Positions 1 to 64,000 of a DNA stretch of 64,000 bases are shown piece by piece. Each line of letters begins with the position of its first letter. The first letter of the stretch is position 1. A model generated the notes under the pieces. It ran no database searches and was not told the origin of the DNA. It was given only the letters and a program-made list of their open reading frames with translations. Location: assembly GCA_046563655.1 (NCBI GenBank), contig CM102289.1, forward strand, positions 1,302,001 to 1,366,000, written 5' to 3'. This DNA is from Yuukianura sp. NJ FZ-2021 (Eukaryota). The translations under genes were made by a program, and so were the position numbers.

Positions 1-391
1 AAGCCGTTTATCGTGAAAAACTTGGTGCCGATCTTCCGAGCGCGCGAGAAATTCTCGGTTCGGCTTCAATCATGCTGTCGAATGGACATTTTAGCACGAG
101 CACACCGAAACCGAACTTGCCGGACGTCATTGACGTAGGAGGACTTCATACTATTCCACCGAAGGCACTTCCCAAGGTAAGACTTAAAAAAATCAAAATT
201 TGAAAACTTTTTGGATTTCGAAAATTGATTTAGAAATTTTGACAGAATCTGGAAGATTTCATTGCCCAGGGGAGAGACGGCTTCATCTATGTCAGTTTCG
301 GAACGACAATTTCTACAGTCGACATGTCTCCGGAGAAACTCGAAATTTTTCTTTCGGTTTTTTCAAAATTGAAACAACAAATCATTTGGAA
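1..391 (+). pseudogene. Truncated UDP-glycosyltransferase copy (end of exon 1, intron 177-245, start of exon 2); 5' part lies outside the window
   Basis: Near-identical to 4856-5246 of the intact UGT. Homology stops abruptly after KQQIIW, before the UGT signature motif, and a stop follows at 397. Confidence 0.8.
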
Positions 392-469
392 TCATGAAAT
401 TGGTAAAACTGAGACATTTGATTAAACCAAACATCTAAGTTTTTGATTTGCTTTAATCAGTTTATCCAT

Positions 470-2086
470 TTATTGAACTAATTTGACAAAGCCTAAACTA
501 CGGTGTTGTCGTGACTGTGAATATCCGTGACTAATTCCAAATAAGTATGCATCTGTAAGATCCATATATTTCACCAAATCTGGATGGTGGTCGAATTCCT
601 TCAAAACGCTTTGACGCAAAAGCACGTAGTCTGCATGGTCATTTATAATTGCAGACAATACACTTTGAGCAGCCACGTCCACCGGAATCTCTTTTTGAAC
701 AACTTTGAAAATAATTAGGTTCTCAGAGTGTGCATTTCCAAAATCCTTTCTCAATCCAAGCAAGTCATTAATACTTCCAGCGAGGGAGTTCAAAATTTCC
801 AACAGTAGTTTAAACGACGGTGCTCGTAAAATGTTAGCTGGAAGTAAATTTCCCACAAAAATCCAAACAGTTTCCACCATAAGATCGGCAAATGAAGCTC
901 GTTTTCTGTAATAGCTGAACACTTCTTCAGAGTACTGGCGGTCAATAGGTCTGATTGCAGCCCACCGCGCTGTTTCCAGTACCTGGCGCAAGTATTTGCA
1001 AAATGGTGGTTTCTTTTTTTTCCCAGTCTGGGATCAGTTCTCTGTTACGCCGGTTCAGATCTACCAAAGCGCAAAATAAAGAACGAAAGTCGGAAAAGTT
1101 TTCAACTTCGGTATAAACTGTTGCATTATTTTCCAAAACGTCCATCAACTGCAACATTCCTGCGCAGAGCGTTTTGACAGGAACTCTGTTTGCTACCACT
1201 GGTTCCAGGGTTTCTTCCATTGTCCACTCCCACAAGTACCAGTAGTTGAGTAGTTTCATTTCTGGACTGTCGAGGGGTAAAAATGGGTTGAGGTACGCAG
1301 ACGCAAGCGAGCTTGTTTCAATCAATAGCTTAAAATATGTAGATTTACCAGTTGAGTCAAAAAAATTGTTGAACCAATTCTGCAAGTCGACGACCATTGG
1401 GTCCAGTTCCTGTTGAGTCAGCTTTGGACGTTTATATTTTGCATTAAGCGTGAAGTACTCACCCTTGACATGGCGTGGCCCATGTTTTGGATCCACCAAT
1501 TCACCAAAGTCAAAAACGACTTTTGGAAGAGCAACTGACTTCTCGGAAAGTGACTCCGCTAACGTAAACAAAAAAGTAACGGTGAGCAATATACCGGTTA
1601 TTAAATTTATCGAGAAAGGCTAATAATTAAAGCATTAATTTAAAAAAAATACCATTAAAAACAATCTTAGATTTTCATTCAATGCTAAACTCTAATATCA
1701 CTAAACGTATCGGTGATCCCTGAAATTTTTTGGAAGCACTCAGGCATTTATGGAAATTTTTTCCAACTGACTACATATGTGCGGAGAAGGGTGAGGTCGT
1801 TTGTTTAAATTCGTTGTTTTTACGAACTTTTTTTTGAGCTATTACATTTTTCTTCTAAAATCGAAACATGAAAACCAAGTTTACACTTGTTGAAGAATTT
1901 TGGTTTTCAAGTTTGTGTTCAGTTTAGTAGATAACGTTTCAAAGTAAATAAACCCAAAGTTGTGGAAACATTCCCAGAAAAATGAAAATAACACCGATTG
2001 TACTTCATTAATTTTGCAAATATGCAGACAAGTTTACCTTGTTCCGCTGAGTTGTCAAATGATGTAAGTGCTAACTGGGGAAACAT
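470..2086 (-). CDS. Microbial-type class I terpene synthase, copy 1 (exon 2038-2086 + exon 470-1558), with a +1 frameshift in the T8 run at 1014-1021
   Basis: Colinear with the intact paralog at 28532-29959. Carries EETLE at the DDxxD position, NSE-like NDLLGLRKD and C-terminal SRQH. Removing one base from the homopolymer joins ORFs 942-1589 and 470-991. The 49-nt first exon (MFPQLALTSFDNSAEQ) is conserved in copy 2. Confidence 0.75.
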
Positions 2087-3066
2087 TTTTAAAAAATTCC
2101 TTAAAATTGTCAAAATTCGAAAGAAGTCCTTGGGTTTCTTTGATTTTGTTCAAACAGAGATTGTAATTGTCAATTGAATTGAAATGGATCCATTTGGTGC
2201 TTGACTTTCTTTTTATATACGAGTAGTAAGTTTAATTCAACGTGTCGTGATCTTAGCTTTACATCAAAAGGGAACGTGATTGAACCCGTCAAACGGGTTC
2301 CTTCGAGTTGTTCCTACACTAAAGAAATTCCTACACTTTACGCTTTTTTTCACCTCTAAATTAATTGAAAGTTCGTGTTAATTTAAGTGCATCCGGGTTA
2401 ATTTTGCGTCAGAAAACCTGTATAAATTTGAAATCATTTGAACAAATCGCCGCTGGTTTCAAGTTATGCCCTTTATGTTTTTAGGTTTTTGCATCTGTAC
2501 GATGAGCATCGATCGACGCTCATCGAGGCCGAGGACTTTTGTGCAATGTTACATATACTGTTAGAATACTTCCGAATACTGGGAATAATCCAGTATTTTG
2601 GTTTTACCTATTTTATTACATTCCGTCCAAATTCCAAAATTGTTTCATTATTTAAAAAACAATGTATACAGTTGTTAATTTAAAAACGCACCCGACAGCC
2701 AAATTGAAATTTACAATTTGCAACGTTAAAAAGTTGAAAGAAGCTTTTTAAAAAAAATTGAAAGTTTAAAACAGGATTTGTTTCAAAATTGATTAAAAAC
2801 GGTGCGAAAATGAAGCCAGAATAATAAAAATTTTGGGTTTGATTGATTTGCAATGCAGATTGTTTGTATTTTTAATGTATAAAATTTTAGTTAAGCAGCA
2901 ATTAGTACATTCGCAGAAAAATATTGCTTAAAAGTGTTAAATGCTAAACATAAAAAGAGTCACGTGTTTAAAAATACATTTTGAAATTAAATACAAATTG
3001 AAAGATTTCTTTAAATACAATTGAAAGAAAATACACTTAAAAAGTAAGCTTAACTGAAAGTTTTTT

Positions 3067-3655
3067 TTATTTGTCTTTTGCTTGGGACAGAAATAAATCC
3101 AAGTAAAACTTGGGGTTGACTTTTCTAAAATTTCCTCCAACAATTTCTACAGTTTTTTTTTACTTGTAAAGTCACTTTTTTCATCAAACTTTTTTGATTG
3201 GCTGCTACTTGCTGTTCAGATTGTTTAAGCATTTGTAGAAACAGCCGTGCGTTGATTTCATCTTCAGACTGTGAATTACGTCCAATTGTTTTTAAGAACT
3301 TGGATTCCCATTCTTCAAAAGAAACGTGCTTGAGATTATGTTCCCGCCCAAGGAAATTTTCAAATCTAACTTCGTCTCCAACCATATGAAACACTTTGGG
3401 TGGTGATGCGCATGGCGAAGGTTTTTTACTCAACTGGACAATAGTTTCTGAAACGTCGCCATCCACAAATGGAAGTCTTACTTCAGTGCATGGGAAGCAG
3501 TTGATCTTGGCGCATGCGCATAAAAAACAGGCAATGGCGCCTGATCGGTCAACAATTTTTGTTTGCACGATGACCTCCGACCTGCCCAATTCTGTAGATG
3601 GAAGCTGCCATTCCACGGTCTGCGGCTGCCCAAACTAGTTGCTCTGAAACCCATT
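3067..3655 (-). pseudogene. Remnant of the NRPS-like thioester-reductase (R) domain C-terminus
   Basis: TKIVDRSGAIACFLCACAKINCFP...EDEINARLFLQMLK aligns with 16684-17270 and has frameshifts. Confidence 0.85.
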
Positions 3656-4215
3656 TGAAACCCAATAATGCGAAATGACGGAGGGAGTAACTATCTCAGC
3701 CCTTCGGATCAACGCAAGTTGAAAACCGCTACAAATTTTTTCGAAGCTATGCAATTTTGGAGCGGCGAATTGTTCGGAATTTATTGTACAACTTTCCTTA
3801 CATTCTTGTCCGTCGTAGTTACCAACAGCATCATGCAGTTGCAAATGTTCTAAACATGAATTTTCATATTAAATTTTAATTTAAATTTTTTTTGAAGGTC
3901 GACTTCCAAAGGTCACATAAGAGTAGATGATAGGTTGTAGTGTTTTGAAAAACAAAAACCCGAAAAGCTATTGAAAAGTAATTTTTGTGTGTATTTTTAC
4001 TTGTCGTGTCCTTCTAGGCAATTGGTTTTTGTTGTGCCTATAATTTATTTTTAGGTTTACATTCAAAAAATTTTGAGGTTTATAAAGTGCTTGAAGTTTA
4101 AAACGTTCCGGTATTGGGAACCACTGGGAAGTTAAAAAAAAAAGTAACGCACTTTGCGATAGGAAAAAGTTGTAATTGTGTTTTTGTTTTCAAAAAGTAA
4201 AGTAAAACTGAAAAA

Positions 4216-6042
4216 ATGAGTTTATTGTTCTTGGTGGTTTTAATTTGCGTAAGTTTTCCATTGAAGTGTTGCTCAAACAAAATTTTGTCGGTTGAATTTG
4301 TTTCTGACAAAAGCCATGTACTCACATATTTGCCACTTCTTGAAGCATTGGCATCAAGAGGTCACGAGGTCACACTCGTCAGCCCACTCAAAAACATGAC
4401 CAAGGGAATTCGTGAAGTGATAACAATCGACTTCAACAACATTCGAGTCCAAACTGTATTTTCAGTGAAAGAAAAAAACGAAATTCCAAATCCACTTGTC
4501 TATTACCGCAATATTATTCCACCAGCATGTCGTGACCTCTATGACCGCACTGAAATTCAAAATCTGATGAAAGAAGAATTTGACCTCGTCATTTTTCAAC
4601 CGGTTTTTAACGAATGTGCTCTTGGATTTGTTCATGTCATAATGCAGAAAAACAACGCTCCACTGATTTTGTTTTGTCCAAGGTCACCGAATAGCTTTCT
4701 CGTTGGATTTCTAGGGGGACACTATCCACCTTCATTTGTTCCAGGAATTTTTGGCGGTTTTGGCGTTGGATCGACATTTCTAAAAAGAGTTCAAAATTTT
4801 GTGATTGAAGTTTCTGTGTATTTGCTGTACAATTTTTACTTTTTACCGGTCATGGAAGCCGTTTACCGTGAAAAACTTGGTTCCGATATTCCAAGCGTGC
4901 GAGAAATTCTCGGTTCGGCTTCAATCATGCTGTCGAATGGACATTTTAGCACAAGCACGCCGAAACCGAACTTACCGGACGTCATTGACGTAGGAGGCCT
5001 TCATACCATGCCACCGAAGGCACTTCCCAAGGTAAAACTTAAAAAAATCAAAATTTGAAAACTTTTTGGATTTCGAAAATTGATTTAGAAATTTTGACAG
5101 AATCTGGAAGATTTCATTGCCCAGGGGAGAGACGGCTTCATCTATGTCAGTTTCGGAACGACAATTTCTACACTCGACATGCCTCCGGAGAAACTCGAAA
5201 TTTTTCTTTCGGTTTTTTCAAAATTGAAACAACAAATCATTTGGAAATTTGAAACTTCTGGAAAAACCGTGTTGCCTAAAAATGTGAAAGCGAGTAAATG
5301 GCTGCCACAACAGGATTTGCTTGGACATGCGCAGATCAAACTGTTTGTAACACATTGCGGCATGGGTGGCATGGAGGAATCCATTTATCATGGTGTGCCA
5401 CTCGTCGGCATTCCATTTGTTGGAGATCAGCCGCTCAATTGTCAAGAGGCTGAGAATAATGGATTTTTAGTGCAACTGAACTGGAACACTTTGACTGAAG
5501 ATGGACTCATGCGTGGCATTCAAGAAGTTTTGGGCAATCCGAAGTAAAAACTAAAAATTTTCAAAATTTCAAAATTCGAGAGGTTCCAATTTAATTTTAT
5601 AAAATGTCTAAATTTGTCCTTTTGCAGATATATGAGCAATGTGCAAGAGATTTCAGCAGTATTCAGAGACCAAATGGACAAACCGCTGGACAGAGCCGTC
5701 TGGTGGACGGAGTACGTCATCCGACACAATGGTAAATTTTTTTTTAATTTGGGTGTTGAATTTTTTTTAACAACATTTTGACAATTTTGATATTTGAAAT
5801 TTTTTATACTTGCTTTAGGAGCTCCGAAACTGCGATCTGATGCTCGAAAGCTAAACTTTTTCCAGTACCATTCCTTGGACGTGATTTTCGCTCTTGTGTT
5901 TTTTGCACTACTTTTTTCGTACTTTGTGTTCAAAACAGGAAAAATTGTTTGCTCCGCAATTTCAAAATTGTTCAAAAAAAAAGTTGAAAATAAAGCGAGA
6001 ATAATAGAATTTGAAAGTTGGAAATTTGATTACACAAAATAA
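4216..6042 (+). CDS. UDP-glucuronosyl/glucosyltransferase (exons 4216-5031, 5101-5543, 5628-5731, 5819-6042)
   Basis: Signal peptide, catalytic His in KSH, UGT signature WLPQQDLLGH...FVTHCGMGGMEESIYHGVPLVGIPFVGDQ, AVWWTEYVIRH, C-terminal TM helix and basic tail; GT-AG introns keep the frame. Confidence 0.93.
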
Positions 6043-6812
6043 TAGTTTCAAAAATTTTCAATAAATTTTGTTCACAAATCGCTTTAGAGTTACATTTTTT
6101 TAAACAACTCAGGAACACGTTTACATAACGTTGCACCCGCAGCGGATGCAGCAGTTAGCTGTATGTGCAAATTTTCGAAGATACTACATTAAAAAAAAAC
6201 AAATTAACCTTTAGTAATCGTTCAATTAATAACAACCAGCGTTTTTACCGGGCATACCAAAAGTTTGTATAAAGCCAAAAGTAGTGTCATAGGTGAAGCG
6301 ATAAGGAGAGTAGGGATCCATGAGGGGAGTATTGCACTAAATGCGAGACTTTACCATTTCCACTACATTGCTGCATTGATCTAACTCGAACAAAGCACAT
6401 TCCCTCCATTCCGTATATTTTTTTTAGTGACGCGTCGCTCTCCTTATGAGCATGTGCAAAAGTTTATACCTACTTTTGGTACACCCGATACAGTCTTGCA
6501 TATGGTTGAAGTTACCAAATTGTGAGCTGTGGCAATGAGAAGTGCTTTGGTTTTTATGTCCAGTCTTGCGTTGATATTGATTGAAATGTTCCCATTCTCC
6601 AGTCCCGCAACCGCCCAATTTCAGCACCACTCCCTTGCACAAATCGGTGAATTCGGTGGTCCGTGTCATCTTTCTCTTCTCGAAAAATGCGTTCCCCCAT
6701 GGCATTGACCACGCTGATGTCATTCCAACACACTCCGAATCCCTCAACGTTATCCAGAACTACATCACCGGAATTAACCGTGAGTGCCTACAGCAGAATT
6801 AGTCCGTCAATA

Positions 6813-6957
6813 TATCGGGTGTACCAAAAGTCCGTATAAACATTTTCTACATGAAACTCATAAAAGTGAGAAAAAAAATCCTTGCGTGAGATCAAGGAAG
6901 TGTTGAAGAAGTTGCACGGGGAGAAAAAAGGTACACGGACTTTTGGTACACCCGATA
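6813..6957. mobile_element. Small Tc1/mariner-type MITE; an extra isolated inverted end lies at ~6450-6490
   Basis: Terminal inverted repeats TATCGGGTGTACCAAAAGTCCGT / ACGGACTTTTGGTACACCCGATA; TA on the left flank. Confidence 0.6.
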
Positions 6958-7655
6958 TGTCCATTGACCACCAATCTTAATCTATTTTTTTGTGTGTTTT
7001 AAAACCTACTCGACGGTTTTGCTTTGCTACAAGAAGGACCTTTCCGTTGGGATCAGTATATCGCACCACTCCGTCGTATACCACAATCATACATTGCCCC
7101 GCTGCTCCTCACGTGGAGGGTCTAACAAGGCGGATATGATGGACTGACCTTGTGCGTCCTTGATGAGCACTACGATGGTATTTGACCGAGAACCTATTCC
7201 AAAAAAAAGTTAGACTAACTAAGTTTTGTGCTGTTCAATTCCCGCTTCGAAGGAACGAAACGGTTCGTCTCGTTTAAGTTGTGAGAATTGGAACCGTTTT
7301 CATTAGGGAAACGAAATGAAACCGGAAATATAGGTTTATTGCCAAATAGACCCTAATTTTAATTTGAAGTGTGGTAAAAGTGAGAGAAAGTTAAACTGTT
7401 AGAAAGTTAAGTTGTGCATAAATTAACATATGCAAAAATAAAAACAGCTGAGCTGAATGCTATCGATTAAGCATATTTTTAGTCTTGCTTTGCGCTTCCG
7501 TTCCGGTCTGTTCCTTTCCCGGTTTTTTATGAATCAGTTTACGTTTCTCAGGTTTGAGACCGGTTGCGGTTTTACGTGGAAACGAAACGAAAGATAATTT
7601 GAACAGCGCGAAGTCTAATTAAATCTACTTATATAAAATCGAGACCCTGTTTATC

Positions 7656-7682
7656 TGTGTGTGTGTGTGTGTGTGTGTGTGT
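7656..7682. repeat. (TG)n microsatellite
   Basis: Direct dinucleotide run. Confidence 0.95.
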
Positions 7683-7778
7683 CCTGCTACTCCTCCGAAA
7701 CTACTGCACCGATTTGGACAAATGAGGTGTCCTTTTCTTCCTAAGGTCACCCCGAAGAGCATAGGCTATGTGACATCT

Positions 7779-8740
7779 TGACCTGTGACCTTTGACCCTT
7801 GACCTAGCGCAATGACCTCACAAAATCGTACCAAACACAGGCAAGTGACATGTCGTTCGAAAGCAGAGGCCAAATGCAGTCGATTGATGTATGACACATT
7901 GACCTGTGACCTTTGACCTTTGACCTAGACCGGTGACTTGACATAGAATTAAGCCGAACATAGGAATGTGATATATCATTCGAACGGGGAGGCTGAAAGG
8001 AGTTGATAGACGTATGACACGATGATGTGTGACATTTGACCCTTGACCCAGAGCGGTGACCCCACATAGAATTAAACCAAACCCAGAAATGCAATATATC
8101 ATTCGAAAGGGGATGTCCAGTGGAGTGGATTTATGCATGACATGATGACCTGTGACTTCTAACCCTTGAATTAGCGCGGTGACCTCACAAGAAATAATCC
8201 AAGCATAGGCATCTACTTAAAAAATCGAGACCCTGTTTATCTGCGTGTCCTGCGACTCCTCTGAATTTACTGGACCGATTTGGGCAAACGAGGTGTCACT
8301 TTCTTCGCGAGATCACCCCGAAGATTACAGGCTACGTGACATCCTGACCTGTGACATTTGACCCTTGACCTAGCGCGATGACCGCACAAAATCGTACTAA
8401 ACATACCCAAGTTACATGACATTCAAAGCAGACGTCAAATGCAGTAGAATGACGTATGACACATTTACCTGTGATCTATGACCCTTGACCCAGAGCGGTG
8501 ACCTCATATAGAATTAAGCTGAACATAGGCATGTGTACGTTGTTCGAAAAAGGAGGCTCAAAGTTAAATGCAGTCGATTGATATATGAGATTGACCTGTG
8601 ACCTTTGACCTTTGATCTATGGCGATGACCCCATAAGAAGTACATACAAACATGCCTGTGATATATCATTCGAAAGAGGCGGTCAAATGGACTCGGTTGA
8701 CGTATGGCGCGTTAATTCTGTGACTTTTGGCACCAAAAAG
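7779..8740. repeat. Degenerate ~120-bp tandem array rich in TGACCT/TGACCC
   Basis: TGACCTGTGACCTTTGACC-like cores recur at ~7779, 7900, 8027, 8146, 8345, 8466 and 8592. Confidence 0.85.
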
Positions 8741-10337
8741 AATTAAGTTCCACAGTAAATTGTTGTCTCTACATGTTAAACATTAATTGGATGGACGGGT
8801 AGTTTTAAGGGATTTCCGCCTGGGCAAAGCGTAGGCCGTAGGGTAGGATAATTTTCATAAAAATAGTCCAAGCGGGTCAGCATGTGTCTCGAGTGGGTAG
8901 CGGGTTCCCATAAGTGATACGTTTTTCTATGTGTGTTCGTATACACTACCTCAAAAGCTAGTCCCGCTTTCACAAGCGGGTATCATACCTTGTAATTAAT
9001 AAAAGCTAGTTATTATTTTGAAAGTAGAACTTGCTTATGGCTTCTGGCTGGTGAAAGTAAAACTGCTCCTGCTGACCCAAAATAGCTTCTAGATGGTCCA
9101 GGGGCGTGAGTTCTACGACCGAAACGATGTGGAATGTCCACTGTTTCCGATTGGTTCCTGAGACTGGAGCCCAAGTTCTGAACCGAAGTACGCTGGAGGC
9201 ATTTCGCTCAGTGGTATTGATCCTTGAGGCCCTTTTGCGTAGCTCATTTTAAATTGAGTTTTTAGAAGTTGATCTAAAAGCAAAAGTTGTAAAAATTAGT
9301 GTAAATTTGAAATTAACTAAAAAGAGTGGTGTGAAGGTAAGGAACACCTTTGCGTATTTGTCCCACCACAAAATAATATTGAGTGGGATAAGGATTCTAG
9401 GTGAAATATGTGCATACGTGTAACCGGATGAGTATAATCATAATCAAGCAACTGATAATAACAGGTTTAATCTTCGAAATTGATTATTTTCTTACTTTTC
9501 TTTTGGCATAACTCCTAACCTAACTTCCTAGTAGTCCAATTTATGTTTAATTACGTGTGATAATAAATGTATTTTTCCTAATTTTAATTCCTTGCAAATT
9601 GCTATCAAATTTTGAAATTTATTTGTAGCCTGATGTGCAATGGTAAAAAAAATTAGGAACTCGGTAGGACTTTTTAATCAACAATACGTGTTTGTGTTAC
9701 AACCAAGCAAGCAATTACACCTAGAGGTGGTGAATGTAATGCTAAAAATTTGAAAAAAAAATTAATTAAAATTGAAAATAACCAAAACTTTTGTGTTGTT
9801 TAGATGAAATTTTTCATGAAAATGACGTTATAGGCTAGACAATAAGCATTTGTCTGCACGTAGAAAAATTTGAAAATGAATTTGAAGGACAGTATCATTT
9901 TCGTCCGTGTAAGCATTACCCAGATATTGACCAAACGTACACCGTAAATCCGGATTAGAATTTTGAAATCCTAATCTGGAGGAATCGGAAATCCGTCAAA
10001 AATCCGGATGTGGGCCGCTAATTACTTCAAATTAAAAAATAAATTAATAACAGCGAATATTACTTTAATTCTCAATGCAAGTAACAATGTATTTTACATA
10101 ACGTTAGCAAGTGATTTATCATTCAAATCATTTTAAACTATTTAACAATGTACAAATTTCGATAAAAAGCATAAAAGTAGATGCTAAAAAATATTTTGTA
10201 ATGTTTTTTAAAGCATGTTCGAATTCGTAAAACAATCAAGCGGTCTACATTTTTGTAAAATAGAGAAAACGTTTAACTTTGAAAGTTACATGCAGTTACA
10301 TTTTTGACGCCTCGCCTTTTTTCTAAGATTCAAAGTA

Positions 10338-11880
10338 GGGGAGGATGGGGGCAAGTGAATCATGGGGTCAGGGGAATCACTCGCAATAACTTTATTTAGT
10401 GCATCACTAAAATTCTGTAAAAATCAGTTATAGATGATCCCAATTGTTAACTTCTTGCGGCAAATCATAGAAACCCAATTTCATGTCGTTGTTGTCGATG
10501 AGCTTAATTTTAAAAAAATTCACAAATATTCAGCAAAAGTAAAAATTTTCCATTGACACTTGGTCGTTGATTTTACAATTGGTGACGTCTATACCGAAAC
10601 ATTAGGTAAGTGATTATTTGTATTAGACAGTTTAACGCAAACTTTGACCTTGAGGTCAAAGTATTTGTACAAGGTCAACCCACACTAAGCACTTGTTTGA
10701 AAAAAAGCGGTATGGGGTCAAGTGAATCACTCGGTTAAGGGGCAAGTGAATCACCTTCTCTTCATATTTGCAGAACGATGCCTCGAAAACGTTTAAAAAA
10801 AACTACCTGGGGGATTGAGCAGAAGGTCATGGAACTTGCTGGAGAGCAAGTTCTTAACGGGAAAAGCATCAGGAAAGTGGCAGCGCACGCTTCGTCGTTT
10901 TATTTATTTTGGCTTAACTTCACTGGAATGTGGCAAGTTGGCGTATGAAATTGCGAAAAAAAAAACAAATAAAACATCCACCAGTATGGTGATACAAATT
11001 TACAAGCGGGACGAGAATGGTATTTAGGATTCATGCGAAGACATTCAACGCTGTTAGTTTGTAAGCCAGATGCCACAAGTGTAGCTAGAGGTACCAGTTT
11101 CAACATGAATAACGTAACGACATTTTTACCCAACTTGCGGAAGTCCTGGACAAGTACAATTTTCAGCTACAATCGATTTACAACGTGGATGAGACGGGAG
11201 TTACGACTGTCGCGGATACCGTGAAAGTGATTGCCTCAGAAAACGTGAAGTTAGTTGGGGCAATGACATCAGCTGAAAGCGGCACTCTAGTCACAGTTGT
11301 ATTCGCCGCCATTGCAATTGGAAACTCGATTCTGCCAATGTTTATTTTTCTCCGGAAGAAATTTTACAATCACTTTGTGACTGGCAGTCCACTTTACAGC
11401 ATCGGAATTTCGAATGGGGCTAAATAATCTAAATAAATCTAAATAGCACGCTAAAAACACCAGAAAGAAACCTGCGACTCCAAAACGCGTAGAAAATGCC
11501 GTAAAACTGTGTCAAAATCTGACCAATCAACTTCTCTGAGGCCAAAAAGAACCAAACTTGTTTTCCGCTAATAATTCTGTTCATTTTCGTTGAGATTTTA
11601 ATAGTAATTTAACGTTTTGTAAAAACAATTAAAGTGATTCACCTGACCCCATATCCTGATTCGCCTGACCCCCACCCATGGGGGCAAGTGAATCACTTGC
11701 AGAGTTTTAAAAACATTGTTCCTGTGACCTTAGTATAGAAAGTCAAAAGGTCAAAAAATGCTAGACTTGTGGTAAAATGTTGTAGCTTATGGTTAGCGTT
11801 GCTACTTTTCCAAAAAACTTATCGGTGTTCAGTACAGAAAATTGCTAACGAAAAGTGATTCACTTGCCCCCATCCATCCC
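10338..11880 (+). mobile_element. Decayed pogo/Tigger-like (DDE_1) DNA transposon
   Basis: ~25-bp TIRs (GGGGAGGATGGGGGCAAGTGAATCA / TGATTCACTTGCCCCCATCCATCCC) with TA on both sides. Broken transposase pieces include FMRRHSTL..KPDATSVARGTSFN and NVDETGVTTV...TSAESGTLVTVV...GNSILPMFIF. GGGGCAAGTGAATCAC recurs subterminally. Confidence 0.88.
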
Positions 11881-13261
11881 TAAGCAGAGGACGGGGCATA
11901 ATCCAATAATGCAGAGCACATTTCCAGTTCCGTTGCAAGCAGTAATACAATAAGGACAAGTGGCTGTAAGAGCTTCAGCACCTGGAACAATTTAAATATT
12001 AAATTTTAAAAATTGTTGGTTCCAACTAGTTCTAAAAGATGTTGCACTAAATATACTCGCCTGGAACGATGGCTGCCGTCATGAAAAGTCCAGTTAAAAA
12101 AATCCCCACAACCAAAGCACTCAATAATCGATTCATTCTGAAAAAAGTAGAAGCAATGATTAAGACGTTTTTGAAACAATGAAATTATGTAGCAGGTAAT
12201 TTGGTAAAAAAAAACTCTGATCAAACAACCAAAGATCGGCAAATTCCTTCGGAACTTAAGTCGCAGTTGAATATGCTTTTGCTAAGCTCTAGGTTTTGAT
12301 AACTTAGCGTAATTTCAAAAAAAAATAGTGCTTCGAGGGGAAAGTGCTGAAGATTAAATTTAAGTACTGCAACCTAGGATTCTTCTTGCAAAAAATTATC
12401 TTACCTGAAATTCGCTGTTTGGAGTTTTCGCCTGTGTGGTAATGAAGAAAGTCAAATTGAATCAATTTTTTATAATACTGTTTAGTTTTAATAAGTTTTT
12501 ATAAGTTTTATCCCTGAAGAAGGACAAAGTTTATTGTCCGAAAACTCGGGGTTTATTTCAATAAAAATTGAAAACTAAAACCACAACTGGTGTATCTCCG
12601 ATTAAAATGCAACCTACTGTTTACTTTTGTTTGAGACACAGTGTTGTTGCATTGAAGTGAATGCACAAGTTGAAGTTGTTGCATTTACATAAAAAGTATT
12701 CCATGACCTCATGACTCATGAGTTTATAAACAAATATGGAAAAATGTGCATGAAGAAAACTAAATAACTTCATGATGTTACAAGTTCATACATGAACTTG
12801 TAAAATGAAGGCCATAGTAAAATGTTTGTGAATAGCTTTATTCTTGGACTTACTTTGGAGAGGAAGGTTAGGTTAGGTTTAACTCAACGAGTGCCTCAGT
12901 TAGTTGGCTACCCCAGAGTAAGTTGGATCCGAACCAAACAGAGTCCGAGTTTCGACTGATTTGTACAGAACTGCTCAACGGCATTTAAAGGAAAATTCTT
13001 ACCCTAGAACTTATGGTATGACCTTAACCTAACTTAAATAACAAAAACAAGATCTTGACAAGAGACTGTTTTTGAAGTAGCTGAATAGAGAGTTGTTTTC
13101 GAAAGTGGAAGGTTATCCTAAGGGAAAGGTCATCTAAAGACCCCAAAACGAAAACAAAATAACAATGCTTATTATTTGTATTGTTGGTCGTTGGGATGTG
13201 TAACACATGAATTCATCGATAAAATCATGAAGTTATTTAGTTTGCAATAATTTAAGATAAT

Positions 13262-13800
13262 AAAGATGAAGAATTTGACCTCGTAATTTTGCAACCAGTT
13301 TTCAACAAATGTGCTCTTTGGTTTTGTTCATGTTGTAGTGAAATAAGGCCTTTTGGCGTAAAAGACAAGAAATAACACACACTACCAGTTTGTTGACCTT
13401 CCTAGGTGGAAGGTAGAAATGAACTTTTTATTCAAAGTTAAATGAAAATGTGAAATGCTCAGTTTGACCTCAGAAGCAGAAGGTAAAAGTTGAATGAACT
13501 GAATGTACAGGCGGCACTGGGTCCTTTTCTGGGTCATCCGGCACAATGGTAAAACTTTTTTTTAAAAGTTTGGGTTATTAACGTTTTTTGAACAACCTTT
13601 GTACCATTTTAAATTTGAAATTTTTTTGTACTTGCTTTAGGTAATCCGAAACTGCGATCTGATGCTCGAAAGTTGAACTTTTACCAGTGCCATTCCTTGG
13701 ATGCTCTTGTGTTTTTTGGACCACTTTTTTTTATACTTTGTATTTAAAACAGCTAAAATTGTTTGCTCTGCAATTTCAGAATTGTTGACGAGAAACGAAA
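13262..13800 (+). pseudogene. Highly deleted UGT remnant
   Basis: EEFDLVILQPVFNKCAL-like segment (13262-13340) and VIRHNG-intron-PKLRSDARKLNFYQ segment (13534-13800), homologous to the UGT at 4216-6042. Confidence 0.8.
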
Positions 13801-14026
13801 GGATTACGAAGTCAGAATAATAAAATTTGGATTTGATTTGTCTGCAGTGCGTACATGAAAAGCATTTGTGTTTTTAATGTATAAAATCTTAACAGCATTT
13901 AGTACATTGGCAAAAGAAAATATTGCCTGAAAATCGTAAAAGCTACACATTAGTACAAATAGTCACGTGTTTAAAAATACACATTTTGAAACCACTCAAA
14001 AAGTAAGCTTAGCTGAGTTTTTTTTT

Positions 14027-14745
14027 TCATTTGTCTTTTGCTTGGGACAAAGTAAATCCAAGTAAAACTGAGGGTTGACTTTCCGAGAATTGTCTCCTGC
14101 CATTTCCATTGTTTTCGTAACTTGAAACGTTACGTTTTTCATCAAACTTTTTTGCTTGGCTGCTACTTGCTGTTCAGCATGTTTAAGCATTTGCAGAAAT
14201 AGCCGTGCGTTGATTTCTTCTTCAGATTGTGGATCATGTCCAATAGTTTTTAAAAATTGGAGTTATCACTCTTCAAAAGAAACTTGTTTGAGATTATTTT
14301 CGCTCCAAAAAAAATTTTCAAATCCAACCTCGGCTCCGACCATATGACACACTTTTGGAGATTTTTCCACACGAAGGGTTTTTGCTCAACTGGACAATAG
14401 TTTCTGAAATGTCGCCATCCACAAATGGAAGTCTTAGTTCAGCGTGTGGAAAGCAGTTCATCTTGACGCATGCGCATAGAAAACAGGCAATGGCATCTGA
14501 ACGGTCAACAATTTTTGTTGCACGGTGACCTCGGACCTGCCCAATTCTGTAGATGGAAGCAGCCAGTCCACGGTCTGCGGCTGCCCAAACAAGTTGTTCT
14601 GAAACCCATTTGGATTGGTGGTATCCGTTGATCATTTTTTGTGGATTTACTTCCAGTGGGATTCGATCCTCCGCCGCTTCATAAGTTCCGGGTGACTTAT
14701 CCTCTACGCCATCAAACACGCCTATGGTGGACATGTAGTGCAATT
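14027..14745 (-). pseudogene. Second remnant of the NRPS-like R domain
   Basis: Near-identical to 16684-17402 (LHYMSTIGVFDGVEDK...GYHQSKWVSEQLV), with frameshifts; the A and T domains are missing. Confidence 0.88.
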
Positions 14746-14791
14746 TGAACGGTATATGCAAAAACAGTTTTGTTTTGATAAGCTCACTCGT

Positions 14792-14925
14792 CTATTGAAT
14801 TAAATTAATACATTTCAAGCCACAGAGATTAACTCCAAATAAAAATGAATCTGCGACATCCAAATAGTAGACTAGATCTGCATGATGATCAAATTCCTCC
14901 ACAATACTTGGACGTCGAATAGTCG
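14792..14925 (-). pseudogene. Terpene synthase C-terminal remnant
   Basis: Reverse complement encodes SIVEEFDHHADLVYYLDVADSFLFGVN...KCINLIQ*, homologous to the TPS C-terminus. Confidence 0.7.
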
Positions 14926-15004
14926 AAGTAATATTTTATTTGATATACAAATAAAGAATGACAAAACATGTTATTATGCTATGCTGAAACCTGTTATGTT
15001 ATTT

Positions 15005-15397
15005 TCAGTTGACTTGGCTATTTGAGGCCCAAACTGGTTGATGTGCATCGTTGTAAACGACAAAGTTAAGATCGTCTTGGAAGACCATACGATGCCCAAC
15101 TCCGTCCGTCCTCGTTGCAAATACAGCTCCATCATTGCCGTTGTAAATGACCAAGTTACCGTCCCCCTGGAACACGGCGCGGTGACCTCGGCCAGCGGTA
15201 CCCGACTCCCAGCGGGGGTTTCGGTCGTTGTCGTAAATCACCATATTTCCATCACCTTGGAAAATCAAATGCCCAGGTCCGACTCTGCATTCGTAACCGC
15301 GTTGAATGTAGTGTGGCCGATAAAAGGTACATCCGGAGTAAGCTCCAGTGATGTACACTGCGAGAACCATTCCAACGATAAACACGAATCGGCTCAT
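15005..15397 (-). CDS. Secreted bulb-type (GNA-like) mannose-binding lectin, ~130 aa
   Basis: Signal peptide MSRFVFIVGMVLAVYITGAYS and three QxDxNxVxY motifs (QGDGNMVIY, QGDGNLVIY, QDDLNFVVY). A 5' UTR intron is likely at 15398-15465. Confidence 0.92.
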   Translation of the reverse strand: MSRFVFIVGMVLAVYITGAYSGCTFYRPHYIQRGYECRVGPGHLIFQGDGNMVIYDNDRNPRWESGTAGRGHRAVFQGDGNLVIYNGNDGAVFATRTDGVGHRMVFQDDLNFVVYNDAHQPVWASNSQVN

Positions 15398-16683
15398 CTG
15401 AAACATTAGACAAAAGTTGGAATTAACATTTTTAATAAAAGTTGGGTTTTACATTGAAGCGTTACCTTTGACTTTGGCAAATAAGTTTGTTTAAAGAGTT
15501 ATTTTTTCAAAGTGATACAGCAATATTACCGTAATAGTTGAATTGCAACATGAAATAATAATAGTTGAATTACAATTCATCTCCATGTGTTTTGACTTGC
15601 TTTTATATGCAACTCATTTTATTTAAGTCCAGTGACGCTAGTTTGTATTTCAACAGCCAGACTGCTACTTGTGCGTCATCGGGATTGCATTTGCGAAATT
15701 TTTGAACTTCCCAAAACAGAGTTTTTGTAAACAGTAAACAGTAAACAATAAACGTAGCGAACCTAAGCACGTCAACAAAACAGTTCAGACGTTGATCAAG
15801 ATTTGTAAATTTATTTAACAACACTTACACCCACAAAAAGTGGGTTGAAAAGGTTATTGAAAAATCTGAGATTATAGTAGAAACACTTCTCAAGTCAAGT
15901 TTTTTTGCTAGAACGACAAAACATCAACTCATACATTTCGGAAACCAGAAGTGTGAAACATGCTCTCACACAGTCAAAAGTTCAGTATTGAAAAGAGTGT
16001 TGTGTGTGGTTGGTTCATATTAAATATTGTCACAACAATAATTATTATTTTGATGTTTTATTTTCAGTCTAGTTTTAAAATTAAAATTCGAAATATTATA
16101 ACTTGAGCTTCAGGTTCTTTTGTATATTGCAACTTATTTTTGGTTAGCAATATAAAAGTTAGAAGAAACTTTTATTTTTCAAACTTTGTTGAAATTTTGT
16201 GCAACAAAGAACGTCACGCTATTTTTTTTTCTTTTTTGTCGAAAAACTGAAAACACTGGAACTTTTAAATTCTTAGTACTCGTTTCCACCAATGACGCAA
16301 TTTGATTTACGCAAGTACAAGTTACTTAATTTAATTTCTATTTTTTCTTGGTTATGAAAAACTAAATTTCAATCGATTTTCTCATTGACCGTACAAATGT
16401 GACACGGCTACACGAAACAAAAAGTTACAGTAAAGCGAAAAAATTTATCAAAATTTTGTTTTGTAATTTTTTTTATTCAAAATTGAAAAATGAAAACGAA
16501 TACTGTTAACTGAAAGTGAAAAGCCTTTGTATTTTTAATGTATAAAATGTTAGCAGCATTTAGTACATTGGCAGAAAAATATTTCCTGAAAATCTTAAAA
16601 GCTACACATTGTTAAAGATAATCACGTGTTTAAAAATACATATTTTGAAAACACTCAAAAAGTAAGCTTAGCTGAGTTTTTTT

Positions 16684-19600
16684 TCATTTGTCTTTTGCTT
16701 GGGACAGAAGTAAATCTAAGTAAAACTGAGGGTTGACTTTCCGAAAATTTTCTCCCGCCATTTCCACTGTTTTTTCAACTTGAAAAGTCACGTTTTTCAT
16801 CAAACTTTTTTGACTGGCTGCTACTTGCTGTTCAGCGTGTTTAAGCATTTGCAAAAACAGCCATGCGTTGATTTCATCTTCAGATCGTGGTTCGTGTCCA
16901 ACAGATTTCAAAAATTCGGATTCCCACTCATCAAAAGAAACTTGCTTGAGATTATTTTCGCGCCCAAAAAATTTTCAAATCCAACGTCGGCTCCGACCAT
17001 ATGAAACACAGTTGGAGTTGATGCGCATGACGAAGGTTTTTTGCTTAGCTGGACAATAGTTTCTGAAATGTCGCCATCCACAAATGGAAGTCTAAGTTCA
17101 GCGATCGGGAAGCAGTTCATCTTGACGCATGCGCATAAAAAACAGGCAATGGCGTCTGACCGGTCAACAATTTTTGTTGCACGGTGACCTCCGACCTGCC
17201 CAATTCTGTAGATGGAAGCAGCCAGTCCACGGTCTGCGGCTGCCCAAACAAGTTGTTCTGAAACCCATTTGGATTGGTGGTATCCGTTGATCATTTTTTG
17301 TGGATTTACTTCCAGTGGGATTCGATCCTCCGCCGCTTCATAAGTTCCGGGTGACTTATCCTCTACGCCATCAAACACGCCTATGGTTGACATGAAGTGC
17401 AATTGCTTGGAACAACCTTAAAAGTAAAAACGTCAAACTAATAAAATAGCCAAATCCCACAATTTTTTCAAAAAAAAAAAGAGTGTTTTTTTTTTGTGGA
17501 ATTTCGTTTTTACCTTCTGCGGAAAATTGTAAAACGTTTTTAGTCATTTCGACTGTAGTTTCTTTGAGCTGCTCATAAGTTTTCATGAAACTGACTTCAG
17601 CCGCGGAGTGAAAAATAACGTTAACGCTGCTCATCAATTTTGAATAAACAGCATTTTCCAGTCCGAATTTCGGTTTAGCCAAATCTCCCGCCAGACAATT
17701 CACTCTCTGAAGTCCGTTTTTGAAATTTTCCAGTGAATTCTGTTCAATTTTCTTCAGTATACGTTTTCCTGCTTCTTCATCGTTTTTGGCACGAACGATC
17801 GTAAAAATTTCAGTTTCTGGGTAAGCTTTCAAAGCATCCAGTAGGAGCAGAAATCCAAAAAATCCGGTTGTTCCCGTGATTAAAATGGCGGGCTGTGAGA
17901 TTCTGGCGGGAAAATCCATCGGAAGAGCAATTTCATTTTTGAAGTCATTGAGCTTGACCTTAGCATCACCAGAAGAAAATTGATCTTGTAGCAGCGCATG
18001 TGCAAAGTCCTTGAGCACTGGAAAGCTAAACAGCAGGAGTGTGTCGACGCGTCGTAAATTTGGATCGATCATGCGTAGTTTCTGCATCACAGCAAAGGTA
18101 GCAACGGAGTTTCCTCCAATGTAGAAAAAATTGTCACGCGTGCTGATTTGATTCGTTGGAATCTCCAGTACTTCGGCCCACACGGAGCGAACAGTTCTCG
18201 TCCAATCAGATTCTTCAGAAATTTCGTCGTCAACAGACGATTTTCCAGCGAAAAACGTAAAATTTTCGCGTAACTTCATTCGATCTGTTTTTCCTGAAGG
18301 TGTTGTTGGCATTTCCTCTAGAAATTTAATCGAGCGTGGAATGGCATGGGGCTGGAGATGCTGCTGTAGAAATTCATCTAAAATGTTTGAATTTGGCTCC
18401 TTCTGGCCGGTCATCAGAGTGCAAAATCCAAAAATGTGAGTATTCCCGCCATTTTCTTTTGAAATCACCACGGCTTCTTTGATTGCCCAAAATTTGCACA
18501 GCGCAGTCTCAACTTCCCCCAGTTCGAGTCTCATTCCGTGAACTTTTATTTGCTCGTCCTTCCTTCCAGTGATATGAAGTTCTCCATTTTCTGACCAATA
18601 GCCGCAGTCACCCGTGTTGTACATCGGGGTCATGTCAAGGTCAAACGGATTGGTCGCAAATACTTGCGAGGTCAATTCGGGCTGACCGTAGTAGCCTCGC
18701 ATCACTCCAGCTCCGGCAAAATAGATGTGACCTCTGACCTCTGGAGTGGTGACCTCGTGACCTTGGTCATCCAAAATATAAATTTTGCATCCAGGAAGCG
18801 CTCGGCCAACTCTGGTCGGAATTACACCAGTTTCTTCAGTAATCTCGCACTGGGCACATATAAACATCTCGGTAGATCCGTAGATATGGTAGAGTTTGAA
18901 TTTCGCGCCGTCGAGGCGGATTCGCTGCGGATTCATCCTGGCTCCACCGAATGTCACCCACCTTAGAGTCGTCAACTTGTCAACGTCTTTGGCCACAATC
19001 ATTTCAAAAACGGGAGTCGCAAAAGTTGCCGCGATGATCCGGTTTTCGGTTATCCACGACCTGTACCGGTCAATGTCTCGTTTGATTTCGGCGGAGGGGA
19101 TGACCAAAGTGCCGCCAGATTCAAAAATTGTCCAAATGTCAGTCAGTGACGGAATAAAACTATTAGTCACCCCCATCAACCCACGCACTGACGAAGTAAA
19201 CACTTGAGGATCGAGACTGACTAATCCTCGGATACCGTTGACAATCGAACTGTCACGCACGAGCACTGCCTTAGGCGTTCCGGTTGATCCAGAGGTAAAC
19301 AGACAGTATGAAGCGCCTTCCAGTGTCGGATCGGAAGTCGACTCATCTAAAAAAAATATATTTTTTTTTGCTTGGTTAAAAAAAATTGAAATTTTTTGAA
19401 AAATTGAGCTTGAAATTATAAGAACTTCAAAAAAGTTTTTGTTACCTTTATGATGTGTGACCCCGTTTTTGAAATCGGATTGCAAGAAATCGTCAGTCAG
19501 AATCCGAAGATGAGGATATTTCCCGCCAAAGCCATTTTGAATCTTGTCCCATTTTTCTTGACTGGTGACCACAGTTGGATGCTGGAGTGATTCTAAGCAC

Positions 19601-19887
19601 TTTTGGACTTGCGTACTTGTGTAAGTGTCATGGATGACTACGACGATTTTGTTAACTGAGAGTGTCGCAAGTGAACTGACAATGTACTTCAATCCTGCGG
19701 GTAAAAGTGACACGACGAATGGATTACGACTACTTCCGAGCTCCAGCGAGTGAGCAGTCGAAGTAACGATTTTGTACAACTGCTTGTAAGAGCATGTGAT
19801 TGGTCCATCCTCGACAGCAGTATTTTCTGGATGTCGGTCCAAGTTTTTCATAAAAATCTTCCATAAAGTGTCATTCGATGATTCCAT
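16684..19887 (-). CDS. NRPS-like adenylation-thiolation-reductase (A-T-R) enzyme; introns 19347-19445 and 17417-17513; apparent -1 frameshift in the A6 run at 16966-16971
   Basis: A-domain motifs FTSGSTGTPK, IYGSTE, YNTGD, GRKDEQIKVHGMRLELGEVE and SGKTDR; carrier motif FFYIGGNS; reductase motifs ITGTTGFFG, HSAAEV and GYHQSKWVSE. Both introns are GT-AG and restore the frame. Confidence 0.9.
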
Positions 19888-20814
19888 TTTGCTTAACTTT
19901 TTCACCTAAAAACGATACAATTTTACACAAAATTTAGAATATTGTTTGACGAAGTAAAAGTTTACGTAAATACTTTCGGAAAGACGAACTTACAAAGTCG
20001 CAGTTGTAAAAAGCAGGAGTTGTGTGTAGGGCGGGTGTCACAGAAGTAATGGAAAACAAGTTGAAAGACGCACTATAGGTTGTACTACTTTTGAATTTTC
20101 TTGAAATTTTCCAAAGAGGTTTTTCTAAAACTGGATTTGAAAAGAAACCTTGTTTCATTGTTATAAAAAAGTACACATGAATTCTATTTCCATTCATATC
20201 TCAAGTTCAGTTAAAGGTCAAACCTTTTTCTTCGAAGCAGCACCGAAATAAAAATGTCGACAAAAAAGTTCAACAAGTTTTTCGTTGGAACAAAAAAAAA
20301 CACCAACTCATGCCGAAACAAACGTGTGAAGCATGTTGTCATTGCAACAAAACGTCCAGCATTGGAAACAATTTTACGGTTTGAAAAAATTTTTTACAGT
20401 AATAAATCAGGGGGGAAAATGATTGCAGGGACATTTTTGGGAATCGGGACTTATTGCCTAACTTGTTAAGGAAAAACTATTACGCTGCTACAGGAACCTT
20501 GTGGCTGATTTTGGTCGTAGATCATTGTATAAATTTTATATTACTTGAACCAAATCATGAACACCGGTTTCAACGGATTGGATTGAAAGCGGAAAATAAT
20601 TCTCAAAAAAGTAAAAGAAAAGTGTCGGCATCCAAAATTTCCCATTTCGAAATTTAATTACTTGGACTGAATTACTTCTTGGATAATAATTGTTCACAAA
20701 CTAGACGGATTATTATAAAATATATTAAAAAAAATTACATAACAGAAGAAACCGCTAAAGTATTCTAACAGTATATGTAACATAGCCAGCTGTGTTTTGA
20801 TGAGATTATCTCAT

Positions 20815-20995
20815 TTAATGAATTAATTTAATACACTTCATGCCAAAGTGTCGTCGTGACTGTGCATACATATGGTTAACTCCAAATAAAAATGAATCTG
20901 TGACATGCAAATATTTGACTAGATCGGGATGATGGTCGAATTCCTCCAACATGCTTTCACGCAGAAGCAAGTAGTCTGTATGGTCATTTACAGAT
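20815..20995 (-). pseudogene. Terpene synthase C-terminal remnant
   Basis: NDHTDYLLLRESMLEEFDHHPDLVKYLHVTDSFLFGVNHMYAQSRRH matches the end of both TPS copies. Confidence 0.85.
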
Positions 20996-21009
20996 CGGTA
21001 AAGATTGGA

Positions 21010-22395
21010 AAAAAGACGACAAAAGAAACACTTTTTAAAATTAGTATTTTGTAGTTTTAAATTTGAAATGTTTTGAATTTGAATTTGAATTCTTAGTTTC
21101 TTCCATCCACTAAAAGTTTCATCTATTTCGGGTGCATTTGTTCCAGTGGAAGTGACAATTAAACCACTGGACGTTGAAGCGTCCAGCAACACTGATGCAA
21201 TTTTATCGACTGTTTTCACTTTTCTTATATTTATTCAAGGATTTGTGTACTTCACGATTTCTAATTAACGATAACATTATGTTAACATAAAATTTACTAA
21301 ACGTAACATTGGGCTAATATCGTTGCATTACTGGTTAGCTCAACCAATTACGACAGTTTAGGTTTAGACTGTAAGGATGAGGGTGATGACATTCTGCAGT
21401 ACAATGTTTCCATAAATAGTAAGAAGATAGGCTTTGGTGTCTAAGACAAAATGAATAGTCCCAACGAAGAAGGGCGTAACTCGGATTTTGAAATTTTTTT
21501 TCCCGTGGAGACGAAAAAAGTAAACAAATTTCGCCAAAACTCGGAATCAAAAATGTCTGCAGATTTCGATTTCAAAAATGTAATTAGAAATCGCTTTAAC
21601 AAAGTATCGATAGTGCAAGTAACTTTTTTCCCTCAATATCTTCGTATTTAGCAAAGTAGCGAAAGTGCAGAGTATTTTTTCATTGTATTCACAAAAACTT
21701 TGGAAATTACTGAAATAGTTTGCGCACCCTCATTAAACTGTTGCAACTGCTTTGAAAATTTTCAATTGACATTGACGAAAGGAACTGAAAATTATTTAAG
21801 GAAGCCAATTAATCAAAGTACACATCCAATCCAGCCTCACTAAACCTAGAGAAGGGCCAAAGTGGGGAAGGGAGTTGAGAAGTCAATGTCAACTTGATTC
21901 AGAGAACTCAAGTGTTTTCTGTGAGGTCAAACTTTCGCACATCACTTCTCACAGGCGACGAACTCATATAACTTCAAATTTTCTCAAAATTTTCGAATAT
22001 GTATCTTCAATGATATTAAAAGATAAGCGAGACGACCGGAATTTAACCGTACAATATAATAATAGCTCAGCATTAAGGCGGTTTTCTAAAACAAACTCAA
22101 CGTAACCGAGTAAGCCCCGTTTTACGCGTTAATAGTGATCAAATCCTGGTCATGATATGTTCATTGGATAACCGAAACGACATCATCCAGTAGTTTCTGA
22201 GTAGTGTGGCTGGTTTTTTCCAGCGTTGCTGTAAGCTTAAACGTCCAGTGGCTTAGTTGCCACATATCCACTGGAAGAAATACACCAAAAATGTAAACTT
22301 TTAGTGGAGGTAAGAAATCAAAAATCTAGCGCGAAATTTAAAAAAAAATTAAAATTACAAAATAACATCAAAAAGAGTTTCTTTCATCGTTAAAT
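21010..22395. mobile_element. Putative non-autonomous element with long, degenerate inverted ends (~190 bp), abutting the TPS remnant
   Basis: 21010-21200 is an imperfect reverse complement of ~22210-22395 (e.g. CCACTAAAAGTTT...TTCCAGTGGA...CCACTGGACGTT). Confidence 0.5.
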
Positions 22396-23300
22396 TTAAT
22401 AATTTATTTATAAATCATACAAAAACGTTATTTCCTTCGTCTCGTACGGTAATTCGAATAGTTTAGGCTTTGTATCTAATTAATGTAAACCCTGAGGGCA
22501 ACGCTACGCCGCTTTTGGTTCATCTATTTTGTGCATTTCTTCCACTGGATATACAGCCGTGGACGAAATCTCGCAAAAGTGGATTTTTAACAACACCGGT
22601 TTTTTAAAAATAAAACCAAAAATACCTAGTTTTAGTTAAAGCCATGATTTATTTGGCTTTTCTCGGTTTAAAGTTTAAACCAACATCAAAAACTCGATAT
22701 TTCTCAGAAAATGAATCTATACTTTAGAACTATTTAATCCGTCGAAATTCCATCTACTGATTTCAGTTCCAACAGTACCTTAACAATGTGAAAAAAGCGT
22801 TAGAACAGTAATTTGGGAAAACATAAACGAGTTAGTACAAAAGAGCGAATGAATTTCATTCAAAAACAAGACTTTTCTGTTAATTCAGTATCCCCTTTTT
22901 CCCATTTACTCATGTTGGTTTAAACCTAATAAATGTGAATAAAAACCGCTCGGTTTAAATCGTGGTTTAAACCATGGTTTAGATCATGTCTCCTAAACCA
23001 AGGCCACCCTGTTTCTAATAATTAATCCGGACAGACAGATAGACATGAATAATATTATAATAACAGCGCCGCAATTACAATAATCGTAACAGCCCCACGA
23101 ACATTATAACACAGCTCGCCCAAACAGAATGACACACAGACAGACACGCGAATATCATAACATGAATCTTTTGAAAAAATTTTTGGAGATGAATTCGGTA
23201 ATTTTGTTGCCGACTCTTGTTAAATTTTGTTTACGTTTTTTCTTGGCAACGCAAGTCGTCATCGCGTTTTGAGGTACGCCATTCTTCGTCGGAGCTATAG

Positions 23301-24528
23301 AAATGTTCTCCAACTTTCATTTCAATTGGCTTCCTTGAGATCCAAAATTTTTTGGAGAATGGCGTAGAGTTGCGCAACATAAATTTACCAGCACTGCAAC
23401 ACTTGCTGGAGTTGTCACGGCAGAGAACAGCTAAACTGATTGCTTCGGTCAGGGTAAAAACAATTACTATGGTAGCCATCATGAAAAATATGAGAATGAT
23501 AATATACTGCACATTGAGTAATTTGACAAAAGTATAACAAAATACTATGAGTATTATAATTGCAGTGTACAACATAAATTGGACGACGCTTGCAAACACA
23601 TCGTTTGCAAATTTATTCATGACTTGGTGACTTGCATACATAGAACTCTGCTCGTCCAGCATTGTCTCCTTTTCCATACTTTCACTACCCAAAAAGCAAA
23701 TTTTGTTTGATATTTTTTTTTTCAAAATTTAAAAATGAAAACGAATATATTGTTACCTCAATTTTTGAAGCCACAGACGGGTTGCATTTGTGTATATTAG
23801 GGCACAGTAACAAAAGAGGAGCACAGCATATGCTCCATTGACATATGAAAATGACAAGAGTACCGCAAACACTGAACGTACAATGTTAACAATAAGTCTG
23901 CTAGGCTCTACTCCAAAACAATATAGCAGTATTGTTTGGATTATAAAATAATATGCTTGACTAATTTCGTTGTCCATTAGGACAAAAAATATTATAGCTG
24001 CCGGTATGAAAAGTGGTCGGCCATAAATGAATAAATTGAAGATTGATTTTATCACAACTTCATATCCATCCTTTGCCTTCGAATTTAGTGAAACGTTGTA
24101 AGATTTGACTAAAAGACAAAAAATGACTCTAAAAAATTTTATACTGATTGGAATTTTGAATGATGAAACTCACGCAGTGCATTATAGAATCTTATGAATG
24201 TTGAAAGTACTGATGAAATTTGATGTCTGAATTTAAAATGCCAAATTTGCATTCCACACAACAATATGGCGAGAGTAATTAATCCAATCATAAACACAAA
24301 CTCCGCTTTTTCATGTCGTAGAAGTACAGCAACAGTAGTGAACATTAGAGCACCGATGAAATTCATTGCAAGACTCGCAGCCGTAACTACCTTGGAAATA
24401 ATTTTGTTCTTACTGTTAATCACTATTAACTCTTTGCCTTGCTTTACAATTTTAAAATTGTACGCCTTCCACTTGTAACCATCCTCCAATAGTTTTAGTG
24501 TATATTTCCATGTCGTTTTTGATAGCAT
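23301..24528 (-). pseudogene. Chemoreceptor-like multi-TM gene, copy A (inverted, lacks the conserved last TM segment)
   Basis: Three exons homologous to copies B-F. Homology breaks after MKVGEHF, so the family C-terminus VLDTKAYLLTIYGDIVLQNV is absent. Confidence 0.75.
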
Positions 24529-26019
24529 TTTCAACTGCGTTCAATATGCTGCAATTGAAATGCTTTGCTATTAGCGGTATTTTGGTATATCGACACGTCG
24601 ATTCCTAAGATGATTGTACTTATTTAACTATCACCTAGAGTAGTATGTACTATAAAACCCAGCTCCTAAAATGAAACTACTTCAATGGTATTGCTCATAA
24701 GCAGGTTATATCATAATTCCAAAGTCAATTTCCTGTTATTTGACATTATCAAATTTTGACGAAGTAGGAATTCAGCGAAATGAAAAGTTTAGCATAAAAT
24801 ATGAAACTGGAAATTAAATTTTGTGTTTCCTGTTTTGTGTTTAGGGTTTGGACTACGTTTTAATTCCGTCTGGACGAGTTCTGGATGCGGGAAGTTTGTT
24901 GGTAGTTTTGGTTTCCATGGAAACAAATGTAATTGGCAAGACTTTCCGTGTTTGCATTGAAAAATTTACGGAGTTCTTCTTTAAACCCAAGGTAAATAGA
25001 ATACTTATAGGTACGGTCCTTTAAAATTGTTTTTTCAAAACCGAGTTGCTATGGGATTTTTTCACTCCGAGTTCACTCATCTACAGTGTTGTTCAACATT
25101 TTCATCATTTTAGTCTCAATACTTTCGCCGCAAACTTAAAAATAGCTTAAAAACTCGGATGAACCTGTATTTTCACTCGGAGTGACGTCACTCTGAGTGA
25201 AATTGTAAACAAATAAAGAATCGGTTTTGGTCGCTAAGGCATTTTTGCCGCCCCCTGCTTTAAACCGAACTTTTTCATTTAGTTTTAAACCCCAATATTT
25301 ATAACCTTTAAAAAAAAATTATTAAAAAAAAACTTCATGTTCATGTTTTATCGTCATTCAATTCTATCCGAGACCAACAGCTTTTGTGTATATTGCGTGA
25401 CCCCTTAGTGACCTCTGCACGGGTCAAAGGTCAACTCCTTAATTCTACCGTGCATAACACCATAGTGGGTTATAATTCATAATAATGTGGTTGTGTGACT
25501 AGCCTTTTGCGAATGCAGCGCCTTCTTTCGCTACTTAAGTATACCGGTTGACAACATTTTTTTAAGTGCTTCCTTTTAAATACTTTTAATTGGTTTTTAC
25601 ACTCCGGCATCAAATATTTTGCATTTGAAAATTTAAATACTCGGACTAATTTTTTATACCTAACACTTGAACAAAGAAAAGATTCACAAAAAATATTTAA
25701 AAAAAAATGCTTGTGTGTCCTTGGCACACGCACACTTTCATCTGTCAAGTGAGAATGTGGAATGACTAGATATTTTCATAAGAGTCCTTCAATATGTACA
25801 AATATCAATTCACATTGTGGTTTGTGGAGATAAAGCAAAAAATAACCTTGCAATTGAATTTTTGTCATTGTCCAAAACCACTTCAACTGGACACAGGACC
25901 GCTTGGCCTACAAATCAGCTTTGCCAGTAACATTTTGAAACTTTGTGTTTCATCTTGCAAGATTTTAGACGAAAAGGGATTACAAATAAACCAAATTTCA
26001 TTTTTGGTGTATTTTTAAA

Positions 26020-27870
26020 ATGTTTGTAAACCTAAGATCAAGTAGAGTCGAAACTTTCACTTTTTTGATTTTCTTCAGTTTGGCCATTTTGCCCTGCTTG
26101 TGCTCCTCAAAGAAGATTTTGGTAGTGGAATTCCTTGGAACGAAGAGTCACGTGCTGACGTATCTTCCTTTAGTAGAAGAATTGTCCAGGAGAGGTCACG
26201 AGGTCACGTTGGTCACTCCACTCAAAAACATGGCCAAGGCTGGAATTCGTGAAATAACGACGTTAGACTTTGCACAGCTCAGCAAATCCTTGAACTTAAA
26301 CATCTTTGAAATGAAAGAAAAAAATGAAGATTTGAATCCGTTTACGCTGTTAACTGATTTTGCTCCCACTGGGTGTCGTGAGCTCTACGACCGCGCTGAT
26401 ATTCAAAAATTGATGACAGAAGAATTTGATTTAGTAATTTTGCAACCAATGTTCAACGACTGTGCACTCGGTTTCATCCATTTTATAATGCAAAGGAATA
26501 ACGCACCGCTGATTTTGTTTACACCGACGAGTGCACCGAGTTTTGTAGTTGGCTACATCGGAGGCCATCATCCACCGTCCTTCGTTCCGGGAGTTTTTAC
26601 GGGATTTCGAGATGAAATGACACTTTGGGAGAGAATTCAAAATTTAGTAGCGGAAATTTTCGTTTATACGATGTACAATTTTTATTATCTGCCTGTTATG
26701 GAAGCCGTTTATTACGAAAAAGTTGGCTCGGATCTTCCAAATGCTCGGGAAATTTTTAGCTCCGCTTCTCTCATACTCTCAAATGGACATTTTAGCATTA
26801 GCAAACCTAAACCAAATTTACCTAACGTCATTGACGTAGGAGGACTCCATTCTTTGCCAGCCAAACCACTACCTAAGGTATGAATTCAAAATTCAAAATT
26901 CAAAAAAAAATATTTTTTTTTGAAATTTAAAAATTTGAATTTTGGTAGGATTTGGAAGATTTCATCTCCCAAGGAAAACATGGCTTCATTTACGTCAGTT
27001 TCGGAACAGGAATTCGCACGGACGACATGCCACCAGAAAAGCTGGAAATGTTTTTACGCGTTTTTTCAAAATTGAAGCAACAAATTGTTTGGAAATTTGA
27101 AACTTCCAAAACAACAAAGTTGCCTGAAAATGTTAGGTCGTTTAAGTGGCTGCCACAACAGGATTTGCTTGGACATGCGCAGATCAAACTGTTTGTGACA
27201 CACTGTGGATTGGGTGGAATGGAGGAATCCATTTATCACGGTGTGCCACTCGTTGGCGTTCCATTTTATGGTGATCAGCCACTCAATTGCAAAGAGGCAG
27301 CAAATCACGGTTATTTGGTTCCACTCGACTGGAATACTTTGACAGAAGAAGGTTTTCAAAATGCAATTGTCGAAGTACTAGAAAATCCAACGTTAGAACA
27401 AATCACAACGCAAAAGTTTTAATTTTCTCATTTTTTTCTTTCAAAATTTAAAAAAAATCGGCCTATTTCAAAATTTGGTTTTTCTTTGAAGGTACCGTGA
27501 TAACATTCATAATCTGTCAGCAGTATTCAAAGACCAAATTGACAAACCATTGGACAGAGCCGTTTGGTGGACCGAATATGTCATTCGTCACAAAGGTATT
27601 AGTTTTTATCTTATTTTTATAATATTATATATTTGTTTTAATTAAGTAAACATCAAACTAAATAATTTTTTAACTGATTTTATAGGTGCTCCAAAGTTAC
27701 GTTCTGCTGGTCGGAAGCTAAATTTTGCTCAGTATCATTCCTTGGACGTTATAGCACTACTTCTGTTTGCGATTGTTGCAGTTTTATACATTTTGTTCAA
27801 AATCATCAAACTACTCTTCAAAACAGTATTGAAGTTGATAGGATTCGAGAAAAAAAGGAAAGCGGAGTAG
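26020..27870 (+). CDS. UDP-glycosyltransferase (exons 26020-26877, 26949-27391, 27492-27595, 27686-27870)
   Basis: Signal peptide, KSH, UGT signature WLPQQDLLGH...GVPFYGDQ, TM helix and a KKRKAE* ER-retrieval-type tail; same intron positions as the first UGT. Confidence 0.94.
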
Positions 27871-28334
27871 AATTTTTAAAAACAAAGGAAATTTCCATAT
27901 TTGACTTCTGTTGAACAAGTCTCAACGTTTTAGAAATTTACTACTGAAAGATTTAGAATTAAGAAAAGCCGCCAGAAGACATATTTTACATCAACCCAGG
28001 CAAGTAGCTTTAAAAATTAAATAGGTTTTTATGGAAACATAAAATAGCCAGGTGCTAAAGATAATTCGATTTCGAATTCGAATATTTTGGAATTCGAGAA
28101 TATTGCAGCAGAAATGCTAGAATGATTTTTATCAACATTAATTATTAAAATAAACTCAAAATTAATTCGTTTAATTTTTTTTTGGTTCAAAAGCTTGTTT
28201 TTCAGTAATTAGTTTTTGCGCATGAGGACGAAGCATTGCTAACGTTTCTGAAAAATTCCATCAGGCGAAAACGAATTCAAAACTCATCCTACACTTCATA
28301 AATTTTTGAGTGTTTTGTAATTGAAAAAACATCT

Positions 28335-28400
28335 CTTACTTTTCTCCGTTGAGTAGTCAAATGATGTAGGCGTTAACACAGGACGATTTTTTTGAAACTG
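28335..28400 (-). pseudogene. Orphan copy of the terpene synthase first exon
   Basis: Reverse complement ..TSFDYSTEK|GTAAG resembles TPS exon 1 (TTFDYSPEQ|GTAAAG) but has no ATG. Confidence 0.45.
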
Positions 28401-28531
28401 TTTAAAATTTTGCGTTAATGTTTGAATGAAAGTCGTTGATTTATTTTTTTTCAACTTCAATGAACAAACACAAGAGATATGCCTAAGCCCAAGCTAGCAA
28501 GTTTTCCATTGGTTTGAATAAGTTTAATCAT

Positions 28532-29959
28532 CTATTCAATTAATTTGACAAAACCTAGACTACCGTGCCGACGTGACTGTGCATACCCCAGACTGGTTCC
28601 ATATATATATGAATCTGTGACATCCAAATATTTGACTAAATCTGGATGATGATCGAATTCCTCCAAAATGCTTTGACGCAGAAGCAAGTAGTCTGCATGG
28701 TCATTTTGAATTGTAGACAACACGCTTTGAGCAGCCACGTCCACTGGAATCCCTTTTTCAAAAACTTTGAAAATAATCAGGTTGTCAAAATGTGCATTTT
28801 CAAAATCCTTTTTCAATCCAAGCAAATCATTGATATTTGCAGCCACGGAGTTCAAAAGATCCAAAAGTCGTTTAAACGAAGGCGCTCTCAGGATTTCAGC
28901 CGGAAGTAAATTTCCCACCAAAATCCAAACAGTTTCCACCGCCAGATCGGAGAATGTCATTAGTTTTCTGTAATACTGGAACATTTCTTGAGAATACTGG
29001 CCGTCAATTGGTCTAACTGCTGTCCACCGCGTTGCTTCCAGTAATTGTCGCAAGTATTTGCAAAATGGTTGTTTGGTTTTCTCCCAGTCGGGAATCAGTT
29101 CTCGGCTACGGCGGTTCAGATCCACCAAGGCGGTAAACAAATCGCGAAAATTTAAAAAGCTTTCAACTTCGGTGTACTCGGTTTCATTATTTTCTAAAAC
29201 GTCCATCAACTGCATCATTCCTGATTTGAGGGTTTTGACAGGAACTCTGTTTACTACGGCTGATTCCAACGTATCGTCTAGAATCCACAGCCAGAAGTAC
29301 CAGTAGTTGAGTAGTTTCATTTGTGGACTGTCGAGGGGTACAAATGGGTTGACGTAGGCAGATCCAATTGAGCTTGCTTCAACCAAGTGGTCCAAAAATG
29401 GAGATTGGCCAGTTGAATCAAAAAATGAGTTGAACCATTTCTGCACGTCGGTCTTCATTAAGTTCAGTTCTGCCGGAGTCAGAGTTGGACGTTTTTGTTT
29501 TGGATTAAGTGAGAAGTACTCGCCCTTGACACATCGAAACCCGTGGTTTGGATCCAGCAATTCACCAAAGTCATAAACAACTTTTGGAAGAGCAACTGAC
29601 TTCTCTGAAGGTGATCCAGCTATGTTACAAAAAAGTTACGTTAATTAAATTTAGTAGTTAATAAATTTATGGAGAAAATACTTATATTTTCAATGTTAAA
29701 CTCTAAAATCACAAAATGGTATTGGTAAACTCTGTGATGTCTGGGAAGCCCTTGGACGTTAATTCGAAATTTGTTAGATTTGTAGTTTTTTGTAGATAAT
29801 GTTTTAACAGGAACTTGAAAAAAACTGGCTGAAGAATTCCTGTCAAGAAAGAACGGAAATAATACCCGCCATTAGTATATTTTGATTTGCAATTGTGCAG
29901 ATAACTTTACCTTGCTCAGGTGAGTAGTCAAATGTTGTAAGTGCTAAGTCTTGGATCAT
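28532..29959 (-). CDS. Microbial-type class I terpene synthase, copy 2, intact (exon 29911-29959 + exon 28532-29619)
   Basis: Asp-rich ILDDTLE, effector Arg in YYRKL, NSE-like INDLLGLKKD, NLI, and C-terminal GYAQSRRH at the WxxxxxRY position. A phase-1 intron at 29620-29910 is inferred from conservation with copy 1. Confidence 0.82.
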
Positions 29960-30551
29960 TTTTGAAAAATGCTTTCGAATTTGGGTTCGGAAGAAAACGT
30001 CAGATTTGTTTGATTTTTTTCCAAGAAGATATTGACATTCACTATAAAGTTGACAGGCAATTGATTTGCCTGGGATTTGACTTTCTTTTAAATATATTCG
30101 TTGTGACGGCAGTTTAGATTATAACAAGTGCAAAGTGTTTGTACAAGTCAACCTACTTCTTCTGCGTTTAAAGACCTTCTTCTGCACTGAAGACCATTGA
30201 ATAAAAAAACGTGTTTGAAAAAAAAATGTAACAAAAAATATTTAAAAAACAACATCTGTGTGACCTTGGCACACGAACAGTTTCATTTCCAAAGTGAGAT
30301 TGTGGAGTGAATAGATATTTTTATAAGAATCTTTGAACATGTACAAATACAAATTCACAGTGTTGCTTGTGAAGATAAAGCAAAAAAAATGGCCTTGCAA
30401 TTTCATTTTTGTCCTTGTCCAAAACCACTTCAATTGGACACTGGACAGTTTGGCCTATAAATCCGCCTTGTCAGTAACATTTTGAAACTTCGGATTTCAT
30501 GTTGTAACTTTTTAGAATTCAACATAACCCCAAATTTCATTTTTTAAAAAA

Positions 30552-31030
30552 ATGTTTAAAAACTTTAGACCGAGTGGAGTAAAAAGTTTTATTTTATCGT
30601 TTTTTATAATTTTGGCGCTGTTGCCATGCTTGTGCTCCTCAAAGAATATTTTGGTAGTGGAATTCCTAGGGACAAAGAGTCATGTGCTGACTTATCTTCC
30701 ACTTGTAGAAGAACTGTCCAGGAGAGGTCACGAGGTCACGTTGGCCACTCCACTCAAAAACATGGCCAAGGCGGGAGTTCGTGAAATAACGACGTTAGAC
30801 TTTGCACAGCTCAGTAAATCCTTGAACTTAAACATCTTTGAAATGAAAGAAAAAAATGAAGATTTGAATCCGTTTACACTTTTAACTGATTTTGCTCCCG
30901 CCGGGTGTCGTGAGCTCTACGACCGCCAAAATATCCAAAAACTGATGACAGAAGAATTTGATTTAGTAATTTTGCAACCAATGTTCAACGACTGTGCACT
31001 GGGTTTCATCCATTTTATTATGCAAAGGAA
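30552..31030 (+). pseudogene. Truncated UGT: 5' part of exon 1 only
   Basis: Near-identical to the UGT at 26020 up to IMQR. The sequence then jumps to a copy of that gene's 3' flank (31125-31190 resembles 27975-28050). Confidence 0.85.
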
Positions 31031-31932
31031 ATTACAAAATAGTCTTTCCAATCAATTCTTTCACTTTGACAAAAGTTTAGAGTTAAGAAAAGCCATTTGT
31101 ATAATTTTATATGGTCAAACTCCACAAGAAGACACATTTTGCATCAACCCAGACAAGTAGCCTTAAAAATTAAATGGGTTTTTACATAAAATATCCAGAA
31201 AAGCTTTTCTAGGGAAGACACAAATTTAGTTTAAGTGACTATTTGTTCTTACTTTTCCAATTTATTAAGTAGCAAAACCTATTTTATCCGCCGACCTTGT
31301 CTGTCTGTCTGTCGGCAGTAGACGTCAATTATCTCGGAAACGACTCAAAATATCCTGGATTTGCTTTTGCCGGTAGCCAACCACGGAACTTTGGATGTTC
31401 ACTATTCAATATCAGCAAAGGTCAAGGGTCATCAATGGGTCAAAGGTCAAGGTCAAAAAATTATATCTGTCGTAAAGTAGAATCAGTAAGAAAGTAGATC
31501 ATAACAACTTTTATGTATCTCGTGTGATCCTGATTAACTTACATGTTATCGGGTCAGAGGTCAACTTTTTTTTTTGTCCGGTTCATAACTAGAACCAATT
31601 TGATTGGTGGGCCGCTATGAGCAGCTATTGGCAATTGCTGCGCCGTCTTTCGCTACTTTTGTAGAAAGGGTTTACAACCGAATTTGTTTAGTGGGATAAG
31701 CTTTAATGCCCATCTTCAAATGCATCAAAGGTTAAGAATGATTAAAAAATTTTTTTTTTGCTTAATTGTATAGTAGATCCCGAACCTGCTGTTGAGTTCC
31801 GGGAAGTCAAGCAATTATTCACTACCATCGTTGATTAAAAACAAAGTTTGAAAAGCTACCGAGCTGCATTTAAACCTGACAAGAAAAGCTGTAATTCTGT
31901 TGGCTTCTGCTGGGCAAAAGAAAAATTCAACC

Positions 31933-33280
31933 ATGTTATCGGCAACGACATGGAAATATTCAATGAAGTTGCTCCACGAAGGCTACAAGTGGCATACCTA
32001 CAATTTCAAAGTTGTGCGACACGGGAACGAATTAATTACAATTAAATGCAAACGTCAAATAATTCCAAAAACAGTTACTGGCATATCTCTATTGATAAAT
32101 TGTCTTTTAGTTGTGCTATGCATCATTGGTGTACAATTTTTGCCTGATGAAAATGCCGATGAAGTTGTCTTTGCATTTGGAGTTATTGCTGCATACACAT
32201 TGTTGTGTGGAATGCAAGTATGGCACTTTATATACAGCGAAGAAATATTTTCAATAGCCTCAACATTTCTCAAATTCAACAATCGGCTCCGTGAGTTTTC
32301 AAATTTTAACTTTCACTTTTATTGTTAATCTTTAATTTTTGCTTAATCTCTTCCTTGTTAGTCAAATTCTACAAGTTACCGCTAAATTCCAAAGAAAAGG
32401 ATGGGTACGAAGTTGTTTTCAAGTCGATAATGACAGTCTTTCTCCATGCTCGGATACTTCTTATCCCCACGGGAATGGTATTTTTGGTATTCATCGAAAG
32501 TGGAATCAGCAAAGCATTCTACATGTTGGTAGAAACTATTTTGATGAAGTGTTTTGGCGTAAGTGGACAACTGCTTGTTTACTCTGGAATACTACTTATA
32601 ATATCAGTAGGCGTTGCGGCGGTACTAAATGGAGTGCTATCTGTGCTTCTCTTTGCTAACCTTGCCCTCACCTACACCAATTCAACTCGTCTTTGGCTTC
32701 AAAAACTAAGGTAGATATAAAAATTACTTAGATTTAACATCCTTTAATTCTTTAGATTGGTAAAAATTTTCAAATAAAATTTACTAAAAACATGTCGTTT
32801 TGTGTTACCAGCAAAACTCTGGAAAAAGGAATAATGCAAGAACAGCAGATCTTCTTATACGCATGTCAACAAGTCAAGAACAACTTTGCAAACGATATTT
32901 TTGCAGGATGCGTCCAATTCATTCTGTACAATGCAATAGTTCTACTCATTATAAGTTGTTATACTTTTGCAAAATTTTTCCAACCAAGATATTTCCTTAT
33001 TCTCCAATTCTACATTACTGTGATCATAGTAATTGTGTTTATCCTCACCGAAGCAATTAGTTTAGCTGTTCTCTGCCACGACAATTCTGTCAAGTGCTGC
33101 AATACTGGCAAATTTATGCTGCACAACACTACGCTGTACTACAAAAAAATTTGGAAGTCCAAGAGACAAATTGAAATGAAAGTTGGAGAAAATTTTGTGT
33201 TGGATACTAAAGCCTATCTTCTTACAATTTATGGAGACATTGTACTCCAAAATGTCATCAGCCTCATTCTTACCTTTTGA
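31933..33280 (+). CDS. Chemoreceptor-like (GR/OR-superfamily-like) multi-TM protein, copy B (exons 31933-32290, 32362-32710, 32812-33280)
   Basis: About 7 hydrophobic segments, ~390 aa, and a strongly conserved C-terminus FVLDTKAYLLTIYGDIVLQNVISLILTF. The tandem paralogs share intron phases. Family assignment rests on architecture only. Confidence 0.7.
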
Positions 33281-34449
33281 TTTAACTTTTAACTGACTAG
33301 GATTAATTCCATTGCAGAATTACTACTTAGCCTTAACCATAAATTATACTTGTCTAAAAGTCTAACCTGTCTTTTCAATTAGTTGATGATTTCTTTACTT
33401 AAACTTGCAAAGGAAAAGTAAAATTTAGTTCAAGCAGCCGTTTTTATGTTTCTAAGTTATTTAGCAGGCAAGTTTTCCTGCCAAGGCTATGTCCGCAACA
33501 AAATTGGAGTGATATCCGTTGTACTTTTAAAAGTTCATTAAATTTTAAAACATCGAGAAAAAAAAATTCTCGTTGTAGGCTTAAATTCTGTATAGGCGTC
33601 GTATTTTTTTTCAATTTGTGGCATCGTTTTTATTTTGTTTTAAGCAAAAGAAGTTTTGGAATTGACGATGCGAGATCAATACATTTACTTAAAACTGCTA
33701 TTCAACTTTAATGTAACTCTATTCGCTCTTAGAAGGCTTATTCGACTTGGCTTTAACGAACATCAAAAATTTATTTCTTTCCATTTTCTCGAAAATAGTC
33801 GTAATGAACACTTAAAGGTTGCACAACATTTTCTGCTGAGTGGTGGTAAGAGACTGGTTTAATTATTCACTTCCCAACGGTTTTCAAAACAAAAAAGAGT
33901 TGAAATTTTGAACAATCTTGAACGCGACTCGAACCAGAAGAGTTGTAGAAACAATTTCAAAATGTTATCCAGCACAACTTGGAATTGCGCACTAAAACTA
34001 CTTGAAGATGGCTGCAAGTGGAAAGCGTATAATTTCAAAATTGTAAAACATGGTAGCAAGCTAACTCCAATTGAATGTGAAAATGGCACTATTCATAAAG
34101 TAATTGCTATAGTTGGTCTTGTTCTCCATTGCCTCATTGTGCTGGCTTTTATTGTTTGTGCTATACTGCTACGCCATGATACAGCAGAATTCATGTCAGT
34201 GCTTGGACTCATTGTTCTTGTTGGAATGTCGTGCAGAGTGCAAGCATGGCAGTTTAGATCCGATGAACAAATTTTTTCGGTAGTCTCGAGTTTCATCAAA
34301 TTCTACAATCATCTCCGTAAGTCAAACAACAACAAAATTTTTAGTTATACAGTATTTTTAATTATACAATCATGAAAAATTTTTTAGACAAAGTTTACAA
34401 GCGGTCACTGCATTCTAAAGAAATGGATGGATGCGAACCTATGCTAAAA

Positions 34450-34833
34450 TGTAATTAAAAATAAGTTTCAGTTTTTCCAAAAGTTTAAGGTCAGTTCACT
34501 TGACCTAACCATAAAAGTAGCATCCTGTTTTTGATCCAGTTTCTTAAAATCTTTTGAGAATCTGCCGACTTGTTTTCAATCTCCCTTTTCCAAATTCTAA
34601 AAGTGCAAGGACTTTTACTGTCATAAAAGTCCTCATATGACGGTCACCCATGCAATAGCATTAGGTGACCCCAAAAACTGTTTTTGCTCTCCATTCCAGT
34701 TTTATACTTTCTGTCCTTTTATTATGTTACAAACAGACCCTTAGCTAAGGACAATACCTTTTTGCTTAGTATAAATATTTCTGGAATCTCTGAATAAATC
34801 ATCAGTATTCTTCCGAATCTCTTACTTACTACA
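34450..34833 (+). repeat. 5' LTR of copia element (384 bp)
   Basis: TGTAATT...TTACTACA; no differences seen from the 3' LTR; contains TATAAA and AATAAA. Confidence 0.96.
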
Positions 34834-34851
34834 TGGTAGCAGAGGGAGGTT
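34834..34851 (+). promoter_or_regulatory. Primer binding site complementary to the 3' end of animal initiator tRNA-Met
   Basis: TGGTAGCAGAGG immediately follows the LTR's terminal CA. Confidence 0.85.
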
Positions 34852-35206
34852 GTCTAAAAACAATAACGTTTAAAGTCAAGATCTTTGAACAATAGGGAAA
34901 GCTCTCTTCATCCGAAAGCTCGGGTACACTCAAAGTCTGACAGTTGTACTCTAATTGCTCAACAAGTCGCAGAGAAAAGATTTGTTGTCCAAGTTACGCA
35001 TACAGTCAAAAGCTCCTCCCGCGTGGAGGGTGAAATTGGCTAGTTGTGCACCAAGTAACTAAGTGACACTTATCATCTCAATCCTACGGGTCGACTTAGA
35101 GACTTAGAGAGGAACGTTGGACACGGAGTTGTATCTGTGGTCAAAGGTGTCCGGAGCCCACCTATTGTTCTAAATTTCATAAGAACAATATTTAAAACAA
35201 TAAGAA

Positions 35207-38200
35207 ATGTCTACGCCAGCAACAACAACCAAGAAGAAAGTCGACATTACGCATGTCGTGAAGCTTAATGACAAAAACTACGAGGTGTGGCGGTTCCAGA
35301 TAACCGCCATATTGAAAGCAGCCAAGTTGATGGGCGTCGTCGATGGGTCGAAGCCACGCCCCGCTGAAGCCCAGGACCAGCCAGCATGGGATGAACTGGA
35401 CAATGAAGCCCAGGCTCTTGTCATCCCAACTCTTGATGAACGAAACACAAGCCACGTGATCAGCTGTGGAACGTCCAAGGAGATAGTGGATCGCCTTAAA
35501 AGCATCCACTCCGACGCCAGCCAGCTCAACAAACAGCTTACGCTCTCAGCCTTCCTTAACTACAAAATCAAGGAAAATCAAACTCTCCAAGAAGCATTTG
35601 AGGATCTGGAGAAGCTCTCCAGAAGCCTCAAAGACATAGGCAGTCCAGTGGATGACTCTGTGGTCATCACGAAACTTGTCACCGCGCTTCCAGACAAGTA
35701 CATGGGATTCCGCAAGGCGTGGTTTAGCGTCACTCAAGCTGAGCAGACAATGCCGAACCTGCTCGCCCGTCTGAAGCAGGAAGACCTGGAGCACAACAAT
35801 AAGCCACAAGCGGCTTCCAGCACCTCCAAGGCCTTCCAATGTCAAACAAATGGAAAGAAGAAAACAAACATTGCGGAGCTCAAAAAGAGAACAAATTGTG
35901 CGAAATGTGGACGCCGTGGCCACTGGGCGAAGGAATGCCGGAGCCCATCAACATCGAACGGCAACAATGGACAGCAAAACGGCAACAATGGGCAACATAG
36001 CGGCAACAATGGCGGAAAAGGGAGCCAACAGCAGCACAGATCTGCATCCGCCTTCATGGCAGGTGGAATAGTCGATCCAGGGGACTGGGTCAGCGACAGC
36101 GGTGCCTCTCACCACATGACGGGGAATCGGGCTTGGCTGTTCAACTTCAAGCGATTTTCACAGCGAAGAACTGTAGAATTGGCCAATGGCCAAAAGGCTC
36201 AGGCAACCGGATACGGAGATGTGAACATCCTCATCAAACAGAATGAGACGACACGCCATTTCCAAGATGACGCTGATGTTCAATTCTGCCACGTCAAGCT
36301 AACCCACGTCTGGTTTGTGCCAGGCTTCCGCAACATCATCTCTGAAAGCGTCCTGACATCAAAAGGCTATCTAATTTCAAGAAATCACTTTAGTACTCAG
36401 TACTATGGACAAAATGGTGACTTCGACATGACTGCAACGCGCAAAGATGGCCTCTACGTCATGAACATATGCACACTGAAGCCGGAGAACTCCGATCCAG
36501 AACCAGCAGAGCGGACCCGAGCCACCAAAAAGCGAAGGATGGGCATCCCGCCAGGATACGACATTCAGAAGTACCTACGCATGAAGACTGAAGTACGTCT
36601 TCTGGCCAACCAGATGAAGCAAATCAACGTAATCACCCAAGGAGAAGACAAGACACCACATTATGCAGCAATGGCCAATACCACTAGTAATGATAAACTA
36701 GTATGGTACTCCGATTCCGGAGCCTCCCAACACATTTGTGGCAATAAAGATTTTTTCACTTCTTATAAGCCTTTCTTAATTAAGAAAGAAGTTCACCAAA
36801 CGTCAGGCTCACCAGTCCAAGCCCTTGGACAAGGTGATATTCTTGTAGAAGCAAAAATTGGTGGCAAATTTGAAAAGAAAATTATTGAGGAAGTACTCTA
36901 CATCCCAAACGCATCGAATCTGTTTTCCGAGACGATTATGGCACAGAAGGGGTACGTTATCACTAGAAACGCCCAAGCAACAATGTTCACAAAAGACACC
37001 GGAGAGCCCGGTCCTACAGCCTACTTCCAAAACGGACTCTACATCATGGACTTCAAGCCACTTCAAGCCCAACATGCACTTAAATCCAGGATTGACGAAA
37101 GCATCTTATGGCACAAACGCTTGTGCCATATCAACTCAAGTTACGTTGCAGCCACGATCCAAAACGAAGCAGCCACGGGAATCAAGAACTTCAGCGAACG
37201 AGCAAAGTTAAACTGCGACGCCTGCCATCTAGGGAAGGAAACTAGGAAGCCCTTCCCATCATCAACTTCAAAGCGAAGCTGTCTTGTTGGCGAGATGGCC
37301 CACGCAGACCTCAGTGGAAAAATTGCTGTTACTTCACTAGGAGGTGCAAGCTACTTCCTCCTAGTGAAAGATGAAGCATCCGGATTCAAAGTTGTTTACT
37401 TCCTGAAACAAAAATCAGAAGCACCAAGAGCCGTTCAGGACTACATCAAGTTCATCGAGAACAAAACCGGAAATACGTTCAAAACACTACGAACAGATAA
37501 TGGCACTGAGTTCGTCAATGACGAACTTCAGAGCCATCTAGCGGATCGCGGAATTACACACGAAACTTCTTCAGCTTATTGTCCCGAGTCCAACGGGAAA
37601 ATAGAACGTGACATCCGCACAGTTAAAGAGGCAGCCAGAACTCTTCTTCAAGAGTTCAAAACACCAATTCATTTGTGGGGAGAAGCAGTAGCGACCTCTG
37701 TTTACGTCCTAAACAGAGTCATCAATAGGCAATCTGGCGAAACTACCGCTTACGAGCAAATCTTCAAGAAGAAACCCAAGTTAGCGCACTTACGTGTGTT
37801 CGGATGCACAGCTTATATGCACATCCCAGCAAGCAAACGATCTGTCTGGAAGCCCAAAAGTCAAAAGATGATTTTTGTTGGCTATTCAAATGGCCAGTAC
37901 CGTTTATACAATCCAGAAACGCGACAAATCGTGGAAGCCAGAAATGTTTCTTTTAGCGAAGAGGAGAAGTCTGCGGATCAACGGGTCATCATCAGATCAG
38001 CTGTATCAGAAGTTTTCCCTAAGGAAGAGGCCGAGGAAGACGCAAAGCAGGAGACAGATAGCGATCTTGGTAATGAAGAAGACGTAAAAGAAGAGGACGA
38101 AGAAGAGCTTGATATCAGCAATGCCGACACTGAACCTATGGATCCTGAGGATCTTTCAGCAATACAAGCCACGCCTACAATGGAAGTGTGCGTCCAAACC

Positions 38201-41200
38201 AATGATGGAAACTTTGTTACGAATGTTCCGATCAACAAATCGGTTGAAATTGACCTTCGAAAGAAGAAAAAGCCCTTCGAAATGGAACTAAGAGATCGAA
38301 AATCTCTCAAAACGCCCACAAAGTACCAAGCTAATATGGCTCAAGTGAGAGAGACTCCGTCGAACTACAATGAAGCAATCAGAAGCGGAGACTCAGCTCA
38401 ATGGATTCAAGCAATGAAAGAAGAAATCCAAAGCCATGAGACTAACAAGACATGGACAATTGTCCCAAGACCAGTGAACACAAAAACTCTGGATAGCCGC
38501 TGGATCTACCGCATAAAGACTGGGACAGATGGCGCTGAGCTCTTCAAAGCTCGTCTTGTCGCTCGAGGATTCCAACAACAGTACGGAATCGACTATGAGG
38601 ACACATTTGCCTCCGTATGCAGATTTGAATCGCTTCGAATTATCTTAGCCATCTCAGCTGCTCTGAAACACACTCTACTGCAAATGGACATCAAAACCGC
38701 ATTTCTTCACGGGGACCTCAAAGAGCAAATTTTCATGGAAGTTCCACAAGGTGTCACTGTCAATGGAAACGTCGTGTGCAAACTAAACAAAAGTTTGTAC
38801 GGTCTGAAGCAATCCCCAAGATGTTGGAATGAGAAATTCACGCAAGCTTTGTCCTCACTTGGATTCAAAGCCCTTCCAAGTGACAACTCCATCTTCATTG
38901 CCTCAAGCACAAAACAGCCGATCTACTTGGGACTCTACGTAGATGACTGCCTCATCTCTGCACCAGATCAAAAGATGGCACTTAAAGTAGTTGAAGGCAT
39001 TCAGGAATTCTTTACATTGACGTTCAACAGTGCTGAGACTTTTGTTGGTCTCGAAATTACTACATGGGACCAGGGGTACTTCATCTGCCAGCAAAGATAT
39101 GTGAAGCAGTTACTCCTTCAATTCAATATGCAAGAATGTAAAGCCATATCCACTCCACTTCAGCCCACTGTGGAACTAGTAGCCGCGAAGGAATGTTCTA
39201 AGAACTTGCCGTTTCAACAACTTATTGGGGCATTACTATTCCTAAGTCGGTTGACTCGCCCTGACATTGCATACGCTGTATCCAAGCTCTCACAATTCAA
39301 CAATGCGTATGACAATACGCATTGGGATCAAGCAAAGAACATTCTCCGCTATCTTTCCGGAACTCCAAACTTTGGAATAAGCTACGAAAGAGGGAGCTCC
39401 TTGGAACTAATCGGATTTTCCGACTCAGACTTTGCCGGAGACAAAAATGATCGAAAGTCCACAAGCGGATTCGTCTTCTTCCTTGGAAATTCACTTATCA
39501 GCTGGAAATCAGTGAAACAACCTATAATAGCAATGTCCTCAACAGAAGCCGAATACATTGCTTTAGCCGAAGCTTCAAGAGAAGCAGTCTGGTTGAGAGC
39601 CCAAATTGAAGAACTTGGAATTAAGCAAGACAGCCCCACGCAGATCTTCGTCGACAACCAGAGTACCATCAAGCTATCTCAAAATCCAGAATTTCACAAA
39701 CGGACCAAGCACATAGATGTTAAATTCCACTACATCCGCGAACTTACCGCTAACAAGACAATTGAAGTTAAATACGTTCCCTCAGCGGAACAAAAAGCAG
39801 ACATCTTTACAAAAACGCTTCAGAAAACAAAACATTCTTCAATGGTGGAAAAACTTGGACTTTCTATGCCACCTGTTGCAAGCAAGTTGTCACGGCTTGT
39901 GACTATGCTCATCATCATGTGTTTGTTTTGCACAACAAACGCATGGATGATGACACAACCAGTGATTTGGAAGCCCTCGAAGCTTCCAGTTACAAGTGGA
40001 ATTAATCAAGTACATCTATTGGTAAAGCTTCTCAGTCCTTGTGAACTACTCAATAACTCGACCATGCACCCGGATCTTGTCATACCAGCACAAACAAAAT
40101 GCAACAAAATATACAAAGAGCTATTTTTGGATGAAATCCAAATTCTCTGCCCAGGAACCGAAAGAACCGAGATTCATCATCAATCCAAACGTGAACTTGG
40201 ACAGCACAAACGATTCGTTACGCTGATGGTAATAGCAGGCGCCATCATCATCACTGCCATTGTCGGAATCGCTGTCGGTATTACCGGAACCGTCATTGCA
40301 GTACAAACAAAAAACGAGTTGCTGAACGTCCAGAACTTAATGGCCGAACAAGAAAAACGACTTGAAGCCGAAGCAGCCCGACTCCTCGCAGCAGAAACCG
40401 CGATCAACGAGCTGAACCAAAATTTGAAAACGCTGGCTGACTATCTGAAAGAACACGAATCAGATTTTCAAACATTGAAAGCTTCGCAAGTAGACACCAT
40501 CTTCGGAATTTCTTACATCACAAGCCGTCTACTTTATGGAAATCAAGTCATCAAAGAAGCAAGGAGGAAATGGAGTACAAGGAAGCTCTATGCTCCTTTG
40601 TTTGACTTTTTCAACTTGACACTTCCGTGCAAAGATGACTGCCCGCTTCAACACGGAACTCCGCAGAACTGCTGGATGTCCTACGACAAGACTAAGCTAT
40701 ACATGGACTTCACAGTTCCAGTCGTTAACAAGCAAGCCCATCTCGTGGAAGCCGATGCTTTTGTCCAAATGCATCAAACAGAAAACGAGACATGCACGAT
40801 CAACTACGTCGGACCACAGAACGCTGTCATTTCCACCGACAAGGACTGCATCATAACTACAAATGTCAACAAGGGAGATATGGTTTACTTAGCCGACACA
40901 AAGTGTGTCTCGAGCGGATCACTTCCAAACCCGTCTTCATTCTTCTCGATGGGAAAATGCGATCCGAAACATGAGAATGATGCCGCGTCGTTCGTTCAAA
41001 TTAAGTACTTCGACAAGTACTACCACGTCTACTGCGCAGGAAACAACATAACTGTTGGTTCCGTCACAAAGGAATGCCCAAACGGAACCTTCTTGCTTCC
41101 ACTCGCCTCTAACTTCCACATCAACAACCAGTACTACAAAGGAAATGAATTCAAGTTGGAGCACGAAGAAACATTGGCGCCATCTTTCACGTTCCAGACT

Positions 41201-41473
41201 AACTGGCATCTTCAACCGAAATTCAACTTGGACGAAATCATCGCAAAGGTTAAAGCGACCAAGGATATTCCAGTCGGTCCAGCCGCCACCATAGAAGACA
41301 AAGGAAGCAAGCACTCGCCCTGGTTCATCGCCTTCATTGCCCTACTCACGTTGATACTTCTATTTTTGGCAATTCTCATCTACCTCACGATGACTCGGAA
41401 GAAGATCAACGTCACCGCCCGGATTGCAAACCAGGATCCATCCGATGGAATTCAAATGGAAAATCGAGATTGA
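35207..41473 (+). CDS. Single gag-PR-PR-IN-RT-RNaseH-env polyprotein (2088 aa)
   Basis: Zn knuckle CAKCGRRGHWAKEC; DSGASHHM and DSGASQHI; WHKRLCH...CDAC; HADLSG/RTDNGTEF/ERDIR; MDIKTAFLHG, LYGLKQ, YVDD; FSDSDFAG, EAEY, ADIFTK; then a C-terminal glycoprotein-like domain with a TM anchor. Confidence 0.96.
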   Translation: MSTPATTTKKKVDITHVVKLNDKNYEVWRFQITAILKAAKLMGVVDGSKPRPAEAQDQPAWDELDNEAQALVIPTLDERNTSHVISCGTSKEIVDRLKSIHSDASQLNKQLTLSAFLNYKIKENQTLQEAFEDLEKLSRSLKDIGSPVDDSVVITKLVTALPDKYMGFRKAWFSVTQAEQTMPNLLARLKQEDLEHNNKPQAASSTSKAFQCQTNGKKKTNIAELKKRTNCAKCGRRGHWAKECRSPSTSNGNNGQQNGNNGQHSGNNGGKGSQQQHRSASAFMAGGIVDPGDWVSDSGASHHMTGNRAWLFNFKRFSQRRTVELANGQKAQATGYGDVNILIKQNETTRHFQDDADVQFCHVKLTHVWFVPGFRNIISESVLTSKGYLISRNHFSTQYYGQNGDFDMTATRKDGLYVMNICTLKPENSDPEPAERTRATKKRRMGIPPGYDIQKYLRMKTEVRLLANQMKQINVITQGEDKTPHYAAMANTTSNDKLVWYSDSGASQHICGNKDFFTSYKPFLIKKEVHQTSGSPVQALGQGDILVEAKIGGKFEKKIIEEVLYIPNASNLFSETIMAQKGYVITRNAQATMFTKDTGEPGPTAYFQNGLYIMDFKPLQAQHALKSRIDESILWHKRLCHINSSYVAATIQNEAATGIKNFSERAKLNCDACHLGKETRKPFPSSTSKRSCLVGEMAHADLSGKIAVTSLGGASYFLLVKDEASGFKVVYFLKQKSEAPRAVQDYIKFIENKTGNTFKTLRTDNGTEFVNDELQSHLADRGITHETSSAYCPESNGKIERDIRTVKEAARTLLQEFKTPIHLWGEAVATSVYVLNRVINRQSGETTAYEQIFKKKPKLAHLRVFGCTAYMHIPASKRSVWKPKSQKMIFVGYSNGQYRLYNPETRQIVEARNVSFSEEEKSADQRVIIRSAVSEVFPKEEAEEDAKQETDSDLGNEEDVKEEDEEELDISNADTEPMDPEDLSAIQATPTMEVCVQTNDGNFVTNVPINKSVEIDLRKKKKPFEMELRDRKSLKTPTKYQANMAQVRETPSNYNEAIRSGDSAQWIQAMKEEIQSHETNKTWTIVPRPVNTKTLDSRWIYRIKTGTDGAELFKARLVARGFQQQYGIDYEDTFASVCRFESLRIILAISAALKHTLLQMDIKTAFLHGDLKEQIFMEVPQGVTVNGNVVCKLNKSLYGLKQSPRCWNEKFTQALSSLGFKALPSDNSIFIASSTKQPIYLGLYVDDCLISAPDQKMALKVVEGIQEFFTLTFNSAETFVGLEITTWDQGYFICQQRYVKQLLLQFNMQECKAISTPLQPTVELVAAKECSKNLPFQQLIGALLFLSRLTRPDIAYAVSKLSQFNNAYDNTHWDQAKNILRYLSGTPNFGISYERGSSLELIGFSDSDFAGDKNDRKSTSGFVFFLGNSLISWKSVKQPIIAMSSTEAEYIALAEASREAVWLRAQIEELGIKQDSPTQIFVDNQSTIKLSQNPEFHKRTKHIDVKFHYIRELTANKTIEVKYVPSAEQKADIFTKTLQKTKHSSMVEKLGLSMPPVASKLSRLVTMLIIMCLFCTTNAWMMTQPVIWKPSKLPVTSGINQVHLLVKLLSPCELLNNSTMHPDLVIPAQTKCNKIYKELFLDEIQILCPGTERTEIHHQSKRELGQHKRFVTLMVIAGAIIITAIVGIAVGITGTVIAVQTKNELLNVQNLMAEQEKRLEAEAARLLAAETAINELNQNLKTLADYLKEHESDFQTLKASQVDTIFGISYITSRLLYGNQVIKEARRKWSTRKLYAPLFDFFNLTLPCKDDCPLQHGTPQNCWMSYDKTKLYMDFTVPVVNKQAHLVEADAFVQMHQTENETCTINYVGPQNAVISTDKDCIITTNVNKGDMVYLADTKCVSSGSLPNPSSFFSMGKCDPKHENDAASFVQIKYFDKYYHVYCAGNNITVGSVTKECPNGTFLLPLASNFHINNQYYKGNEFKLEHEETLAPSFTFQTNWHLQPKFNLDEIIAKVKATKDIPVGPAATIEDKGSKHSPWFIAFIALLTLILLFLAILIYLTMTRKKINVTARIANQDPSDGIQMENRD

Positions 41474-41480
41474 GGGGTCG

Positions 41481-41864
41481 TGTAATTAAAAATAAGTTTC
41501 AGTTTTTCCAAAAGTTTAAGGTCAGTTCACTTGACCTAACCATAAAAGTAGCATCCTGTTTTTGATCCAGTTTCTTAAAATCTTTTGAGAATCTGCCGAC
41601 TTGTTTTCAATCTCCCTTTTCCAAATTCTAAAAGTGCAAGGACTTTTACTGTCATAAAAGTCCTCATATGACGGTCACCCATGCAATAGCATTAGGTGAC
41701 CCCAAAAACTGTTTTTGCTCTCCATTCCAGTTTTATACTTTCTGTCCTTTTATTATGTTACAAACAGACCCTTAGCTAAGGACAATACCTTTTTGCTTAG
41801 TATAAATATTTCTGGAATCTCTGAATAAATCATCAGTATTCTTCCGAATCTCTTACTTACTACA
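41481..41864 (+). repeat. 3' LTR of copia element (384 bp)
   Basis: Copy of 34450-34833, preceded by a short purine tract GAGGGG and followed by TSD TAAAA. Confidence 0.96.
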
Positions 41865-44800
41865 TAAAATTAATTATAACAGTATTTGTCAATGCCCGGC
41901 TAATTGTTATTCTGGTAGCAACATCCTTCTTCTTTATGAACAACAAGATAAGCGAAACACTCTATTTAATGGGAGAAACGATGTTACTGCACTGTTTTGG
42001 TGTAGACGAGCCACTCGTAGTTACTTTGATACTTCTTATGCTAATATTATTGGCGTGTCTGGCTGTTATCTATGGCGTTTTCGCCGGATACCTTTACATC
42101 ATGTGGGCGCTGATTTACACAAACTGTACACGACTCTGGCTCCAAAAACTAAGGTAACATACTTGGTTTAACTTTAGAAAAAATATATTTGAAAGAAATA
42201 TAAAAATCCATACACATGCATTATGTTTATATTATATATTATTTTACGTTTGAAAGTGAAACTATAGAAGACGGTAGTAAGGAAGCTGAGCAGAGCTTTA
42301 TATTTGCATGTCACCAAGTCCTGAGCAAATTTGGGAACGAGGTATTCGCTGGTATTTGCCAATATATTCTTTACAACGCAATCTTCATACTCATAATATG
42401 GACTTATGCATTTATCAAATTATTTACCTTAAAGTATATCAGTATGCTACTAATCCTCATGATGGTCAATATTGTATTTTCTTATGTCCTAACTGAACTC
42501 ATTGGCCTAGCTGCACAATGCCATGGAAATTCTGCCAACTGCTGCAACGCTGGGAAATTGATGTTCCGCAGACGCAATGAGTACTTACATAAATTTTGGA
42601 TTTCGAGGCGTCCAATTAACATCAAAGTTGGAGAGCATTTTGTGTTGGACACAAAAGCATATCTTCTCACAATATATGGGGATATAATATTACAAAATGT
42701 CGTCACTCTTATCCTTGCCTTCTAGTTAAACTTTTAACTAATTAAGATTAATTCCATTCCAGCCTTACTACTCAGAATTAGCCATAAATCATATCCATGG
42801 AATACTCAAAATCTTATGCAAAGCTTACATACAGACTAACCAATCTTACGTTGAGTAAATTCTGGGGAAAATGGTCATCCGAACTAAAGTGCGGATAACA
42901 ATTAAAGTTCCACAAGAAGTTGGCATGTGTCATGTCGAACACTCAAATAGGTTAGTTCAGTTAAGTTAAGTGTTGAGTTTTATAATCTACATAAATTCAC
43001 ACCTTATGATATTCTCTTTATTTGTCTTTGAGAAAAAGGAAAGAAACGGACAACGAAAAATTATTTTTTCTAGGTTAAGCTATAAATATTTGGGTTTGTA
43101 AAAACAAATTGAAAATGTTCAATTTAAAGAAAAACTCTGTAAATTCTTCAATTCAAACACGGAATGGGTTTGCACGAAGCATCGATTTCCATGGAAACCA
43201 AAACTACCAACAAACTTCCCACCTCCAAAACTCATTTTGACGTAATTCCAACGCCACGAAGTTTTTTACATTTAGTTTTTATTTATTAGGCAACTAAAGT
43301 TGCTTTATGCAATGCACTAGTTTGTCTATCTGTCCGTGCGGCGGACGGTTGATATTAATAAAGTAAATGTTAAATTCCCACAAATATTACTATGTCCAGG
43401 TACATGACCAATTCTATCTTTTGCTACTTTAGTATAAACCGATTATCTGGGGCCGATTTTTTTTATTTAGACTAGCCAAACCCCACAAAATTTAATTTCC
43501 GTTTTCATATTTTTATGTCAAACTTTTCATTTTGCTGCACTAATACTTGCTAACAGGAAATTGACTTTCAAATTATGGTATAACCTAATTTAGGGCAATT
43601 CATAATCTAAACCTTTCTTGTTAATTAACATATTTTCAACTTAAGATGTCTGAACTTGAAGATGGCTGGACCTATAAGACTCAATCTTAGATCCCCTTCC
43701 TCAAGAAATTCTTCCAGTTTTTGACTCTTTCGTTGGTTGTGGTTAGCCAAAAATGGATTTCCTCAAAAAAATGCTCATGCAGATGAGTTTAATCTTAAAG
43801 CGCCAAAGTTTTCCGCTGTGAATTTTAAAGTAAAATGAAATTAAAAGGCCATTTCCATTATTTTTTTAAATCCGGTTTTGTGGTTTTAGAGAAATAAATT
43901 GAATAGGTTCAATTTACAGAAAAAGTGTGTAAATTACTAAATTCAAACACGGAATGGGTTTGCACACGGAAATGGTTTTCATGGAAACCAAAACTGCCAA
44001 CAAACTATCTGCATTCAAATGAGCACGAATTTAGACATTTCAAAGGAAGCGAAGTTTTCTACATTTACGATTATTATTTATTTATTAGGCGGTGAAAGTT
44101 AGTTTATACAATGATCTAGTCTGTCTGTCTGTTCGACCGGCAGTCACTCACTTTTAGTGGCCTGAATGAGCAATTGCCACCAATACTTCCTTGTTCATGT
44201 ACCTCACCAATAGTTTCTTCAATACTTTTGTACATTCGATTATCCGAAACCTTTCAATTTGTAGGACGACTACTACTCAAAATTTAATAATGCTGTATAA
44301 AGGAAGCTGATTTTCGATTATGGGCACCACAATTAAAGTAGTTTTTTTCTAGGAGCTTGATGTTATAAGTCATACAAACAATTCTCTGTCATAGTTAAAT
44401 AAATACATCCAGATATCACGGATATCGAAGTATCTCAATTGTAACATTTTTAACATAGTTCAAAATGTTATCAGAAACGTCGGTGAAGTATACAATAAAA
44501 CTATATCAAGATGGTTACAAGTGGAAAATGTATAATTTAACAATTGTAACCCAAGACAAAAAGTTATTAACAATTAAAAGTAACAGTACAATTATTTATA
44601 AAGGACTTGCAGCGGTGAGCTTTGCGATAAATTTCGTTGGTAGTATAATTTTTAGCACCGGTGCTGTACTCCTTTGGCATGAACAAGAGATGTGCGTGTT
44701 TCTGATTGGACTAGTTGTTCTCACCGTAGTGTTGATGGGACTGCAAATTTGGCATTTCACATGCAATAAACAAATTTCATCAATATTCTCAACATTTATC

Positions 44801-45020
44801 GAATTCAATAATGCACTACGTGAGTTTCATCATCCACACTTACAATCAGTATGACAAGTTTTGCTAATCAAGGTTAATTTTCTTTTTTAGTCAAATCTTA
44901 CCAAGTACCGCTAAATTCGAAGGAAAGTGATGGGTATGAAACTGTGCTAAAATCACTCTTCTTGATTTTTATCTCGGGTCGAGCACTTCTCATACCGGGG
45001 ACTATAACATTCTTTGTATT

Positions 45021-48000
45021 TGTTAGGATGGCAATAAGTTAGAAGTTAGTTTAGGCTAGGTTAAATTTCCGTTCTAGAGTTTTTATTTTAAAGGTAAAAA
45101 TTAGACGATAAATTAGGGCCACCGACCATTAGGTTAAGAAATATGTTTTAGCAGTGTTAGAACAATAGGTTCAAGTTAGTTTTCTGCTCTTGTCAATTTG
45201 AGACATAATTTTGAGTGGGAATTCAAAAAGTCGTCCGCGTCCTGTGTGAGTATGTGTGGCGTGGTTCCTTTGTTTTTTAGTAATAATAAGAAGTAAGGTT
45301 TTAGAGCTAGGAGAGAATAGGAGTGAAAAGTATTGTCCTCTTAGCAATTAATTAAATAGAGAATAAATTAACAAGAAATCAACCCTTTTTCGATCACGTC
45401 CTTCCAAATTCAGTGTTCCGGTAGTCAACGGGTAGTCGACTACGACCGAGCCTAACATTTTGGTGACCCTGGCCGGACTGCAGTGTTCGAGAAAGGTCAA
45501 GAAGGAAGTACTGGACGATTCATCCGTGCCGTGTGGAGGAACTATTGACAATTGATTTACGTCCTGCCACTTTGTGGGCCCCACCCTGAGCATTCGGGGG
45601 TGGATAAGGTGAAAACGTTCCAGTTTAAGCTTAATTTGAATCGAATTAATCGGAATCTTCCGTTCTTTTGAATCTTCCAACAGCTGATAAATGGATCGAA
45701 TCAAAAAAGAAAGAAAGGTGGTTCGGAGCACGATCACGAAGATCACAAATGAAGTGGATCGAGAACTAGACAAGGACGAGGTTAGCAAAGCCATCCTTCA
45801 AGCGAAGTTCACCCGGCTGGATCAACTTCATCATGACATTCAACGTTTGGATCGTGAAGTGCTGGATGGTCTGCTGGATAGTGAAGCGGATGACGAGACG
45901 TTGGAGGGTGAGCAGATTCAAGTGGAAGAATACCTCCAAAAGATCCTTGTCAGTCAAGGCAGCATCAACTCTTACCTCGACAAACGAAGTGAGGAGGTAA
46001 GCAGTCAGGATGACGCAGCTTCAATCCAATCTTCAGCCATGACCACAAGAAAGTTCAAGCTCCCGAAGATCCAACTCAAAACGTTCAATGGGGATCTAAA
46101 GGAGTGGCTAGGGTGGTGGGCGCAGTTTCGCAAGATTCACGAGGATGAGTCCCTTGACCCCACTGATAAGTTCCAGTACCTGTATCAGTCGACAGTGGCA
46201 GGATCAAGGGCTCGGGAAGTCTTGGATGCGTATCCACAATCAGCGGAAAACTACCCGAAGGTGATCGAAAAGTTAAAAACACGCTTCGGGAAAGAAAAGC
46301 TGCTGAAACACTATTACATCAAAGAACTACTAAAGTTGGTGAGTCCGTGCGGTAAGTCGGCAGAGGCTGTGTCAAACCTGTACTATGCACTGGATTCTCA
46401 CACAAGAGCTTTAGCATCGCTGGGCGTAACCACAGAGCAGGCAGCTGATTTCCTCTATCCAATGGTGGAGTCATGCCTTCCGGAAGAACTGATGATTGTG
46501 TGGCAACGTCACCCGAATTATTTGAAGGATGGAAGCCAAGAAGACCCAGTTATGACGGAACTTTCGTACCTACTCGATTTTCTGCGCGTCGAAGTCGAGA
46601 ACCAGGAACAGCGGAAGTTGACCAAATTAGAGGGCCCTTCTACTCAAAAGCATCAAAGACACCGACGACCGGAGAAGGAACTTGGTCAAGAAGACGTTTC
46701 CACTTCGGCGGGACTGTTCGAAGGCAAAGGCAAGGAAAAGTGTATCTTCTGTGCTAAAACCAATCACCAGAGTCATGAGTGTTTCAAGGCCCTCAACATG
46801 TCACTCGAAGAAAAACGAAAGAAAGTGAATGACTCCAAAGGGTGCTACATTTGCTTTAAAGGTCACATGGCCAAGGCGTGTAAGGCTCCGGTTCGTTGCT
46901 CACTGTGTTCCAAGAAGCACTACCATTTCATGTGCCCTGACCTTCACGCTTTAAAGCAAGCCCATGACAAACCGCCTGGTAACAATGGAACTCGTGAGGT
47001 AAAAGAAGTCACTCAAAGTTCCACTGAAACTGTTGCTGTTAATAGTGGAGTACAGTGTGGGGGTGACGTTCTGCTCAAAACAGTGCTAGTGTGGGTTGTG
47101 GGTAAAAGTGGAATTAAGCTGCTGGCTCGATTGCTTTTTGACGAGGGCAGCCAAAGCAGTTATGTGACCAGTCACGTCGTCCACAGTGTGTCCAGTAAGC
47201 CGGTGGGAGAGGAGCGAGTCAAGACCGTAATGATTGACGGTAAAGTGTCTCCAGGGACCCTCTTCTACAAACACGAACTCACCGTTCTGGACGCTGCTGG
47301 GTCAAAGGTCAAACTGTTGCTGAGGGAGAGACCAGTGATTGGAGGTATTCCGCCGCGTGCTCAATTGGGGAAGTGGAGCAAAGAACTGGAAAGGAATGGC
47401 ATCACAATTGAAGACCACGGTGGTAATACCCAACACCGACAAGACATAGACATTTTGATTGGGAGTGACTATCGAGAGCAGTTGATGACCGGCAAGAGGA
47501 TTCATCTCAGAGATGGAGTCTACGCGGTTCAGTCTCTCTTTGGTTGGATGTTGTGTGGCCCTGTGTTCAAGGCTGAAACTAGTGCTTGTGAAACCGTTAT
47601 TCACAGTTACCTTACAGGATCCGTCTGTCAACTTTGGGATTTGGACTTGTTAGGCATTCGGGATCCCGTACAAAAGTCTACTGAACTGGACAGCGATCGG
47701 AAGCTAAAGGAGACCTTCCAGAAAGAAGTGACCCGTGAAACAACGGGAAGGTATGTTGTTGGTCTCCCATGGGTGAATGCAGATGTAAAGTGTCACCTCC
47801 CTACAAACGAGTCTGTGAGTGTTAAAAGGCTGGACTCTGCCACTGCAAAGTTGGAAAGACAAGGCAAGTTTAACACCTATGATGCAGTCTTCAAAGGGTG
47901 GGAGGAAGAGGGGATTATCGAAATTCCAGTGCAAGTTGACCCCATGTCTGGACACTACTTACCTCATCGCCCCGTTTTCAAGGAAAGTGTGACCACCCCG

Positions 48001-51000
48001 GTGCGACCAGTCTTTGACGCTTCGTGCCGTATGACAAAACGCCCGTCACTCAACCAGTGTTTGGAAAAAGGTCCAAACTGGCTGGAACTGATCCCTGCCA
48101 TGCTCATCCGGTTCAGAGAAAAGAAGATAGGAGTCATCTCCGACATCAGGAAAGCCTTTCAGATGATCTCCGTAGCACCAGAAGACCGTAAGTACCAGAA
48201 GTTTTACTGGTGGCGCGCCAATGGTGACAAGAAGGAGCTACAGCCATACCAACATTGCAGAGTGGTATTTGGACTGACGTGTAGTCCTTTCATTTTGGCG
48301 GCGATTCTGGACCTTCATTTGAGTCAAGTCAAGGAGCAATGGAAGTGTACTGCGGAACTACTCAGGCGGTCACTCTACGTGGACAACTGTGTGACGTCTT
48401 TCAACCACGAAGAAGAGTATCGCAAGTTCAAAATCGAAGCCATTGACATCCTGAGTGAGGCCAAGATGGATTTGAGACAATGGGAGTCACAAGTGGATCA
48501 AACTCCCATTCACCAAAGTGTCACGACCGTTCTGGGGTTACATTGGGACAAGAATAACGATACCCTGTATTGCCAAGTGCCCAAGGATTTTGATTCAGAA
48601 GTTATAACGAAGAGGGTCGTTCTGTCGCTGGTGTCCCAAGTGTTTGAGCCCATTGGATACGCAAGCCCGTCACTTCTACAACCGAAGTTGATGCTACAGG
48701 AAGCTTGGGCAACCGATTTGGGATGGGATGACCAATGGGACAATGACCGAAGAGAAGCATTCTTAAAATGGTACTCGGAGATCAGTGAATTAGAGAACAT
48801 CCGAATACCAAGACACGCCGTTGGATTGTCATCAGGCCCCGCCCGCATTCAACTCCATGTTTTTACTGATGCAAGTCAGTTGGCGTATGCTGGTGCAGTA
48901 TTTGTGAGAGTGGCTCATGGAGATGGTCTGATTACGGTTCAATTACTAGCATCTAAAGCCCGTGTAGCTCCACTCGACAAAAAGAAGAAGAACCGAGTCA
49001 CCATTCCCCGATTGGAACTGCTTGGGTGTCTCGTTGGTGCTCGACTGTGGGAAGCTACAGCTACAGCGTTGGACACGAAGAATGTCGTAAGTCACTTTTG
49101 GACCGACTCAATGACCGCTCTGTCCTGGATTCAAAAGAAGGAAACTGGGGCACTTTCGTTGGGAACCGGGTTAGTGAGATCGTCAGGTTAACAGGAGGCT
49201 CAAGTTGGCGACATATCCCTGGGATTTTGAACCCGGCGGATCTCCCTTCAAGAGGATGTCCACCCAAGGAGCTCCGCCAGTCAAAATGGTGGGAGGGACC
49301 GGAGTGGCTTTACCAAGAGGAATGTGACTGGCCCAAATCAGAAGCTGTTGTGGACGAGCAACTGGTAAACGCTGAAAAGAAGAAAACTACTCTCGTTGCC
49401 GTCCAAACTGACTCAGTAGAACCAAGGTTTTCGTCTTATTTGAAGAATGTACGAGTAGCAGCCTGGGTCAAAAGATTCCTGTACAACTGCAAGGTCAAGA
49501 CCGAAACTAACCGAATCAAGATTGCAAGCATTGGGAAGAAGGAGTTGTTGGCAGCAGAAGCGGATATCCTCAGAGATATTCAAAGGCGGTATTTTGGCCA
49601 AACTCCGAAATTGAAAAATCTGGATGTGTTTCTTGGTGAAGATGGGCTGTTGCGGGTGAAATCACGGCTCACATACAAGACAGACACAGATCAGTTCCGA
49701 AGCCCGATCTTGCTACCAAAAGAAGATCCCATGGTACATCTTCTCGTTTATCATGTTCATAGGAGCAGTGGTCATGGAGGGGTACAATTCGTCCTTGGGA
49801 AGTTACGAGAGAAGTATTGGCTTCCACAGGGTCGCAAAACTGTTGGAGCCGTACTACAGCGGTGTGTAGTGTGCAAGCGTCATAAAGGACATAGTCTACA
49901 ACCAGAAGCTGCTCCACTCCCAAAGGACCGCGTTGAAACGGTTTTCGCCTTCCAAACCACTGGAGTCGACTTAGCAGGACCGGTGATTTTGAAGGGAGGA
50001 AGCAAGGCATGGATTGTCCTCTACACTTGTGCCGTTTATAGAGGAATCCATTTGGATCTCGTCACTTCACTCTCCTGGGAAGCGTTCATTTCTTCGTTAG
50101 AACGTTTTGTGAGTGTGATCGGCCGGCCCAACCGCCTATACAGCGACAATGGGACAAATTTCGTGGGCACCCGGAACGTCATGAAACTGCTGGACTGGAA
50201 AACTTTGGAACGAGAATTTGAAGCCAAAGAAATCAAGTGGACTTTCAATCCACCCGCAGCGCCTTGGTGGGGAGGTTGGTGGGAAAGGATGGTTCGCTCA
50301 ACAAAGGAGTTGCTCCGAAGAATGCTAGGAAGCGCCAAGTTGACCCAGGAGGAGCTCCTCACTTGCCTAGCAACGGTGTCCGGAACGATCAACGATCGCC
50401 CATTGACAACGCTAACCGAGGATGGCGGAGACCTCATTCCCCTTACCCCAAGAATGTTTATGAGGGACCTTCCAATCGCTGTATTTCCAGAAGGTGACGA
50501 AATCGGAGCATCACAGTTGAGAGGTGCCTTCAAGAAGTTGCAAGAGCTTAAGGCGGCCCTCCGAGCCCGATTCCGAAAAGAGTATTTGGCGATGCTGGTC
50601 CAGAAGGGGAACGAGAAACCGTCAGTTGAGCCGAAAGTGGGAGATGTCGTCTTGATTGGCTACGATGACCGAAAGCGGTTCCAATGGCCTCTCGGGAAGA
50701 TTGTGGAACTCGGAGCAGGAGCCGATGGCAAAGTAAGAGTAGCCAAAGTCAGGATTGCGTGTAAACCCAAAGTCCCCGGAGACTATAGCTGTACAACCCT
50801 CACTCGCCCTCTTCAACGCCTTTATCCTTTGGAGATGTCCGTCAGGGAAGAGCGTTTCAAGACCATGAGGAAGGAGATTGTAGAAGAGGTCAAGAACCGG
50901 GCGAAAGTGATCTTAGAAGATGATGAGCCGGAAACAACCGATGGCGAAACTGTAACCACTCGGAAAGGACGTCTCGTCAAGAAACCTCAGCGTTATGGAA

Positions 51001-51547
51001 CGTGGAACTTTTAGGTTAAGTTAATGCTACATTTTCTTCAGTCCGTTTAGAGTTTCTTTTGTGTTAATTTTTTCTTTAATCGGTTCCTCTTAAAGAAAAG
51101 GTGGGAGAAATGTTAGGATGGCAATAAGTTAGAAGTTAGATTAGACTAGGTTGAATTTTCGTTCTAGAGTTTTTATTTTAAAGGTAAAAATTAGACGATA
51201 AATTAGGGCCACCGACCATTAGGTTAAGAAATATGTTTTAGCAGTGTTAGAACAATAGGTTCAAGTTAGTTTTCTGCTCTTGTCAATTTGAGACATAATT
51301 TTGAGTGGGAATTCAAAAAGTCGTCCGCGTCCTGTGTGAGTATGTGTGGCGTGGTTCCTTTGTTTTTTAGTAATAATAAGAAGTAAGGTTTTAGAGCTAG
51401 GAGAGAATAGGAGTGAAAAGTATTGTCCTCTTAGCAATTAATTAAATAGAGAATAAATTATCCAGAAATTAACCCTTTTTCGATCACGTCCTTCCACATT
51501 CAGTGTTCCGGTAGTCAACGGTTAGTCGACTACGACCGAGCCTAACA
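45021..51547 (+). mobile_element. Full-length BEL/Pao LTR retrotransposon (6527 bp)
   Basis: 437-bp LTRs (45021-45457, 51111-51547; TGTTAGG...CCTAACA), TSD GTATT, PBS-like TGGTGACCCTGG after the 5' LTR, and PPT AAAGAAAAGGTGGGAGAAA. Confidence 0.96.
45691..51014 (+). CDS. BEL/Pao gag-pol polyprotein with one frameshift near 49140
   Basis: KLPKIQLKTFNGD gag, triple Cys-His knuckles, LFDEGSQSSY protease, YLPHRPV/RPVFDAS/YVDN RT, HVFTDAS/TIPRLELLG RNase H, NPADLPSRG, GVDLAGP/SDNGTNF/PWWGGWWERMV integrase. Confidence 0.93.
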
Positions 51548-52396
51548 GTATTAATCGACAACGAAATCAGCCAAACCTATTATCTCATAATCCAAACAAT
51601 TTTGCTGTATTGTCTGGGAGTATATCCTAGTAGACTTATGGTTAACATGACATGTTCAATCTTTGCGGCACTCTTCTCACTGGCATATATCCATGGAATT
51701 TATATTGTAATGCTCTGTGCTTACTGTATGCTAATATACACCAATGCAACCCGTCTTTGGCTTCAAAAATTGAGGTAGCAATACACGTTTTCATTGTCAA
51801 AATGAAAAAAATGTCAAACAATTATTTTTGACAGCACAACTATGAAGCAAGAGACAAGGCTGGCGGACCAGAGTTCTACATACGTATGTCACCAGGTCAT
51901 GAACAAGTTTGGTAACGATGTATTTTCAGGCCTCGTCGAATTCATTTTGGTCGGAGCAATTATAATACTCATAATATTTGGTTATACTTTTGTCAAATTA
52001 TTCAATCTGCAATATATTATTATTCTTTTATTTTTCTTATTGGTTACTACAGTAATTGTGTTTATCCTGACGGAAGCAATCTGTTTAGCTGTTCTCTGTA
52101 GCGACAATTCTACCCAGTGTTGCAGAACTGGTAAATTTATGTTGCGCAACTCTACGCCATACTCAAGAAAATTTTGGATCTCAAGGAAGCCAATTGAACT
52201 CAAAGTTGGAGAACAATTTGTGTTGGACACCAAAGCCTATCTTCTCACAATTTATGGAGACATTGTACTCCAAAATGTCATCAGTCTTATCCTTACATTT
52301 TAATTCCACTATAAATTAGTTATAGCTCGTCGTTCGACAGTCTTCAACTAGGTGTCCTATTATGGGATCCGTCCAATTCCATCCTGTTTGATGAAA

Positions 52397-52464
52397 ACCT
52401 GTTAGCTGAATGGTTAGAGCTTTTCCTGGATTAAAGAGATATGGGTTCGAGTCCCACTCGTGTT
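52397..52464 (+). other. tRNA-derived (SINE-head-like or pseudo-tRNA) sequence
   Basis: Pol III A-box-like TAGCTGAATGG and B-box GGTTCGAGTCCC; no convincing anticodon or acceptor stem. Confidence 0.4.
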
Positions 52465-53754
52465 ATTTTTCCGTACTGACATTTTTGTTTCTCAAGTCTC
52501 GAGTGTCTCTTTAAACTCTCGAAACAAGCTCCTTTATAAAGTAGTCATATAGTTTATAGATTTATTTGGCAAATAAAATATATTTCCGCACAAGTTCGTT
52601 GAACCTAAGAATTCTGAATTTGAAAATTTTATGTTTCTAAAATTCCACACAAAGCGTTTACCAGACAACACACAAATAATGTATAAACATTTAATCTTGT
52701 CATTTGTTTTTATTTTATCTTATTGAGCAGACTACCTTTAAAACCCATGATACTAGATACCTTATTGGTTTTACATTCACTCCACAAAGGGTATGGGACA
52801 AACCCCGTAAGAAAGTATAGTCGGTACGATCTGGGTGAAAATTTTACCAGTTGTTGGAGTTGGTATGATGATTAAAATTTGGATGTCTTGGCCTTGAACT
52901 GGTCTTTAAAATACTTATAATTTTTGGAATTTTAGGCTCTTATCGTTCACTTCTTCATAAAAAAACCGCTTGTACAAAAAAAAAACAGCAGAAAAAAGAC
53001 TTATGTTTCCATAAAGTCCTCTGCTAAGTGCCCATTGGAGAATAGGAGATTGGTTAATTATTTACTTCTAATGACCTTTCAGTGTTTTAAAAGCAAAAAA
53101 AAATATGCCTTCGGTTTGTGTTTGTGTTAAGTGTTTTTTAAATTGTCTAATGCATTTTGGGTTTGTGTTTTTATATTTAGTTTTTATTTATTAGGTATTG
53201 AAAGTTACTGCATGCAATGATCTTGTCTTTCAGTCCGTCCGTCCGGAACTCAGCCAGCCATATGAACGCCAGTGTCGAATTGCCACCAAAGTAAAATTGT
53301 TTGGATCCACGACCAGTTCTATCGGTATATACTTTTGTACACCCCGATTATCCGAGGTGGATTATTTTTTATTTAAGCTAGACATCCCCACAAAATTTCA
53401 TTTCATGCTCCAAACTTTTATAGCCTCTTAAAATTTTTTAGGACTTCGTTAAAATTTTATATTGCCAAATAAAATGAAGGTGACTTCTTTTATGATTTAT
53501 AAAAAATGAAGGTGAAAGCTTTGGATTGAAGGCATTACTTTGGAAGTTAGTTTCACATTAGGAGCTAGATGTGCTACAATTATACCTACAATTAGAAAAT
53601 AGTTAACTAATACATCTAAGTTTCACATAAATCGAAGTCTGGATAAATCGAAGTATCTTAATTGTCACATATTGAAGACGGTTTAAAAATAAGTTTTATT
53701 TTTATTTTTTATTTTGCAAGTGTAAGTAAAATTTATAATTAAAAACGGTTTAAA

Positions 53755-55076
53755 ATGTTATCAGAAACGACGTGGAATTATTCTCTAAAATTAGTCCACG
53801 ATGGTTACAAGTGGAAGATCTATCATTTCGGACTTGTACGACAAGGCAATGAGTTAACTACAATAAAGAGTAATCACTCAATTATTTCCAAGGCAATTTG
53901 TGCAGTGAGTCTTGGGATAAATTTTGTCTGTATGATACTGTTTATTACTGGTGCCGCACTCCTACACCAAAACAAAGAGGTGTTTGTGTTTATGATTGGA
54001 TTAATTGCTGTCACCATCTTGTTCTGTGGAATGCAAAGTTGGCAGTTTACATACAGTGAACAAATTTTATCAATATTTTCAACATTCATAAAGTTCTATA
54101 ACACACTACGTAAGTTTCATCATTCAAATTTGCAGTCAGTATAATAATTTATAAAAATCATTGTTTTTGTTGTTTAGTCAAGTCATACAAGGTGCCACTA
54201 AATTCGAAGAAGGCGGATGGGTACGAAGTTGTGCTAAAATGGATACTAGCGTTGTATATTGGTGGCCGACTGCTTTTTACTCCGGCAACTATAACATTCT
54301 TAGTATTGATCGACAACGAAATTAGTCAAACATATTATTTCATAATCCAAACAATTTTAATGTATTGTTTCGGAGTGAATCCAAGTACGCTTATGGTTAG
54401 CATGGTATGTTTAATCGTTGCGGTAGTCTCCTCTATGGCATTTTTCCATGGAGTGTACGCTACGCTCCTCTTTGCCAATTGTGCCCTAGTATATACCAAC
54501 GCAACCCGGCTTTGGCTTCTAAAACTGAGGTAACAGTATTCCATTTTTAGTTTTAATATTTTGAAAAAAAAACTACAAAACAAAATATATGTTGTCCTGG
54601 ATAGTGAAACTATGGAACGAGATAGAAGACGGTTAGACGAGCAGGGTTCTATCTACGCATGTCACCAGGTCATGAACAAGTTTGGAAACGACGTGTTTGC
54701 AGGCGTTGTCCAATTTATTCTGTACACAGCAATCGTACTACTTATATTATTTTTCTATGCTTTTGTCAAACTTTTCAATCTGCGGTATGTTATCGTTCTT
54801 ATATTTTTCATGATAGTTACCATAGTAATTGTTTTAATCACAACGCAAGCAATCAGCTTAGCCGTACTCTGTCGTGTCAATTCGAGCAAGTGTTGCACTG
54901 ATGGTAAATTTATGCTGCGTAGCTCTACCCCATACTCAAGAAAATTTTGGATCTCAAGGAAGTCAATTGAACTCAAAGTTGGAGAACACTTTGTATTAGA
55001 CACCAAAGCCTATCTTCTCACAATTTATGGAGACATTGTACTCCAAAATGTCATCACTCTTATTCTTGCAATGTAA
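53755..55076 (+). CDS. Chemoreceptor-like multi-TM protein, copy E (exons 53755-54109, 54178-54529, 54605-55076)
   Basis: Open spliced frame, paralogous to copy B, with the conserved C-terminal motif. Confidence 0.72.
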
Positions 55077-55489
55077 CTTGACTTTATATTCAGTTGAAAC
55101 CACTGTAACAACGGTACTAAGACTTCACGATTCCATGTGAATTGGCCAAAAGTGAAATGGTCAAAAGTGAAATGGCCAAAACAAGAAAGTTAAAAGATCA
55201 ACATCAGGAAAAAATAATTATTTGCAGTGGGTAACTTGGATTTTCTTCACTTTTTTTTTACAAATACCTACGATCCCCTGAGCCCCTGACCATGAACATA
55301 TATATTCTATGGCCCGCTTTTAAAAATTTAGAATTTTTATAAAATTTTGAACCGGAAGCATTTAGCTTGTGTGTTCTATGTCATTACAACTCAACCAAAA
55401 CTATTGAAACTGGAAAAGTTCATTTCAGAAATACTAGCCAATATAACAAGAGTAATTTAGTAATTTAGTAATTTAGTAATACATTTAGT

Positions 55490-55604
55490 AATTTTGGAGT
55501 TCACGGCAACCCGTCTCTTTGTAATTGATACCAAGGCGTATCTGCTCACCATCTATGGAGACATTGTACTCCAAAATGTCATCAATCTCATCCTCACCTT
55601 TTAA
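55490..55604 (+). pseudogene. C-terminal remnant of a chemoreceptor-like gene
   Basis: FWSSRQP...FVIDTKAYLLTIYGDIVLQNVINLILTF*, closest to copy F. Confidence 0.8.
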
Positions 55605-57197
55605 GCAAATTTGAATTAAACCTACACTGCTAACAACGCACTAAACCTAGTGCAATAATTGATGTATTGTTGAGCCATAGGATCATTGGTAACTTTATGG
55701 CTTAATTCATAATCTAAACTTTTCTTGTTATTTAACACATTTTTCAACTTCAGATATGTGCGATCATAAGGACCTTTAAATTTCGACGTATCCTTAGAAA
55801 CAACTAAAGATAACAAATGAAAAACACACGTTTGATTGTTTCAGCAGGGAGTTTATTTTAAATATCTTGAAACTTCTGCTTTTGTTGGCTCATGCATTGT
55901 CAAACGCTTGTTCAATAAAAAGTCTTAAAAATCTTATAACAATCTAAAGAAAAGTAAATTGATCACCTGGGGGTGGCGAAAAGTCCTAGCGAGCAAAACC
56001 AATTTTTAAAAAGTATACTGGCTGACGTCACTCCGAGAGAAAGTACATGCTTAGTAAAGTTTTGAAACTATTTTTGAGTCGATGGCGAAAGTTTCGAGGC
56101 TAAAATGATGAAAATGTTTAGTAGCATGGTGAATGACGTAACTACGAGTGAAAAAATTTCGATAGGAGCTAGATCTTGAAAAAGCAATACGTGTAGGACC
56201 ATGCCTATTAAGGATTCTACTTACCTTGGGTTAATACAAAAAATATTAATATGAAATTTGGTTATGTACAAGAAAAGATAGGTGGACTACTTCGAAATTT
56301 TTTTTCAAACAGGTCCACTTAAAGGAAGGCTTAAGTTTTTTTAACTCAAAATTGAAAACTTCAAAAAAAAAGTTTAAAACCAAAGCCGTCTCAGCGGAGA
56401 CTGGATTGATGGGATATATTTAAAATGTTGTTGTTGTTGAGAAGCGCGGTTCACAGTGGGGCATAAGCAAAAATAACGCGTCACGGTTGGTTAGGGAAAC
56501 GCTAAGTTAAACTTATGAATTAAATTAAAATCAGATACCAAAATCAAAATTTACAAAAACGGAAATCAAGAAAATTATCCTTAACCCATAAGTAATCAAG
56601 AAGTTTACAGAATAAACTAAATATCATCACTTACCATGTTTGACATTTAATTTGCTGGCAATTTAAAAAGAAAATTGTTTACAGTGCAATGGCAATACTT
56701 TTAGAGTATTTTGAACTGTGTTTTGAAGTGAGTGAAAAATTCAATCTATGGAGTGTCAGGTAGACCGTCAAGTTATCTTAACCTAACCAGAAAATTGAAA
56801 ACGTGAAGTGTTTACAGTTACTATGTCGAGAATTTTGCAACTGGTTTCCCTCCATAATTGTGTATTTTTCAACAATTCATTGGTTTCCTCCGAAATGCAT
56901 GCCTTGTTTGGAAACAACCTGCCCCACTGTGCGATGGGACTCAATTTCGTAAGGTTCAAAACAAAAATATTTAGTTTTGATTAACTTTTCATGCTTTCGA
57001 AGTTCCTTGAACTACAAAACTTGTTGGCAAAGTTGTTTACTAAATTCCCAAGAAAAGATGACAACATCCTATACCTTCAGACATGACATAACATCAAACC
57101 CTTCGGTTCCAGTACATTCCAAACAAATTCTATTTCAAAATCCGAAGCTTTTTATACAAATTCATATTTTCTACTCGCTAAATAGAAATATTCCATC

Positions 57198-58526
57198 ATG
57201 ATTTCCGAAACTACTTACAAATATACTATAAAATTGTTTCAAGATGGTTACAACTGGAAGTCATTCAATTTCAAAATGATCCACCGTGGCAACGACCTTT
57301 GTCTTATCCGATGTGGCAACGACAGAATTCGTAAGGTAGTTACTGCATTAGCTTTAACCATCAATTTCATCCTAGTTGGAGTTTACTTCATTTTAACCGT
57401 TATGCTACGAGAAGAAAAGGCAGACCTTGTGTTTGTTTTTGGTCTTATTGCATCTACCACACTCTTTTGTGGAATGGAGTTGTGGCAGCTATTGTACATG
57501 GACGAAATTTTTGCAATTTTTTCAACTTTTCTTCAGTTGAATTGCTATCTTCGTAAGTTAACAAAGGAAAATTCAACATTTTAATACAATAATGTTATGC
57601 AATATAAATTTTCCTTTCCTACTCAGATAAAATTTATGGTTTGCCAATATTTTCTGCCAAATTGGATGGATGCGAGCGTGTGGCGAAACTTGCCACGATG
57701 GCGTTTGCTTATGCCCGAGTGATTGCTATTCCTATAATTGCAATATTTTTTGTATTCGTGGATAGTCCAATCGGCAGAGCATACTATCTCATAATGGATA
57801 CAATTTTCGAGATATTTTTTGATGCCAAATATCCGATACTTGGCGGTTCAATTATTCTGGTCATAGCAGTCATTGGAACCTTGGCAGCATTCAACGGCTG
57901 TTTCGCAATTCTTCTGGTCACTATGCCAGCAATAATTTATGCAAACTCAACTCGACTCTGGCTCCAAAAGTTGAAGTAAATTTTTCATAGTTAAAATTTT
58001 ATAAAAAAAAATTCTGTTGTAAACATTTTGCGTATCTGATTTTGTTTTGCTGGGTAGTGATACAATTGGTGATGCTACAAGGCAACAAAATCCAACTTTG
58101 ATTTACGTCTCTCACCAAGTCATGAACAAATTTGCAAACGATGTTTTTGCTGGCATCGCGCAATACAGCATCTGCAATGGAGTTGTTATGCTCATAATTT
58201 TTCTTTACACTTTTATCAAATTATTTAACCCAAAATACTTCTTTTTCCTTCAAATTTTCCTTTTGCTTTCGCTAGTCATTGTCTTTGCAATTACGGAAGC
58301 AATCAGCTTGTACGTTCAGTGTCATGACAACTCAACCGAAATTCTTGAAATAGGAAGATTTGAGTTGCGAAATACCAGCCGTTACTACAGGAAATTTTGG
58401 AGTTCACGGCAACCTATCGACATCAACATTGGACCACTCTTTGTAATTGATATGAAGGCGTATCTCCTCACAATCTATGGAGACATTGTACTCCAAAATG
58501 TCATCACTCTCATCCTCACATTTTAA
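57198..58526 (+). CDS. Chemoreceptor-like multi-TM protein, copy F (exons 57198-57552, 57627-57975, 58058-58526)
   Basis: Open spliced frame; the most divergent paralog; conserved C-terminal motif. Confidence 0.72.
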
Positions 58527-59082
58527 ACAAAAAAGTTAATTCAAATTACTGTGAACAGCAGTTTGAGACAAGTGTAATAATTAATGAAATTTTGAGTCAA
58601 ACTTACTTATTATTTGTAGATCCGTGGCTTGATTCATAAAGTAAATTTTTGTTTACATAACTTTTTTTTTAACTTAGCATTTCCAGTTAGATTGACAGAT
58701 CGGTTGTCCATAGAAACCAGTAAGCATTACAAACGGAAAACACCAATTTCCACCGTTTCAATGGGCAACAGATACGATCGTCCAATTACAACACGCGAAA
58801 TACTTTAAAACTAAAACAGTTCAAAACAAATTTTTGGTAAATAGCTTTTAGTCAGGCACGTGCAAGGTGTGGCAATTTAAAAAAAAAATTATAAGTGTAT
58901 AAGACATTCGAGTGTGTCGACACAAATATTCGACGTAATAAGCAATTTCTAATCACGCAATACAAAAGTAGCAAAAGAAAGTAGTAGAAAATAAAAAAAA
59001 ATTGTCTTACTATTCCATTTTTGTCTGTGTAAACGCGTCGAGAATAAAATCTTATAAATATTTCTGTGTTGAAACCGTCGAA

Positions 59083-59597
59083 ATGAAAATTTCGAAAGAG
59101 ATTGAATCTTTTCTTTATACAATTCCACTGCTTTCTTTTTATGTTCCGGGAATCCTTGGACAGGATTCTCATCAGGTTCAGTTACAAACGTTAACATTTT
59201 TTAAAGACTGCTGGACAGAGTTTGTCCGAATGGACATCGCCAGAAGTGATTCCATTGGAATTTGCCAGGTGAACAGCTCACTTGGATTTCCGATTGTTCT
59301 AATGTCTGAAAGCGGTCAAAAAATTACAAATATTGAGCTAAAGCAAACTTTTCAGCTAAAGTTCAAATGTCTCGCTGTTATATTTTGTGGACATGACAAC
59401 CTTAAATTCCTCACAAACAAGGCAGAAGGTTACAAGGCCATTAAAATCGCAATCCGTCATGTTCATCTTTCAACTGGAGATTTGTCCGATCCCACCCGCC
59501 AGAAAGGAAATCGCCAATCACACATGTGGTACAACAGATTGTTCAAATCTCAAAACAGCTTCATAGTTGGGCTCATGGAGCAAAATGTTTCATACCG
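59083..59597 (+). pseudogene. 5' part of an unidentified host ORF (signal-peptide-like start), apparently interrupted by the downstream LTR element
   Basis: Open frame MKISKEIESFLYTIPLLSFYVPGILG... in host-like composition switches abruptly to C-rich sequence at TGTAGGG (59598). Confidence 0.35.
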
Positions 59598-61954
59598 TGT
59601 AGGGAGGTATCCCCACAACCCCCTCTCAAAGCCTATACGGCTCCCTCGTCCTCCTCCGCTCCACTCCACAGCAGCAACACAACAACAATCCCCTTCGTCC
59701 CCCTGCAGTTCCGGAGACGCCAGACCACCAGCTCCAATTCAGCAGCCAATCACAATCGCCGAGGATTGCATCAGCCACTTCCCTGCAGCTCCTTCTGGCA
59801 GTTTCATCTCCTCCATCTTCTCGTCCTCCTCCACACAGTCGTCCACACCATCTCACAAGGAGAAGATCTCGTCACTCCAGTTCCCAGTAGCAGCCATCTT
59901 CCTTCTTCGTGTCTGGACACGCTACTGCCTCTATTGACCCGGATTTGACCTCAATTCACCTCCACTGGACTTCCTGGACAGACCAGGAATACCTGGTTGA
60001 TCCGACCAGGACCGCTCGTCTCTCCTACTACTACAAATTGGCCGTAACTGTATCTTTTGTTTGTTCAATAAATTACTAATCCAATTCTTGTAGCTCCCGT
60101 GACCTCTGCCCCTTTATTTCCGTCGTCAGACGTTCTCGGGTGACCGCGAGTCGGCCCGTCGGGGAGTTCACTCCGAGCTTTCCCTCAAGTGGGCGCATCA
60201 GCCGGGAATCGAAGCCCGTGACCTCACCATGACCTCGACTTGACCCGCCACACCGAAGCGGGAATCATACCAATTGGAGCCAACCGGCTCCACCAAAGGA
60301 CCCACCGTGACCCCACCCTAAACTTTTTTCATTTTTAGGAAATTTTTTTTCCATTTTTTTCATTGTTCTAAAATATTCTTTTGGCTAATTTCCAGATCTT
60401 TCTGGAAAAGCGAGCTCGGAGCAGAAGCCACGCCGTAGCCGAAAGCCACGCTCCACACACCCTACACACGCCACATCACCAGCCAAAGCAGCCGTAGAGC
60501 CGAATTCCACGCTCCACACCCTCTCCACGCTACACATCACTTGGCCACGTCACCTCGGACCACGTCATCTTCTTCGTCCTTCGTCTGCCTGTGACAAGGT
60601 CACACAAGGTCAGCGTTCTTTCGTTTTTCTTTGCGCGTTTTGTTTTGTTTTTTTTTTTTTGAGCAAACGTGTCCCTCCCCAGCAACTTTTGGTAAAAATA
60701 CCCCGTCCCCCTGTCAAATTTTTTTTAAATTTTCAAAAACTTAGCGTTTTTTTTCAAAATAAGCGTTTTTTTCAAAATTCGAGTTTTTTTTACAAAAAGC
60801 GCAGCGCCCCAGCTACCTAAAAGCAGCTCCCCTGAAACGTAGTCCCCTATCCCCATAGCTTTTGGCCCCATTTTCAAAAAGTTATTGCCCCCTGTCCCTT
60901 AAATTGAAAATTTTTGAAAATTTGGTTTGAAGATTTTTTTTTTGAAAACATCCTAAATTGAAATTTGGTAAACCCCTAACACCCCCCTGTCAAAATTTTT
61001 TTGAAATCCAAATAGTTTGAAATTTTCGCGCTTTTGCAAATTTTGTTGCGTAAGTGACTATTCCCCAGAGTCGGCAGATTTTTCCGATTTCCAATTACCC
61101 CGCAACTACGACCTTACGCAGACCCCACTTTTCACCTGACTAGTCGGATTTTTCAGAAACCGGCTCTATACGTTCCCTAAATTCAAAATACGTTGCGTTT
61201 TCGTCCTGATTAATTAGAATTAAAGATTTTTGTCCACCTTTCAAATTCAGAAGTTGTTTTGCTACCCCAAACCCCTGCCCAAATTTCTGAAAAGTTGAAA
61301 AACTTTGAACTTTCCTACAGCTACTAGAAATAGTATGTTAATGTGAGGTCTACCTAAACCTCGGACTTGTCAGATTTTCCCGCCCTTGCGAATTTCAATC
61401 GCATCCAATCCTACTGAAGTTACCCAAGTACCTAACATCCTATTCCTTCCAATGTGGTTCAAAATAATTCAGAAATGACAATTTTTGAATTAACTTTGTG
61501 GCTCTACGGTTTTCTTATTTGGTTTGGCTTGGCTGCTCCGTCACTCCAGCTCGTTATCTTTCTGTTTACTGTTCTGTTTGTACTTCGTCTTTAAGTTCTG
61601 TTTGGTGGATTTTGGTTTGTTTTTGAAACCATAGCCCTAAACAGCAGCTTCTAAAGTACCCCCCCTAAATTTTTGAATTTTGTATTTCTTTTTTTAGTAG
61701 TAAGTTCAAACTATTTAAAATTCTTAAAGTATTTGTTTAATTAATTCAATTTCTTAAGTATTATAGAAGGTCCCTGAACTGAAACAAGAGATGTCCCACC
61801 CCTTCATTGCCATCGTTCTGATCATACTCATAGCAGTTATTGCAGTTGTTGTCCAGTACCTTACCCTATTCTTTTTGATTTCGATCCTTGTCAATTTCCT
61901 CCAATAAGCCCAAACGCTGAAAAGCGGTTGCGGTATTAGTGAACCCCACTGCAA

Positions 61955-62368
61955 ATGTGGATCGCTTGGCCCCTAATCCGAACTATTCTAATTGCTGGAA
62001 CAGCTTTATTTTTTGCAAGCTGTTTAATCCTGTTCCTAACCGAAGTCCTGTACCTATTCTCCCTACTGGTTGCTGAAATTACCCAGTCCTGTGTAGCATC
62101 GACTTTTTCCGTCTTTGTTGATTTTTTGGCCCTACACGTTGCCCCTGTACTCTACCTAAGACGAAATCCTCGAGCTTACGCAGAACTACTTGGAGTCCTT
62201 GTCGGAACTGAAACCTACTACTGTCTAGCTCTTTTGGTTAGACTCTTGTACTATCATTGGAGCTTCTTCAGTCCCATTTACCGCTGGTGTTTCAAATACT
62301 ACGCAAGTACCCAAGGCTGGCTTGTCTTTGAATACGAGAATCCCCGTCTGCAAGAACGAAGATACTAA
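61955..62368 (+). CDS. Hydrophobic multi-TM ORF upstream of gag, function unknown
   Basis: ATG-initiated 137-aa ORF with 2-3 hydrophobic stretches. Confidence 0.4.
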   Translation: MWIAWPLIRTILIAGTALFFASCLILFLTEVLYLFSLLVAEITQSCVASTFSVFVDFLALHVAPVLYLRRNPRAYAELLGVLVGTETYYCLALLVRLLYYHWSFFSPIYRWCFKYYASTQGWLVFEYENPRLQERRY

Positions 62369-62392
62369 GGAGTTCCCAAATGTTGACATATT

Positions 62393-63699
62393 TTGCGAGA
62401 CCCAGGTCTTCCTCCAGTACAAGGTCAACCGCAACAACAAGGCCCTTCCCCATCCCAGTCCACAATCCCCATGCAACCAGCACAACAAAACTACCATCCT
62501 ACTTTTGCTATGCCCCCTCCAGTTCCTAACAATCCGCAGCAACCAGCTACTCCTGGTTCTGTGTACAGCGATGGTACACAAGCCAATATGGCTCCCAATG
62601 CCCCCTTCCCTTGTACCCAGGACATTAAAATTTTCAAGCATATCCGGAAGTACGATGGAACGAGTGACCCTGCAGAATTCCTTGCACGCTACGAATACGA
62701 TCTGAGAGGAACTGGATTCGGATCTTATGGAGCATTGAGCCACTTCGACAGAGTTTTGACTGGAGTCGCTAGCTCTTGGTTCATCTCAATTTGGCCCCAC
62801 TTTCGAGAACAACTGGAAGATCCCACTAAAGATCCTGATGCTGTCTGGACTGAATTTGGAACTCAGTTCATTTCCCATTTTTCCCTTAAAGAGCGTAGAG
62901 ATGATTTCAGAGCCCAGAATAAGTCCCTACGTTACAAATTGGGTGACTGTATTGACAAATACGTAGCGGACAAAATTGTTATTTTGTCTCGTTTGGATCC
63001 CAAGATGAGTGACAGCCGAAAGGTTGAATATCTCATTCGTGGACTCCCAGCAGACCTTGAAAAAGGTTTTGTAATGCTCAATATCCAAACCCCTCCGACT
63101 TTCAGAAAATTCTACGACGAGTTGCAGAAGTCCATACCCGTCCCAAAGATGGCTCTTCCCCTGTAGTCTCTATGCAGGCTTTTGAAATGGCAGCTGCCCC
63201 TAACCCCCCAATGCAGTTCCCCCAGTCGTCCCCACCCCAGATCCAACAACAGCCCAATGTTCCTGGTACCCCCCAAGCTGCTGGTCAAACGGCTTCACAA
63301 CCAACCAGTTTCGTGAATCGTCGGGATGCAGAAGGACGACCGATATGCAATCGCTGTAACCGAAGTGGGCACATTAGAAAACACTGTCACACCCCTACTT
63401 GGCGGCTCCCGGGTTACAATGGCCCTCAGCGTGCACTCCCAGCAGACCATTCCCCTCAGCCTGTATCCCCCCAGCAGCAAGGCTATTATAGCCAGGCTGT
63501 TCAACGTCCCTACCCAAATATTGACACTCGCCCATTGCAAACCAGTCCAAACCCTCCAGCACAGTCTCAAAATGTTCCTCGTCCGGATGCTGATTGGACC
63601 AAGACGATGATGACTGCCTTTGGAACAATGACGGATCTTCTCCAGAACATCGCTGCAGCAGTCCTTCCTAAACAAACACCGCCTCCGGAAAACCAGTAG
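62393..63699 (+). CDS. Ty3/gypsy-type Gag (frameshift near 63090-63093)
   Basis: KYDGTSDPAEFLARYE...LTGVASSWF...WTEFGTQFISHF capsid-like region and CCHC knuckle CNRCNRSGHIRKHC. Adding one C to the C4 run joins the two ORFs. Confidence 0.8.
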
Positions 63700-64000
63700 A
63701 GCTGCCGTTGCAGGGACGACAGCCTCTACCCACCCCAACTTCTGTCCCTAAAAATTTGGTCCCAGTCCCTATAAGGGCTTGTCCCAAACGTTCCAAAACA
63801 CAAAAAACTAAACCCCCGACTTTCCAAACCCATAGAAAGTGCAAGGCTTTTGGCAGGAAGCCCCAATTTCAAAGTCCATTCCCACTAGAAGAGTTCTTTA
63901 CCAAATTGCAAACTCTTTTTGTCCAACAGCAGAAATGTTCCCAATGTTGTAACTCCAGCCCTACTTCAACTTTGATCGCTGGGAACCTTACAACCAAGTT

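Follow-up and report, generated by a model that had tools for sequence, protein, structure and literature searches.

Interleaved terpene synthase, NRPS-like reductase and UGT genes in a springtail genome: probably a birth-and-death mosaic

UGT, NRPS-like reductase (A-T-R) and terpene synthase (TPS) genes are interleaved in positions 1-31030 of the window, the 64,000-nucleotide stretch of DNA analysed here, and most of them are broken duplicates. We read the locus, with a probability of about 0.55, as a birth-and-death mosaic of gene families in which the survivors are likely working enzymes, likely with separate substrates, and not one pathway. A UGT / A-T-R / TPS block was copied locally several times, most copies then decaying; the driver was probably unequal crossing-over between repeats together with insertion of mobile TPS copies. 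Block duplication, decay, intact copies, a lectin gene inserted in a TPS copy and, facing TPS2, a copied UGT-d upstream region were all observed. The initial annotation had proposed an interleaving of UGT, TPS and NRPS-like families, which Pfam matches (UDPGT; Terpene_syn_C_2; AMP-binding, PP-binding and NAD_binding_4) and coordinates bear out. Its proposals of birth-and-death evolution, seen here as block duplications with decayed copies, and of microbial-type genes in an animal also stood, the TPS and A-T-R genes being of microbial type in a springtail-like genome.

Block duplication and decay

Self-comparison showed that the UGT / A-T-R / TPS block was duplicated locally in several rounds, with no complete three-gene copy left. 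Positions 13856-14745 match 16517-17404 at 91% identity, and 14748-14909 match 20767-20956. A junction of a UGT tail with an A-T-R tail is present in two copies (2781-3657 and 13785-14612), and the block duplication is therefore real; the UGT piece of the first copy is a tiny 3'-end remnant (2781..2832, plus strand; 77% over 53 nt to 5960-6012, a weak match with E 4e-4), tail-to-tail with A-T-R remnant 1. Duplicate copies are 70-96% identical to each other, and an ancestral order UGT> <A-T-R <TPS can be rebuilt from shared junctions. The suggestion that a multi-gene unit was duplicated thus holds for blocks, but not for a whole three-gene copy.

At the left edge, UGT-a (1..399, plus strand, its ATG lying 645 nt before the window) is a 3'-truncated pseudogene, broken off within exon 2 and fused to the 3' flank of TPS1 (470..2086, minus strand; exon 1 2086-2038, exon 2 1558-470); what had been taken for a tail-to-tail pair at 391/470 is not a gene tail. 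TPS1, whose first metal motif is EETLE and whose A run near 1015 carries a frameshift of 1 nt, is likely a pseudogene. A-T-R remnant 1 (3030..3860, minus strand) holds only the C-terminal part of the reductase domain, and A-T-R remnant 2 (14027..14745, minus strand) is a frameshifted last exon with 91% DNA identity to the intact copy. The UGT-c remnant (13249..13829, plus strand) is of UGT-b type and keeps a small exon-1 piece and the 3' end. Homology identified the TPS-alpha 3' tail (14748..14919, minus strand) and a remnant of another TPS 5' region (28311..28454, minus strand). The TPS-beta 3' tail (20793-20990, with its 3' flank 20446..20990, minus strand) ends at a dispersed repeat of ~55 nt; its flank and the UGT-d upstream region have a 110-nt piece in common. 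UGT-e (30218..31030, plus strand) is truncated; it reproduces the upstream region of UGT-d and the first half of exon 1 at 85% identity and lies head-to-head with TPS2, the start codons being 593 nt apart. The positions first given for the TPS-tail stops (20815 and 14792), the A-T-R ATG (19887), the start of A-T-R homology in the remnant (14745) and the stops of TPS1 (470), UGT-d (27870) and TPS2 (28532) were confirmed. Every TPS copy adjoining an A-T-R copy is broken. The TPS remnants described upstream of the NRPS-like gene and of its remnant are indeed adjacent to them, but these tails measure ~200 nt or less, and the two cases stem from one duplication followed by an internal deletion of ~3.4 kb and are therefore not independent.

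The stretch retains one intact TPS (TPS2), one A-T-R, two UGTs (UGT-b and UGT-d) and one lectin, and the survivors derive from different block copies. Because the UGT-b/UGT-d split (dS 1.34) long predates that of TPS1 and TPS2 (dS 0.42), UGT-d with TPS2 is not a copy of UGT-a with TPS1. Wherever an intact gene was compared with a paralog, dN/dS was 0.16-0.46. Intact A-T-R, UGT-d and TPS2 lie in 13.3 kb, with UGT-b 10.6 kb from A-T-R, so that non-homologous enzyme genes are physically linked, as in a cluster. Non-enzymes are mixed in equally closely, namely the lectin, receptor-like membrane genes and an EF-hand array. A multi-pass membrane gene (23234..24540, minus strand; no Pfam match) belongs, in inverted orientation, to the receptor-like array that occupies 31.9-58.5 kb, its gustatory-receptor-like appearance being a lead only. 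Self-comparison also marked a degenerate tandem repeat (7623..8729), and 10.7-11.4 kb resembles, by a motif and with no Pfam match, a DNA-transposase remnant. Hidden genes were sought in the gaps, where 54 small ORFs gave one weak, sub-threshold Pfam match.

Four runs (X1-X4, none listed as RNA) were compared with the assembly; they come from one sample and one study and may themselves have been used for the assembly, and are therefore not independent. Contigs in X2 and X4 bridge the UGT-a/TPS1 junction (joint 5246->400). Assembly error was rejected as the origin of the TPS1 frameshift, since record 1 of X1 and record 9 of X2 cross the site with 0 gaps. Cover of 400-3700 and 14.3-15.7 kb is low in X2 and X4 and almost absent in X3, and record 17 of X3 exits the window at 3664, where UGT-a/UGT-b homology starts; this hints at haplotypes without these blocks, missing cover alone proving nothing, and no joint among those displayed bridges either block. 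A simple UGT-a/b chimera is not supported, because only 3/14 variant letters tested match UGT-a. In X1 the A-T-R remnants are covered thinly or not at all, from which silence does not follow. One run seems to be spliced, and is presumably RNA; it covers A-T-R, UGT-b, the lectin and broken TPS1 together, in contigs that carry no level or tissue and over a stretch that leaves out TPS2 and UGT-d.

That an assembly artefact or microbial contamination explains the locus is highly improbable and already largely refuted. Homopolymer indels separate assembly and reads at several sites, and the TPS and A-T-R genes are of microbial type; against this, TPS, A-T-R and UGT genes have GT-AG introns, the copies are similar and not identical, contigs cross the UGT-a/TPS1 junction, the locus sits on a 10.2-Mb contig with animal genes, and springtail proteins are the nearest named relatives of the TPS and UGT genes.

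Intact enzymes and the lectin

TPS2 (28532..29959, minus strand) is an intact microbial-type class I terpene synthase of 378 aa in 2 exons, one of dozens of microbial-type TPS genes in this genome. A word-index search for homologues was empty and a full HMMER scan gave matches. TPS2 scored 48 bits against PF19086 (cut-off 23.7), 0.96 to terpene synthase clusters in the Atlas, and E ~1e-6 to PDB terpene synthases. DDTLE, NDLLGLKKD and SRRH stand at the aligned places of DDxxD, the NSE triad and RY; these letters deviate from the canonical motifs, with similar variants in relatives including a Folsomia protein. Its clade includes three Folsomia candida proteins (SH-aLRT 99, quick tree), and among 5 clade members TPS2 alone has DD in the first motif. 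Three dispersed paralogs (dS 0.35-0.38) stand as near to it as TPS1 does. Another TPS, from a different clade, is situated ~6 kb before the start of the window, 5 kb from UGT-a. As a member of its family, TPS2 would ionise a prenyl diphosphate to give a terpene or terpene alcohol.

A-T-R (16684..19887, minus strand; ~1,000 aa; introns 19445-19347 and 17513-17417) belongs to an intron-bearing animal gene family for which no springtail description was found in the literature searched. The assembly lacks one base at 16965, either by error or as a minority allele; 4/4 read sets carry it and complete the frame there, and a pseudogene was accordingly rejected for the allele in the runs. The A, T and R domains are in a single frame, with carrier serine GGNS, Rossmann motif TGTTGFFG and YxxxK. 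At position 235 in PheA numbering there is no Asp: FIPS aligns to FDGS/FDIS of LgrA, and the Asp is absent in 6/6 aligned family members. A terpenoid acid is therefore possible as substrate. A-T-R scored under all NCBIfam cut-offs, including carboxyl_red, Lys2 and MxcG; TIGR03443 and TIGR01733, scored on the unspliced ORF, likewise did not place it among alpha-amino-acid NRPS or Lys2 proteins. No second reductase domain was found, the gene ending after one R domain, so it is not an ATRR; nor was a condensation domain to join two partners found by Pfam. Going by its family, the enzyme may activate a carboxylic acid other than an alpha-amino acid, tether it to the carrier serine and reduce it with NADPH to an aldehyde or alcohol.

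UGT-b (4216..6042, plus strand) and UGT-d (26020..27870, plus strand; 529 aa) are intact, host-type and of 4 exons each. Both have the UDPGT domain, leader, signature motif and C-terminal hydrophobic stretch of arthropod ER-anchored UGTs, leader and membrane stretch being judged by eye; the leader of UGT-b is N-terminal and hydrophobic. Two additional A at 5973 in 4/4 runs give UGT-b a shorter C-terminal tail. Among named proteins, UGT-d is nearest to UGTs of Orchesella and Folsomia (40-48% over exon 1). As ER-anchored members of their family, both would glycosylate lipophilic alcohols, own or dietary.

The lectin (15005..15397, minus strand) is an intact secreted bulb-type (GNA-like) protein of 130 aa with three QxDxNxxxY motifs, its B_lectin Pfam match falling under the cut-off; record 5 of X1 spans it (15085-15546) with 0 differences. 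Flanked by a TPS promoter and a TPS tail, it took the place of a TPS copy body. The TPS-type upstream region now before it (15536..16377, minus strand; TATA-like word at 15607) is made up of three collinear blocks that resemble, at 67-74%, the DNA preceding TPS paralogs. The lectin had been counted as part of the repeated unit; it is instead single-copy in the window, an insertion, and its 2 sole paralogs lie 5.3-5.4 Mb away. No convincing promoter motif common to the TPS, A-T-R and UGT upstream regions was found.

Linkage beyond the window and known clusters

No A-T-R or UGT was found beside the closest TPS2 paralogs (0/3, fetched flanks of at least 16 kb), no TPS beside the A-T-R paralogs (0/4, 40-kb stretches), and no TPS or UGT beside true metagenome relatives (0/3, one metagenome, flanks of 0-5 kb), whose neighbours include a GH47 mannosidase and a ligand-gated channel; 76/79 metagenome loci were generic NRPS matches at 26-33% identity, and 3 were true relatives. 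A conserved three-enzyme module was thus not upheld, and TPS/A-T-R adjacency occurs at 1/5 A-T-R loci. UGT-TPS proximity modestly exceeds chance before correction: 5/29 UGT-family loci lie within 30 kb of a TPS locus, against 0.96 expected under uniform placement (p 0.0025) and 1.7 from a control-locus pool (p 0.008), or, leaving this locus out, 4/28 (p 0.01 uniform, 0.048 control pool). About 45 proximity tests were made, and the enrichment does not survive correction. Among control families, trypsins (9/72 loci within 60 kb of a TPS, expected 2.9, p 0.002) and carboxylesterases (4/48 within 30 kb, expected 1.2, p 0.045) behaved similarly. For P450 genes, 4/59 loci were within 30 kb of a TPS where 1.6 were expected (p 0.08; 92/544 candidates scored). 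A glycosyltransferase lies within 10 kb of 2/5 A-T-R genes, one being this selected window; the other A-T-R stands beside three glycosyltransferases of unrelated class (about 30% identity) and an FAD oxidase. A UGT, oxidase or P450 occurs within about 12 kb of 4/5 A-T-R genes. At the present locus, tblastn gave no P450, DAO, BBE or FMO match from -40 kb to 64 kb (104 kb).

Octocoral terpene cyclase clusters have reportedly been described by Grayson (2025) and Scesa (2022). In extracts of PMC12685057, such clusters (cembrene B / briarane) are conserved and hold oxidative enzymes; the springtail locus resembles them in having an animal TPS beside candidate tailoring enzymes, but shows no oxidase match. 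Springtail canonical (microbial-type) TPSs make geraniol, linalool, farnesol and nerolidol (PMC11665903, extracts). TPS2 is a single-domain class I enzyme (PF19086) like those of PMC11665903 and PMC13638087 as excerpted, but with variant motifs (DDxxE, NDxxGxxxD, RH for RY); a word search of both main texts, excluding supplements, gave no mention of glycosyltransferases or of TPS clustered with tailoring genes. Loss of PheA D235 has been linked to aryl, keto and hydroxy acid substrates (bioRxiv 10.1101/559534, in part). A-T-R shares its domain order, carrier serine, Rossmann motif, YxxxK and lack of D235 with the NRPS-like carboxylic acid reductases and fungal ATRR of that source; unlike ATRR, a glycine betaine reductase, it has a single reductase domain. 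The mollusc bur-ox cluster (PMC11869996, extracts), its gene order conserved across Mytilus species and two steps biochemically shown, is likewise an animal-encoded monomodular NRPS with a terminal reductase beside candidate tailoring genes. Its FmtATR, a tyrosine-activating enzyme, includes a formylation domain, whereas the A-T-R described here lacks Fmt domain and Asp235 and has different neighbours. A springtail beta-lactam cluster sets a precedent for clustered biosynthetic genes in springtails (PMC10531068, extracts), and the sponge oro 'gene bundle' sets one for loose groups interspersed with unrelated genes, its definition resting on assays and on conservation throughout the six producer species (PMC12833800, extracts); the enzymes of both differ from those at this locus.

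Competing readings and their meaning

The mosaic is favoured because no complete three-gene copy exists and the survivors come from different copies; because TPS2 is equally close to dispersed paralogs, themselves lacking A-T-R or UGT neighbours in the fetched flanks; because A-T-R paralogs and metagenome relatives had no TPS in the stretches covered and no local oxidase match was found; and because non-enzymes are equally interleaved and TPS loci attract an excess of control-family genes too. Against it stand the uncorrected UGT-TPS proximity, the 2/5 A-T-R genes near a glycosyltransferase and 4/5 near a UGT, oxidase or P450, the second TPS clade near UGT-a, and the one spliced-looking run covering A-T-R, UGT-b, lectin and TPS1. 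It is possible, though clearly the less probable view, that the locus is a loose cluster of functional pairs, in which UGT-d would act on a TPS2 terpene alcohol and/or UGT-b on an A-T-R-derived alcohol, defence or signal volatiles being stored as glycosides, with linkage and shared upstream DNA selected. Genome-wide UGT-TPS proximity, the second A-T-R with its three glycosyltransferases and FAD oxidase, the copied UGT-d upstream region head-to-head with TPS2, the DD retained by TPS2 alone, the dN/dS values and the known springtail TPS products, all glycosylatable (PMC11665903, extracts), are consistent with such pairs, but the enrichment fails correction, control families show some too, and no UGT was found next to the nearest TPS paralogs.

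A single three-enzyme pathway, the reading of the initial annotation, is unlikely; it would run from TPS product through an unlinked P450 to a terpenoid acid and on to A-T-R and UGT, or as two branches joined into a hybrid molecule. The rebuildable ancestral order, the A domain without the alpha-amino-binding Asp and the existence of animal clusters with TPS or A-T-R cores (PMC12685057, PMC11869996, extracts) would suit it; the TPS copies next to A-T-R copies are, however, all broken, no oxidase match in 104 kb connects a terpene with the acid-activating enzyme, A-T-R has no condensation domain for two partners, and adjacency is confined to one A-T-R locus in five. More tentatively than for the pairs, we suggest a young springtail cluster under assembly, in which a microbial-type TPS and a non-amino-acid reductase would have been recruited beside host ER UGTs for glycosylated defence alcohols and rewired by promoter shuffling, TPS2 facing a UGT-d promoter copy and the mannose-type lectin, behind a TPS promoter, being co-induced.

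Springtail TPSs have only recently been described, and no downstream enzymes for them were found in the literature searched; the locus offers testable candidates in TPS2, two UGTs and an intact acid reductase. If there is no coupling, it advises caution, since copied blocks in fast-evolving DNA can pass for a recurring biosynthetic module. Coupling of any pair would make the locus an arthropod case of a cluster with a microbial-type core and host tailoring enzymes.

Gene content and duplication history

The genome containing the window comprises 98.7 Mb in 22 contigs, and the window spans positions 1302001-1366000 of contig C7. Pfam searches of the window identified UDP-glycosyltransferase (UGT) and terpene synthase (TPS) domains together with those of an NRPS-like adenylation-thiolation-reductase gene (A-T-R; 16684..19887, minus strand); a B-lectin domain was below the cut-off. 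The nearest named relatives of the TPS are Folsomia candida proteins, and those of the intact UGT copy UGT-d come from Orchesella and Folsomia, at 40-48% over exon 1; these affinities point to a springtail as the most likely source animal. From left to right, the series consists of UGT-a (a 3'-cut copy), a frameshifted TPS1, a tiny UGT tail with A-T-R remnant 1, an intact UGT-b, repeats, a remnant of UGT-c, A-T-R remnant 2 with a TPS tail joined to it, an intact lectin gene, TPS-type upstream DNA, the intact A-T-R, a TPS tail, a receptor-like membrane gene, an intact UGT-d, an intact TPS2, and the 5' part only of UGT-e. Start and stop coordinates in the initial annotation were correct on checking, and the 54 small ORFs in the gaps yielded no further gene.

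An array of membrane genes at 31852-58530, with seven or eight multi-pass members of receptor-like type, is broken up by a Copia element (34450-41865, identical 385-nt terminal repeats) and a Bel/Pao element (45021-51547, 98% identical repeats); a Ty3/gypsy gag-like ORF lies near 62.4 kb. Outside the window, about 6 kb upstream, lies a TPS from a different clade (flanking stretch L004:3291-4307, plus strand; motifs DDYLDD, NDVLGLNKD and RY; first exon model incomplete), which groups with TPSs at 138k, 1081k and 1098k of contig C7, each at most about 22 kb from a glycosyltransferase. The same stretch carries an 847-aa ORF without a Pfam match (L004:4553-7093, minus strand), which bears a resemblance to ionotropic-receptor-like proteins. 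An EF-hand gene array occupies L001-L003, with further EF-hand arrays next to two A-T-R paralogs (C3:1.38 and C3:2.54 Mb).

The genes had been proposed to be duplicated as a unit. Two junctions do occur twice: UGT tail/A-T-R tail (2781-3657, matching 13785-14612) and A-T-R/TPS (13856-14909, matching 16517-20956, the former with a deletion of about 3.4 kb). From these shared junctions an ancestral order UGT> <A-T-R <TPS can be inferred. However, no complete three-gene copy survives in the window, and TPS is broken wherever it adjoins A-T-R. Synonymous distances, obtained from short alignments by a simple counting method, were 0.42 for TPS1/TPS2, 0.38 for TPS-beta (a further TPS copy)/TPS2, 0.29-0.49 and 0.11-0.36 for remnants 1 and 2 against A-T-R, 0.19 for UGT-a/b, 0.31 for UGT-e/d and 1.34 for UGT-b/d. 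Judged by this last value against the lower block distances, UGT-d predates the duplicated block. Three dispersed paralogs are equally close to TPS2 (0.35-0.38), and the UGT-d upstream region has an 85% copy facing TPS2. A dispersed repeat of about 55 nt (20446-20502), present in at least 37 other places, ends the TPS 3' flank common to two paralogs, hinting that TPS copies may have moved via this repeat.

Gene integrity, transcription and the lectin gene

Contig sets from four runs of one sample (X1-X4), possibly the source of the assembly, were compared with the window over 400-20300. At the A-T-R break (16965), one extra base was present at full depth in all four runs, and the frame with this base restored encodes about 1,000 aa. 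The TPS1 break was crossed without gaps by contigs in X1 and X2, which, together with a first motif of EETLE, suggests that TPS1 is likely a pseudogene. In homopolymer runs at 5552, 5736, 5973, 16676 and 16965, the assembly lacked 1-2 bases that the read contigs carry, so other apparent frameshifts in the genome, such as that of the TPS at C7:1.608 Mb, need read comparison.

Run X1 was labelled 'DNA?' by the comparison software. Its depth was zero at all five listed intronic sites, where the other runs have depth. Contig record 8 ends at 19446, the last base before a GT donor; record 7 ends at 17512, and its 146 unplaced bases would reach 17269, giving exactly a 30-nt overlap with record 6. 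We infer from the intronic zero depth and the record ends at splice sites that X1 is probably RNA-derived. If so, A-T-R, UGT-b, the lectin and TPS1 are transcribed in this one sample.

The lectin gene, whose only two paralogs in the genome are both more than 5 Mb away, is flanked by a TPS upstream region on one side and a TPS tail on the other (15005-16377), an arrangement which indicates that the lectin took the place of a TPS copy's coding body. A TATA-like word lies at 15607 in the TPS-type upstream region, and a contig of X1 extends to 15546. Promoter capture by the lectin gene is likely. Both this capture and the A-T-R family appear to be previously undescribed; no report of a springtail member of the family was found in the literature searched, largely open-access main texts and listings.

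Linkage in paralogs, relatives and the genome

Published reports describe 277 TPS genes in 21 of 26 springtail genomes (PMC13638087), and gene clusters for octocoral terpenes (PMC12685057), mollusc bur-ox with an A-T-R core (PMC11869996), springtail beta-lactam (PMC10531068) and the sponge oro bundle (PMC12833800). An animal TPS, A-T-R and UGT locus was not found in the same largely open-access literature.

Neither A-T-R nor UGT lies near the three closest TPS paralogs, and TPS was found in none of the four 40-kb stretches around A-T-R paralogs. Three true relatives, all from one metagenome, had no TPS or UGT in their short flanks. Of the four A-T-R paralogs, one neighbours an oxidase and three glycosyltransferases that belong to another class, two neighbour P450s, and one a riboflavin gene set. 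The first is the closest paralog (55-59% identity; L061, L019; G000:C2:1.487-1.498 Mb), followed by an FAD oxidase and the three glycosyltransferases in tandem; this candidate micro-cluster is more compact than the window. Oxidative genes (BBE-like oxidase, P450s, FMO, haem peroxidase, carotenoid oxygenase) adjoin other TPS or A-T-R genes at L005, L021-L022, L027, L033, L037 and L039.

The riboflavin-synthesis set at G000:C3:2.55 Mb (L031:6506-9782, L032:960-2867) is compact, lies 8-15 kb from its A-T-R paralog and comprises RibD, lumazine-binding RibE, RibH and a RibB-RibA-RibH fusion; a literature search on it returned only Wolbachia papers. Repeated adenylation domains occur in open frames at G000:C7:5.55-5.58 Mb (12,659 aa) and C3:6.08 Mb (5,877 aa), and the genome has many carrier-reductase ends (about 600 aa) of PKS/FAS-like genes.

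Proximity was assessed by permutation on eight large contigs, with positions rounded to kb and loci merged within 50 kb; family counts are lower bounds (candidates scored: UGT 86/106, trypsin 150/304, esterase 84/241, P450 92/544), and 21 trypsin matches fell outside the listing. Of 29 UGT loci, 5 had a TPS locus no more than 30 kb away, with 0.96 expected (p 0.0025) or 1.7 by the control pool (p 0.008), and 4/28 without the window locus (p 0.01 and 0.048). The counts were 2/29 within 10 kb (p 0.08) and 6/29 within 60 kb (pool p 0.085). Control families were also enriched near TPS: trypsin 9/72 at 60 kb (p 0.002) and esterase 4/48 at 30 kb (p 0.045). A-T-R was within 10 kb of UGT in 2/5 cases (p 0.0015; count including the selected window) and near TPS in 1/5; P450 loci within 30 kb of TPS numbered 4/59 (p 0.08). 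No proximity signal survives strict correction for about 45 tests, and the signal is suggestive at most.

Predicted chemistry and readings of the locus

TPS2 is a class I TPS of 378 aa (motifs DDTLE, NDLLGLKKD and RH), and similar motif variants are present in relatives. Springtail TPS products include geraniol, linalool, farnesol and nerolidol (PMC11665903). The A-T-R keeps core adenylation, carrier and reductase motifs and has Ile in place of the alpha-amino-binding Asp of LgrA; this Asp is replaced by Ile, Val or Leu in all six aligned family members. Most adenylation domains without it take aryl, keto or hydroxy acids, according to 10.1101/559534. From its sequence, the A-T-R most likely acts in the manner of a carboxylic acid reductase. 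It reached no NCBIfam family cut-off, and its single R domain rules out ATRR. The window UGTs are predicted to be ordinary host-type membrane-anchored enzymes.

The initial annotation is partly confirmed: its coordinates and domain families held, the lectin is not part of the unit, and an artefact is very improbable. Its reading of the locus as one cluster and pathway is supported in part, by the block duplications; the paralogs do not keep the linkage. The A-T-R could accept a terpene only after its oxidation to an acid, and tblastn over 104 kb gave no match to any query (P450, three; DAO, BBE and FMO, one each). One three-enzyme pathway is unlikely. A UGT could act on either the TPS or the A-T-R product independently, and functional TPS-UGT or A-T-R-UGT pairs are a less probable alternative. 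The locus is best read, with a probability of roughly 0.55, as a birth-and-death mosaic whose enzymes are likely active and do not form a single pathway.
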